Shown piece by piece: positions 1 to 64,000 of a stretch of DNA of 64,000 nt. The notes under the pieces are model-generated. The model was not told the DNA's origin, made no database searches, and saw nothing but the letters and a program-made list of their open reading frames with translations. A program made the translations under genes and the position numbers. The stretch spans positions 496,001 through 560,000 of the forward strand of contig OU015566.1 in the NCBI GenBank assembly GCA_907165135.1. The letters are read 5' to 3'. Origin of the DNA: Oikopleura dioica. Lineage: Eukaryota > Animalia > Chordata. How positions within the stretch are numbered: position 1 is the first letter of the stretch; each line of letters starts with the position of its first letter.

Positions 1-1432
1 GACCACGTGACCATATGTAAAAATTGACGAAGATTTCATAAAAAATAGTAAAAACTTAAAATTTTTGATTTTTGGACGGTAAATCGGCATTTTTTTCAGA
101 AAAAACCGGGTTTTTCGCACGTTTTGCCGATTTTCTCACGTGGCCAAACTGACACCACCACAAGAAAGCTCAGACGATGCTCTCAATAGATCCATTCTAA
201 TCTCGTCCGGCAACGCCCGGCAACGAAAATGCGGCCGATTTGAAAATTAACGTTTTGGCCGAAAATGGCCTTTCTTTGGAAAAATATAATAAATAATGCT
301 GAAAAATGAATAGAAGGGGCCGTCTCAGCCCCGTTCCTTGATTTTTAAATTTAAGGGGCTTGAGATCGGCGTTGGACTCTGAGGTGATCAATCTCAGTTA
401 TGTCCCCAACCCCACCCACACCCATTCGAGGTGGAAATACAAATTATTCAAGTTTTACCTTTAATTATGGTTTTTATTTAATTTTTTAGAAATTTTAATT
501 TCTTTATTTGCGGATTTTTTATCACGCTTCGACTTCTTTCGACTCGAAAAAATCATTTCTGAGCTTTCAAAATGATAGTTTAGGTTTTCTTAGGCTTAAT
601 TTTGCAAAAATAAAAAATTCGATTTTTCGACACCTATACCCTAATTTTTCGAAATTTTTTTTTGATTTTTTTCTTGATTAGGACCTCAGAAATATGTCCA
701 CGAAATTTCATCCCTCCATGTCAAGTGCAAAAAAAGTCCATTTTCCCACTGGCGCAACCCCACAGATGCCGCCAGTCTAGGGTTAGTTTGGGTAACCGCA
801 GCCTATCTCCCTCGGGTAAGTTTATTCTGTCATTTTGGGTAACCGGTGAAAATAATTGAAAATAACATCCCATGACACCCAAGAACTCAAAATTTGGTCG
901 ACTCTTAAAAAAGCTCTTAGAATCAAACGGCAAAAAGCGCTTCTTATGGACCCCCTAATCAAGGATTGTGAATACCGACATTCGACCAACGATTTTGTTT
1001 TACAGTAGTTGTAACGGCTTTTCAAATTCGTAGCGTAGCCTTTTGACACCTAGATTCTCGATTCGAATTGGCAACACCAGAGAAAATGAAAAAATTGTTT
1101 CCCAAAGACAATCAGCCCTTCTAATCGAATAAAATAAAGATGAGCAATTGGTTTATAATCATGCAATGAATTATTAAGATTTCTTTAAGGGAAAGTGTCA
1201 AACTGCAATTCTTCGTTCGCGACAAATTTTTCTCAAAAAAATACTGGCCACTAATTGGGCGGTAGACCTTATACAGGCGTCTGATTGGCTAAATTTTCTC
1301 ATGGATTTTCCAGGAAAGTTTGTCGCAAACGAGGAATCGTAGTTCGACATTAGGCCATCTTTGAAGCCGAAGATATTGTTTTATGGGTATAGTTTTATTA
1401 TGAAGATGAAATTAATTTTCCAAGAGTTTTTC

Positions 1433-4400
1433 TCAGTCTTTTTTCGATGTTATAATACCAAGTTCAGCAAGGGTGATGAGTGTCCCGAAAAGAAAGAATA
1501 CGGCGACGAAAAATATTCTGATAACCCTGGCGATCGTGTAGTATCTTGACACTAGAGCATAGGTTTTCACCAATTTTTATTTCTTATATACTTACATTCT
1601 TCAGAATATTTCTTCAGTCCATTGAAAAGCTGTTCTTTTGTCCAGCCAGTCTTAATTCAAAAATGAGTTTTTGTTTAATTTTTCTTGAAGGCTCTATTGT
1701 AATACAATAATTGTATTTAATTTGGTTCTTTTATGGATTTTGAGGAGCTCTTTAAAAATGAACTTTTAAAATAAATTTTGGCCCCGGTTTCTGATCTTAT
1801 CTTGGGTTCCAGGTAATAGACTTTGAAACCGGGTAGCAATATTGGATTGTTACCGGCACAGTCGACCCTAAGCATATTTGTTTATATAAGAACTTACTAC
1901 TTCCATAAGCATCCTTTCTTCGTCGGAAAAAGCCATTGCTTCGTTCCAAGCAGGCCTGATTCCAAAAAAGGTTGCTTCGACAGGATATTGATATAGACGA
2001 TCGTCGTAAGAATTCCAACAAGCGATAAAAATGCAGATAAAACAACCTCTGCAAAGGAAATAATTTGTCGAACCATCGCCACGAAAGACACAAGGTTTTT
2101 CTGTTTTCAGCCTGGCCTATTTTTCATGAATCGATTTTTATTTCGAGAAATAACTTACCAGGCAAAATTTCCATCAACAAATAACTGATGAATTCGGGTG
2201 GAGCAATTGCAAAATTTTCAGGCGTGAGCGCAAAATCGGGATTTTTGTAAGGAGACTTTTATGTGTTCAAAATCAATTCAGAATTTTCTTACTTTCTACT
2301 GACTTTGATACCGGATGGTACCCCCTAACGATCCGCAATTTAAAATAAACTTATCGCAATTCTTCAAAATAAGTCTATCTTTTAAAGTTTGTTTGTAGCT
2401 GCAAGTTAGAACAAGTCCTTGTTAAATTGAAATGCCACTACCAACTGACTTCCAAAATCAGCAGCTATCAGTGGCTTCCGAATTCTGGCTGCAATTTTTA
2501 ATAGCATTTGAAGCAAAATCTTAAGGGCCCCTATTCCCAAAAATAATCATTCTTGCTCTCCGAAATAGAAAGCTTATTTGGAAGAGGGCGCGAAATTGGC
2601 TGTTAACCCCACGAGTCTAAGTCGACATTTTTTGTCGAAATCCGGTTTAAAAAAGCTGCCCTAATTAGCGAAATCACCAGAACAAGCCAAAAATTGTAAT
2701 GAGTATTCGCACACGCCTTAGGCACCATATGACCAAAATAGAGGTGATAAGTTCTCAGCCTGGTGCTCTGTACCCGTTTATTTCCGCTCAGCTCGAGCAA
2801 AATCAGAACGTGATCACTGCAAAAAAGGTGAAATTCCAATTTTATGAGGATTTTTACGGGGAAAAAACGAAATATAGGTTTTCGAATATGAAGAATTCAA
2901 AAATGATGCTCTCAGAGGGCAAAACAGGATGTTTAAACCGATCATGAGTGGACTTTACTTTGAAATAGAATGAACTATTGATATGCAAGAGAAAACAATT
3001 AATACCATTGAAAAGAGCATATTTTAATTAGTGCAAGTACAAAGTTTCAGAAGAGTATCTTTATGAGAAGAGCATTTGGACAAAAAATGTCGAATAAGAC
3101 TCGTGGGGTTACGCCCTCCAATTTGACACGTGTGGTTAAGGTTAAAAATTTCAAAACGGCCAACTTCCGCAAAAATTAATCTTAATTAAATTTTTTAGCA
3201 AACAATGTTTTTAAACGATTTCTTAGGCATAATGAAGTAAAAATTCCGAATCAATGAGACTTTGGACGAAAAATTGGTCAAAAGCGTGAAAAAAATGGAT
3301 TTTCATGAAAATCGCATATTTTTAAACAAGAAGAGAATTCTTTTGAGGGACGTACCCTCAAATTTTTTATCGCCGATAGATTTGTGAGGGTCCAATCTAT
3401 AGGTATACTTAATTTGATTGTCGAAAAAAATAAGGGTTCTGAGATTTTTCGGTCAAGAGATACCCCCAATTAAACCCAAATTTTTGAAAAAAATTTCAAA
3501 AAAAAAAATTTCTTTTCTCTTCGCCAGTAGAATCTTTCAACCATTTTCTTTTTATCCAAAAATTCGATTTTGATATACCTTATCAGGTTTTCCCGCTATT
3601 TTGGTCAAAAGAAACCCCAATATTCACGACCCCCTCTTTAAATCAAAGATCTATTGAAAGAGACGATTTTTCAGCCTCTTACTACCTAAAACGTCTCTTT
3701 TGAGACAACAAAGGGTGAAAAAACGTCAAATACTCGTACATATTGACTTCGAAAAGTGCATTTCAAAATTGTTCTTTAAAAAATTTATTTTTATTAATAA
3801 TTTTTAAGAAATAATTATTGATAATATTTCATCCTATTAATATTTTAACTAGATTTTATTTTAAAATTTATTCAAAAAAGCCGGGCTTGGAAATTTAATG
3901 TTGAAGCTTTGACTTTTGACCACGTCATGCTTAGGTCATAAAAAACCCTTTTTCTTCCGCTAGCGAAAGATGATATCAAAAATCTGATTTGAAATTAGGA
4001 TGGCCGAATTAATATCTAAATTAATTTTAATTTTGAGAATTCACCCAATTGAGCCCCTTTAATTTTTCATTGCGGACCCTACCTTGATTATGATTCATAA
4101 TTAATAAACTGTGCCTACTATGGTCAGTGCTTTCGTATTATTTTGAACACTTGAAATCTCTGTGGCACCGCTTGTTTCTTTTCCTATTTTTATATCGCGA
4201 GTTTGAATTATCTCCAGATATTGATGCAGTCTCTCTTTTCGCATTGTGATATCGGCTCCTTTTTCGGCCCTTCAATTGATTTATTTCCAAGCAAAATAAT
4301 TCAAAAATAAGAAAAAAATATTGATTCAGCTGACGAATCTTTTTCTCTGCAAAGTTAATTTGAAATCAATTTCCTAAATTTCTTCTCAATATTGTTCAAA

Positions 4401-4660
4401 ATATATTCTTTATCATCAATCACGATATCTGGATAACATCGAACAATCGGCGCTCGATAAAGTTGAACAGGCTCGTTTGGAGCATTGTTAGCAGTCAAAG
4501 AAGCATCGAGAGGTGCGACTTGGGCAAACTGTGAGTTTCCCAGCTGTTGTTCTTGAGGAATTTTAATAGCTGTTTGTTGAGCCGGTTCGAAGCTATAATC
4601 AAATGCTGACCCCCACTGATTGTCTCCGTTCCCGCTTTGGTAGTCGTCAAAGTAACTCAT
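1433..4660 (-). CDS. Unknown-family gene, copy P1 (multi-exon, C-terminal hydrophobic anchor)
   Basis: Exon 1 MSYFDDYQ...EPVQLYRAPIVRCYPDIVID (4370-4660). Later exons read LLQMLLKI..PLIAADF (~2400-2520), NSYDDRLYQYPVEATFFGIRPAWNEAMAFSDEERMLMEVV (~1900-2030) and IFVAVFFLFGTLITLAELGII (~1433-1550). The same motifs recur in three other copies. Exon borders are approximate. Confidence 0.65.
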
Positions 4661-5619
4661 AATTTTTAACTGATTACTAAGTACCATTTTTAGAACATAA
4701 AAATAAATGTTCTAGAAACATCAAAATTAATTATTCCCAAAGTTTGACCAAAGGAACTTTGGGGAAACTACATGCGTAGGGTTTTTTTGGGGAACCGCGA
4801 AGTCTCCTGATTCAAGTTAAATTTTTCTCATGAAATAAGTTTTTTCAGCTGATTCCAACGATACCAAAATCTTTTTGATATCATGGTTTTATGGAAGGCA
4901 GGCTTAAGAATTCCCCTAAAGTGGAGCGATTTTCATCCAAGTTTTCCAGGCCACCTGCTAATTTTCTTCTCAAAATAACTAAGCAAACATGAGCCTACTA
5001 CCTCAGGGAACCTTTTCGTGTTAATCACCCGCTGTTATTTGCATCAGATTCCGAGTACTGGGTCACAGTAAGCACGGGGAAATGGAAGGTGAGTCGGCCA
5101 CCCAGACCAGATTTTTAAAAATGATAACAGCTGGAGCGTTCTCTCAGCACAACGCGCCTTATCAATCATCGCCCAGGGGAGCAAGTGACTGTAATCAGCA
5201 TAGGAAATCGGTACTGTGCAGGGCAAAAGGGCCGCATTCGCAAATAAAAATCTGTTTTCAATGGAGCCTCCTTTCTCTAATCCGTCGTACCAAGAGATAA
5301 AAGCTGCAGTCGCTGCGACTTACAGTCGATGTTCTTCTTCTCCTCCGGTCTTGTAAAGTATCACATCAGGGCAACGAGCTCATAGCGCAAATTTTTCATC
5401 TGCTGTTAAAAAAGTTTGGGAGATTTGTAAAGGTCTTCCATTTATTCCGCGCCATTTGCTGAAATGTGCTTATGATGAGCTCAGAACCTTTTGTGAGCAT
5501 CAAACGGGAGTAACGCGAAAAAACTTATTGCTATTTTGCGATTACCTTGACGTTGTAAGATATTTTTAGTTCATAGATTAAAATTTTTTAAACAATACTG
5601 GGAGAATCAATCGAAGTGG

Positions 5620-6075
5620 AATCACGGTTGCGTCAATAGTTACGGTTAAAAATGAGTCATAGAGACCATAGAAATTGACACACAGTTTAGGGTAGGCATC
5701 AACCTAGGTCGGGTTTGCTGGTAATTTAGAAAATAACAAGAATTTGAAGCTATCTAAGTCGGTTTGAACGAGAGTGTGGGCGCTTTTTGCTTACGAAAAT
5801 GATACCAATATGAAAAAATACCATTTTTAGCCTTGATTTAATAAACATTGCCCACAATGTTACTTAAAACTTTTTTTGCAAGCGTAAAGCGACCACACTC
5901 TCGTTCCGACCAACCTAGATACCTCTGGATTCTTCTGGTTTTCCAAATTACCGGAAAAACCGACCTAGGTTGATGCCCACCCTAAACTGTGTGTCAATTT
6001 CTATGGTCCCTATGACTCATTTTTAACCGTAGCTATTGACGCACCGTAGCTATTGACGCAACCGTAACTACTGAC
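5620..6075. mobile_element. Palindromic MITE-like element
   Basis: 5620-5780 (GCGTCAATAGTTACGGTTAAAAATGAGTCATAG...CAACCTAGGTCGG) is nearly the reverse complement of 5870-6050. Four tandem CCGTAGCTATTGACGCA-like units lie at the right end. Confidence 0.6.
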
Positions 6076-8867
6076 GCAACCCCCCAAACCGTAGCTAATG
6101 ACGCGCACCCGGGGAGCCTAAAAAGGGCCCTGCGCGCAAAGCATAAGCGCGCTTTCACTTTTACTCACTTATCTAATGATTTCAAGCGACCCGTAAGCCC
6201 ACGTAAAAAGATTTTTTCAGAGATTCAAGACAAGTGTCTGATAAAAAGCATATCGAAAAAAGAGTGACAGGGAAAGACTGTTTTTGTCAAATCTTTTTCA
6301 ATTTTTGGAATCAGCAGGTAAAATAACATATTCCTGTCAAAAATCATAAAAAACTGATAAATACTTCGACAAGTTGGGAAAGCGAAAAAGGGGCTGTCGC
6401 GTTCCCGAAAAAAACCCTATACATGCGCTTCATTAATTCTTTGACACAAAATGTTCTTAGAACTATTCTTGTTTGACCAACTGGCACCAAAGTCATCACA
6501 ATAAAGATTGATATAATTATTTAATAATTGATAAACAAATAAAAAACTGATAAAAGACAACCTAAACTTTAGGTCCTTAAGGGTACCTAGGTCGAGTTTG
6601 GGTACCCCCTTAAACTATTTTCTGACCGTAAAATCGGATTCTTCAGGTTCTGAGGAACAAAAAACTCTATAATGACCCTATAGCTATCTTAATGTTTTCA
6701 CCTTCAAAAACCACTTCAAAGTTAAAAATCTATAGGAAATGGTAGCACCTTAAATTTTGACGAGAAATTTTTCATCTCTGATTTTGCTAATTAAGGGCTT
6801 GATTGAAAGCTTATGGCCCTCTTAACATCGTGGTGAAGCTTAAAATTGCCACAGAAAATTAAAATCATCTCTAAATCGGGAAAAATGGAAGCTTACCAAG
6901 CAAAAACGCGGAACTCGCGATGACTAGTCCAAACTTTTGAAAATTTAATTAAAAAAATCTTCGAAATCCAAAAATCTGCTCTGCCACGATTGAAGAGGAG
7001 GCTTGGAACTATATAAATCCAGAAAGAAAAAAAAAAGTTTGTATGAGAATTTTCACCTGAATTTAGCGTTGAAGTTGGCTATTTTAGACCGAGACGCAAA
7101 CTTTGACGGCGTTTTATCTGGAAAAAACTTTTGAAATCAAAAAAAGTCCTCTGTCACGATCTGAGATCTAGGATAGATCTATCCAATTAGCTATTAAGGA
7201 GCTTTTTACATTATGAATAAAGGGTAGTAATTTACCCACAAAGATGGCCATCTCGACCCAGGTACCCTTAAGTGTGGGTGAGTTTTTCGAAGATATTTCC
7301 TCTGCGATATTATCCCTTTTTTATGACTCTTTTTAGCGAGGTGTCATCAATCGACAAAAAATCTTAACAAAATTTTTCATTATTTAAGTGAAATTATATG
7401 GCCAATAGGGTTGGCCAAAATTATCTGCTTAACAAAGGAAAGTTTCAAAATATGCTTAAGTTGTTCTTTTGTCCCAAAAAAAGCCACTCCTGAATACCAA
7501 AAAATTAAAGAGGTTATTAACTGAAATGTCCTTAATTATTGGAATCAACAGATCCTCCCGAATCAATTGAGCCATTTGATAAAAAAAAGTTTAAGGAGGT
7601 GAAATTAGGAAAATTACAAAAGATAACCATTTCAGGTGCATTTTCGCGAAAATAGCCCTACTTTGAAGGAATTTTTGACCGACATGTTGATCCAAATTTT
7701 GCTTTCGAAGCCGGTTTTCCGGATATAGGGTGCGTAGGGTCTGCATGAAGATCCCGGGTCTGCACATGAAAAAAATGTATCAGAATTTTTGTTTAAGGAC
7801 CCCCCCCCCCGTTAGCTTTTTTCAAAAAATGAAATTTCGGAATTTTGAAATTTTTGACCCCGGAAATGGATTCTACGGGTCAAATAACGATTTCGAGGCT
7901 TCATTTTTTCGAAGTCTATCTTGACTCTAAAACCCTAAAAATCCCGGGTCTCGCAGACCCTACGCGCCTGACATCCGGTTTTCCTCATTTAGGTCACGAA
8001 AATCTCGATTCTCGTTGACCCTTTCCCCTTGAGGTTAGATTTTTCTAAAATTTTTCAAATATGTTTTTTAAAAATGAAATAAAAGTAGGAATTTTTCTGA
8101 AAAGAACGAGTTTGGAGCAAGATGGATAAAAAGAACGGTCAAAAGCAAAAATATCAGAAATTTTAGTTTAAACCCCCCCGTTAATTTTTCTCAAGGGTCG
8201 GTTGTCGGAATAACAAAATTTTGCCCTCAGAAAAGGTTTTACAGGTCAAAACGATTATTAGCCTCCATTTTTGGCGGTCTATTTTAACTCTAACACTATC
8301 AAAATCATGTTCTAAAATTGGACCTTTTGCTAGAAAATTACTTAAATGGCATAAACTCGCTAAAAGCAAATTGCCTCGTATTATACAAATCAGCTACGAA
8401 TCTGTCAAATTTCGCTCATAAGACCTATATTATATTGGTTATATAATTATTTTTTCTTATAAAAGAGACCTTTTTATTATTACTTACGTTTCTTTTATAT
8501 GTTTAACTGGTCAAAAAGATTGTTTTGAATTTCGATAGACTTGAAAAAAATATATAAAAAGTATCGAAATTGGCAGCTTTTGCCAGTTTCTTGACATTCG
8601 CAGTTGCCATATCTTTTCAGATTTCGAACTCTGATTAACGCGGTAGCTCACAAAATTTTTTTATGAAAGAGACCTTTATATTTTAAATGACGTTTCTTTT
8701 ATATGTTTAACTGGTCAAAACGACTATTGCAAAAAGACTTAATTGTTCGAAACAAGATGTAAAGTAGGGTCCCCCCCATAAGTTCTACCATAAGTATACA
8801 AGAGAATGCGCGCGTAAGGGCCTCTGTCCCGTCGCGTCCTTATTAATTTGTGATTTTATACCAAAAT

Positions 8868-9705
8868 CTACTCCCGTGTTACAATTTTAGGGTAGGGTGG
8901 GTTGCGTCATTCCAGCGCTGCGCTTCCAGTAGTACCGGGCCGGTACAATACCTGCCACAACGGGACGAACCTGAAATTTTCAACAAGGCCATCCAGGCCA
9001 TCACGGCCAGCATGGCCATCAAGGCCATCAATTCCCAATTTCAGGTTCTGAGAAGTTTTGTAGATTTGGTTCTTGTTGTTTTTATAAGGGCGGTTCTAGA
9101 AACGTTCTTGTTCTCAGATTATACTGCGTAGCTGATTTATTAACTCAAAATTTGAATGTAAAATCGCTTCCACTGAGACAGCTTTTCAATTTTTGTACTT
9201 TTGGAGCAAAATCGACGATCAGAAAGCAGAAAAAGCGAAACCCAAGAAGCAAGTTTCTAGAATTGATGGCCTTGATGGCGTTGTTGACAAATTCAGGTTA
9301 TGGGGACTTTTGTTGATTTCTTAAATGGTCTTGATGGCCTCGATGGCCGTGTTGACAATTTCAGGTTTTCCCCCACAACGCCCGCAGCAAGCGCCTTTCT
9401 CAAAATGCGCCATCTCTATTGCGGGCGGTGTGGTAGGTATTGAACCGGGAGCAGGGTTGTAAATCACATCGACCACCCCACCTCGAGGGTGAGGTGGCTT
9501 TCGATTTTTTCGAGGCAGGGTGGGGTTGTCTGAAACCACCTCAGTATTATTTGAGGTGAGGTGGGGTGGTTTCAAAAATTGCATTCAAACAGCGAGATTG
9601 TGTCGAGGTGAGGTGGTTGAGGTGGGGTGATTTACAACCCTGACCGGGAGCGTAGCGCCAAAATGACGCAACCCACCCTACCCTAAAATTGTTACTAGGG
9701 AGTAG
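8868..9705. mobile_element. MITE with ~60-bp imperfect TIRs
   Basis: CTACTCCCGTGTTACAATTTTAGGGTAGGGTGGGTTGCGTCATT at the left and its reverse complement at 9640-9705. Internal GGCCATC repeats occur in both orientations. Confidence 0.65.
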
Positions 9706-10049
9706 AGCAGGGATGGAAATCTGAGCGTATTTTGTCATTTTTCCATCCCTGGAGTAGAGTTTATTCTCGCTTGTATGGCGGTACATCCATCAATGCGGTT
9801 CATCCATCAATGATTTCCATCATGATTCTTGTCAAAATTGAATGTACATGCTTTATTCATCATAAGGCAAGAATAAATTATGAAAATGACTTTCTGCGTT
9901 CAGATTTGACGGGTCTGAGAAGCTCATCATTGGCTTGATTTTCATGTCTTTATTAATATTTAAGATGAATACGAAAGAACAGATTTTTTTTTATAAAATT
10001 TTTCCTTGATAAAAATCGTAAATACAATTGTCTTGGTCTTTTCTGACTT

Positions 10050-11200
10050 AGAAAAAGGGGCTGAGAAGTATCATGATATAAAACAAAAAGATCATCGGTC
10101 CAGCACATCTTATGATCATGAAAAGGTAATAATGAAAGGTCACTGAAATAAATATAATAAGTAAAAATCAAAATAGAAAGCAATCTTACACATTGTTTGG
10201 ACCTCCTTCATTCCTGCGTAAAGTTGTTCTTTGCTCCAGCCAGTCTTCAAATAATGTCAAGTAAATTTTTGTTTTGAAGAGTTGATTAAAAGTTATAATT
10301 CATAAATCTAAGATAATTAATTATTTAATAACTCACAATTTCCATGATCATTTGATCTTCTTCAGAAGGAGGCTTTGACTCGTCCCAATTGGGTTTGTCT
10401 CCACAAAATGTTTTTCGGACAGGAAATTGATAAAGACGATCGTCATATGAAGAATTGCAACAAGGACACAACTCTTGATCGCCTCCTTAAAAAAGTTCGG
10501 AAGTTAAGCTTTGGACATGTGAAAACATCGCAACAAGATAGTTTTCAAAATAAGCTCACCTGGAAGAATTTGACCAATAACGTAGGCGACAAAACTTGGC
10601 TCGGCTACTCGAAAGTTTGCAGCTGTATGCTGAAACCTGGTATAATGATCAGGGAAATTTTCTGGCCTTTGTATGATCTGAAGAAATTGATAGAGTCTTT
10701 CTTTTCGCAGTTGAAGGTCAGCTCCCTCCTCGGCTCTTTACGAATCGATTTTGACTGTTTATTTCACTTTCTCGGGCAAGAAGAAAAAGTGATCTTCGAT
10801 TGGAACAGAATCTGGATCTTAGCCAAAAATAAAAAGCGAAAGCAAAAATTTTTCTAAAAATTCATAAGCGAATTCGCTAAGCGAATCCAAGCCCCTGATT
10901 GGAAGAATTGCCTTCGATTTCCTGAATTTCTCTCTTAATTCATGCAAATTTTTCATTCCGGAAGCGACGACAAGATCTGGATGTGTTCTTAAAATCGGCG
11001 CTCGATAGATTTCAACAGGTTCTTGAGGAGCAACCGGCGGTGCTTTAACCGGAGCTGACTGGTTTGCAGAATAATGAGAACTGGTGTTAAATGAAGAGCT
11101 TGTGTTATTGTTCAAAGGAGCAACAAGGGCCCAATGTGACGTCTCTGCTGACTGCGGTATTGTTACAGCTGTGTCCTTAGCCAGGGTTTCAATTTATGTC
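10050..11200 (-). CDS. Unknown-family gene, copy P2
   Basis: Reads APQEPVEIYRAPILRTHPDLVV, then AEEGADLQLRKERLYQFLQII, then SYDDRLYQFPVRKTFCGDKPNWDESKPPSEEDQMIMEI, then a hydrophobic last exon. Start not located exactly. Confidence 0.65.
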
Positions 11201-11540
11201 GAAAAAATAATAAGTGGAGGGAGCCGTTGAGGAGTGCAAGTTGTGATACTATGAAAACCCGAGTTTCTGCCGTTCAAAATTTGCTCGAATCTTTGAGAAT
11301 TTCGGATTGTTCCGAAGGTCGCGAGACTCGGTCCCGAATTCGAGAAAATGCCAATTTAAAGTATCTTATGAATCATAAGTTATGATGATCGAGACCGAAA
11401 AGGCACCAGAAAACAAATTAAAAGAAAAGAGTGATTCCATCTAAACTCTTTTATTTTCATACATTACTAATTACATTGTAATTGCTGGAACAAACTGAAA
11501 TTAAAAGAAGCGGCAGAATTCCTGGCTCATTATAGATTCT

Positions 11541-12233
11541 TTAAGGGATCCCCCCCCCCGTTTTCGCCATTTTCAATGGCGAACTACTTTTTTTTGGGCT
11601 TACCATTTTACACGTGCAATAGCGCAAATGAAAGCTCGTTTATAGCGGCTAATTCTCTAGTACAGAGAAAAAAATCCATCAACGCAAACCTGCCACACGG
11701 GGGCGCTGAACTTAGTAAATTTTGAAAAAACGCCGTTTTGGGCCATTTTCAACGGCAAACTTCTTTTTTTTGGGCTTAACTAGAATTAATCTGGGACTAG
11801 ATTCAGAAAGAATAGAGCTTAATCTTCAAACTCTAGTACAGAGAAATCGTTTGGTTTAGTAAGAAAAATTTTTTCTTAAGAAAAACTTTTTGATGCCATT
11901 TTGGCCCTTTTCTGGCTCTAAATTGCTCTCTAGCGCCAATATATGGCCAAAAATCCGAATGCGGTTATCAGATTCTTTCTCAGTGCACTGTAAGCGTTCG
12001 AAAGACCCCTTATACGTCTATTTTCGATGACATCGAAAAGTCGAAAAAATTGCGATTTTCACGCTAAGTACAAATTACATGCATTTTTACGATTTTCGAG
12101 GGTCAAAATTTTGGGTAAAGATGCTCGTAAGGGGGACATATAACATATCAAAATGATCCTCAGAACACGGGGATTCTAAAAATGCCGCATAGACACCCAT
12201 CATAAAGACTTGAGAAATCGGGGGATCCCTTAA
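11541..12233. mobile_element. TTAA-flanked MITE
   Basis: TTAAGGGATCCCC at 11541 and GGGGATCCCTTAA ending at 12233. Confidence 0.6.
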
Positions 12234-14026
12234 AAGCAAATTTGGCGCCGCAACAAAGCTTTTGATCTTATTTTGTTCCCAAGACCTGATTTATGATATC
12301 TTTTTTATAAAGAGAGAGACTTTTTTATCTTGGATAAAATTTTTTTTATTTGTTTCTCTTGTCGAAAAGACTGTTCTAACTCAGTTTCACTTTAAAAATA
12401 TTTGAGTTTGATGTGAAGTTTTATTGCATATCGAGTTCGGCTACTTAAGCCATCTTAACCCGTTAACAGGCGCGAGGCCCTCTCACGGCCTTTTCGCCTT
12501 TAGAGCGCGATAAAAAGGCGTAGACTCAATTTTTACGGGAGAACTACGGGATAAGGTAGTGCGTCATCGTTTATTTTAGAAATTATTTGCCATAGGCCAT
12601 GTCTGGCCTTTGCGTTAAAGCTTATTACTGTGCTTAAAAATATGCTTCTATAACACAAGATGAAAAATCTTCAAACACGATTCGTTAAAAAGCATTTTAT
12701 GGTTCTTGATAAAGATTTCTAGAAAGTTTGCTTAATTTTTCTGGACGGCTTGAAAATTTTCAATTTAAGTCAAATCAATCCATTCTTGGCGCCCCTTTTG
12801 CCGTTTCTGTTACGATAAGATCAATGTTGTTTTCACTTTTTACACTGCTAACTCAGTCGTGCTTTTTGCCGCCTCACGGTAACTTACTTTACATCGGATT
12901 AATTGTCTGTTAAGCCTGAGGAAGATTTTTATCCGAAACCGGTAGTTAACAAATAAACCAGAAAAATACCAATGGTCAACTAGAGATATATTCAAGTCAA
13001 AACGTTTTTCAACTTAAATTTTCGCAACAAAATCAAGGTGGTAGATATCTATTAGGGAAGAATCGAATAAAATAAAGAATGCGTGTTTTTATTTTCAAAG
13101 TCTGACGGAAAATTGTGATTCTTGTTATCAACCTCCTTAATGCTTTCATTTTGATTTAGCGAATAAATCAACCTTGTATTAATATAAAATTTACCGGCAA
13201 CTTTCGAAAATTAATAATCTGCCGCTGTTGATTATCAGTGTTGCTTGCGTTTCTTTTCAAAAAAAGAGTTCTTTCTGCAACAATTTTCATTTATTTCAAA
13301 ATATGGAAATTTATAGAATGATTTATTTTTAATAGTGTCGAGCCGAAGCTGGTCGTTGATTTTTGCTTTCATAATATCGATGAGCCTGCATTGCAATTCG
13401 CATCAATAAGCCTTCAAAATTTTATGAGCTTTGAAAATTATGAAAAGCAGATTTTTGATTTTTACTTCCAATTATTCTTTAAATGGGTTCTTTACTGCCA
13501 ATTAATCCAATATTTATGTTTCTATGTTCTGAATGGGCGGAAGTTACGCAGTTTATTTCATAATTCATAAGGGTTGTTTCTTAGACGTTAAAAAAGTTAT
13601 TTAATTATTGATTTTTATACTAACTAAGCATATTTTATCGAATTTAAAACCCATCATTTTACATCTTTTGATGGGTTATTCCTAGGGTAGACGAGCAAAA
13701 AATTAACCCCTAGAACCCCTTGAGGTTAATGCGTGAAACTTTGGGACAATATGTATTTTGGCCCAACTGAAAAATTTGTAATCAAAAATTTTTTGGTCTG
13801 ATCACCTGATCACGTGATACGGACCCTCGAAAAGCTAGAAAAGCTTGCCGAGCTCGATCCCCTAATCCTATTGGATCATACTATAGCTTACTTGAAAGAG
13901 AACAAAAAGTTCTTCCTATAAAATTAAAAAACATTTTTGGTGGCGAGATCACATGAGTCGCTAGATGGAATTGAAAAGTCCGAAATGGCCCCTCTTGCAA
14001 CGTATTTTGCAACCGTTACGGTCGAG

Positions 14027-14358
14027 TATGCGATCCCGGGCCCAGAGGACCAAGGATCGAGTCGAGGGAAGCCGAGAGCTTGCCCTCCGGAAAGGCCATT
14101 ACCTGGCTGACCTTCGCTGCGCCCGAGCAACGCTCAGACGCCGCAGAGGTCCAGCGAGGTAGGGGAGAGAAATCAGCCCAACCTTTTCGAAAAATAAGAA
14201 CGTGTCCCCAACCTAACCCATCTTCAGGTTCGTCTTGGTTCAAGCCTACGCCGGAGCAGCACGAAGATCATCTTCCCTGTCTTTCGGTATCTGTGCAAAT
14301 AAAAGGACGCAAGTCCGGACCAAATACAAACGAGTGTTAGATTGTGGAACGCATAACG
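14027..14358 (+). repeat. 5' LTR (possibly lacking its upstream part)
   Basis: Identical to 35502-35833 except CACGAAGATCAT vs CACGAATTTCAT. Contains AATAAA ~60 nt before the end and ends in ...GCATAACG rather than the canonical CA. Confidence 0.85.
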
Positions 14359-14370
14359 TGGTGACTGAAG
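14359..14370 (+). promoter_or_regulatory. Putative primer-binding site
   Basis: TGGTGACTGAAG directly follows the LTR. The first 7 nt (TGGTGAC) match the complement of a typical eukaryotic tRNA-Trp 3' end, but the match is short. Confidence 0.5.
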
Positions 14371-14443
14371 CTCTCTTGAGCTTGGTACGAACGTAAGTCC
14401 CCATATCGAACCTCGCCGCTAGGGCGTATCCCTGTAGCGCAGG

Positions 14444-17400
14444 ATGAATGCATCTCCTGGAATCTTCAGTGACTTTGTGCCGCACGGCTATTATGCAGGC
14501 GATAGTAAAATTCCACGCCTGGCTTATGTAGATTCGGACTCTCCGACAAGAGCCCGTAAAACAAAGGATTGGTTCGCCAATTTAAATCTATACCTTAACG
14601 CTCTTGCAAATAAGCAGCTGCCGAAATCTCCGATGGTAGGACACGCCGAGAAGCTTCCGATGCTTTGGGGCGAGAGTATCAGCGAATGAGGCCCGAATTG
14701 GTCGGGAAAACTCGGAATCCCTTCGAGTTTGGAGGAGTTCGGTAAATGGAAAGATAACAACATGTACGATGGCCTAAAATACCTCGACAATATGGAATTA
14801 TCACAAGACAAGAAATCCTTCGTAGCTTCTAAACTTTACGATGGAATACAAGGTCGAAGACCAAAAGAAATGGTTCATGGGAACCTTCTTCCCTTATCTG
14901 ACGGTCGATGAATTCCCCCGCGTCCTCAGACCAGACACAGTCGAACAGGGAGTAATCACGGAAAAGAGTCCGACCACAATCATGCGCGAAATGATACGAT
15001 GTCTGGGGAAGGTGATCCTCCAGGCAGTGGAGCCAAATTCAAAAGCCGCCGTAGCAAATGGCGGGTTCGTTAATTTGCGGAGTTATTTGAGGACTCAGTT
15101 GGAACAATATTGCGAGACAGCGGGGGACAATCCATTCCTACATAATATACAGATCTTGCGCACCTTCGGGTCAGGCAGGTTTAGCTACGCACGCTCAAGG
15201 AATAGCTTCGACAATGTGCGCTCCTGCCTGAAAGAGTTCGTGGTGAACCATTCGAAAGATGTCAGATTTCCGGAAGGAACAGTATTGGGGAACACCACGA
15301 GCGCAAGGAGGACGATGTACTCGAAGGGCGAGTTAAAAAAATGGTCGCCGTTCATGGACATGATGACAATGTACTTCGTGGTGAGCCACCTGGGAAAGTC
15401 ACGATTGGAGGAGATCGCCCATAAAATAGCCAAGAAGTCCGGTGTGGACTTTAGCGAAGTAGGCCTGCGCGATTTCCTCTGCAATAAGAAATTAATTTTC
15501 GATGAATCGGACAAAGTGTCGGGCGCAAAGGGACATTTAATGCTAGAACATATTCAAATGGCAGCGGATATGTCCGTTAACGGTGACGTAAGTAGAGAGC
15601 TAGAGAAAGTTTATTCGGATTGGAAAAAAGCATCAGTGAAGAAACAGAAATACGAGAAAGTAAACGCCTTAGAGGACTTCTGCAGCGACGGCGCGGACGT
15701 TGGCTCCGACGATAATGTAGACGAGGTCAATGCAGTTTTCGGTAAGAGGAACAGACCTTTGGACATAAAAACTGCACTAAATAACAATCGTTACATTGTG
15801 GATACGAGGACAGGGGAAGTCTACGCTAAAACAAGCCTGACGTTATCTCCCACTGACCTGAAAACGGCAAACGAACGGCTTTCAAGGAAAAGCTTTTATC
15901 TCTTTCCAAAGCCGAGGCAGCAGCGCAGCGGGGGCTCCAAGGGCCGTCTAGCGAAACAGGCCTTTAACAGGGCCATGAATAAGTCGCAGAAGGTAAGAGG
16001 TAAAAACCAAACTTACCAGGCTTTCGCGATCGACCAGGAGGACGGGAAGTCGTCGGCACTGGTTGCGTTGCTGGACGAGCTCATGCGATCGAGCATGGAA
16101 GACGAAGACGATAGTGACGGGGAGCTGGAAGAAGTGGACGTCATCAGCGAATACGACGAATGCGGCATTGGTAAGTCTCCTCGTCCAAAAAATGATGCTA
16201 AAAAAGAATTTAGAGTAGAAGAAGAAGTCGCCAGCGTGGACGCGGAAAGAAGACGTTTCGACATAAATTTCGGCGTCCGCAACTGTGATAACAAAATAGA
16301 AAGATTTAAAGTACTTATCGAATCAGGTGCGTCGGTATCCGTCGCCCCGGAAGCATTCGTTTCGTTGTTAATGCATAATTGCAGTGAGAACGTGGCATTG
16401 CAGGATTGCACGAGCTCCAGGGCAAAGGTAGCCAGCGGAGGCTACATGGAGTTCCAGAATTATAACGCTAATTTTGACATCGAGTTTAATAGCGACTTGA
16501 AACTTACCTTTAGGGATTGTAAAGTTTACGCAGGACCACAGAAGACAGTCATCCTCGGGGCTGACAGCTTTGAGCGTAACAGGATCGAGGTCAAGTTCGA
16601 TGAAAACGATAAGTTGGAGGTGTGCGTAAATGGTAAGGCTTTACGCAGGATTTGGGAAGACTGTGAGGATATAGCGATTAATGACCCTGAAATCATGTTG
16701 ACCGGTGAGAAGCTAGAAAGAACGCCTACCTTGCATGATCATCTGTACGAGAACAGCGAGTTCTTAGACGAAAGACCTTCAAGGGCCTACGACCCTGATG
16801 GAACGAGGACATGGGCTCGGAAGCTGGAGAGAATACACGCTGAAAATCGGAAAAAGAACTCGAGGTCGAAGGTGCAGGTCGATCCGCTGGGCGACACGTT
16901 GTCGTCAGAACAGGTGGACATCGTTAATAAGGTTCTTGACGAATTCGAGGCCATTTTCGAAGGCACGGTGGGCCACGTGGCCGACAAGGAGTTTGAGGTG
17001 CACGCTAGAATAGACCCCGGAAATTCGGACCGGAGCCCAAAGTCGGCGCCGATCGGCTACGGTAAGAACTTACCGGAGAGCGTCATGAAGGCAATCGAGG
17101 ACAAATTAGACCAGGAAGCCGCGGAAGGGGTGCTGACGGTTCTACCTAAGCATATGACAGCGGCTAATTATATGAGCTTTTTCGGTGTTTCTAAAAAAGG
17201 CCCAAATGGCGAAGCCAGCGTCGAACTCACAGCTTCCAACGTCAGAGTGGTCGGCGATTGCGCACGCAGCGGCATTAACGACAAGACCGATCACGTGGCG
17301 AGGCAGACCGATTCGATACAGAGGATCCTCCAGCTTGCGGCCCCATTTACGAAGAAAGGTTTTGTCGCACAGGTAGACATCGGGGCCATGTTTCACTGCT

Positions 17401-20400
17401 TCGAGATCGAAGAAGAGTTGTGAAAACACTTCGTCATTCTTCACCCCAAAGTCGGCGAGTTGGCGTACCGACGGCTACCGATGGGATGGGTGAGCAGTCC
17501 AGTGTTGGCGCGCGAGATGATCACTAGAATCATGTACGATCACTTGGAGTACACTTCGATCTACATGGACGATTTTTTAATAGTGGCGGATTCGTTTGAC
17601 CAGTTGATTGAGAGGGTGCGAAAGGTCTTTAAGACACTCGCTTACCGTAATCTTCGACTCAAAGGGTCGAAATGCGTGATCGGTTCCAAGGACATTGTGC
17701 TTCTCGGGAGACGGGTAAAAGACGGCAAGATTTGCATGTCGAACCACATCCTAAAAAAGGCGTAAGCGGAAAATCCAAGCACAATTAAGACGGTGAAACA
17801 ACTAAAACGCTATATCGGAATAATAAACTATCTATCGATCGGGCTCCCCGCCGGACAGAAATGATGTGGAAGCTGAACGAGGCAGCATCAGGGTCAAAGA
17901 AATTAAGCGATTACGTGGAGTGGACACCAGAGTTACGAGCCTGCTACGAGAAGCTGGCGGAGGCAATAAACTCGCAAATGGTGGACCTTTATCCAATTGA
18001 AAAGGATCTCGATACCTTCCTTGTGGTCGACAGCTCTAATCTGGGCTCCGGGGGCTACCTTTATCAAAAGAAAGGGGACCGAACGCAAATCGTGCGACTT
18101 TGGTCCAGAAAGAGAGGGGATTCCCAATTGAAAACGCAGTGGAGCTCCTGTTAGTTGGAACTGCACGGCATTTTAAGCGCGACATTATGTTTCTGCTGGG
18201 AGATCGACTTCGTGTCTAAACCGGTAGTGATCATTACCGACTCTTTGTCGGTGAAAAAATTATTCGATAGAGCCAGGCAGGGGAAAGAGCTCAGCCTGGA
18301 CAAACGGATAAACGACCAAATAGTGAAGCTCCTGAGCTTCGACGTGGAGATTGTCTACGAGAAAGGGGAATCAACCAGGGTGAGAAATGGCGGGGGATAT
18401 TCTTGGGATGTCGCGCGCGCGCCAAAAAAACCTCCCAGGGCGTGTGGGAGGTTCTCGGCTTCTCACAGAGCGCGAGGGAGCTCCAATCCAAACGAGCCAC
18501 AGTGAAGGCGCACTACTGCTCTCGCGCTGCGCGGGATATTTGAAAAGAATAAGCGAGCGCTATTATCTCGGTGGGTGCACACTCTGACTAAATGAGATCA
18601 GATGCTTGAATTAATAAAGAATGATTTGTTTTTAATTTTTTATTGTAGAAAATATTAAAAAAGATTTTTACTCTAGAGTCTAGAGTCAAGACCTATCAAT
18701 GATAATGATAACATTATGATAATGACGTCCTTAAATTTTTATCAATCAATAAAATCAATAATTCCGAAGTATATAATGAATTGAATTTACTTCTGGCAAA
18801 GTTAAATATGGGAGTCACTATGTTATCGTTATTAGAAAATTTGGAAAAAATCCCATGTGACCGATAGGGTCCCTAAGATCATCATCTTGAACAGATTATT
18901 AGTCATTTTATTTTAAGTTAGTTAAATTATTTTTTTCGAGTTGAACTAGTGGTGAGTCTTATTCGGTCAAGCGCCCGCCTGTTTTGAACTGCTCCCCCGG
19001 GCTCTGTGAGCTCACAGCGCGTGCGGGGATCTTGTTTTTGAGGCACCTCACAAAGTTTTCTGTGATAATGGCGCCACCTCCCACACGCCCTGGGAGGTTT
19101 TTTTTCCGCGCGCTGGAGATCCCGCGCGAACCACGCGCCATTTTTCACCCTGGAATCAACCCAAATTGATCTTGCGGACTTTATCTCGAGAACAGATTAC
19201 CTGCTGAAAGAATGTGACGCCAAGTGCGCGGTCTGCAACGTAATTGATAAGTACGAGGCGGTGAACGAGATCCTGGGGCCAACCCTCGATTTGACGAGCG
19301 AGGAGACACTACCCTCGGTTAAGTTCGACAGATTCGAAGAGGTTTTCGCTTTCAAAGACGAGGCCGCCCTGAGAGCGACAATGCCGTCCCTGCGACACAG
19401 GCAAGTGTCGAGCTGGAAAAGCCGGAAAGACGCCGTCGAGGCGATCGTGACGAGAGGAGCCGCAAAGAGATCAGCTAGGAAACCGAAAGATGACTCGCTG
19501 AATCGTCTCGCCGAACGAATCCTGGAGCACCAGGGGAGCAGCTTTCTGAAAGATCGAGGATTAATCAAGGAAATTCAAGAGTGGGACGAAGTCACGAGGT
19601 GAGTGATCGAGTCAAAGCGCAAAAATGGTCGAATGCCAGGTCCCAAGGACCGCAAGGCGGAATCGTTACGAGGGTCCACGTACCTGTGTTCGAACGGCAC
19701 GCCAGAGATTCTCCGGAAAAGAAAAATAATGATCGGAACGCGAATATGCGAACCAGTGGTAATCCCGGAAGCCCTGGGCGCATCTGTTGCGAAGGCGTTC
19801 CATCGAGGTAATTGCGGGACGATTTCGCGCCTAAAGAATCTGGTCAAGGTGGAAGTTTGGTTCGCAAAGCTAGACAACGTCGTATCTGAGGAGGTGAAAA
19901 ATTGCCTCTCCTGCACTTACCAGCGCAACAGGGGAAAGATAGTAACCGGGTCTAACGAGTATGACGACCAGGACGCTTCTTTCGTCGGAGAAGTGCTGCT
20001 GGCAGACGTAGTCACGAGGAACAGCCACAAACAGTACGAAGAGTCGACCATGAAGTTTTACGTGGTCTCATGCGTCTTGTCGGGTTTCACAAGAATTTAT
20101 CACGTCAAAAATTCGGAGAATAACGCAGCCAGGGGATCAGACATCTTGCTCAAAGCGATAGGGGATTTCGACCGAGGCCTACGCACGAATTCTAAAATAA
20201 AGGTGGTTATGGACGGGAGCTCGATAAATAAGGGAATTAAAAACGCGACTTCTGGAACGAAATAAACGTGGAATTCATCCTCCCAGAGTCGCCGAGCCCG
20301 TCGAAAAACTTCTTATCGCCCCTGGACAGCAGGATCGCAAAGTTGAGCCCGGTGATACTCGCAGAGATGTGGAATAAAACTGACCCGAGGCTGATGGAGC

Positions 20401-21044
20401 TCCTCGTGCCCGACAAGCTGAACAGGACGAAGGGCGCCCATGGATACTCCCCAATGGAAATCTGGACCGGCCGGTCCGCGGTCGACGGCAAAAGAATCGA
20501 TATTGATATCGAAAAGATAAGAAAATTCGTTAGTGATAGCCGCGAACGCGCAAGAAATGCGGCGCTACGCCTGAACCGCGACGGAAGGTACAGATTACCA
20601 CTAGTGATCAAGCCGTTTGAGGAAGGAGATAAGTACGGGGGAGAGATGGTTTCGCCAATAAAGAAAGGGGATTTCATCCTCATCGAGGGGAATTACGATA
20701 AGAATAAGATGCATCCGTGGTTTAAAGTTTGCGAAACGCCCGAAATACCGGGGGGGATTGACTGGCTCAACGGGCAGGTCGGCACCCAGAAAATGGGGCT
20801 TGAGAACAAGAAGTTCTACACGTGGAGCTTCAAGAGCATTAAAGCGATAGTGGACGGAGACAACATCAACAAAGACGACATGAACAACTTTACGAAAATG
20901 ATGAGATGCTTCCTGCTCCAGGTCCCCGAGTTGTCGCTGCCCGAAGTAATGAAGCCAAGAAGCATCGTCACAAAAATTTTTGGAAAAAGAAAGACGGATT
21001 CGTTCATAATGAAATTATATTCTAAAGAAAAGGCGATGCAGTAG
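14444..21044 (+). pseudogene. gag-pol: gag-pol polyprotein (left copy), disrupted
   Basis: Protease VLIESGASVS, RT QVDIGAMFH / LPMGW / YMDDFLI, RNase H VVDSS / LELHGI / ITDS, integrase H..CLSC, LADV, VMDG, GYSPMEIWTGR. In-frame stops end at 14689, 17423, 17765, 18154 and 19602; frameshifts lie near 14840, 17850 and 20240; a hAT insertion starts at 18376. Confidence 0.9.
18376..19152. mobile_element. Non-autonomous hAT-like element (777 bp) in the RNase H region of the left arm
   Basis: TIRs CAGGGTGAGAAATGGCG / CGCCATTTTTCACCCTG, 8-bp TSD GAATCAAC at 18368-18375 and 19153-19160. The empty site is visible in the right arm (~30170). Confidence 0.95.
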
Positions 21045-21056
21045 TTTTAGAGCAGG

Positions 21057-24000
21057 TTATTTGAATCGTTGCACTCGGCTAGGCACGGCGGCTGGTGGAG
21101 GAGGAAACTCGCCAGCAAGAGGTGGAGCAGGAGCAGGAGCAGTGACCAAGGAGGAAGTAGCGTCTTGAGCAACAGCAGTCTTAGCGGCGATGGACTAAAA
21201 GGCGAAATTAAAGCTGAAACGCTAGAGTTGAAATTACCGCAAGAGGAGTCGGGTTAAGCTTCTTCTTCTTGAAAGGGTTGAAGCGAGAAGCAGCCGATGA
21301 AGCGGGAGCGGACGTTACAATTTGCTCATCGAGAGCAGTAAGAGCGTGAGTGACAGCGGGCGAGGTATACGCAGCGGACGCCCCTTCTACTTGAGCTTTC
21401 TGCTGGGCTTCTTGCTGGGCGAGTCGCAAGACGGATAAATCGTGTTCAGCTCGCGCATCAGCCAATTTAGCCCGACGTTGAGCGTCTTGGCTTTTCAATT
21501 CCGCCTCCTGCTGCAGCTGCTGGAACTTTATTTGGTCGCGTTGAGCGCGACTCTGCTGCTGACGCATTCTCGCAGCGCTATTTTCACTTCCCTGAGGCAT
21601 TAAGGCCGTAAAGCACTCCAAACATTGCTCGCATGTCGCTGTTATTCGACCAAGCATGCAGTTGGCCACAAACAGGACGGCGGCGGCCGACCAAAACCTA
21701 GAATTACTTTACCAATACGGAAATTTTAATCGATATTTACCAAGTAATTGGCCGGGCGCCGCCGCCCCGCCAGTGATCTTCGGTAGTCGTGCGAGAAGCT
21801 GCACCATGCGAGGAATGACAAGCGCCTGGAGTTCGGTCGCGGAGAGGCTGATGTCGCGTTGATTGCGCAGTAGATCGACACTGGTGTCGTCGTTGTAGTG
21901 ATCGTCGGTGTACGCGGGAAGCTTGTCCTGATCGACCATGTAGTCGATAAAGCCGGAATCGTACATGGATCCACGCCGGGAGCGAGCAGGCACGAAAGCG
22001 GAGGTTGAATCGGAAGCGAAATCGTCAAGGTTGTCGACAAAGGAAGGTAATTTATCCTGGTCGACCATGTAATCGATGAAACCAGAGTCGTACATGGCCC
22101 CACGGCGGGAACGAGCAGGAACGAATTCGATCACCTCATCGTCGGTGGAGGAAGGAAGCTTGTCTTGATCGACCATGTAGTCGACAAATCCAGACTCGTA
22201 CATCGACCCACGCTTCGATCGAGCCGGAACGGAACCGTCTTCAGTCGGAGAAGTGAGAGACCGAGGTGTGCGGGTAAAAGGCAAAGTGAGGTTGTAAGAG
22301 GCGGCCAGCGGAGCGGTGAAGTTGTAGAGCTGGTCGTAAACGCTAGAGCTAAGATGGGTTACGTCGTAGTCGAAGTCGCCGGAGACAATGTAGCGGTCCA
22401 TGTCGAAAACGAGACCAGAAACCGATCTCCCAAAGTCGCGGAAGATCGATCGCAATACCTCTGCAGTTTCGGCGGAAAAATTTTAGCAACAAGATGATCG
22501 GCAGCGACTTCAACATGGCGGATTCTGAATTCTCCGGCGATCTCCATCAGAGCGGAACCGTTCATGTCCTGAAGCGCTTGAAGGTGCTCCTTGGGAATCG
22601 TAACGTTGAGTAGGCCGAGGTGCAAATCGTCGTCAGTGACCCAGCGGACTTCCGGCTCGACCAGCTCATCATCGGTAAATCGCTTGGCAAGCCAAGTCTA
22701 AAGCGAAAATTAATTTAACTCGTCGATCATTAATCTTTGACTAATTAAACCGTTAAAAACTTACGCAACCCTTGACGACCCAAAATACGAGCCGGCAGAA
22801 CCACACGATGAGCCTCCAGAGGCCTGTCCAGTAAAGGATGTAGGCGACGAAGGAGAGGAAGATGGTGAAGAGGAGAGCGTAGATAGCGTATTGAACACAG
22901 ACGATTTTGAGAGCGCTGGGGGCCGGACGACCTTCTGAACCGGCAGCCAAAACTCTTGACGACGGTAAGCCTTCGCCAGGCGCCGCTGAAGATGTCGACG
23001 CCTTCGGACATTGAAGAGGCGATGAAAACGGCGGGGTCCTGAATACTTGGGCATCTGGCCCCCATCGATGGCATCGGCTTGTTTCTCTAGGTCTGAAATG
23101 TATTTGCGGTCGTCGTCGGTAACAAATTTAGAGTACGCTGGTGGGGAATCCATTTTTGGATGTGATATAACGAAAGAATTAGCGTAATTATATAGCCAGA
23201 AAGGGAGGGCGCCCGCCCTCAAAGGTCAGCTGAAAGAAGGTTGAACAGAGGCGCTCAACAGCTGATGCGATAGAGTGATGTTGATTTTGGATAGCGGTGG
23301 CGCAGTAAGAGGCAATAAGGCGTTCGCACACAAGAAAACGTTGATGCGATTCAAGGTAAATAGTAAGAGCGGCGGCCAGCTGTTCGCCAAAGGATTCAAA
23401 AGAGCCGTCATCGCCGTCACGCACTTGACTCGTAACTCTAGGAGGAACGTCAAGGTTGAAATGAAGCTCGACAGGGAAATCCATCATCCGTATTGAGTCG
23501 GCAACAAAACTAAAAACGATTACGCGGAGCGAGCAAAATCTCTTACGCGAAAAAAGCTACAAAATCCTGATAAGGGCTCTCGGAGACCCAGGACAACAGC
23601 TGCGCGGGAGTGCGGTCCTCATAAACCTGCTTGCGAAGCTGATAAAGACGGTGTGGTACGTATAGGTCGTTATGAGGGCGAAAGGAACCAAGGAAAGCAA
23701 CATCGAATTCAGGGAAAAGTGGATAAACTCGCTCCAGCTTTACGCTAAAATAAGTAACGATATACCGAACCCAAATAAGACCGACCCAAATGGAGAATCG
23801 CCGAACGTTCTAGCATCCTGCAGCCATCGATATCGCCTTATATCACCAGTGGAAACAGGCTGCGAAAATCCCCTCGTCCGAGATTCGAAGTAGGAGGAAG
23901 ACGCGGTCGCTTCATAGCACTCATCGATGAACTCGAAAATCTTCTTTTCTTCAGAGGCAGCAGGAGAATCAGGAATGGGTTCGTAATCAGCGTCATCGTC

Positions 24001-24336
24001 GCTAGCAAGTCCGGCTTTGCAAGTGGATCCGGGGGGAGAAGCTTCCACCTTCGCCCTCTTGACATCAACAGGTTTGATGACGGTACCATCAAGGTCCGCC
24101 AATTTCCGCTTGTTTATCGTCGTTATTTGAGCCGCGCGTTTTGCAGCGACTAAGTAAATGTAAAAGCTAGTCGGCCAATAGAGGGATCAAGCAGCGCTAT
24201 TTACATGCATTTGCGGACAGATCCCAGTTAAACAGCGGAGACTTACCCAAAGATCTGCGAGCTCGTTTACGAACAGGCAATTTCGCGTTTTGGGAGATCT
24301 CAATCCCAATTTGCGCCATTACGGTATCGTCAAGCC
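21057..24336 (-). pseudogene. Left-arm copies of accessory genes A (5'-truncated), B (extra 1-nt frameshift) and C (intact frame)
   Basis: Mirror of 25000-28273. Gene A lacks its ATG here because that lies in the unique spacer. There is a 1-nt homopolymer loss near 22455, and the 7 nt missing from right-arm gene C are present. Confidence 0.75.
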
Positions 24337-24427
24337 TCTAGAGGCGTCGGTTGCCGGGCTGTCTTCAGTTTTTCGTTTCTTCGTTCGCGAAACCAAATTC
24401 CTAGCGATAGCGTTATTTTATTATTTT

Positions 24428-24844
24428 CTAGAGAGACTTTACCTCGAGCTGACTAGCGGCTTGGGCGAACGCGAATTGCGCTTTGTGCATTTCCAGTCGG
24501 AGGTTTTCAACCTTGTTTGCCAGGGATTCGTTGAACTTGAGCTGAATGTTGAAGAGCGCGTTAATTGCTTCTTGGCGGGCTCTTTCGTCGTCGGACTCGC
24601 AGTCTATGGTTGCCAGGTCCTTCGTCGAGAAGTCTTGCTTGCAGCCGGGGCACTTGTTCCGATCCCAGCTCATGCTATCTTCGAAACAAAGTCGGCAAAG
24701 GCGGAAGCAGTTGACGTCCTTTCCCAGCCCGCAGAAGTGAGCTCGTTCTGGATGCATGTCGAGGAACGGTTTGTTGCACTCTTCGCAAAAGTCCTTTTCT
24801 CTCAGGAGATTGATCCACGGTTCATTCATCGCCTTCCTCGGCAT
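24428..24844 (-). CDS. RING-finger-like protein with C-terminal coiled coil (in the 663-bp unique spacer)
   Basis: CEEC...C...CFRLCRLC-x11-CPGC, resembling C4C4 (NOT4-type) RING spacing, followed by a heptad-like region (ARQEAINALFNIQLKFNESLANKVENLRLEM). First in-frame ATG at 24844. Confidence 0.7.
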   Translation of the reverse strand: MPRKAMNEPWINLLREKDFCEECNKPFLDMHPERAHFCGLGKDVNCFRLCRLCFEDSMSWDRNKCPGCKQDFSTKDLATIDCESDDERARQEAINALFNIQLKFNESLANKVENLRLEMHKAQFAFAQAASQLEVKSL

Positions 24845-24956
24845 TTTGTCTTTTCGGTTTCTCACGAGTTATTCTTTTAGACTGCCTCGCGTCCATTGGT
24901 CCTCGATAAATTTTCGATCCACGCTGCCTTCAAGCCAGATTCACAGCCGCGCTTCG

Positions 24957-26148
24957 ATGTCGACTACCGCTCAAACTCGTAGCCGTTCGAAGCGAAAACG
25001 GCTTGACGATACCGTAATGGCGCAAATTGGGATTGAGATCTCCCAAAACGCGAAATTGCCTGTTCGTAAACGAGCTCGCAGATCTTTGGGTAAGTCTCCG
25101 CTGTTTAACTGGGATCTGTCCGCAAATGCATGTAAATAGCGCTGCTTGATCCCTCTATTGGCCGACTAGCTTTTACATTTACTTAGTCGCTGCAAAACGC
25201 GCGGCTCAAATAACGACGATAAACAAGCGGAAATTGGCGGACCTTGATGGTACCGTCATCAAACCTGTTGATGTCAAGAGGGCGAAGGTGGAAGCTTCTC
25301 CCCCCGGATCCACTTGCAAAGCCGGACTTGCTAGCGACGATGACGCTGATTACGAACCCATTCCTGATTCTCCTGCTGCCTCTGAAGAAAAGAAGATTTT
25401 CGAGTTCATCGATGAGTGCTATGAAGCGACCGCGTCTTCCTCCTACTTCGAATCTCGGACGAGGGGATTTTCGCAGCCTGTTTCCACTGGTGATATAAGG
25501 CGATATCGATGGCTGCAGGATGCTAGAACGTTCGGCGATTCTCCATTTGGGTCGGTCTTATTTGGGTTCGGTATATCGTTACTTATTTTAGCGTAAAGCT
25601 GGAGCGAGTTTATCCACTTTTCCCTGAATTCGATGTTGCTTTCCTTGGTTCCTTTCGCCCTCATAACGACCTATACGTACCACACCGTCTTTATCAGCTT
25701 CGCAAGCAGGTTTATGAGGACCGCACTCCCGCGCAGCTGTTGTCCTGGGTCTCCGAGAGCCCTTATCAGGATTTTGTAGCTTTTTTCGCGTAAGAGATTT
25801 TGCTCGCTCCGCGTAATCGTTTTTAGTTTTGTTGCCGACTCAATACGGATGATGGATTTCCCTGTCGAGCTTCATTTCAACCTTGACGTTCCTCCTAGAG
25901 TTACGAGTCAAGTGCGTGACGGCGATGACGGCTCTTTTGAATCCTTTGGCGAACAGCTGGCCGCCGCTCTTACTATTTACCTTGAATCGCATCAACGTTT
26001 TCTTGTGTGCGAACGCCTTATTGCCTCTTACTGCGCCACCGCTATCCAAAATCAACATCACTCTATCGCATCAGCTGTTGAGCGCCTCTGTTCAACCTTC
26101 TTTCAGCTGACCTTTGAGGGCGGGCGCCCTCCCTTTCTGGCTATATAA
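24957..26148 (+). CDS. Accessory gene A: 4 exons, predicted 338-aa basic/NLS-rich protein of unknown family
   Basis: Exons 24957-25089, 25187-25550, 25592-25789 and 25827-26148. Introns are GTAAGT..TTAG (97 nt), GTCGGT..TTAG (41 nt) and GTAAGA..TTAG (37 nt), and all phases match to give one open frame of 1017 nt. Contains KRKR, KRARR and KRAK motifs. Confidence 0.75.
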
Positions 26149-26182
26149 TTACGCTAATTCTTTCGTTATATCACATCCAAAA

Positions 26183-27695
26183 ATGGATTCCCCACCAGCG
26201 TACTCTAAATTTGTTACCGACGACGACCGCAAATACATTTCAGACCTAGAGAAACAAGCCGATGCCATCGATGGGGGCCAGATGCCCAAGTATTCAGGAC
26301 CCCGCCGTTTTCATCGCCTCTTCAATGTCCGAAGGCGTCGACATCTTCAGCGGCGCCTGGCGAAGGCTTACCGTCGTCAAGAGTTTTGGCTGCCGGTTCA
26401 GAAGGTCGTCCGGCCCCCAGCGCTCTCAAAATCGTCTGTGTTCAATACGCTATCTACGCTCTCCTCTTCACCATCTTCCTCTCCTTCGTCGCCTACATCC
26501 TTTACTGGACAGGCCTCTGGAGGCTCATCGTGTGGTTCTGCCGGCTCGTATTTTGGGTCGTCAAGGGTTGCGTAAGTTTTTAACGGTTTAATTAGTCAAA
26601 GATTAATGATCGACGAGTTAAATTAATTTTCGCTTTAGACTTGGCTTGCCAAGCGATTTACCGATGATGAGCTGGTCGAGCCGGAAGTCCGCTGGGTCAC
26701 TGACGACGATTTGCACCTCGGCCTACTCAACGTTACGATTCCCAAGGAGCACCTTCAAGCGCTTCAGGACATGAACGGTTCCGCTCTGATGGAGATCGCC
26801 GGAGAATTCAGAATCCGCCATGTTGAAGTCGCTGCCGATCATCTTGTTGCTAAAATTTTTTCCGCCGAAACTGCAGAGGTATTGCGATCGATCTTCCGCG
26901 ACTTTGGGAGATCGGTTTCTGGTCTCGTTTTCGACATGGACCGCTACATTGTCTCCGGCGACTTCGACTACGACGTAACCCATCTTAGCTCTAGCGTTTA
27001 CGACCAGCTCTACAACTTCACCGCTCCGCTGGCCGCCTCTTACAACCTCACTTTGCCTTTTACCCGCACACCTCGGTCTCTCACTTCTCCGACTGAAGAC
27101 GGTTCCGTTCCGGCTCGATCGAAGCGTGGGTCGATGTACGAGTCTGGATTTGTCGACTACATGGTCGATCAAGACAAGCTTCCTTCCTCCACCGACGATG
27201 AGGTGATCGAATTCGTTCCTGCTCGTTCCCGCCGTGGGGCCATGTACGACTCTGGTTTCATCGATTACATGGTCGACCAGGATAAATTACCTTCCTTTGT
27301 CGACAACCTTGACGATTTCGCTTCCGATTCAACCTCCGCTTTCGTGCCTGCTCGCTCCCGGCGTGGATCCATGTACGATTCCGGCTTTATCGACTACATG
27401 GTCGATCAGGACAAGCTTCCCGCGTACACCGACGATCACTACAACGACGACACCAGTGTCGATCTACTGCGCAATCAACGCGACATCAGCCTCTCCGCGA
27501 CCGAACTCCAGGCGCTTGTCATTCCTCGCATGGTGCAGCTTCTCGCACGACTACCGAAGATCACTGGCGGGGCGGCGGCGCCCGGCCAATTACTTGGTAA
27601 ATATCGATTAAAATTTCCGTATTGGTAAAGTAATTCTAGGTTTTGGTCGGCCGCCGCCGTCCTGTTTGTGGCCAACTGCATGCTTGGTCGAATAA
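26183..27695 (+). CDS. Accessory gene B: membrane glycoprotein (Env-like) with triple furin-site/peptide repeat
   Basis: N-terminal MDSPPAY and a hydrophobic segment YAIYALLFTIFLSFVAYILYWTGLW. A phase-0 intron at 26572-26638 (GTAAGT..CTTTAG) joins it in frame to the 26711 ORF, which has sequons NVT, NGS, NFT, NLT and R-x-x-R sites. A 43-nt intron at 27597-27639 removes the apparent stop. The frame is unresolved at ~26290-26420. Confidence 0.65.
27107..27423 (+). repeat. Three tandem coding repeats (V/F)PARS(K/R)RG(S/A)MY(E/D)SGF(V/I)DYMVDQDKLP
   Basis: Near-identical peptide in three units, while third codon positions differ (TCT GGA TTT / TCT GGT TTC / TCC GGC TTT). Confidence 0.9.
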
Positions 27696-27736
27696 CAGCG
27701 ACATGCGAGCAATGTTTGGAGTGCTTTACGGCCTTA

Positions 27737-28273
27737 ATGCCTCAGGGAAGTGAAAATAGCGCTGCGAGAATGCGTCAGCAGCAGAGTCGCGCTCAACGCG
27801 ACCAAATAAAGTTCCAGCAGCTGCAGCAGGAGGCGGAATTGAAAAGCCAAGACGCTCAACGTAATTGGCTGATGCGCGAGCTGAACACGATTTATCCGTC
27901 TTGCGACTCGCCCAGCAAGAAGCCCAGCAGAAAGCTCAAGTAGAAGGGGCGTCCGCTGCGTATACCTCGCCCGCTGTCACTCACGCTCTTACTGCTCTCG
28001 ATGAGCAAATTGTAACGTCCGCTCCCGCTTCATCGGCTGCTTCTCGCTTCAACCCTTTCAAGAAGAAGAAGCTTAACCCGACTCCTCTTGCGGTAATTTC
28101 AACTCTAGCGTTTCAGCTTTAATTTCGCCTTTTAGTCCATCGCCGCTAAGACTGCTGTTGCTCAAGACGCTACTTCCTCCTTGGTCACTGCTCCTGCTCC
28201 TGCTCCACCTCTTGCTGGCGAGTTTCCTCCTCCACCAGCCGCCGTGCCTAGCCGAGTGCAACGATTCAAATAA
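27737..28273 (+). CDS. Accessory gene C: Gln/Ala-rich coiled-coil protein with Pro-rich tail (7-nt deletion in this copy)
   Basis: MPQGSENSAARMRQQQSRAQRDQIKFQQLQQEAEL.... A phase-0 43-nt intron at 28093-28135 (GTAATT..TTTTAG) continues into SIAAKTAVAQ...EFPPPPAAVPSRVQRFK*. The stop lies 12 nt from the convergent pol stop. Confidence 0.65.
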
Positions 28274-28285
28274 CCTGCTCTAAAA

Positions 28286-31200
28286 CTACTGCATCGCCTT
28301 TTCTTTAGAATATAATTTCATTATGAACGAATCCGTCTTTCTTTTTCCAAAAATTTTTGTGACGATGCTTCTTGGCTTCATTACTTCGGGCAGCGACAAC
28401 TCGGGGACCTGGAGCAGGAAGCATCTCATCATTTTCGTAAAGTTGTTCATGTCGTCTTTGTTGATGTTGTCTCCGTCCACTATCGCTTTAATGCTCTTGA
28501 AGCTCCACGTGTAGAACTTCTTGTTCTCAAGCCCCATTTTCTGGGTGCCGACCTGCCCGTTGAGCCAGTCAATCCCCCCCGGTATTTCGGGCGTTTCGCA
28601 AACTTTAAACCACGGATGCATCTTATTCTTATCGTAATTCCCCTCGATGAGGATGAAATCCCCTTTCTTTATTGGCGAAACCATCTCTCCCCCGTACTTA
28701 TCTCCTTCCTCAAACGGCTTGATCACTAGTGGTAATCTGTACCTTCCGTCGCGGTTCAGGCGTAGCGCCGCATTTCTTGCGCGTTCGCGGCTATCACTAA
28801 CGAATTTTCTTATCTTTTCGATATCAATATCGATTCTTTTGCCGTCGACCGCGGACCGGCCGGTCCAGATTTCCATTGGGGAGTATCCATGGGCGCCCTT
28901 CGTCCTGTTCAGCTTGTCGGGCACGAGGAGCTCCATCAGCCTCGGGTCAGTTTTATTCCACATCTCTGCGAGTATCACCGGGCTCAACTTTGCGATCCTG
29001 CTGTCCAGGGGCGATAAGAAGTTTTTCGACGGGCTCGGCGACTCTGGGAGGATGAATTCCACGTTTATTTCGTTCCAGAAGTCGCGTTTTTTAATTCCCT
29101 TATTTATCGAGCTCCCGTCCATAACCACCTTTATTTTAGAATTCGTGCGTAGGCCTCGGTCGAAATCCCCTATCGCTTTGAGCAAGATGTCTGATCCCCT
29201 GGCTGCGTTATTCTCCGAATTTTTGACGTGATAAATTCTTGTGAAACCCGACAAGACGCATGAGACCACGTAAAACTTCATGGTCGACTCTTCGTACTGT
29301 TTGTGGCTGTTCCTCGTGACTACGTCTGCCAGCAGCACTTCTCCGACGAAAGAAGCGTCCTGGTCGTCATACTCGTTAGACCCGGTTACTATCTTTCCCC
29401 TGTTGCGCTGGTAAGTGCAGGAGAGGCAATTTTTCACCTCCTCAGATACGACGTTGTCTAGCTTTGCGAACCAAACTTCCACCTTGACCAGATTCTTTAG
29501 GCGCGAAATCGTCCCGCAATTACCTCGATGGAACGCCTTCGCAACAGATGCGCCCAGGGCTTCCGGGATTACCACTGGTTCGCATATTCGCGTTCCGATC
29601 ATTATTTTTCTTTTCCGGAGAATCTCTGGCGTGCCGTTCGAACACAGGTACGTGGACCCTCGTAACGATTCCGCCTTGCGGTCCTTGGGACCTGGCATTC
29701 GACCATTTTTGCGCTTTGACTCGATCACTCACCTCGTGACTTCGTCCCACTCTTGAATTTCCTTGATTAATCCTCGATCTTTCAGAAAGCTGCTCCCCTG
29801 GTGCTCCAGGATTCGTTCGGCGAGACGATTCAGCGAGTCATCTTTCGGTTTCCTAGCTGATCTCTTTGCGGCTCCTCTCGTCACGATCGCCTCGACGGCG
29901 TCTTTCCGGCTTTTCCAGCTCGACACTTGCCTGTGTCGCAGGGACGGCATTGTCGCTCTCAGGGCGGCCTCGTCTTTGAAAGCGAAAACCTCTTCGAATC
30001 TGTCGAACTTAACCGAGGGTAGTGTCTCCTCGCTCGTCAAATCGAGGGTTGGCCCCAGGATCTCGTTCACCGCCTCGTACTTATCAATTACGTTGCAGAC
30101 CGCGCACTTGGCGTCACATTCTTTCAGCAGGTAATCTGTTCTCGAGATAAAGTCCGCAAGATCAATTTGGGTTGATTCCCCTTTCTCGTAGACAATCTCC
30201 ACGTCGAAGCTCAGGAGCTTCACTATTTGGTCGTTTATCCGTTTGTCCAGGCTGAGCTCTTTCCCCTGCCTGGCTCTATCGAATAATTTTTTCACCGACA
30301 AAGAGTCGGTAATGATCACTACCGGTTTAGACACGAAGTCGATCTCCCAGCAGAAACATAATGTCGCGCTTAAAATGCCGTGCAGTTCCAACTAACAGGA
30401 GCTCCACTGCGTTTTCAATTGGGAATCCCCTCTCTTTCTGGACCAAAGTCGCACGATTTGCGTTCGGTCCCCTTTCTTTTGATAAAGGTAGCCCCCGGAG
30501 CCCAGATTAGAGCTGTCGACCACAAGGAAGGTATCGAGATCCTTTTCAATTGGATAAAGGTCCACCATTTGCGAGTTTATTGCCTCCGCCAGCTTCTCGT
30601 AGCAGGCTCGTAACTCTGGTGTCCACTCCACGTAATCGCTTAATTTCTTTGACCCTGATGCTGCCTCGTTCAGCTTCCACATCATTTCTGTCCGGCGGGG
30701 GAGCCCGATCGATAGATAGTTTATTATTCCGATATAGCGTTTTAGTTGTTTCACCGTCTTAATTGTGCTTGGATTTTCCGCTTACGCCTTTTTTAGGATG
30801 TGGTTCGACATGCAAATCTTGCCGTCTTTTACCCGTCTCCCGAGAAGCACAATGTCCTTGGAACCGATCACGCATTTCGACCCTTTGAGTCGAAGATTAC
30901 GGTAAGCGAGTGTCTTAAAGACCTTTCGCACCCTCTCAATCAACTGGTCAAACGAATCCGCCACTATTAAAAAATCGTCCATGTAGATCGAAGTGTACTC
31001 CAAGTGATCGTACATGATTCTAGTGATCATCTCGCGCGCCAACACTGGACTGCTCACCCATCCCATCGGTAGCCGTCGGTACGCCAACTCGCCGACTTTG
31101 GGGTGAAGAATGACGAAGTGTTTTCACAACTCTTCTTCGATCTCGAAGCAGTGAAACATGGCCCCGATGTCTACCTGTGCGACAAAACCTTTCTTCGTAA

Positions 31201-32082
31201 ATGGGGCCGCAAGCTGGAGGATCCTCTGTATCGAATCGGTCTGCCTCGCCACGTGATCGGTCTTGTCGTTAATGCCGCTGCGTGCGCAATCGCCGACCAC
31301 TCTGACGTTGGAAGCTGTGAGTTCGACGCTGGCTTCGCCATTTGGGCCTTTTTTAGAAACACCGAAAAAGCTCATATAATTAGCCGCTGTCATATGCTTA
31401 GGTAGAACCGTCAGCACCCCTTCCGCGGCTTCCTGGTCTAATTTGTCCTCGATTGCCTTCATGACGCTCTCCGGTAAGTTCTTACCGTAGCCGATCGGCG
31501 CCGACTTTGGGCTCCGGTCCGAATTTCCGGGGTCTATTCTAGCGTGCACCTCAAACTCCTTGTCGGCCACGTGGCCCACCGTGCCTTCGAAAATGGCCTC
31601 GAATTCGTCAAGAACCTTATTAACGATGTCCACCTGTTCTGACGACAACGTGTCGCCCAGCGGATCGACCTGCACCTTCGACCTCGAGTTCTTTTTCCGA
31701 TTTTCAGCGTGTATTCTCTCCAGCTTCCGAGCCCATGTCCTCGTTCCATCAGGGTCGTAGGCCCTTGAAGGTCTTTCGTCTAAGAACTCGCTGTTCTCGT
31801 ACAGATGATCATGCAAGGTAGGCGTTCTTTCTAGCTTCTCACCGGTCAACATGATTTCAGGGTCATTAATCGCTATATCCTCACAGTCTTCCCAAATCCT
31901 GCGTAAAGCCTTACCATTTACGCACACCTCCAACTTATCGTTTTCATCGAACTTGACCTCGATCCTGTTACGCTCAAAGCTGTCAGCCCCGAGGATGACT
32001 GTCTTCTGTGGTCCTGCGTAAACTTTACAATCCCTAAAGGTAAGTTTCAAGTCGCTATTAAACTCGATGTCAAAATTAGCGT
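28286..32082 (-). pseudogene. pol: Partial pol (RT-RH-IN), inverted copy
   Basis: One continuous frame over 3.8 kb, interrupted only by four in-frame stops (31124 TGA, 30782 TAA, 30392 TAG, 29729 TGA). Begins downstream of the protease active site. Confidence 0.9.
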
Positions 32083-32149
32083 CGGTGCCCTGATCAGAAA
32101 TAGCCAAAACTAACGCAAGTCTGAGATCTAAAAAAACAACCGTTTAGAA

Positions 32150-32434
32150 ATGAACTCTCGCGGTACAAAACGCCAAAGAGAACCGGATGACGGCGAGTAC
32201 GCGTTCACGCTGCCAAAAAGGCTCAGACGGAACATCGACGCATCGACAGCGGTGGAATCAACGCTCGTTCAAGCGGTGCTATCCACATAACGCGAAAAGA
32301 ACATCATCGCGATCGAAATGGCCTTAGAAAGAGCCATCGAGCTGGATGTAATTGCCACAACCGTGGAAGAACTAACGAAAGAGAACAGCGAAGGAAAGTT
32401 ACGAGCCTTTTATTTATCTTTTCGGACAGATTAA
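32150..32434 (+). pseudogene. Small accessory ORF with NLS-like motifs and one in-frame stop
   Basis: MNSRGTKRQREPDDGEYAFTLPKRLRR...VLST*REKNIIAIEMALERAIELDVIATTVEELTKE; TAA at 32288. Confidence 0.45.
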
Positions 32435-34144
32435 AAAACAGTGCAGTAACTAAAAGTAGCGTTCAAAACTCTGATCGAGGCACGCAAGTCGAAGAGCCAG
32501 CTGGACTCGGATTTGGCAGCGGAGAAGCTGAAGTCGTTGCTCAAAAGTCAGGTGAGTCGGGGAAATCAGGACGGTAAGGATATCGCAAGTCCTCGGCACC
32601 GGTGTAGACGGGGCGACGAGCATTCTCTCCTTCGGCAAGTTCCTCCTCGATAGGGATGACGGCTAAGGCACCAACTTGGGGAAGACCATCCGGGTAGAGC
32701 TGCCGATAAATCTCGCCCAGCCAAAGTTCGCCTAAGCCTTCGGGGAGAAGGTTGACCATCCCTAGAATACGTATAAAAGAGTAAAATCCCGGGAAACTTA
32801 CGATTACGCCGACGATCATGATGGACGTAAAAGCAATCCATCGGAGCGGCTTCCAAACGGCCACGCCACGGATCCGCAACTACCTGTCGGAAAGCCGGGG
32901 GGAAAACAGAAGCTCGGCTAATCATGTCAGCGAACAAGGGATAAAAACCGTACTTCAGGACCAGGCAACAGCGATGCAGATAAGAGAGCTGGTCTCGTCC
33001 TAAATGAAGCTGATGAGTCTCTCGAGCAACACGAGGAGTTTTGGCCACTAGCAGAAAGCACAGGTACTTACGGATCCCAAAAAGGATGAGGCTCGTCGGA
33101 TAGATAGAGATACATCGCCAGAAAAAGCAACAAATCTAGATCGTAACCGGGCCAAACTTCCTCGGTGGCACGTAACTGCATCGCCACTAAGAATAGATTT
33201 TAGGCTCGATCATCATCCTGGATTCAACCGTAGGGTCGGCCAGCGAATTCCAAGTCGAGGAGACGAACAACTCGGCGGGGATCGGCGAAAATCTGGATAG
33301 CGCGGAGCAGACGTTGCAGAAAGGTAAAATCCTCGGAAAGCACGGCATGTGGCACAATCAACGTGTTGGCTTCCTCGCAATTGAAGTCAGGCTCCGTGAG
33401 TTTCTAAAGAAAAATTTTAGCCGAGCCTCGGGAAGAATAATCACCTGTACGAAACGAAAACACCATAGATATTGAAACGGCGAATCATCAAAGCCGTAAG
33501 TGCTCCAAGAACCGTCAATTGTTTGCGACTCGTGCTCGTAATGACCTGAAGTTCAGCTACAATTACGCCCGTATCACTACCCTCACCAGTCTGGTCCAAG
33601 AGCTCGACAGCCTCCTTTGTCGTCATCGTCAGGTATTTCAGACTTCGGTTGAGACAGGACCTATCAAAAAATTCAAGATCGACGCGAAGAAAACAATCTA
33701 CCTTTTCGCGTGAACCAACATGTCCGAATTAGCATCGAATTCCTCAGCCGCAGCATCGACGGCCGCGCAGTAACTTCGGAACATATCGCGGAAGTCCACG
33801 CTGTTGTGACGAGAATATGGTGGCACGACAATTCTCACGAGCCCAGCCCGAGCCTTGCCAGTAGAGAAATCTACGGTCCCCAGTTAAACCTTCCCGTCAC
33901 TTCGCAATTAGTTATCCCTACCGTCAAAATACGCATTAGCATAAAATTAACCCCTAAAGAGGTCGGAAGGCCGAATCTCCTTGTTCGCGAAAGCTTCCTG
34001 TAATAGATTAAAGTTTACGAATCTGGCATGTTGCCCCTGGAATCGCTGAGCTCGTCGCATGTGAGGAGACGAAAGCGAATACTCGAGGCGGCTGAAATCG
34101 AATCCATGTTCTCTAGCTCGAGCATTCTCGGACAGTTTTCGCAT
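32431..34144 (-). CDS. Accessory gene D: multi-intron antisense gene of unknown family (some lesions)
   Basis: GT-AG introns at 33661-33701, 33546-33586, 33404-33444 (41 nt each) and 33187-33228 (42 nt) give a continuous frame ...MFRSYCAAV...KEAVELLDQTGHYEHESQTIDGSWSTYGFDDSPFQYLWCFRFVQKLTEPDF...WPGYDLDLLLFLAMYLYLSDEPHPFWDP. There is a further intron at 32762-32801. The 32900-33070 region and both termini are uncertain. Confidence 0.7.
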
Positions 34145-34203
34145 AGGCTCCGCATTGTCAATGCGACGGAAATCGCTCAGGTGTCTAAAAATATCGTTTC
34201 AGT

Positions 34204-35287
34204 ATGGTAGAGGTGGAGAAAATCGGAGAAAAGCTGAAGAAAACGTCTCTACTTGAAGCGGCTGGCCGAGAGGAAAATGCGGACGAAGAGTCCTCCGTGC
34301 GAGCCAATCAGGGCTCAAGCTCGGGCGCTTCAAAGTTCCTCCCGTCTTTTCTCGAGATTGGTGAAGCTGAACCGGAAACTAAATTAGCCTCGAAAGAGCA
34401 ACTGGCCGAAATCGAGCAACACGCCAGCGACTCCAAGGACGACGCGATCATGGCCGCGTTGAAAAATGGGGTGAGGCCCGGGACGTTCATGCGGACGTTC
34501 AAAGGTCTCTCGTTCGTCGCGAAAGTATCAAAGGACCCGGTCTGCACGAACTTCCTGACAGATTTGGGGAACTGGATGACAAAAATGTCGGAGATCGATA
34601 GAGGACTCTACGCCTTACCCGAAAATGTAAGTAAAACAAAATTATCTCTGACTTACTCCCGGATTAAAGCGAGTGCATCAGCCGCTGTCCCCGCCATTGG
34701 TGTGTATGACGGTCTGGGCGCAGAAAGAGCTGTACAAGCTATGCACGGAGGCGCCCAAACCACTAGCGGGCTTCATCCTCCATGTTTGGCACAAACACGG
34801 AACAGGATTGACGGGCGATAACGGCGCTCGAGTATCCCTTCAAGAGGTCGATTCAATGAAGGACGTGGAGCGTTTCGTCGAAGAGCAAACATCGGAGACG
34901 ACTTGCGCAAATATCGCGGAAGGAGCGGTGGACGCGTTCAACCGCTTTTGCGCGGAATTCGACATCTCCAGCAAGACTCCAGAGTTCCCCGAGTGCGGAT
35001 CGAACGAAGAAATAGTCGAGTGGGCCAGAACAGCGAAACGCATCTTCGACGAAAATAACGCTAAAATGAAAGGTTACAAAGAGTCGCTGATGACAATGTC
35101 CCGCTGGACACTGCAGGGAACGTACAACTACCTAACGCACGAGTCCGCGCTCAAGAAAATCGCAGCTGTCGCCAACTTCGACCACTTCCAAGGCAATACC
35201 CTAGTCACAGTCTTGGATAACGGCAAGCTGCGAGGCTTCACGATGAATAACGGGACAGTACAGAAAAGTAAGCCCCGGTTGATATAA
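34204..35287 (+). CDS. Accessory gene E: 2 exons, predicted 346-aa protein of unknown family, on the element's sense strand
   Basis: Exons 34204-34626 and 34670-35287. A 43-nt phase-0 intron GTAAGT..TTAAAG fuses the two overlapping ORF-track ORFs into one frame. Confidence 0.75.
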
Positions 35288-35501
35288 ATTTTTCACTCAC
35301 GAAATGTTCAGCTCAGCGGCTACCAGGATTCATGCGCGGGTGGAAGGTACTCACAGGTGGACGATCGAACGTGGATTACCGGAAAGGAGGATTCGTGTCG
35401 GAATCAGGAAACGGATTCAAACGCCCGAATCCAAGCGAGAAGTACGACGAGCCCAGAGCGAAACGACGATGGGGAAATGGCTACGGCCAGCGCCGGTGGA
35501 A

Positions 35502-35833
35502 TATGCGATCCCGGGCCCAGAGGACCAAGGATCGAGTCGAGGGAAGCCGAGAGCTTGCCCTCCGGAAAGGCCATTACCTGGCTGACCTTCGCTGCGCCCG
35601 AGCAACGCTCAGACGCCGCAGAGGTCCAGCGAGGTAGGGGAGAGAAATCAGCCCAACCTTTTCGAAAAATAAGAACGTGTCCCCAACCTAACCCATCTTC
35701 AGGTTCGTCTTGGTTCAAGCCTACGCCGGAGCAGCACGAATTTCATCTTCCCTGTCTTTCGGTATCTGTGCAAATAAAAGGACGCAAGTCCGGACCAAAT
35801 ACAAACGAGTGTTAGATTGTGGAACGCATAACG
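35502..35833 (+). repeat. 3' LTR
   Basis: Direct repeat of 14027-14358 with 2 mismatches. GC-rich sequence at 35290-35501 may be an upstream LTR portion absent on the left. Confidence 0.85.
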
Positions 35834-35851
35834 AACGTATTTTGTTTCGTA

Positions 35852-36227
35852 TTAAGGGGGAGGTCGACGAGAATCGGGATTTCCGTGACCAAAAATGCGG
35901 AGAAACCCGATTAGATAGGAAAATTCTGACTTTTCGGATTGAAAGAAAAGGGTTTGAAAAATTAACCGGCGAAAAGCAGAAAAAAAATTTTTTTGAAAAA
36001 TTTTTCAAAAATTAAGGTTGAAGTGGGGGTGTCTCGTGACCAAAAAATCTCGAAAATCGAGCTTTTTTTTCTTCATCCAATATAATTAATAAATAGTTTA
36101 GACCCTAAAAAATTAGCCGGCGATCAAAAAATTAAGGGTTACTTTCATAAAAAATTTTTTCTTATTGATTAAAAATATTCGATTTTTGTCAAAATCGACA
36201 TTTTTACCCATTTTTTCATGGAAATTT
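35852..36227. mobile_element. Truncated copy of the TTAA MITE at 46713-47369
   Basis: TTAAGGGGGAGGTCGACGAGAATCGGGATTTCCGTGACC... matches the reverse complement of ~47005-47373. Confidence 0.8.
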
Positions 36228-36790
36228 CTGCTAAAATCACAAAGACAATAACTTATTCCCAAAAAATGGGCTCAACAGGGAAAGAACTAAAAAATCTACC
36301 TGATTTTCTTGAAAGGGAGAAGCAACATCCTCATTCTCCGGCGCTTCCGACCTGAGCAAATCTGTATCAATTCCTGATTTGTCGATCTTTCCAAAAACGA
36401 CTGCCCGATCGTAACAGAAGTTTCCTTGTTGTTGCCCGAACAATTGAGGAAAATCAACTTGAATATAAATTTTTAGTTCATAGATAAAATATGCAAGAAC
36501 TTATTTCTTTCTTTGTATGCCCAATAACACTAGAATCTTTGCCACATTCTTTGGAAGGTACTGATTTATATATTCTCTTTGTTAACTTCACCGCAAAAAC
36601 TCACAAACAAGCCGTCGATAGAGCAAGTTTTGAAAGAGCTGCTTCGCTCTATTATGCAGGTGGTTTTCTGAGAGTTTGTTGCTCTTGGAATTCTTTTGGC
36701 GACCTAATAATATTTTTATTTGAAAAACTGATCAAAAAAAATTTTTTCAATTTCTAGAAGTAATTTTTAAATGTTGTGGAAACGGTAAAA

Positions 36791-39010
36791 ATGGTCAGTT
36801 ACAAAGCCAGTCCTCAAATGAGCCACGTTGTTCAAATCCACGACCCTGTTCATGTTCCTGACAAAGAATTTCACGATTTAGAAGATCTCAAAGCCCTTTT
36901 CAGGTCTTATTGGTTTCATAATTAAATAAAAACCTCATTATGTGATCTATTTCCAAAGTAAGTAACCAAATCAAGATCACCGAAGAACGCCGATTTAAAT
37001 TTACGAAAAGCGATTCTCCGTCAATATATAAAAATCTTGACCAGTAAAAGAATACTTGTGAGGACGTTAGTAGATAGTAAAAGTGCTCATAGTGCTACTA
37101 AAACAGTCATGATGCCTCCCAGGATCAGAGTTCGAAATTTTTGGGACTAACTCTCATTGGCTCCCACTTTTTTGGAATAAGTGGTTGTCCCTTCGAACAG
37201 TTCGGGATCCCGAACCATTCGGGATTCTCCTAATGATTCGGGAGTGTAAGGAACTTTCATCTAACAGAACGGTCGAATTTTCGCATTATTAAATGAGATC
37301 AAAGGCCTACTGTAGAGAATGAAATCTTTCGAATTAACAGAAATTGACAGAGATTCAAATTCCGATGATTTTTAGAGTCAACAAGCGTGAATGCGCTTCG
37401 CGCCTGTCTTGTAGGAAATTTTACGGGTGATTCATTCATTTGGCATAAAAATATATTTTTCGAAAAACCTGAAAATGGCAACAGTGGCAACAAGGGCAAC
37501 AAGAGCATCTGAAAAAACAGCTTCTTGTCTCCAAAACCTGAAAATGGCAACAAGGGCAACAACGGCAATTCCTTCTTCTAGAGATGGAGGCGCAAAAGTA
37601 GAGAAAGTTGGCCTCCTGCAAAAATGAGTTCTCTACCAGATTTTGCGCGCAAGGGTCGCAGGCCCGCAGCGTGCTCATAAGCGTTGATAATTTCTTTTGG
37701 ATTTTCTTGTTCTAGCTAATATGTTTATTTTTTAAGGAGTATGAAAAACTCATTTAGAACAGAATTGGAGTATATTTTTGCGATGAAAAGACATGAAGCA
37801 GACGAAATGGCTAATTATTTAATTAGAAATTTATAAATTTTTATCAATTATCTAGTTCCATTTTACTAACAGCGTTCTGAACTCGTATTTGCTGTTAGTT
37901 ATTTGCTTGCATTTTCCTGACTGAGCAAAAAATAAACGCAAGAAAATTAATTGAAATCAAATCAAGAGACGCGCTCCTAAAACAACAACTGACAATTCAA
38001 AATCGGCCCAAGTCCTCAAAACCTGAAAATGGCAACAAGGGCTTGTTGCCTTTGTTGCCCTTATTGCCATTTTCAGGTTTTACCATATTTTTGGCTCTCG
38101 AGCATCGATTGACGTCGGAACAGATCACTACTAAGTCGTTCTATTTTTTTTTACTTTACTTAACGGACAACAAACATCGAAAAAACTCCGAATCGTTCGA
38201 AGACAAAAACCTCCATTTTCTCTTCCAATGATTCGGGAAATCCCGAATCATGCGGGATCCCGAACTGTTCGAAGTTTCAACCGGAATAAGTGGGCAGACT
38301 TAGAAGTCTTGGGGAGCGAAATTGGGAGCTGCGACTTTTTGAAAATTCCGAACTCTGCTCAGGATTCCGCTGACCAAAGCTAATTTCGCTCGAGGTGGTC
38401 CCGAATTTATTCATTTTTTCATCACTGAGGTGCTTCCAGGTGGTCACTATTTCAAAATAAAATAATTTTTATTATCATTCCAGGTGAACCAAAAAACACC
38501 ACCGCTATTCTGCCATGCACAAGAAAATCATTCGATGACCGCTTGTATCAGTTTCCAACTACTCCAAATCAATGTGGTGTGAAATCCGGCTGGAATGCGG
38601 AGATGCGCTCACTTTCAGAAGAAGATATTATGCTTATCCAATGCGTAGGTTATTATGTACGAATTTTAAATTACGGTTTTTTTAAGACTGGATGGAATCA
38701 TAATGATCTTTATCAAGCAATGATTTGGGTAGAAGTACAAGGTACGCTTTTTTTAATAGGACATTATTAAAAAAACTATCATTATCAAAAAATTATATTT
38801 TTCTGAGAGATAAAATTATCTGTTCATTATTAATATTACTAAGAGTTTTAACCCTAACTTAAGACTTACCATAATGGACCACTACATATGGTTTTTTTAG
38901 TGAATAGAAATTACTCGGACCAAAAATGTAAATCAATCTGCTGGTACATTGTTCTATTCTTTTTGCTCGGCGGCATCTTCGGCACCATTATGGAAGAATT
39001 GAGTGCGTAA
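36791..39010 (+). CDS. Unknown-family gene, copy P3 (short N-terminus)
   Basis: Reads MVSYKASPQMSHVVQIHDPVHVPDKEF, then NADLNLRKAILRQYIKIL, then PCTRKSFDDRLYQFPTTPNQCGVKSGWNAEMRSLSEEDIMLIQC, then WYIVLFFLLGGIFGTIMEELSA*. Confidence 0.6.
37191..38274. mobile_element. MITE inside copy P3
   Basis: TIR CTTCGAACAGTTCGGGATCCCG / CGGGATCCCGAACTGTTCGAAG. Internal CCTGAAAATGGCAACAAGGGCAAC repeats occur in both orientations. Confidence 0.7.
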
Positions 39011-39493
39011 AGTAACAAGGACAAAATATTCTCATTTTGAATTTTTTTCGCTCAAGCTCATAATATATCAATAAACTTTGTTAATCATCATTCTTTCCAA
39101 ATATTTCGAAAATTTATTGAAAATATAAAACAGTGGATTCTCTTTGGTGATTTCAGGCATCACCGCCAGTAGGTGTTTTATTTGCAAGATCATCGAAAAG
39201 AATGCAGTTTGGATCACGCTCGAGATAAACTTTCAAACAAGACGTTGTCCAGCCGAAGGAACTGATTCCCTCGAGAAAGTAGAACGCGTCTTTGGTCAAA
39301 AAAGTAGTTGCACAAGCGATTCGATAAGGAAGGTTCGGAAGCGGTTGAAAACGATTCGCAGACTCGCGGAGGTTGCTTGTTTCGATTTGATCTGATGGCT
39401 TTCCTTCTGAAAAGGGATCAGAGTAAATAATACCGGGTTGATATACCGTTGTTGATTCCGCCCCTTTTCGATGAAAAACCTCTCTAGAATATA

Positions 39494-39634
39494 CCGCGGT
39501 TGGCATTTCTGACTGACTAATTTTATTTTTCTAGATAGGTTACAAGGGCCTAGTTAGCACAAACGCCCTATGTTTTAGCGTTGCGAAATGTGCTAATGAA
39601 ATGTGCTTTAGTCAGTCAGAATTGCCAACCGCGG
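39494..39634. repeat. Short TIR element
   Basis: CCGCGGTTGGCATTTCTGACTGACTAA ... TTAGTCAGTCAGAATTGCCAACCGCGG. Confidence 0.6.
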
Positions 39635-40749
39635 TAGTTTTGTTTACAAAAACGCCCTTTTTGTGCGAGGAAAACAAATTTCTTCGAGAAAATTCGAGAA
39701 AAATGATAGTTGTTATGGGCTGAAAAAATTAAATTTGTTCTAGAGACCTTCATAACTGGCCATTAAACTTAAGAAACAAGTAGAAGAATATGAGTCCTAG
39801 TGGTTGGTGCTGCACTTGCTGTCGCTTCTTCGGGTACTGCTGGTTTCTGCTGGATAAAAAAGAGTCAAGTTGTTTTTTTCGGTTTTATCCCATTGAATGA
39901 ACCAACAGCAAAGTGCACGCTTTCTATACAGTTGACTCGCACAATTTGGACCCGCACCATTTGGCCCTTTTTTTCGAATTTGGCGAGAATTAATGAAATT
40001 CGCTCAATAAGCCATTTTTGTGAATTTCTGTTAAAATTGAGCCCCTATACAGCCCCACACGCAAGACAAGTAAAAAGTAGATAGGGGTCAAAGTTGGGAA
40101 AATTTGGGGGATCCCTTAAAAATGATTATAAGAACACACCAGATATAGTTTGACTTGAAACATTTGAATTACTATTCATTTTTCTGGTAGTTTATGGTAG
40201 TTAACTGTTTACTACGTTCTACGTGCTTCATTTTCTTGTTGTAATGGTAGAAGATGATCGCATTTCGAACTCTGATGGCCACCGCAACAGCCAAGCGACT
40301 GATTTCGTGACTATTTATAAAATTTATCAATAAGAAAACTCCAACTAAATTCAAAACAGTTCTTTTGACAAGTTAAAGATGAGGATAAGAAGAGTGAAAC
40401 TGCAACTGCATGTTTTTAAACATGAGCGCACAGTTTCCGTTTCTTCAAGGAGGTATTTTTTAAAATCAGAGTCGAGACAATTAGCGACAAATAACAATTT
40501 TATTTAATTATTTTTACAATATTAAATTTAAAAAAAAAAACGCGCGATCATTGGTGATTTTCCATTTTCGCCCACTTTGCTGGCTCATTATTTCTCAACC
40601 CTTCTATAGATTTTTTTGGAAAAAGGGTCAAAATGCTTGTTTTTGATAATATTTACGCATATCTGATTTTGAGAATTATACGAGCACTGTTTCGGGCCAG
40701 AGTTGGAAATCTATGGGAGTAAAACTGGGAGCTCCCTTTTTTGAGAGCA

Positions 40750-42580
40750 CGGAGGGAGCAGGAGCACAGGTTTTCAGGGCTGGAAGTAAATTGGGAGCTC
40801 CCAATTCGCTCTCAATTTCAAGAATTTTTAGAAAATAAACAATTTCAGTCTCGAATCTAATCTGTGCACCGTAAAATGAGAAACGCTAACTCTATAGAAT
40901 TTTCTTAGAAGAGACGTTTTTTGACTGGATATATTTAATAACGTCTCTTTTAAAATTTCATATAAATATATAGCCAAAATAACATCTAGTTTTACTTAAC
41001 GCCGGAACGCATAAAATTTTTTCAAGGTTGAACGCAGATCGTACCAATTAATTGGTACGCCCCTTTTACCCCTTTTTAACAATGAAACTGATAAGTCTAC
41101 TGAATAAATGATACAGATAAATGATTCTCAGACGCTTAGCTTCAATTTCATCCCCATATTATATTCATATCATAACATAAATATGAATAAATATGCGTAT
41201 TTCCAAATGTGTCGAATGACGACGTAATGGCGATTTATTGTTGAAAGAACATATAAATATCCGAGTTCAAAATTTCGTTCAATAGCTAAAATCAAAAATT
41301 TTCAAAAAAAATTTTTCTTGACACCGGAATCGAATTCCTCGATAAAAAGTAGCTCCATAAATGGGGGTTAATTTTTTTCTACCATAAAGTAAAAGTTGAG
41401 TTATGGGGCATTAAAGGGCCCTGTACCAATTAATTGGTCGCCCTGCGTTTCGGCAATAAATAATTACAACAAAATGTATTTTTCTTAGATTATTAGCATA
41501 ATTATTAATAAGGATACCGTGTTTGCTCAGATTTTTATTAGAAGAGACGTTTTTTGATTCGATTTTTTTTGAAATGTCTCTCATGAAATTTTAAATAAAT
41601 AATTAAGAACCATATTATCATATAGGCTGGAATCAAGCTCAACTTTGGGATGGAATGAAAAGAGTTCAAGACCAATGTAAGTTCAGATGACACGATTCAA
41701 AAGAAAAATGAGTATTTTCGCAAACAGACGTTTCTATTGCGAACTCTCCTGCAAAAGCGTCGGCTGTGGTATGATCACATTTCTTCTCATAATGATGATT
41801 TTAATGCCTGACGGTATACTCCATCCTGTTATCTTTGGCTGACTTCAGAAACAATTAAAATTTTATGTATATTCAATCAGAGTTCGAAATCTGGTAGTAA
41901 ATCCGTGCTTCCGCTCGCTCCCTGCTCCCTCACCCTGAAAAAAGGGAGCTCCCTCGTAAAAAACCCGTGCTCCCGCTCCCTCCCTGCTCCCAAAAAAGGG
42001 AGCTCCCAAAGCCCCCTTTTTTCAAATTTCAAAAATTTTCGAAAGTTTTTCATTTTATTAAGTAAACTCTTAGTAGCAACACCATCGTTGTATGATTATT
42101 ATATAGTGATGATTAAGAAAGTATAAGTAGGCATAATGGAAAATAGGCAAATTTCGTGAATGACTTCAACGTTTTCTTATCATAATATAGCCGAATCTAG
42201 GTCAATTTTAGGCTATTTATTTTAATAAAATTTCAGGAGAGACATTTCAAAAAAAATCGAATCAAAAAACGTCTCTTCTAATAAAAATCTGAGCAAAAAC
42301 GGTATCCTTTTTAATAATTATGCTAATAATCTAAGAAAAATACATTTTGTTGTAATTATTAAAGTCAAACTAAATGTTATTTTGGCTATATATTTATATG
42401 ATATTTTAGAAGAGACATTTATAAATCTATAATGTCATAAAAAAAGTCTCTTCTAAGAAAAATACTATAAAGTCAGCGTTTCTCATTTTACGGTGCACAG
42501 ATTTGATTCGAGACTGAAATTCCTGAAATTGGGAGCTCCCAATTTACTACCAGCCCTGAAAACCTGTGCTCCTGCTCCCT
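40750..42580. mobile_element. Composite foldback-like repeat
   Basis: 40750-41000 (GAGGGAGCAGGAGCACAGGTTTTCAGGGCTGG...CTGTGCACCGTAAAATGAGAAACGC) recurs inverted at ~42370-42580, and 41470-41570 recurs inverted at 42250-42360. Outer ends not resolved. Confidence 0.55.
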
Positions 42581-43668
42581 CATATAATTTTGATTCTAGA
42601 GAAATTGAATCTGAAACAACCGGATCTGTTTCCGATTGTATAATATATACGAAGTCCCTTAGCTGTAGCCCACGCTCGTAGGGTCCGCACGTAAAAAAGG
42701 GTCGCATCAATATTATCAAAAAACGACAACGATAAGATGATAGAGTATCTGAAGCTTAAAATTTTTCATGTTGTTTTTTATATACGGTGAATCAAATACT
42801 GGCCCAATAGATTTTATCAAATGCTGGCAGCCAGCAGCGAGCCCAAGCGCGAGTGAAACATTTTGAATTCGACCAGGTGTTCGATGTTTTCTTCTAAGCC
42901 CTGCTCTTTCATTATCGTTCTTCCTTCGCGAAGTTCAAAAAGCTACAAGTTTCCTTCGGTTTTGGTGTTTTTCGGGGCTAAAATCAATAAATCGCAATTT
43001 TGGAAAAGAACATTCACTCGTTTGGCGGGTGCCAAGGCTAACAATCCGTTGGTTTACAATTTTGTGAACCTGCTTCACAGTTAAGGTCAAAAAGTGACTC
43101 ATCTTCACTGAAGGCGCGGTTGTATTTTGATGAAATCACGTGCGGAGCGCATAAAGTTCCCTGATATCAGAGTTGGAAATGCAGTAGGGTAGTAACGTAG
43201 TTATGTAGAAAATAACTACATTTAACTTTATCGGACGGTAGTTATGGTATTATGTAGCAGCGATTTGAATAATTGTTTATTATGAAGCATTAATGATTGT
43301 ACTGTCAAACTGACTCCTAAAAAGGCCCTGATTGTTATATCAATTATTCCTTTTCTGAAAAATTAATATTTACAGATATTTAATGGCATTTATGGTGCTC
43401 ATTTCAGAATTTTATCTTCAAATGATTAAACAGCTCTAGAGATTTTCCTGTGAATTATTCAATTGTTGGGAATAACTAGGGGTCTTTTCCCGAATTTTGT
43501 CCATCATAAAATGCTTAATAAAGCAGTTTTTTTCGAGGAACCTGTAATAATCAACCAGCGCAACATACGCAACAAACAAAGTTAAAAATTAACTCATAAG
43601 GCTGATAACCTGAATTTGTCAACTTATGCAGAATTTATTTTAATTCTGGAGACATGCCTGAGTGTTAC

Positions 43669-44170
43669 CAGAGTTGGAAATGTAGTAGGGTAGTAACGTA
43701 GTAATGTATTAAATAACTACATTTTACTACATCATGTGATAGTAATGGTAGTATGTAGTAGCATTCTCAGAAGTATGTAGTAATACTACATAACTACATG
43801 CAGTTCTAGAGATAAATTTATTTTTGGAAAATAAGCCATTTTTCGCTTTATTCTATCCAAAAGAGACGAATTTTTTTTCACGTTATCTATGTCTCTTTTC
43901 TTTATTTAAAAGTGTTTCTTAATATACAACTAATCTAGTTTGACTTTCAAAAATTTTCAATTTAAGTTATTTTATTGGTAGTAAATGGTAGCAAACTCGT
44001 TACTACATACTACCATTACTACAAAAAATTGTAGTAAGTAGTATGTAGTAGCCGTTTTTGGAAACCGAGGCAGTAATTCAGTAATGTAGTAGAGATATTA
44101 TTGAGCGCTGTATTCTGGTGGTAGTAATGGTAGTATGTAGTAGCAACATGTTACTACATTTCCAACTCTG
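43669..44170. mobile_element. Non-autonomous hAT-like element (502 bp)
   Basis: TIR CAGAGTTGGAAATGTAGTA / TACTACATTTCCAACTCTG with 8-bp TSD AGTGTTAC on both sides. Many TAGTA/TACTA subterminal motifs. Confidence 0.9.
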
Positions 44171-46635
44171 AGTGTTACATCTCCTCCATTGAGTTTCCTA
44201 CCAATTAACCCGCGGAGCGGGCAATAACCTTGAGCTAATCAATGAAAGACGTAAAGAAAAAGCGCTTTATTTGTAAAAGATAATTGATTATTTTTAGTTT
44301 GTGATCTTTGTCGTCTTTTTTGACCACTGAATATTTCGCCGGCTACTCGGAATTCAGTAATCCCCATATCATTGAGGCCAAATGATATGGCCCATATGTG
44401 ACTACGAGTTTTTGATCAAAGAGGAATTGCAAAAGAAAATTGGTGTATAAATAGGCAAAGTGTACGGAGCTATATTTTCGAATGTCCATATACAATATAA
44501 TACATCATGAAAACTTGTCCGGGGCAATTTTCGGACAATAAAAATCAAAATTTTTCTAAAATTGGAGTTTTTGCTCAATCTTCGGCAAAAAAAACCAATT
44601 TCAAACGCGATTTTTAGGGTGTTAAAGTCGAGAGAGACCCCGGAAAAATAAAGCCTCAAAATCGTTTTTTTCCTTGTTGAGTCAATTTTTGGGATCATTA
44701 TTATGAAAAGCCGATTTTTCATTTTTCGAAAATTATTTACGGGGGAGTCCATAAAAATTTAAATTACGATAATAAAAGTTCCTGATTTGGGCTAAAATTG
44801 CGAATTTTAAAGAGATGGGTTGGTGCTTTGCTCTCTTAATGATGATTTGACGATAAAAATTTTTGTAGAAAAATGTTGCATGTAAATTTTGCCTATCTGT
44901 AGCCGAAGAAAGAATTTGAAAATCTAAGCGTGCTTGGCTTCGAGCGCCGGTCTAGATTCGGGTTTTTTCGGAAAACCTAATTCTACCTCGTTAACAAATT
45001 CTTTAATAAATCAATTATATTTCATGAGAATACTAATTTGAGTATTCTAAGCCGAATTTCAATTCTCCAGATAAGATTTATTTTTCAATAAAACTACTAG
45101 AGCAATCCCAAAGTTTCTTACAAGACAGGCACTCAGCGAAAAGCTGCATCGAATTTAGGCTTTTTGAGAAAATTTGGTACAGTCATTTCTCAAATTTGTT
45201 AGCAGAGATAAAGCGCCCCTTGTTAAGAAACATGGGTCTCTTTGATAAGAGTTCGAAATCTGAGAAGAAATGGCGACTGCCACTGCCAATTGACCGCCAA
45301 TAACTGCCGATTTTATCAGAAAAATGTTTAGCTTTAACTAAGTTATAAACACTTTTTGACAAGTATGCTATATAGAAGAAACATTATCCGAGATATAAAC
45401 GTCTCTTTTGATAAGAAAAATAGAATAAAAGGTCTCGCGAGCAGGATTTGATCATAAGCAGGATAGACTGAAAAACATCTCGGAATGTTGCTCAGTTTTC
45501 CGGAAAACTTCTTGGAACATGGCAGACTTGACCATCGTTCTATTGGAATTTGCGATGGGAATCTCGAGTGTATTGTTGATGAGGCTGGACATCTAAAGTG
45601 AGTGAAACAGGGATAAGTTTAAAAACCGAGTCAACGATGATCTAATTTTTTTTTTCCTCTTTGAGACACTTTTACAGGAGGATCTTCAATTTTGTGGATA
45701 TTTTTTCTGTAGAGAAAATTTTCGAGACGATTTATTCTGACTCTTGATATTTTTAACGAAAGAAAAAAATTACTTAATTATAGATATTTTACTAAACTAT
45801 GTTTTAGATGGCCAAAATTGCCAGCCAACAATCTCGTCTACACCATTTCCCGATTCTGATGGCCACACTTTTGAATTTGAATATTTCGACACTGGTCCCA
45901 ACGAAGGTGATATGCGGTCAATAGGAGATTTATCTCCCAGTTCGTATTTTGGCGAAATAGGCGATTAATGATTAAGTCCATCAAGAAACTTCTGTCGCAT
46001 TCGACTCTTCACAGTTACTGCTCGCTAAAATCGCTTCTTCTTCAAATTTTACCGGAACGCTAAGCTCAAAAAGAAGAGGGAAGAATATTTAGTGGTTTTA
46101 CAATTATCCGTTTTATGAAAAGAACACAAAACTCCGCCAAAGGCATGTGTGCGTCTGACGCCCGCTCGAGCTAGTTCATCTTCAACTTTAACAACTCGTG
46201 GCGAACTGATACAACTCGTTGTGAACTGCTACGACTCGCTGTGAACCTCTTCTTCTCAATCCGAACTGTTCTAACTGACCATCATCTGTTCCAGCTGAAT
46301 ACGAAGCTAAAGTTAACCCTATATAAACCCTCTCGTTTCCCCTTCTTCACCATAACCATTCTCACTTTGCTCGCTCAGAGAATTATTCAATAAAAGCTCA
46401 AAAACTTTACTTTTCCATATACAGCCAACTTTGCTCAGTTGTCTGTATATTTCTCTTGTGTTCACTTATTTGAATCGGTTGCAAAACCATAAAAGATACG
46501 AAAACAACAAGACAAGTCAAAGCGATCTCTCGTTTTGTCGAGAAAATACCAAATCCATACTGCTGAAGAATAAAAAAAAAATAAATTTTATTGATCAATA
46601 AAAATTCAGTAAAACAACTCACAAAGGTAGTCACC

Positions 46636-47996
46636 CTATTTCGTTGCTCCACTGGCGTACGTGAAACCGAGTTGTTGATTGCAAGCGGCGCAATAATGGG
46701 TTGTATCCTTAAGGGGGAGGTCGTCGAGAAAATTTTTTTCGCCTTTTCAAAATTTTGATTATATTTTTGGATTCCTCGATAAAAAAGGAGTATTTTTGGT
46801 CTCTAGCATTTTCTCAATTTGTTAACTTTTTAATGTAAAATTTTCGATTTTAAGTCTCGAACTTGAAATTTCTTGAAAATTATTAGTTGGTGATTTCGTC
46901 CAAAAACTATCTGAAACTTATTTTTATGCACAAGGCATTGTTTTAAAATGATTTCTGACTAATTATTTTTAAATAAATCCTAGTCTTTGTAATTTTTGTA
47001 AAAATTTCCATGAAAAATGGCTAAAAATGTCGATTTTGACGAAAATCGAATATTTTTAATCAATAAGAAAAAAATTTTTATGAAAGTTACCCTTAATTTT
47101 TTGATCACCGGTTAATTTTTAAGGGTCTAAACTATTTATAAATTATAATTGATGAAGAAAAAAAAACTCGGTTTTCGAGATTTTTTGGTCACGAGACACC
47201 CCCACTTCAACCCTAATTTTTAAAAAATTTTTCAAAAAATTTTTTTTTCTGCTTTTCGCCGGTTAATTTTTCAAACCCTTTTCTTTTAATCCGAAAAGTC
47301 AGAATTTTCACTAATCGGGTTTATCCGCATTTTTGGTCACGGAAATCCCGATTCTCGTCGACCTCCCCCTTAAATTTCTAAAAAAAAGTGAATTTGAATA
47401 TATTTGAACCTTGAGCGATGGGGCGCAAAACGCAATCCAGGAGATTGGCCAGACAAAAACAAGAAGGATAATGAAAATAAGGAAAGTGTATCCTCCAATT
47501 GATTTTTCGATCGAAGACATTCCCTTTGAAAAAAATAACACACAATTGCGAAGTTTTTTTACCTGGTAACCGCAAATCGGACATTTGCAGAAAACACTAT
47601 CGTGGCCAAGTTCAGGCTGTTTTTCGGGAATAGGAGATCGAGCTGGAGCAGACTGCATTTGCGGAGCATTTTGCTGGACATTAATGATCACGGGCTGCAG
47701 AGTTGGTGATGGCGCAGGTTGTGGAGGCAACGGTGATGGGGGAGCTGGAGGTGGCATGATTGACGATGGTGCTGCTTGCGAATGAAGATACGGATTCTCC
47801 TGGGGAGCTAGAGAATACGCTGGAGGAGGTTCAGAATAACCAGGAGGCATCGCATAACCAGGCAGATCCTGTCCATATCCTTTTTGAATGAACAATTGCC
47901 GAATGATTTATGTCAAGTCTAAATACCTGTACCGGAAGGGGTAGGAATCTCGGCCTCTTCTTTTTCGCCAGAATCGGCAGGCGCCACTTTGCCCAT
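46636..47996 (-). CDS. LITAF/CDIP1-like zinc-ribbon membrane-associated protein
   Basis: Pro-rich N-terminus with PPGY/PPAY motifs, CKCPICG, hydrophobic TFLIFIILLVFVWPISWIAFC, and last exon DTTHYCAACNQQLG. Short introns, e.g. 47880-47926 (47 nt). Confidence 0.85.
46713..47369. mobile_element. TTAA MITE (657 bp) at the last intron/exon boundary of the LITAF-like gene
   Basis: TIR GGGGGAGGTCG(T/A)CGAGAA, with TTAA at 46709-46712 and 47370-47373. Confidence 0.9.
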
Positions 47997-49458
47997 TTTT
48001 ATGATCTAATTGTTTGAAAGAAAATATTATAAAGACAACATTTGTTCTAGAAGTAAACAATCCTTTATTCAAAATAAAATAAGTTTTTTCAGCGCAATTC
48101 AACGCAATGATCACAACAAAGACTCTCTTCCATGATTCTTTATCAATCTTTTTTATAGAGAAAATATAAAATACCTACTGCCGATCCGAAAATAATACGA
48201 ACAGGAAATCAAAAACATTTCAGGTAGAAGACAGTCTCATAATTGTTGGGACTCGCAATTTTGTAAACATCGAATTATTTCACGAAAAAGACAAGCAAAA
48301 ACAAGACTGTCTCCGCTGGATAACAATTATAGAAATTTCTGGAGAAAATTCGAGAAATCTGCTGAAGGACTCGAAAAACGTCGGATTTTTAATTCCATCG
48401 GTAAGTTTTTCCTTTTTCCCATCCGAAACATCTTCAGGGACGATTTTGCCGGCGAATGCTCTCCCTTTCATAACAGTCTTGGGATGAAACAAAGCTGGAG
48501 TTGTGGCGCTTATTTGCTTGTCAGTTGGACTTTGCAGCTTTGTTTTCTCGGGTAATAACACGCCGAATCATGCAGATTTGTCGCCGAGGTTTTCTGGCGC
48601 GACTTTTGGGATAACCAATACTTTGGGGACTATTCCAGGGACGAGTTAATAAGGCAATCTTTCAATTTTCCCCAATTTGAGGATCGACGACCTAGCTCAA
48701 ACTGTGATCCTTATACAGTCACGGACATCATGTGCAGAACGACAATTCTTGATGGAACTGGTGATATTGCCCTGGAGTACAGGTTAGTTTCTTATATTCA
48801 TTAATTCTAAGCTTTCGGCTGATTGATTCTTATAAATTAAGAGGCTTCATATAAGAGAACGGATACCCTCGGTTCACCGGTATCTGGGGTGAGGGTGAGG
48901 GAGTTGAACCACAATACACGAAGATTTTTAAAATAAATAGATTATCATACTACCGTTGAATATATTTATGTAGAAAAAATGAATATGTGATTATTATGAA
49001 TAAAGCGCTCCTAAAATGATCGATCTGATGAACCGTGACTACGTCAATACGCGAAGCAATCTTGAACTTTTGAAGAGTGCTCGTGATGACAGGCAAAAAA
49101 AGCCTGAATCTTTCATCCAATAATTTTTGTCTTTGCTGCGAATTTACAAACTGTTTATATTTTTTGTATTTTAATTATTTAATGAACCCACCTTTTTTCA
49201 TTTTTTTAATTATTTTATTTAATAAGGCAATAGGAATGATATTCTTTCTTTTTAATCGACATAAGACTAATAAGCGAAAAACTTAGCGAAATAATTCTTG
49301 CTTTATTTACTTGTCTTCATAAAATATTGAAAATTTAAAATCTTTTTAACAAAAATCTTCTTTTGATAAGCAATCAATGCAAGTTGAAAATTTGAGAATC
49401 TCTAGAATTCGTATTGTGAAGATGTTGTGAAAACGGTAAAAGTAATCAGTTACAAGTT

Positions 49459-50504
49459 ATGAGTTATTTTGACGACTACCAGTTCGGCGATGGAAAGAAT
49501 GATCAGTGGGAATCAGCATTTGATTCTGGCTACAGTTACGGGCAGACCCCTCAGGACACAGCTGTTAGAATGCCGAACTTCGGCAGCCGAAGGCAGTAGA
49601 GACGTTACAGTGGGCTCCTATCTCTGATAACACAAGCTCTTCATTCAACAACAATTCTTACTTTTCACCAAACCAATCAGCTCCGCTCCAAGCTGCTCCG
49701 GTACAAGCTTTGCCCATCGTTGCCACCCAAGAATCCGTAGAAATTTATCGAGCACCGATTTTACGAATTCATCCAGAAATTGTCATCGATGCTGAAATAA
49801 AACATTTGACCACGATCAAGTCAAAATTCAGGAAATCGAGTTCGAATTTCTTACAAAATTGCTTTTAAAATCGCATTTTCTAATTTAAAATTAGAGTCGA
49901 GGAAGGCGGAGATATCCAATTGCGAAAAGAAAGACTTTATCAATTTTTACAGATTATTCAAAGCCGAGAAATTGTAGTCGGTGAACATGGGCATCCTCCC
50001 CGTTTTCCTCTAACTGCAGCGAGTTTTCAAGAAGCAAGCCCAAGTCTTATCTGCTACGTTATTGCTTTCATTCTACCAGGTTAAATATCTTTCTCATGAC
50101 GGATTTCGGAACTTGCAATTTTATGCCAGCAAGCCAGATTTTCTCCCCTGCTCGGACCCTGCTGATGATCGTCTCTACCGATTTCCCGTTGAGAAAACTT
50201 TTTGTGGGACCAAGCCCAATTGGGACGAAACAGTACCTCCTTCGGAAGAAGACATGATGATCATGGAAGTCGTGAGTAAAATCAACTTTTTGAATTATTT
50301 GAAACAAAAATTTTTCAGACCGGCTGGAGCAAAGAACAACTTTATGCAGGGATGAAGAAGGTCCAAGCTGAATGTAAGAGAAGAATTTTTTTAGTCAATT
50401 AAGAATTTTTAGTGACAGATCGATATACTGTCATGATTACCATGAGAATTGTTGGGCCCGTCGTCTTTTTCCTCATAGTCATAAGTAAGCTGAATGAACG
50501 CTAA
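49459..50504 (+). CDS. Unknown-family gene, copy P4 (apparent frameshift in exon 1)
   Basis: Reads MSYFDDYQFGDGKNDQWESAFD, ESVEIYRAPILRIHPEIVID, VEEGGDIQLRKERLYQFLQII, PCSDPADDRLYRFPVEKTFCGTKPNWDETVPPSEEDMMIMEV, and MRIVGPVVFFLIVISKLNER*. Confidence 0.65.
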
Positions 50505-51468
50505 CTGAAGAAAATAAGTTCACTGCACTAATGATTAAATAAATAACCAAAAAGATAAGTATTACTGTAAAATCTGAATGTTATGATGAAATAATGATAG
50601 AGAGATTGCGAACGCGAAAAAATTTAAAAATCTATAGATGACGATTCGGCGTTTTCTCGAATTTCACTAGCGCTCCGGTGTCATAGCCAAACAAGAATAA
50701 TGAACAGCAAAGAACGACGACGAGAAGCAAGTACAATCGTACTAAGGCTTGTTTACTTTGATAAACCGCTAGTAGTCAAGCAAATAGATCCGTGTATTGT
50801 CGCCAAGGCTCAAGAATAAAACCAAGGAAAGAAATTTTAGGATTACAACAAGTGTCTTTGCTACACTGTTCATTTATAGAAGCGGAGACGAAAAAATCGC
50901 TGTGTGGATATTTATTAAATGCACGTATAAAATATATTAAGGCTCTTTTTTCATTGATTTTTGAACATGACCATATTAAACACAATTGTGTAAGGGTCAA
51001 AATTGGAATCGAACAGCGGGTCAATATTTGCATGAAATTTTAAAAAGATATCTTCTCCATCGTATGAGATGCTGATTCTTTCATTTTGACAGAAACTTAT
51101 ACCTAAAAAAAGCTTAGTTTTTTTATGACGAACGAGCTTGAAATTAAGATGCTTGCAAAATTTTAAAAAGTCTAATTCATGAATAATATAGCTTTGGTCG
51201 GCATTCAACACCGTTGTCTTCATATTGATGTTAATGTAACTGAGTCATGCGTTCACGAATTTATATTTTGCGTGTGATCCCTAAGTTTAGTAAAGCTTGA
51301 AATTAAGTTAAGCTTAAATACAAAGCTCGTACTATCAACAAAATTGCAAGCCCTCGCTGCATTTGAACATAATTTCTTACCATTGACTTCGACGTAAACT
51401 TCATTGCAATCTAGAAAAGTATTTGATGAACGCTTGTTTAGAGGTACACAGTTATGACAGGCTAGATC

Positions 51469-53528
51469 TAGGTACCCGCTGAAGTCAAAAGGGCAGTTTT
51501 CAACCCCTTTTATATGTAGGCATAACGCACAAAAAAATCAACTTTTTTCCTGTAATAGATACAAGTCTGAAACTTTGGGAGCTAAGAAAACACCAAAGAT
51601 GACTTTTCAAAATTTTTTGGAAAAAAATTTTTGGTACAGTTTAGTACTTTTTCTCAGCCCTTTTCTGACTAATTTTCGAGCAATCCAAGGTACGAGGTTC
51701 TAAGCATGCTCATTCGAAAGAGCGCAAAAAACTGAGTCGGATTCATCAAAAAAAGGGGTTCCTGGGTGGGTTCCCTGGATTCTAGGGATGAAAAACCCCT
51801 TAAGGGTGTCCCCAACGATTTTTTTAAAACAGGCTATACTTTGAGCTATTTTTTATAGGACTTCCTGAAGGCTTTTCGGCTAAAAGAAATATACTCATTA
51901 TTATTTAAACCCTTTTCTATGCCATAAATTTGGCAGAATTTTGAAATTGTAATCTTTTAAAAGAGTTCTGATTTTTCTATTCTGACCAATCTTTGAGATC
52001 GTTTTTCTCGAGTTCTACAAATTCAATTTTTAAATTTCGACTAGATCCTGATTCTTTGAACGCTCCTCTATGCCATAAATTTGACGGATTTTTAAAATTT
52101 ATCTATATGCATCAGATACGATGCATTCTTTGAAGTAACGATTTTGCTGAAGTTTGAGCTCGATTCTAGCGCTTTTCCTGAAATTCAATTTTTCTCATTT
52201 TTACAGGGATAATAGTTTGATCTATTTTCAATCTCACGGTACGCTCAGATTTTGCGTTGATAAGACCCTTAATCCCTTTTTCCGGCGCCAAAGTGCAGGT
52301 GTTTGCGACTTTTGGCGCACTGTTTGAAAGTGAAAAATTTGTGCTATTGTATTGATATAGGTATCATTGAATAGAGAATTTTTCAAGCTCTCAGAAAATA
52401 TACAGGTCGATATATATAATCGAAAGTTTGAAAATGACACTTTTTACAGTGCATTTCTATCGAGCCGTAATGCATTAGCGCTCTCATAGAAACAGTAATA
52501 TCTCGAGAATCAGATGAGATATTTCAGATCTGAAAAAAGCTCTAGAATCAGCTTCCTTTAATTAACTCAAATTAATTTGGTCATCAGACTAAGATTAGTC
52601 GAATCCGATCGTTGGGGACACCCTTAAAATCAGCCAAATTTGGGGTTTCATTCGACTTATCGTGTGATGACGTCATTTCCGGTCAAAAAACAACTTTTGA
52701 TATTTCTTGCTAAAACAATGGGAATACAGTAAATTAGTACCCCAGAGTTCGTATCTGAAGTCAAAAGTTCATAAAAAGTTCATTTTTGGGGTCAAATCGG
52801 GTCATTTTTGAGTGATGACTCATCACTTTTGTGATTTTCAACCCCTCGAATCTGGGGAACCCCCCTAGGAACCCCTTTTTTCGATGTATCTGACTCAGTT
52901 TTTTGTGCTCTTTCGAATGAGCATATTTACAACCCCGTAGCTTGGATTGCTCGAAAAATCAATTTTTTGGCAACTTTGGGGTACTTAAAAAGTACTAAAT
53001 TTGAAAATTTTGAAATTTTTTTCATTTGAAATGTTATCAGATCATAAAAATCTATATTATATGTGAAAATCAGCTTCCTACGACTTTCAGATAAAAAGTC
53101 GATTTTTTGTGCGTTATGCCTATTTATATGGCACTTCCAGTGTGCCCATATGGCGTATGATAGTCGGAACCTATCATAAGGAACCCTTCGGGCCGTCAAG
53201 CCCATTTTTAATTGAAAGCCAGGGACGGGGCTTTTTCGACTTTTGATGACCTCGAATGACCCCAAGATAAACTTTTTTCGAGTTTCTGACCTCGGAATAA
53301 AATTTTTGAGGGTTGAAATAGTATTTTCACATGGTTTAAAACCGAAAATATTGCTATTAGAAAACCCCACTTTTTCGAATTTTGATGACCTCTGGTGACC
53401 CCAAGATGAACTTTTTTCGAACTTTTGACCTTGGAATCGAACTTCTGGGTACTAATTTACTATTGTCCCAAAGTTTCATCCAAAAAGGGATACGTAATCG
53501 ACCACTTATTTTTTTCAGCCGGTACCTA
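51469..53528. mobile_element. Non-autonomous Mutator-like element with long internal inverted repeats
   Basis: TIR TAGGTACC(C/G)GCTGAA and 9-bp TSD GGCTAGATC at 51460-51468 and 53529-53537. 51705-51790 recurs inverted at ~52850-52925. Confidence 0.8.
51800..52627. mobile_element. TTAA MITE nested in the Mutator-like element
   Basis: TTAAGGGTGTCCCCAACGAT / ATCGTTGGGGACACCCTTAA. Confidence 0.85.
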
Positions 53529-56030
53529 GGCTAGATCAAAAGCGCCTTCAACTTTTATGTGATTCGATAAATTGATTTTTAGTTGTTATTGTCGTTTTAA
53601 TCATTCTTTTAACATATGTAATTACAAAAACTCTTTTTGAATCCATTCCGTAAACAACAGAACCATCGTTACTAGCTGACATCGTGCAATTCGTTTGACC
53701 CTCAAATTCTTGGCCGTAAGTCGTAATGTCGACTCGAAAGATTTTTCCAGTGGCTCCATCCGGAATTTGTATTTGTCCAATATCACGAGGAAGATGTTCA
53801 ACAAGTTCGTCAGTGTTGAAACTCACAGCAGAGTCGGAAACGACAAAATTTGATAATGCAACTATTTTAATGGTATTTTAAATCCTCCGAATTTTCAAAG
53901 AAAAAAAAAATAAAATGTGAAATTTACCAAATATTCGAATGATTAAAATTGAGAGATCATCAGAAGGAAAACTGTTGCAGTTTCGATCTAAAGGTCTGAA
54001 AGTTCAAATTTGAGAACAACCTGAGATAGTTTATAAAAAAAATTGTTCTAAGGTGCCCTATTTCACAATTCTTGATATTGAAGCAAAAATGGAAACGTTT
54101 TTGAAATAATAATTGCATTTCAAACTCTGCTGATGTGGTTTGGAGCGTTAGAATAAATCTGGTTGCCGCACCAGTTTTGCGGTTCCGCCATCTGATTCTC
54201 TTGAATAGCCCACAAAATGGCGCCAATGAACGCAAAGAAGACGCAACAAATCATAATTACGAAAAAGGCTTCTGAAAATTGGTATCAAACTACTGAAATA
54301 ATAAAAAGATCGGATAAACACAGCAGTATGTGATCATAGCTTCGTTCTTTTGTGTATGCGCACGCGAAATTTTTGAAGACATGCTCAGCTGTAGAATTTT
54401 CCGCAAATATATAAAAACCGAGATAAAAAATATTGCGATATTTCTGAAAAAAAAGTCTTTTTATAAATAATTTTTCGACTGATTAACATTTAAAGAGGCT
54501 TTGCTCCTTAAGTTCGTTGGCCAAAAACTCTCAAAAAGGGAACGGTCGTAGCTAAGGGCCTTAACTTTATCCTGAAAAAAATTAAGGGTATACGGTATAC
54601 CGTATACCCCAATTAAAAACCCGAAAAAAACCTTCACTAAGCAAACTAACCTTTAACGCCCTGTATAACCTTAAGTTTGATATCGAGATATCACCATAAG
54701 GGGAACGGTTGCAGGCGAGGGTTCGTTCTAAAGCTTGGAATTGAAATTAAGTGTTTACCTTAGATAGTTTTCGAGAAAATCGTTCACTAAAGAGACCTTT
54801 TTTCGCGATTCTTGATGGGGGGGTCCTTAACTAATGATTAAGTGCATTCAATCAAAATAAAAAAAAATATATTCTAGAAGAATAATGGTTCTCCTGGTAC
54901 AGTCATACTCCGAAATAAGGAGCTTTTTTGCTAGAAAAATTACAAAAAATACAGTGGCACATCCTTAACTGGGCAGGTCGCTTTATCCTGCCGCGGCGCA
55001 CTTTTGGATGTGGTGACTCATGCCATTCTCCTTTGTTCTCTTGTTTAGGAAGCGTTAGCGAAATCAGAGTTCGAAATTTGTTGCCAGTACTGCCACGAAT
55101 GCCACTAGCAGCTGCCGATTTCGGCAATCACTTAGCAGTGCAGTTACATTTTTCAAGGCCAAGCAACTTTATTTCTTTGTGCTCCTGCGCGCTTGGAAAA
55201 ATCGTAAAAGAACGAAAATTAGCGATTTTGCGATTTTTTCGAAAATTCTCAATTTTTAAATAGAATTTGCTTTTCAAGCACTTTTTATTGCAATGGTTTT
55301 TTTCGCTATTTATCTGAAGCGAATTTCAGAAAAGAGTCTCTTTAAGAGTTATTTAAAAATATATCGAATCAAAAAACGTCTCTTCTAATAAAAATCTTCG
55401 CAGACACGGTATCCCAATTGATAATTATGCTCATTGTCTGAGAAAAGCAAATTTTTTTGAAATTATTCAAGTCAAACTTATTGTTATTTGACTATTCATT
55501 TACTTGAAATTTAAAAAGGGACGTTTATAAATAAATCTAATCAAAAAAACGACTCTTCTAAGAAAAATACCACTAACAAAAGCAATAGCAATAAAAGAGA
55601 TTTCAACAACTTCAAACATGGAAACAACGATGACAACCACATCAAGAAAATTGATAGCAACGACGACAGAAGAAAACAAAAAGGAATAGTCAATGAATTT
55701 TCGAAGATACAATGCGTCAAATTTCGATCAATGAAGGCAATTTTTTCGGATTCGACTTTGCTTCCAGTAGAGGCAACTTGACACAATTTTATGATTCTCG
55801 ATTCTTATATTCTCATGCAGACTTGATAGAATAATTCAGGAGCGGGAGAAATGCCAAAATCATGAGCCTGAGTTTACTTTTTGAATTTTTTCTTCATGTG
55901 TTATGGTTTTAAATCTCTAGAAGAGACTCCTTTTCAAAAAAACCGAATAGAACCCATTTGTTTCATAAAATGAGATAATTAATTAAATAAGATTTTATAA
56001 GTCCGTTATTCAATAAAATTCATTTATTTC

Positions 56031-58284
56031 CTACTGTACAGGCGTGGCAAAACGTCTTCTTAGCGCATTGTCCATCGTATTTTTCTTGTCGATCTTGAAG
56101 CTATCCGAGTTCTCCTGGAACTTGTGAATGATCGCTGGGACAGGCAAAGCAAAGCATAACACGCCAGTTAGCGCACAGAAACAGCTAGAAATGGTTTTGC
56201 GAAATCAGCGGCCGCAGCGACAAATGGATTAACTCACCCAATTACGCGACCGCCAGGGGTTGTCGGGTAAATGTCCCCGTAGCCGATTGTAGACATTGTT
56301 ACGATCGCCCACCAAATTCCGTCTAAAAAGCAGTTTTCCTCCTTGATTTCAATTTTCGACATTTTTGAAGAATCTATTTGGTACCTGGAATTGAAGAAAA
56401 TTTATCATTCGTCGCATTTTCGAGCTAAAAAACAAACATTTTTGAAGACCATTAGTCGAAGAATGCTCAAAACGCATACCTGGTAAATTACGGAGCCGTA
56501 AAATATGCCGGAAATGGAGAGAAGAATGAGCAGAAATGAGATCTAAAAGTCTTCAAAGAGCACTTTATAAGGTCGATTTGAGCTTACTTCTCTGGTACTA
56601 TCAGCCATCGTTTTTAGCATTTGGCAAAGAGACTCATTTTTCTTGCTTGTTTTTCTTTTCCACCATCATCTATCCTTGGAGATTGCTGTTGTTTCGACGC
56701 CATTCCGATTTTAAATGAAAAGAGATGTGATAGAAAACAATTCCTGAGCTTGATGACTCTGAAAATTCTGAAAAGCCGAACGATCCGCAAAACCGACAAA
56801 TTAACTTCAACCTTTTCTTCTGACGACTTCCAATAGTAAAACCTTCAAGTTTGATTCCCAAAAAAATGAATGAAAATTTCGTTTACGGAAATCAAGAATT
56901 TCTTCCCCGTAAATAGAAGTGATCTGAAGCCGGGGTGGAAAAAGAGCGCGACGGTCACGTTAAAAATCGATTTGAAATGAAACTAACTGGAACGTAACAC
57001 TAATCACCCCCGTCCCGATTCAACCAGGAATGGCGCAACAGCAAGCATGTCCAAAATCACACTTGGGGAGCTAAAAATTATCAGAAATATTGCATTTTTG
57101 GGAGTTAAAAATCTGAACAAAAATGGCGACTGCCACTGCATAATTTTTTACAGCTTTAACCTATAAAAGAAACGTTGACATTGTCGATGACGTCTCTTTT
57201 GAAGAAAAACTAAGGTTTTTGGCGTATAAAATAATTTTAGAAAATGCGGGAAAACCACGAATTACAAGACAGATGCGAAATAATGATGTTTGTGTCACTT
57301 GACAACTTGTCATCGCGGCAAAAAATAATAAGAGAAACTTCGTTTTTTACGAAGTTTGTTGAATAAACCAAACCTGATCTTTCTATGTCGATTTTTTGCG
57401 ATGTAGACGAGAAAAGCGATTTCCGCCATAAAGAAGAAATTGGTGATGATTTCGATGATAAAAAACATGAAAGCGGTTGAGTTTTTTGAGATGACATATC
57501 CAGTCGCTTCGTAGAAAGAAATATTTATATCCTTATGAGGAATTTTCCAATATATTCATGAAAAAGCTGGTTATATATCAGCATTTTTGTTTTCACTGAC
57601 TTCATTGAAAACCCAGTCCTCGTGCATGGCTGGCAAGGTATCGAAACAAAGCGTCAAAATGGACAGCGAAGTCATGAATAATGAAATCTTACTAATTTTT
57701 TCATAAATTTTGGATTCGGTCGGGTTCGCCATCTAAAACACAATTAGCGCTAATTGGAATTGTTAAGCCTTACATAATGGCGGGCGCGGCAGCGGAAGTC
57801 GCTCATGTCTTTGATTTCGTCGTCTTCGTAAACTTCAGGCGCAGGGGTAAGATATGGCAAATAGGTAGGAGGAGATACCTTTATTTCCAAGAACGGCTTT
57901 TTCCAGCCCATAAAACTTGATCTCCTCAACAAATTGCGAAAGAGAAATGTTGCTGGGCCGCTCAATCACGCCGTCCTGATAGAAGACAAAGATCGACTGC
58001 GGAAAACAATTTTTAGTAAAGAGGATAAAATCAACCTCAGCTAAAAACCTCGAAAAACTCCGGATTGCGGTCGACTACATGCACCTCAGCTTGCTCATCC
58101 CAGAGCTCCGCGCGGCGGGTTTTATCGCCCTAAACACTCAAAAACGGTCTGTCTCTCCTTCTCTCTTTACCAATAAGCTTTCAGGCGCGCGTTGTAGATT
58201 TTTCTCTTGAGTTCTGAAAAGAACCCCTCCGATCTCGAAATCGATCATAATTGGAACTTTGTTTTTTATTTTACGAATGCTCAT
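56031..58284 (-). CDS. Voltage-gated K+ channel alpha subunit (6TM, T1 domain), divergent
   Basis: T1 [15 protein letters not shown] / VDRNPGVF / FYQDG...[10 protein letters not shown]; S1 [11 protein letters not shown]; S3 [10 protein letters not shown]; S4 [15 protein letters not shown]; S5 [20 protein letters not shown]; pore [19 protein letters not shown]; S6 [15 protein letters not shown]. Subfamily not assignable; start uncertain. Confidence 0.9.
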
Positions 58285-59009
58285 CTTTTTATTTTTTCGA
58301 AAATGGAATTTTTTTTTGCAGAAGGAAGGTTTGAATTTTTCATTTTTGGCGGACAATGGGCTCAAAAAGGCTGCTCTAGAATTTTTGATCAAGCGGCAAT
58401 TATCATTTGCTTGAATTTTATGCCAAAACTTCCTTCTTTGCATTTCGCCGAAAACACTGATAAGAAACGTTTTCGGCAAAAGCGGAAAGTGTCAACTTCC
58501 GCGAAAGGCGCCGTTCAATTTTCTAGTGCCTTTTCGAGCCCATTAAGCTGCTGCAGCAGATGCATGGAACTACGTGTTTGACGACTTTGAAAAAGGGATT
58601 TCGGCCGCTGCTTTGAGTCGCGCTGGACCGCGGGGCGTCGCCTGATCCGCTTTCGTTGATCTTCGCATTGCTCGACAGTTTGCGCTCCATCTTGTTAGAC
58701 AGGGCTTATCCTTCTGCTTCTTACGTAAAATTTAATTTGATTGGAAAATGTATCAACTCAGCTTTAGAAATAAAAATTTTTCTTTTTTGAGCGATTCTGA
58801 CTTTGAAAACTTTTAATAAAAACGTAACACGCGAAGCCTCTTGAATTTCATGTTGCAAAACTCGTCACAACTCATAAGCCGTTCCTGGACAGACCTTCTT
58901 CGTATCAGCCGGTATTCCTAGCGAGAAACACTCATTAGAGAGAAATCATTATGTTGTCCCAAAAAAAAACGAGAATCAAATCGTTCGTGTCAGGAACCGA
59001 CAAAAAATT

Positions 59010-59140
59010 TTGACAAATTTCGCGCAAAAACTTTCATCCAATCAGAAGCCCAGATTCGGCCTACAGTTAGCTTACCGGCCAATAAGCAGCCGAGGAGCCG
59101 CCCACGCAAAATTTGTCGAAATTATTTGTCGGTTTCTGTC
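59010..59140 (+). repeat. Dispersed repeat with CCAAT motif (second copy ~62350-62475)
   Basis: ACAAAAAATTT(T/C)GACAAATTT...CCAATCAGAAGCC...ACCGGCCAA...CCGCCCACGC.AAATTTGTCGAAATT is shared by the two sites. Confidence 0.55.
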
Positions 59141-61062
59141 GCCAACCCCAAAAATCATCCCCCATCAACCCCAACCCCTCCCCCACAAAGAAAAGTTTTT
59201 AAAATTTTCTATCAAAAATAAACTGTACCTCTTCAGAAAATCCATTTGTCATTTTTTTCAATATTTAATCTTTTCTCTTCAATTGTTTTCTTTTCTGCTC
59301 CCTTTTTTGAATGAATGAAGACAAGAAAAATAGATAAATCCCTGCTTTGAGGTCAATTGAGCAAAACTGTCAGAGCGAAAAGCAAATCGTTCTCCTTCTG
59401 TACACGGCTTCTATCCTCTTTTCAAAATTAATACAATATGTTCAGGAAGCTGCCAGTAAGCTTCTTTAGCGCATTTGCGAGTAAAACAGAAGGCGCCACT
59501 TTGCGTTTAGAACAGTCCTTTTTTAATTATTCAAGAAAAAGAGCGGAACACAAGCTCAGCGCGTCAAAATCATCGTTTCCGATTTCGATTCCGAGGATTT
59601 ACAATTCAAAATTGATTTTTATTTTGAATTTTCTCATTTTGCAAGGTCATAAATTTTCGATTTTAAAATCAAACTAAGTTAAACATACTGTTTTAAACAA
59701 CTTAAACCCATGAAAGAGACCTAATTATAAATCAAAATGTCTCTTTTGAATAAAAATTCGGGTAAAATTCGTATTAACAGCAGCATGATAATAATTTTCG
59801 TGCTTTTCTTTGTTATTCTAGAAAGAAAAATGAATATTCTTTGAAGTGGCAGTACTCTGTTTTTGCATCAAAAAAAGCACTGAAAAAGCCGTAATGGCGA
59901 AAAGCTTCTACTAAATAAATGGAATGTAATTTTTTATTTGAGAGCGAATTCTTGTTTTAAAAATAAGCGCTAATCCGTTCATGACGTTGGAAAATAATAA
60001 ACACGTAAAACAATATTCAATTTTTATGATCTCCTCGTTACTCATAATTCAGCCAACCACGTTGCTCATCAGTCGTAATTATGAAAGTTTATCATCTTAT
60101 TATCGTTAAAGCTCTTTTGTTTCAAAATATTTTTTTGCTGTTTCGAGACAAAAAAGACTGAAACTTGAAACGGAGCTGGCGAATTTTTCGAGTCGGAAAA
60201 ATTGAGTTGGTGACGTTAAATTGACGGGCCGGAGTAACATCTTCAAAAATATACAACAGGTTAACTCCAAATCATCCCGTTAGCTTCCCGAGCCGGCGAA
60301 ATTCGCGAATACTTTCGCAGGGAAGAAGAGATTTCCATTCAACAGAGAACAAAATGAAGTGAAAGTAGAAAAAGAAAAAAATGAAGATTTTGAGAAGGTA
60401 AGATAAAAAAGCAAAGAAAAAATTCTTTTGGTATCATTGAAACGACTTTTTGAAGACATTTATTGGTTATTTTTGGGGTAGCGGATCGATCGACAAAAAA
60501 TTTCGACAGAATTTTTTTTTAGAATTTTATGTCGACTCCATTCTCATGAAAATCACCCATTTTTTGTTTTTTTTTCAAAAAATGAGAAAAGAAAACTGTT
60601 TCTTTTTAAATTTAATTTCGCTTTCTAAGCTTGGAATGACAAAATATTGGTTCGAATATACCCACCCGAAATTCTGATTTGGGAGAAAAATAAAGCTTAA
60701 GGACATAAAGAAAATTGTTGAAGTTCCGGGCGGATAATTGAAAAGAAATCGAAAGAGCGCGTGCTAGCGCCCTCGGAGGGATCATCTTAGGCCGAAGAGA
60801 GATTCTCGAAGGCGTAAATTTGCAAGTTTTGTTTTCGTAAATTCAATTTTTTTCCGATAAAATCTGAGATCAATTCAATTCAAGAGAATTAACGAAAAAG
60901 CATGACGAAGAAAGAGCAGAATAATCTTATTCTGTAAGTTTATTCATTTTCCTGATTTTATAATAAGAGAACATTTTATCGAAAATAGGGAGTTTTCTTT
61001 GGAATCTTGCCAATAAATTGAGACAAAAGAGACTTTTCAGGCTAGCTTTTATTACTTACGAT

Positions 61063-62165
61063 CAGGGTTCTAAATTTGAGGCAAGATCTAAAAGTCTAGT
61101 CTGTCCGTGTCCGTGTCCTCCGCGAAAATCCCAAGTCTAGTCTATCCGTGTCCGGATCGAAAAAACGGATTTTTGTCCGGTCTAGTCCCGGACATGTCCG
61201 TTTTGTCCGTTTTTGTCCGTAAAATCCGGACACATTTTTTTAAAGAAAAAGTCTGGTCTAAAAAGTCTTGTCCGTGAATATCCGTAAAATTCCATGGGTA
61301 AAAAACTAATTTTTATCGAAATAAACCCGACAAGACCAAAAAAAATCTTTTAGAAATAAATTCGGCAGACAATACATCGAAATATCGAGTACTTTTGAAG
61401 CCAATTTAAGAAAATCAAGGGACTTGTCTGGGACAAGAGTCGCAAGTTTATTGCGAAACTGGGCTGAGCTTGCGTTTTCTCAATGTCAGCTGGTGTTGTC
61501 CAAGCTGACCTTAGCTGGCTTTATGAAGAAAATCATTGGTCTGAGCTGAGTTCTCTCAAAATGATCGAGCTGATTGACTGTCATTGGAGCGGGCTAGCCC
61601 GACCGTTGACCTCTCAACACGTTGAGCTGGCTTTTTCCGAAAATTGCTGTGCTGAAAGTCCCGAATTAGGACTCGCAATGAATAAGCGGAATAATGAAGG
61701 ACCTAATATAATATTAGGAATTTCTTAATTTAACCAATTTTCTTGAAAGTTCCGGCCTCTCACCATCAAAAAGACATATCAATTATAAGTTATCATCGAT
61801 ATTTTCCGGCAAAAAACCAAAAATATTGATATTTTTAAATTTTAAACTGAAAACCTGGCTTATTTTATCAAACAATGACGTTGGTTCAGGCTTTTTTGAA
61901 ACGAATTCGAACTCAAATCGTGCTTTTTTAGAGATTTTTTCGGATTCTGCCCGGATTTTACAGACACGGACAAAAGTCTGGGGTTGTCCGGATTTCACGG
62001 ACAAAAACGGACAAAGACGGATTTTGTCCGGATCGTGACAAAAGTCCGGTCTAGGCTGTCCGTTTTTTCCTCAACCAAAAGACTAAAAGTCTAGTCTGTC
62101 CGTACGGACAAGACCGGACAGACACGGATAAAATCCGTACACGGACATGTCCGTTTAGAACCCTG
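61063..62165. mobile_element. Non-autonomous hAT-like element (1103 bp)
   Basis: TIR CAGGGTTCTAAA / TTTAGAACCCTG with 8-bp TSD CTTACGAT on both sides. Dense GTCCG/CGGAC subterminal motifs. Confidence 0.92.
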
Positions 62166-64000
62166 CTTACGATGACTTTTTCCTGATTTTTCATGAATTA
62201 TTGACACAGTAAGATCCTTCTGTTTTATAAATCAGAAGATTTTTTAATTTTTTAATGATTCGAACAAGGTTGGGTTAATCTGACCCGAGCCTTCGTGTTT
62301 CACAGGTTAGGGTAAGGGTGGTAAGGTTTACGGGGACGTGTCTGGACCCGACAAAAAATTTCGACAAATTTTGCGTGGAAATTTTCAACCAATCAGAAGC
62401 CTGGATTTAGCTCACCGGCCAAACAGCAGCCGAGTAGCCGCCCACGCGAAATTTGTCGAAATTTTTTTGTCGGTTCCAAAAGCCATCCCAGGTTAACCTG
62501 TATCGACGCTATGAATCATATCATCTTTCAAGAATACTATTCGTAAATTTTTCTGAAATCCCTATTCTCCCCCGAATAAAAACACCAAATGTGTCATAAA
62601 AAAAATCTTTAAAGGATTACGCAATTGGAATTGCCTTTCAAAAAATGGCCTCTATCATTTTCCGTGCTGATAATTGCGGCTAGTCGTCAATTCCTTGTCG
62701 GGCTAAAAATTCCTCGCACGTCAAGTCCGACCGCATTTTGAGTCTCTCGTCCATCGCTTTTGGTGGTTTCGTTTTCATAACATACGAGTCCCAAAAATTA
62801 TAATTTTCAAACTCGAAGCATCTCCACTCGCATTTCGATGTTTTTCTAAAGAAGAGAGAAGATGTTTTCAAAACCAGGAGGATCAGCGCAAAATTGACGG
62901 TTGAGGGAAATTTTCAAAGTTTTTTTTATCTAAAAAAGCTGCATTTTGCAAAAATTTGGAGAGAAAAAATGAAAAGAAGAAAAAATTAAAATGAAGAAAT
63001 TAAGGTACTCCACCCCTTAATTTTTTTCTAGCCGCGTGCGGTTCAATTTTGTGAAAAAAAGCCGCAGAATAATTTATTTTAATTCTTAGTTCGGATGATA
63101 TTCGAGAAAAAGCACTAGAAGAGAACTCGTACGGTAGTTCTGGGGCAGAAAATTTTCTAGGGCCAGATTATCTCTAAACAAAGTGGTGTCCGCTTGAAAA
63201 GGTCAAAACACGTGTGCCCCTAATGAGCTCAAGAAAAGGGACGGGAAGTGGAAAAAGAGACACTTTTTTGAGCATTTATTGACAAGATAGAAACAAAAAA
63301 TGAAATAAAATTTGATGGAGCTGATCAAGTAAATAGAATAATCGAAAAAATAATTGTTTATTCAAATTTTTTACAAATCAAGCAAAGTCTTAAAAATCAG
63401 CTGTTTTTTATTTGAGAAGAATCGATGAAAGTTCAAACCACTCATATATGATCCTTATCATTCGAAAAAAACGTTGATAAGTATGCAAAGTTTGTTGCCG
63501 TCTGATTATCTTTTCTGGGTAAAATCAGCTTTCGCGGCTAATCCATTTTGGAATACAAACGCGCTCAAACAAAGAACGGTCCACTAAAAACGGTCACGTC
63601 TAGATCAGCGGGGGTTGACGTGTTATCATTGGAAATATTTTGACCATCAACAGTGGAGCATCCCGCATGTGGCCTGCTCCACAGAGTGTTACTACCCGCT
63701 ACGTGCAAAGCCACTAGAAACACTTTATTCTTTAAAATTAAAGCGATGACGCATTTTTTATAGAAAAAATTGAGTTGAATAAGAGAAAATGATTATTCAG
63801 AGACAATTGGTCATTGTCAGAAAATATCTGCCTTTCAGAAGGTTTGTTTTCGACGATTTTTCATCCAGATTATCTTTGTGACGCCCTTATTTATAAAAAA
63901 AAATATAATGAGGTTTTTTATGCATAAATTAAGGGTGTCAAAATATCATTTTTTGGCGAAAATGACTCGAAAATCGATTTTTGAATCAAAATTTTGATTT

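Follow-up and report, generated by a model that had tools for sequence, protein, structure and literature searches.

A pol-broken Ty3/gypsy element of Oikopleura dioica with a two-strand cargo of six or seven genes predicted to be spliced

The window analysed here, a 64,000-nt stretch of the Oikopleura dioica genome (assembly GCA_907165135.1, contig OU015566.1, positions 496,001 to 560,000), contains a Ty3/gypsy LTR retrotransposon, identified by its LTRs and primer-binding site (PBS), the order of its pol domains and the affinity of its reverse transcriptase (RT). Its LTRs are 329 nt each and differ by 2 mismatches (99.4% identical), while 11 of the 12 nt of the PBS match the tRNA 3' end given in the available part of PMC13524379 for two O. 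dioica gypsy elements that carry env. GC content is about 0.50 in the element against about 0.35 in its flanks. No target-site duplication of 4-6 nt lies at either LTR end; an 11-nt direct repeat occurs nearby, but is shifted by 16 and 3 nt. No pure polypurine tract adjoins position 35502 and none is clear before the 3' LTR, an 11-nt purine run lying about 110 nt upstream of it. Scans of the window for tRNAs and Rfam families gave no matches.

Table 1. Features of the element, in window positions; introns and gene limits are predicted.
Feature	Position	Strand	Remarks
5' LTR	14027..14355	+	10-nt terminal inverted repeat with 1 mismatch; AATAAA at 14298
PBS	14359..14370	+	3 nt downstream of 5' LTR
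GTAAGT, candidate major splice donor	14393..14398	+	directly after PBS; putative role
gag-PR-RT-RH-IN	14841..21044	+	single frame; ~2,070 codons in parent plan
Inverted-duplication arm 1	16465..24336	+	holds pol, C, B, A
DNA-transposon-like insertion, non-autonomous	18377..19151		775 nt; terminal inverted repeats and 10-nt target duplication
RING + coiled-coil gene	24365..24844	-	~146 aa; intron 24442-24401
Inverted-duplication arm 2	25000..32082	-	holds A, B, C, pol reversed
Gene A, antisense to pol	25017..26148	+	arm-1 copy 23188-24319 (-)
Gene B, antisense	26183..27628	+	intron 26572-26638; arm-1 copy 21709-23153 (-)
Gene C, antisense (or C-terminal half of B)	27597..28273	+	arm-1 copy 21060-21696 (-)
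Small ORF (NLS ORF), sense	32150..32551	+	two basic clusters
Gene D, antisense	32541..34155	-	~370 aa modelled over six 3' exons, plus 5' part
Gene E, sense	34204..35637	+	~448 aa; introns 34627-34669 and 35268-35311
3' LTR	35502..35830	+	pair of 5' LTR

The pol region has the order PR-RT-RH-IN and the RT motif YMDD. Pfam recognises RVT_1 (E 1e-12), RNase H (E 3e-8) and, weakly, an integrase zinc domain (E 0.04-0.13), and the degenerate protease motif was placed by comparison with relatives. Four in-frame stops, at 17421, 17763, 18152 and 19600, are common to both arms of an inverted duplication, and the gag-pol of arm 1 is also broken by a 775-nt insertion and 1-nt indels. The copy at 14027..35833 is non-autonomous, its pol being broken. 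Intact ORFs and a 4-5-nt target duplication, the hallmarks of an intact, recently integrated Tor copy in the available part of PMC4402516, are both missing here. The four stops do not appear in the preliminary description of the locus. An alternative genetic code was rejected as their origin because those codons also terminate other ORFs, and relatives have uninterrupted frames with the standard code; mini-introns were rejected because relatives are collinear at those places.

Against solved structures, the RT is closest to that of Ty3 (E 1.8e-16), with retroviral RTs at 1.6e-11 or weaker. Its relatives are gag-pol proteins of 1,900-2,100 aa from O. dioica and marine sources, the nearest named one being P0006 of O. 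dioica (45% over RT-RH), which carries no Tor label. In an RT tree of 21 rows, comprising no retroviral, BEL or copia sequences and no labelled Tor reference, a clade of 11 rows (100/100 support) includes O. dioica P0006/21/23 together with ENA proteins whose longest contigs measure 16,072, 16,110, 16,364 and 19,430 nt. A metagenome scan for related loci returned one locus of 1,387 nt with pol only, and none was found in viral contigs or prokaryote genomes.

The two arms differ by no substitutions, three 1-nt homopolymer indels and one 7-nt indel, and only arm 1 carries the insertion. Short-read contigs of run X1 span both duplication junctions and end at the insertion site, and read depth is 222/153 in the arms against 131/98 in single-copy cargo (about twofold); thus, the inverted duplication is not an assembly artefact. 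Subtracting arm 2 and the insertion from the total length leaves a collapsed element of 13,936 nt, with 7,374 nt from the pol stop to the 3' LTR, which agrees with the ~14-kb element and ~7-kb cargo proposed in the preliminary description. In X1, the sole deep read set, the cargo forms uniform single-path contigs and the copy looks single. Fourteen other runs under the same species label hold next to none of the element's words, which is no proof of absence, and run X3 holds short, diverged, unlinked pieces at RT, IN, D and E/LTR. Among the read sets, no second copy was seen in which pol, cargo and LTR are joined on a single piece.

Six or seven predicted genes make up this ~7.4-kb cargo, lying on both strands, four of them (A, B, C and D) antisense to pol, and packed densely with spacers of 12-172 nt. 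Their order and strands (C, B, A, RING, NLS ORF, D, E) are as first claimed. The earlier count of about seven genes may fall to six; B and C may together encode a single membrane glycoprotein. Gene A has predicted introns at 25090-25186, 25551-25591 and 25790-25826, and its product combines a basic N-terminus, an acidic linker and a conserved C-terminal domain. The gene B product has a basic N-terminus and a hydrophobic segment followed by a Cys-free domain with four N-glycosylation sequons and three repeats, each bearing an R-X-K/R-R site; its 329-aa exon contains zero cysteines. Gene C, with predicted introns at 27597-27639 and 28093-28135, encodes a hydrophobic segment, a Cys cluster and a coiled coil, and its stop lies 12 nt from that of pol; one copy has a 7-nt gap that is absent from the arm-1 copy. 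The RING gene, the sole Pfam match among the cargo pieces (score under the curated cut-off), would be sense in the parent plan, given its position in the flipped spacer. The NLS ORF runs for 46 codons to its first stop, its coding-like frame continuing past three stops to ~32551. Gene D has predicted introns at 33701-33661, 33455-33404, 33228-33187, 33071-33010 and 32801-32762. The last exon of E is Arg/Lys-rich (28% K+R) and extends 136 nt into the 3' LTR. No sense glycoprotein was found among E, RING and the small ORF. The window contains frameshifts near 26413 in B, where X1 has one base different, and near 33078 in D, where X1 and X3 each have one base different.

Oikopleura is an animal with tiny introns and trans-splicing. 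The cargo accommodates 14 GT-AG introns of 37-97 nt, joining short ORFs as the preliminary description had proposed for at least 12, and its junctions 25089/25187, 26571/26639 and 34626/34670 are exact GT-AG positions. Introns A2 and D2 have weak donors, and one listed coordinate of the D4 acceptor falls 3 nt short of the AG. In a frame-joining test whose thresholds were chosen after sequence inspection and which missed E1 and D4, GTAAG passed at 5 of 7 sites on coding strands versus 4 of 21 on control strands; 500 simulations gave a mean of 0.48 passes, none reaching 5. Public O. dioica gene models are identical, letter by letter, to window exons: P0029, P0030 and P0034 use A1, B1, B2, C1 and the RING donor, although these models split or fuse the cargo genes and label them host genes. 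Additionally, homologue P0033 is collinear over the 37-nt intron of gene A, with exactly the 12 residues expected there. These sequence comparisons support intron-like signals in excess of chance. RNA runs X8/X5 place 0/1 reads on the element, too few to bear on the predicted junctions. Three predicted introns, in sense genes, lie on the genomic-RNA strand, so that full-length RNA would need to escape splicing. Acceptor-like sites precede 4 of 8 start codons against a background of 85/377; this excess is not significant, and trans-splicing therefore stays a lead.

Within the triple repeat of gene B, pS is 0.70 and pN 0.07, third positions accounting for 37 of the 47 differences. Diverged homologues exist for gene A (P0031, 42%; P0033, 36%) and gene C (P0032, 34%, or 31% over 157 columns in another alignment). 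The substitution pattern and homologues support a cargo that is protein-coding and under selection. They largely refute a non-coding filler whose introns are chance placements or cover for assembly errors, an extremely improbable reading that could draw on the two 1-nt window errors in B and D and the weak A2 and D2 donors, and that also conflicts with the frame-joining test, P0033 collinearity, public gene models and strand bias. A codon model trained on gag-pol recovered the right frame for sense genes and often the shadow frame for antisense ones; it was given no weight as evidence.

At fourfold sites, A:T counts are 168:100 in gag-pol, 78:28 in sense cargo and 83:257 in antisense cargo, with 92:120 in host-like ORF pieces. 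This silent-site bias follows the strand of the element and not that of the gene (Fisher p=1.6e-19) and holds individually in six of the seven cargo genes, RING alone (8:5) not being significant, which points to long residence of the cargo in the element. It argues against a one-off chimera, in which DNA recombination placed a block of host or other foreign genes between pol and LTR in one copy, sparing the block's introns any passage through reverse transcription. That origin would suit the single copy in X1, the want of a second linked copy, the missing target duplication and the sense introns; however, cargo GC is unlike that of the host, no cellular family except RING was matched in Pfam, E reads into the LTR and C stops 12 nt from pol, and we regard it as unlikely. 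Four stops occur in 1,264 pol codons versus none in ~1,880 modelled cargo codons (P=0.003), a value that is partly circular because cargo exons were drawn stop-free. This contrast would fit a cargo that arrived with the element and is now retained for the host's benefit, pol being dead and the unit immobile, whereas the LTR identity of 99.4%, the lack of substitutions between arms, the 7-nt gap in one C copy and the near absence of element words from the 14 other runs (no proof of absence) speak against it, leaving it very improbable.

Searches for the origin of the cargo were largely negative. The large exon of gene B had no diverged homologue (0 of 5,594 candidates), and exon 2 of E had none in the few places searched and no usable Atlas match; the cargo queries of the deep homologue library came from A, B and C. 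Exact look-up matched 0 of 10 ORFs, PHROGs matched 0 of 12 queries, and Pfam gave no cellular family apart from RING, which reached a best E of 0.29 against solved structures. Predicted folds of E exon 2 and the last exon of A (pLDDT 50 and 64; best Z 6.5 and 5.8) were of low confidence and had no meaningful match. Large DNA viruses commonly carry RING + coiled coil proteins and glycoproteins. The presence of both types here, together with dense two-strand packing and 12-172-nt spacers, could suggest a DNA-virus genome piece fused to a gypsy element, a Teratorn-like composite moving partly as DNA. Such a fusion seems to us improbable, since no viral hallmark was found in Pfam, PHROGs, viral contigs or BFVD (weak searches), the retro-type strand bias spans the whole cargo and the LTRs are near-identical. 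A DNA-virus origin of single cargo genes is compatible with a cargo inherited within the gypsy lineage.

As described in the available part of PMC4402516, Tor elements of O. dioica have, besides gag and pol, no more than a single sense env, which in Tor3b/4b is expressed from internal promoters. Our element shares with them the host, a gypsy-type pol and near-identical LTRs, as well as internal promoters and a furin-cleaved membrane glycoprotein, both predicted here. It differs in its six or seven genes, four of them antisense, with predicted internal mini-introns, and in lacking the 4-5-nt target duplication. Moreover, the Tor3b/4b Env is encoded in sense and has seven conserved cysteines that precede a TM at its C-terminus, whereas B is antisense with a Cys-free large exon. 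The preliminary description's norm of at most one extra gypsy ORF fits the Tor plan but is overstated for gypsy elements generally: the available parts of PMC11963269, PMC7264820 and PMC6431247 report elements that have several extra ORFs, or whose pol-LTR region of 3-6.6 kb contains antisense ORFs.

Among these, plant Retand/Tat elements have 2.9-6.6 kb between pol and LTR and, within it, conserved antisense ORFs without an assigned function, but 104 long antisense ORFs fall across ~63 clusters, mostly one TRP28 family, and the available text of these accounts (PMC11963269, PMC7264820) leaves introns unmentioned. Planarian Burro and plant Ogre likewise carry much extra coding, ubiquitin-related/RING-type motifs and env homology, but mostly within one 4,900-5,100-aa polyprotein in Burro and in only 1-2 extra ORFs in Ogre (PMC6431247, in part). 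Bdelloid Vesta, Juno and TelKA are animal gypsy elements whose ORF3 varies and in some cases encodes a small protein with two TMs, RXXR and a coiled coil, but they usually have one extra ORF (PMC5408684, in part). Complex and foamy-like retroviruses have multiple accessory genes, genes on the antisense strand and one that overlaps the 3' LTR, and reach sizes up to 17 kb (PMC2774666 and PMC6431247, in part). Here, by contrast, the RT is nearer Ty3, sense env is absent and accessory genes have their own tiny predicted introns; the element resembles Retroviridae in gene content only. Terminon/Penelope-like retroelements keep introns. They also carry many accessory ORFs, but are not LTR elements and belong to another RT clade (PMC6431247, in part).

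Taken together, we consider it probable that this is a pol-broken, internally duplicated O. dioica Ty3/gypsy copy whose 7.4-kb cargo of six or seven predicted spliced genes was inherited within its lineage. Gag-pol, LTRs and PBS are LTR-retroelement parts, and silent-site bias and homologues suggest that the cargo was long reverse-transcribed with them under protein-level selection. Expression would proceed from internal divergent promoters (RING/A, D/E) or as tandem units, the introns being removed by the host's mini-intron spliceosome. Antisense introns may persist because the spliceosome would not recognise them on genomic RNA. The three sense introns would require full-length RNA to remain unspliced, with either the Arg-rich E protein or the product of the basic small ORF as a candidate Rev-like factor. 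From motifs, on which all proposed cargo functions except that of RING rest, B, probably with C, is predicted to be a furin-processed membrane glycoprotein replacing a Tor-type Env, and A and D to be nuclear regulators; the RING protein is a predicted ubiquitin ligase. After pol decay, the copy may have been mobilised in trans, followed by a template-switch inverted duplication and the DNA-transposon insertion. The virus-like accessory-genome lineage first proposed is partly supported, by selection on coding and element strand bias; this copy is non-autonomous. We hold only tentatively, as a possibility somewhat short of even, that a marine gypsy lineage of 14-19 kb (Oikopleura and metagenomes) has a standing both-strand accessory genome of six or seven mini-intron genes, with a novel type of antisense envelope-like glycoprotein and a Rev-like factor that prevents splicing of the genomic RNA, and evolved complex-retrovirus organisation independently outside Retroviridae.

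Accessory-gene-rich genomes are usually regarded as a retrovirus trait, and gypsy extras described so far amount to one to two ORFs or polyprotein domains. A set of six or seven spliced genes in a gypsy lineage would, if true, represent a separate origin of the retrovirus-like plan, with a gene richness about that of a complex retrovirus. Such cargo is easily overlooked, public gene models here treating its genes as the host's. If canonical introns are kept on the genomic-RNA strand, the shielding of LTR-element RNA from the spliceosome would become directly testable. Oikopleura belongs to the sister group of vertebrates, where complex-retrovirus organisation would, if this holds, have arisen independently.

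The feature is real, and its LTRs, domain order and RT place it in the Ty3/gypsy class. GC content is 0.50 across the element against 0.35 in the surrounding DNA, and the two LTRs, of 329 nt each, differ by two mismatches and carry a 10-nt terminal inverted repeat. The primer-binding site begins 3 nt downstream of the 5′ LTR, with 11 of 12 nt matching the tRNA end given for two O. dioica elements of ~9 kb that bear env (PMC13524379, supplement excerpt). Gag, protease, RT (YMDD), RNase H and integrase all lie in a single frame starting at 14841, and the Ty3 RT is the top match among solved structures (E 1.8e-16). The element is not a retrovirus and the copy in the window is not intact; four in-frame stops in pol are common to both arms of an inverted duplication, and the protease motif is degenerate. 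Such stops alongside near-identical LTRs suggest mobilisation of this copy in trans. A target duplication of 4-6 nt, looked for at the element ends, was not found; 6 of the 8 nt just upstream of each LTR agree between both sides, which may mean that the 5′ LTR is truncated.

Features of the element and its surroundings (window numbering; cargo proteins predicted from models drawn exon by exon, strand relative to pol)
Feature	Position	Strand	Remarks
Element	14027-35830
Arm 1	16465-24336		no substitutions relative to arm 2
Arm 2	25000-32082		no substitutions relative to arm 1
C		antisense	~185 aa or more
B		antisense	~460 aa
A		antisense	~320 aa
RING		sense	~146 aa
Small basic ORF		sense
D		antisense	>370 aa
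E		sense	~448 aa
11-nt direct repeat	14000-14010, 35834-35844		flanks element, offset from LTR ends
LTR + leader fold	14027-14440		beats all 100 shuffles, z -2.4
Halves of one short palindrome	24334-24351, 32079-32089		touched by both rearrangement junctions
AATAAA	24417-24422	minus	within RING intron
TATATAA	26141-26147		overlaps stop of A, 35 nt 5′ of B start; candidate internal promoter
AATAAA	32409-32414	minus	~130 nt past stop of D; likely D polyadenylation signal
X3 pieces	28475-28861, 30969-31016, 33408-33978, 35364-35529		short, low-depth; clustered substitutions or partial matches
High-copy inverted-repeat element	35852-36246		21 nt from 3′ LTR; very great depth in X1 and X3
Others of that element	46983-47373, 3291-3607
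Multi-copy ORF-bearing family	4358-4711 (-), 10822-11193 (-), 49569-49865 (+)		members 75-80% alike in DNA; gene family or transposon
Further pieces of that family	1871-2116, 10348-10854, 38429-38767, 50014-50394
Host genes with short introns	47311-47907, 56600-58500	minus	presumably LITAF-like and potassium-channel-like, judged by motifs

The inverted duplication is likewise real. Contigs from DNA sequencing run X1, possibly made from the source material itself, span both of its junctions and stop at the site of a 775-nt insertion in arm 1, which has a 10-nt target duplication, while X1 depth is 222 and 153 in the arms against 131 and 98 in single-copy cargo, about twofold. The junction 32082/32083 is also spanned in X3, a run from a different sample. 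The rearrangement junctions show microhomologies of 3-4 nt, which together with the palindrome at both junctions fit a single template-switch event, and the arrangement suggests that the RING spacer between the arms and the block from 32083 were adjacent in the parent element. Removing arm 2 and the insertion leaves 13.9 kb, with 7.4 kb from the pol stop to the 3′ LTR, in agreement with the ~14 kb and ~7 kb of cargo of the preliminary description. Within B and within D, X1 and the window disagree at one base each, so the window's frameshifts in these genes are likely assembly errors.

At least 12 GT-AG mini-introns had been claimed, and 14 predicted introns of 37-97 nt can indeed be placed; the median O. 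dioica intron is 48-51 nt (PMC8008620, in part). Three public gene models of O. dioica (P0029, P0030 and P0034), which are predictions and not transcripts, agree with the window's exons without a single difference. Judged from sequence, three lines of evidence independent of exon drawing identify the cargo as protein-coding. Among the three 25-codon repeats of B, 37 differences fall at third, 8 at first and 2 at second codon positions (pS 0.70, pN 0.07), and other frames without stops show no such third-position pattern. When 1.84 billion proteins were searched by HMMER with a natural frame containing parts of A, B and C as query, five were returned, two being models of the same locus and three diverged homologues, of A (P0031, 42%; P0033, 36%) and of C (P0032, 34%). 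The P0033 alignment covers both exons flanking A's 37-nt intron, the 12 residues between the exon matches being the exact count predicted by intron removal. On the coding strands, 5 of 7 GTAAG donors reach a T-rich acceptor uniting two open frames. The control strands give 4 of 21, and none of 500 simulations attains five passes; the thresholds were picked with the sequence in view, and the test misses the predicted introns E1 and D4. For E1, X1 excludes a read error as the cause of the frame switch. Predicted folds of E exon 2 and the last exon of A gave nothing informative.

B begins with a basic N-terminus and a strong hydrophobic segment; the domain after these lacks cysteines and carries three R-X-K/R-R sites and four N-glycosylation sequons. 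P0032, whose alignment with C spans 157 columns, opens with a signal-like sequence and further contains an acidic region, a hydrophobic segment and a coiled coil. By eye, it also matches the DNA directly 5′ of the 27597-27639 intron, in a frame that is not B's, and thus the coding sequence of C extends 5′ of the point where C seems to begin. Either B and C belong to a single membrane protein of two segments, with a frame offset near 27.57 kb in the window copy, or an exon of C overlaps the end of B. A single B+C protein would give an envelope-like layout in antisense, without the cysteines present in the Tor3b/4b Env of described O. dioica elements (PMC4402516, excerpt). Accordingly, the roughly seven accessory genes claimed become six or seven, depending on whether B and C are joined or separate.

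Antisense introns are no obstacle to an RNA intermediate. Of the predicted introns, that of RING and the two of E have canonical donors on the sense strand, and such introns should be lost on retrotransposition unless full-length RNA escapes splicing. The genomic RNA may be protected, with the Arg-rich tail of E or the small basic ORF as candidate protectors by motif only, and divergent internal promoters would serve RING/A (172 nt apart) and D/E (48 nt apart). According to PMC4402516, env has internal promoters in Tor3b/4b and the RNA of some elements is nuclear; the paper suggests splicing inhibition. Many O. dioica genes are trans-spliced, and the operons of the species have gaps of up to 60 nt (PMC7986045, in part); acceptor-like sites 5′ of start codons are not enriched (4/8 vs 85/377).

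Gypsy elements had been said normally to encode gag, pol and at most one env-like ORF. Extra and antisense ORFs have already been described in Retand, Ogre, Burro and bdelloid elements (excerpts of PMC7264820, PMC11963269, PMC5408684, PMC6431247); extra coding is therefore not new as such. The literature searched, PMC2774666 included, offered no match for so many separate genes, for mini-introns of their own or for the sense-strand introns, and no account of such cargo in Oikopleura, although long Tor1/Tor2 elements may be covered by the Tor, genome and larvacean-transposon papers of 2004, 2010 and 2019 or by the supplement of PMC4402516.

In the data examined, pol, cargo and LTR were not seen together on one piece in any other copy. 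X1 contigs across the cargo are unbranched, and X3 contains only short diverged pieces, suggestive of a diverged relative within this sample, although such joints can arise from repeats. By gene number, P0032 and P0029 are ~320 apart on one annotated chromosome. Related-locus scans of viral contigs, prokaryote genomes and metagenomes yielded nothing but one pol-only contig. A protein search with RT-RNase H scored 7,996 proteins and returned 16, six at 37-63% identity and ten at ≤28%. In a 21-row RT tree, from which P0010 was omitted as too short, the window RT falls on a long branch in an 11-member clade (support 100/100) that includes gag-pol proteins of O. dioica (1,844-2,000 aa) and ENA proteins on 16-19-kb contigs, and gag is likewise common to the element and this clade. 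Gag-pol relatives at 37% in RT-RH lie on contigs of 16,072 nt (P0009), 16,364 nt (P0026), 16,110 nt (P0027) and 19,430 nt (P0007); three near-identical relatives cluster at ~16.2 kb, as would whole elements with ~10 kb beyond gag-pol.

At fourfold-degenerate sites, A:T is 168:100 in gag-pol and 78:28 in sense cargo, against 83:257 in antisense cargo when each gene is read in its own orientation (Fisher p=1.6e-19). The bias is individually significant for A, B, C, D, E and the small ORF, and not for RING alone (8:5). Nine host-like ORF pieces, picked by hand, give 92:120, with GC4 0.32 vs 0.44-0.72 in cargo. Silent-site bias thus tracks the would-be genomic-RNA strand, as would be expected from many rounds of reverse transcription. 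Besides, E extends 136 nt into the 3′ LTR, and the stops of C and pol are 12 nt apart. Mainly because of the silent-site bias, together with the reach of E into the LTR and the proximity of C to pol, we prefer a standing cargo of the element over a one-off capture.

Follow-up and report, generated by a model that had tools for sequence, protein, structure and literature searches.

The extra ORFs of LTR retrotransposons known so far are represented by Env, small FAST-like proteins, captured enzymes and antisense ORFs of unknown function. In Oikopleura dioica, Tor elements (Tor3a/3b/4b) encode an Env, a membrane glycoprotein with a furin site (PMC4402516). The gene described here shares with Tor env the host species, the element class and the predicted type of product, as well as the position of an extra gene 3′ of pol; in some Tor groups this gene is driven by an internal promoter (PMC4402516). 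Tor env genes are read in the sense direction, and their products have a C-terminal anchor, seven conserved cysteines and the motifs F-x-G and N-[LV]-G (PMC4402516), whereas the present gene is antisense and its product has a predicted N-terminal anchor, a Cys-free exon 2 and three repeated cleavage units. Expression of Tor elements is reported from sites beside the germline (PMC4402516); the accessible text of the O. dioica assembly paper (PMC8008620) does not mention them.

In bdelloids, ORF3 of Vesta4 (PMC5408684) is likewise an orphan third ORF of a Ty3/gypsy element, whose product has N-terminal hydrophobic regions followed by RXXR. This protein, however, is 220–230 residues long and has two membrane regions with Cys between them, a single RXXR and a coiled coil; no peptide repeats are reported in the available part of its description (PMC5408684). 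The sORF2/FAST-like products of insect LTR retrotransposons (PMC11952523) are Env-independent Ty3/gypsy membrane proteins with polybasic and amphipathic segments beside the helix, as in the present protein, but they comprise 63–107 residues, carry a myristoylation motif, are N-out and are encoded in the sense orientation. Errantivirus F- and gB-type Env (PMC13524379), as well as FAST-like proteins and bdelloid ORF3s, differ from it in size, orientation or architecture. Extra ORFs in antisense orientation have been described for plant elements (PMC7264820; PMC11963269). Position, orientation and the lack of database homologues are common to these ORFs and the present gene, and that of Grande has its own upstream promoter; in contrast, the plant ORFs are nuclear or of unknown function, whereas here an animal element carries a multi-gene cassette with predicted introns and a putative membrane protein.

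Some proteins of viruses are comparable in part. Virokinin, a bioactive peptide, is shed by furin from the F protein of bovine RSV (PMC7552771). Furin-type freeing of a short peptide from a membrane precursor is the shared feature, but virokinin is one peptide within a class I fusogen and has no sequence similarity to the repeats described below. HIV-1 Vpu, which is membrane-anchored, poxvirus A49 and rotavirus NSP1 are accessory proteins with a β-TrCP-degron-like motif (PMC10487276). Each of them has a single motif, whereas the present protein has three, whose cytosolic position is putative.

The window (the whole stretch of 64,000 nt of O. dioica DNA that was analyzed) contains an unusually built orphan accessory gene (26183–27695, + strand; hereafter the membrane gene), real and subject to selection, in a dead, locally duplicated element. 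The host element is a Ty3/gypsy LTR retrotransposon of O. dioica, because 340-nt direct repeats, a TGG stretch and RT/RNase H/integrase-like ORFs in the Ty3/gypsy order are present. The 5′ LTR (14019–14358, +) is followed by a TGG-starting stretch resembling a primer-binding site, and the 3′ LTR (35494–35833, +), which differs from it at 4 positions in 340 nt, is preceded by a purine-rich tract near 35468–35480. The LTRs end in CGTTA...TAACG and not in TG...CA (14015–14019, 14354–14358, 35829–35833). Other LTR variants, in which a 101-nt stretch is replaced, occur in contigs of the runs X1 and X2. Pfam matches follow the order RVT_1 (E 2e-12), RT_RNaseH_2 (E 5e-8) and Integrase_H2C2 (E 0.04); a protease-like motif in pol was read by eye. 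At the likely termini of the element the match amounts to just 3 bases inside a tandemly repeated site (4–5-base target-site duplication in Tor). GC content is 48–55% across window bases 14,000–35,800 vs. about 35% in the flanks; that of the membrane gene (50–54%) is element-like, unlike the 35% of the flanks. Integrase relatives are represented by 3 proteins with 52–56% identity and without usable genomic context, and no named Tor sequence is among them. A diverged sister of the element, with about 80% similarity over parts of pol, is found as a 12.1-kb contig of X2, which has no match to the membrane gene at 80% DNA identity.

Bases 16465–24336 recur inverted at 25000–32082. This inverted duplication is probably real, since contigs of two DNA runs stop at the boundaries of its arms, the repeated part has about twofold depth (222 vs. 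98; 262 vs. 128), and, at a 7-base difference between the arms, the contigs of each run show one of the two versions, although the assembly may have been built from these very DNA runs. One junction of the duplication lies inside a 12-base palindrome, and the same 8-mer occurs at both junctions (24334–24351, 32079–32086), which is compatible with template switching.

The gag-pol of the element is dead, because gag has one stop, pol has four in-frame stops common to both arms, and one arm carries a 779-nt insertion. Gag-pol copy A (14826–21044, +) is broken by this insertion (18375–19153), and pol copy B (28286–32082, −) retains part of the protease, RT, RNase H and integrase. The insertion, present in copy A alone, is MITE-like: its inverted ends, 78 nt each, are 82% alike and enclose an AT-rich core. 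Introns at the four pol stops, suggested by donor-like sequence, were rejected because in-frame enzyme motifs follow. The five in-frame stops of gag-pol (14359–21044, 28286–32082) compare with roughly one expected from the LTR divergence of 4/340; the copy may have been mobilized in trans after it had died, or homogenization of its LTRs may have occurred. At the gag-pol rate (5 stops in about 2,200 codons) about one stop would be expected in 467 codons, so the stop-free state of the membrane gene is no sign of its retention or of its outliving pol.

The membrane gene is the third of four tightly spaced ORFs opposite pol, located between a divergent RING-like ORF and the integrase end. Gene 1 of this cassette (24957–25596, +) encodes a basic, NLS-like product, has a predicted intron (25090–25186) and gave no Pfam match. 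Gene 2 (25849–26148, +; 99 codons) contains TATATAAT at 26142–26149 and ends 34 nt before the membrane gene. Gene 4 (27737–28273, +), Gln/Ala/Pro-rich in its product, has a predicted intron (28093–28135), and 12 nt separate its stop from that of integrase on the opposite strand. The RING-finger-like ORF (24428–24844, −; Pfam zf-RING_4, E 1.2e-4, below the curated cut-off) diverges from the cassette, from which it is separated by about 110 nt, and its product has a coiled-coil-like tail. Elsewhere inside the LTR pair, a second antisense ORF (32544–32879, −) has a hydrophobic segment and a 40–46-nt intron candidate (32762–32807); it showed no Pfam match and no similarity to the membrane gene. 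Two overlapping orphan ORFs are located on the gag strand (34205–35287, +), and a 43-nt GT-AG stretch near 34627, a sense-strand intron candidate, would join them.

If both predicted introns are spliced, the membrane gene encodes a protein of about 467 residues. The sequence-only reading of the locus had described an antisense, intron-containing gene, and the orientation and the intron candidate were borne out: the gene lies on the strand opposite pol, and the GT-AG candidate is found where proposed, at 26572–26638. The gene and its twin correspond to the public gene models g50 and g49 (chromosome 1, OKI2018_I69). The first part of exon 1 (26183–26413, +) begins with the ATG at 26183 and encodes the N-terminal 77 residues, as the codon score suggests; the protein starts with MDSPP, PPAY (residues 4–7) overlaps YSKF, and a polybasic stretch (19 K/R) follows. 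A break within a homopolymer run (26414–26415, read as X) separates this part from the frame of the membrane anchor (26416–26571, +). The break is probably an assembly error, since two deep contig sets, X1 and X2 (depth 222 and 262), have a one-base indel relative to the window at this point, while the X3 contig, of low depth (11) and gapped at 4 places across the gene, matches the window. The codon score favors the ATG frame before the break and the anchor frame behind it. Predicted intron 1 (26572–26638, +; 67 nt, GTAAGT...TTTAG, 27% GC, phase 0) is present in both public models, predicted intron 2 (27597–27639, +; 43 nt, 26% GC) in one of the two, g49. Given splicing of intron 2, the last exon (27640–27695, +) would end with the stop at 27695. 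In the opposite arm of the duplication, the twin copy of the gene (21642–23153, −) shares the break near 26414 and has an extra one-base frameshift near 22481.

Homologues of exon 2 were absent among 5,594 proteins of near length; 7,609 longer proteins yielded the gene model of the locus itself, and 1.84 billion representative proteins yielded 3 matches, one of which was again the locus. The other two, a nematode low-complexity protein and a fungal WD40 protein, are unrelated and were dropped as repeat artefacts. No related locus was confirmed in viral contigs (2 and 26 pattern matches) or in metagenome contigs (56 and 85 pattern matches), and Pfam and PDB sequence searches with parts of the gene at E<=10 gave weak chance matches. 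AlphaFold2 run without an alignment produced models with pLDDT of 43 and 40, and with these as queries Foldseek found no match at E<=0.001 in either library; the fold searches are uninformative because the models are poor. A degenerate KH domain seen by eye at 26699–26920 is not supported, as no KH match was obtained at E<=10 and its GxxG loop reads DMNG. In five of 20 runs (X5, X8, X11, X12, X14), which are RNA or guessed to be RNA, the gene is uncovered, and the host flank is barely covered too. Comparison between copies gives nothing in the window, because its two copies are near-identical halves of one local duplication. Among the titles and abstracts searched, with subscription papers outside the search, none dealt with a retrotransposon-encoded precursor of repeated furin-cut peptides or with an Oikopleura antisense cassette.

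The single long hydrophobic segment proposed from the sequence is indeed hydrophobic over residues 84–131, yet it is better described as two helices, an apolar one (about 84–108) and a strongly amphipathic, Trp-rich one (111–135), both modeled by AlphaFold2 with pLDDT 77–81. The 30 residues before the anchor contain 8 K/R vs. 1 D/E, and the 83-residue N-terminus has no signal-like apolar stretch; the 15 residues flanking the first helix on each side are about balanced in charge. The second helix is basic, with a narrow stripe of R/K every 7 residues and two Cys. Arginine or lysine at heptad spacing together with Cys is a habit of cytosolic juxtamembrane helices. On the hydropathy scales used, this helix is marginal as a second membrane pass, and such a pass would place the tail in the cytosol. 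Charge and sequons are in favor of a single N-in/C-out anchor, while the second helix leaves a possible hairpin.

The segment behind the anchor (26639–27106, +; 156 residues) has all four of its Asn in sequons. These are the four sequons reported earlier, NVT, NGS, NFT and NLT, with codons at 26729, 26774, 27014 and 27044. Throughout exon 2, sequons contain 4 of 7 Asn, compared with 13 of 120 when ten other ORFs of the element are taken together (Fisher P=0.006; shuffle P=0.009); for the region between the anchor and the first repeat, picked after the fact, the fraction is 4/4 (P=5e-4). A luminal tail with furin release is favored because of this sequon excess behind the anchor. The 319 residues of exon 2 include no cysteines, which is unusual for a secreted domain. 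By the author's judgement, the chances of a luminal tail are evenly balanced, and a cytosolic tail is rather doubtful.

Three repeat cores of 26 codons each are located at 27107–27184, 27215–27292 and 27344–27421 (all +). As the sequence-only reading had noted, they are headed by RSKR, RSRR and RSRR, respectively, and continue with G(S/A)MY(E/D)SGF(V/I)DYMVDQDKLP, which includes ESGFVD in the first and DSGFID in the other two. The fourth proposed site, RNQR (27470–27481, +), exists in the minimal R-x-x-R form and would end the third peptide. It had further been argued that synonymous differences between the repeats imply selection on the peptide, and the counts agree: variable columns of the cores fall on 18 third, 4 first and 1 second codon positions, and the pairwise third-position excess has binomial P of 2e-5, 2e-4 and 7e-8. 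Between the repeats dN is 0.03–0.12 and dS ranges from 1.2 to saturated (26-codon cores). These values indicate strong purifying selection on all three repeats of 26 residues. The repeats are thus old, and their protein sequence was kept constant.

Each conserved unit opens with the furin motif in an identical position, small residues come directly after it, and the linkers are acidic and variable, an arrangement consistent with a peptide precursor. A single R-x-[KR]-R arises in 12% of exon shuffles, and the other ORFs of the element (2,644 residues) contain none; the three motifs count as one and not as independent evidence, because one motif was duplicated. If all four R-x-x-R sites were cut, the products would be 36, 43 and 39 residues long with a net charge of −4 to −6; in each, the first 19 residues are constant and the rest is variable and acidic. 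Prohormones also contain tandem peptides with acidic spacers; unlike the membrane protein, they have a cleaved signal peptide and basic sites usually on both sides. The peptides may bear a short likeness to CCK (through DYM) or to the fusion peptide of influenza (through GFI followed by an acidic residue), which was given no weight.

The favored reading, to which about an even chance is given, is that of an accessory gene of the Ty3/gypsy element whose product would be a type II membrane glycoprotein cut by furin into three near-identical acidic peptides. In the earlier proposal of a type II precursor releasing peptides of about 35–45 residues, the element context, the antisense orientation, the repeats and the purifying selection on them are demonstrated and a luminal, glycosylated, furin-cut tail is supported, while topology and cleavage stay at the level of what the sequence suggests. 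The antisense cassette would be transcribed against pol from an internal promoter, and two introns would be spliced from the membrane-gene part of its transcript. Such introns could persist because the genomic RNA, being of the opposite strand, would not be spliced at them, so they would not be lost on reverse transcription; antisense placement would thus be a simple reason for the persistence of spliced genes in a retroelement. The protein would then enter the secretory path with its N-terminus in the cytosol and its tail in the lumen, where it would be glycosylated, and host furin could cut the three R-x-[KR]-R motifs and the one R-x-x-R to free the three peptides. The best guess for the weakest step is that the freed 19-residue conserved N-terminus acts as an extracellular ligand or decoy for a host protein. 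PPxY and YxxF motifs have established roles, and cytosolic PPAY/YSKF is predicted to send the membrane stub to turnover. The product would serve as a helper of the element and not as a fusogen.

A different function could be realized if both ends of the protein were cytosolic, the anchor being a hairpin or a helix with an in-plane helix. The protein would then be a membrane-tethered ubiquitin-ligase adaptor or decoy like Vpu or A49, with β-TrCP-degron-like repeats, basic motifs as kinase sites and PPAY binding Nedd4-type ligases. This reading, considered unlikely, remains because of the degron-like hexamer in each repeat and the basic amphipathic helix after the anchor. All three hexamers (ESGFVD, DSGFID, DSGFID) conform to [DE][SD]G-hydrophobic-x-[SDE] and are intermediate between the canonical degron DpSGxxpS and DDGFVD of CDC25B, which does not require phosphorylation (PMC9606124, PMC10487276). 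The hexamer is absent from the same 2,644 residues of other ORFs, and its chance of 0.1–0.4% per unit makes it rarer than the furin motif (1–2%), both having been spotted after the fact. The heptad R/K and two Cys of the second helix, a pattern of cytosolic juxtamembrane helices, and the RING-like ORF of the element also agree with this function. However, the sequon excess (P 0.006–0.009) would have to be chance, all 26 residues are conserved, far beyond the need of a six-residue degron, repeat 2 has Ala in place of the Ser of the RRxS-type kinase motif but keeps the arginines, and the motif was picked post hoc among many possible short motifs. An unusual Env, the other identity suggested for the product, or a fusogen for cell-to-cell spread with the peptides behind the furin sites acting on membranes, is improbable. 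Envelope proteins commonly have an anchor, sequons, furin motifs and PPxY, no further ORF of the element was recognized as Env-like, and Tor elements of the same host have a furin-cut Env, in some cases from an internal promoter (PMC4402516). Against this, the sole hydrophobic segment (residues 84–131 of about 467) is not the C-terminal transmembrane domain of Tor3b/4b, and F-x-G, N-[LV]-G and the seven cysteines were not found in the membrane protein, with 0 Cys in exon 2. Acidic and not apolar residues follow the cleavage motifs, a crude heptad scan finds nothing behind the sites, and the acidic peptides would leave the membrane in a type II topology. Tor env and sORF2/FAST-like genes are described as sense in the available accounts, and the latter encode proteins of 63–200 residues with an N-myristoylation motif, vs. 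an antisense gene, 467 residues and an MDSPP start here. By the features tested, the membrane gene does not belong to the Tor Env, class I fusogen or FAST families.

The cassette could also be cargo, an operon-like group of captured host genes with introns, in which selection on the repeats dates from life in the host. The introns are short, AT-rich and host-like, and intergenic gaps of 34 and about 41 nt are within the <=60 bp used to predict O. dioica operons (PMC7986045). Such an origin is quite improbable, as no host paralogue was found at E<=0.001 among proteins including O. dioica gene models, the exon base composition is element-like and not flank-like, and no AG for a trans-splice acceptor exists between cassette gene 2 and the membrane gene. 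Finally, the coding reading could be partly an artefact if the break near 26414 were real and the N-terminus or splicing differed from the model. The X3 contig matches the window, the break occurs in both copies of the gene, an allele can be concealed by collapsed contigs, the public gene models begin elsewhere, and a 44-nt GT-AG stretch (26200–26243) could link the ATG to the anchor frame without PPAY. Nevertheless, the indel in two deep contig sets and the codon score on both sides of the break make this very improbable, and the repeats are real whichever model holds.

If the favored reading of a furin-cut precursor is true, shedding of repeated peptides from a membrane protein would add secreted signaling to the abilities of LTR retrotransposons. 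A broader proposal, possible but tentative, is a tunicate lineage of LTR retrotransposons carrying an operon-like, spliced antisense cassette with a prohormone-like precursor, which would shed tandem signaling or decoy peptides to condition host tissue as a transposon-encoded peptide hormone. If the protein is instead a ligase adaptor or decoy, a retrotransposon would act on the host ubiquitin system like complex viruses, with a triple degron decoy, PPxY and a RING-like gene nearby. The weight of either is limited by the single locus and the dead element.

Several features were observed in the host DNA outside the LTR pair. A high-copy host repeat adjoins the 3′ LTR (35852–36257), and its inverted copy, 93% alike, is located 11 kb off (46972–47373). 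Diverged copies of a host gene family occur in the flanks (1800–4700, 10300–11200, 38400–39500, 49400–50400), with no Pfam match for the three pieces tested. A LITAF-like host gene (47314–47907, −) encodes a protein with an N-terminal PPAY, and a BTB-domain host gene with an S4-like segment (56600–58500, −) probably encodes a voltage-gated potassium channel.
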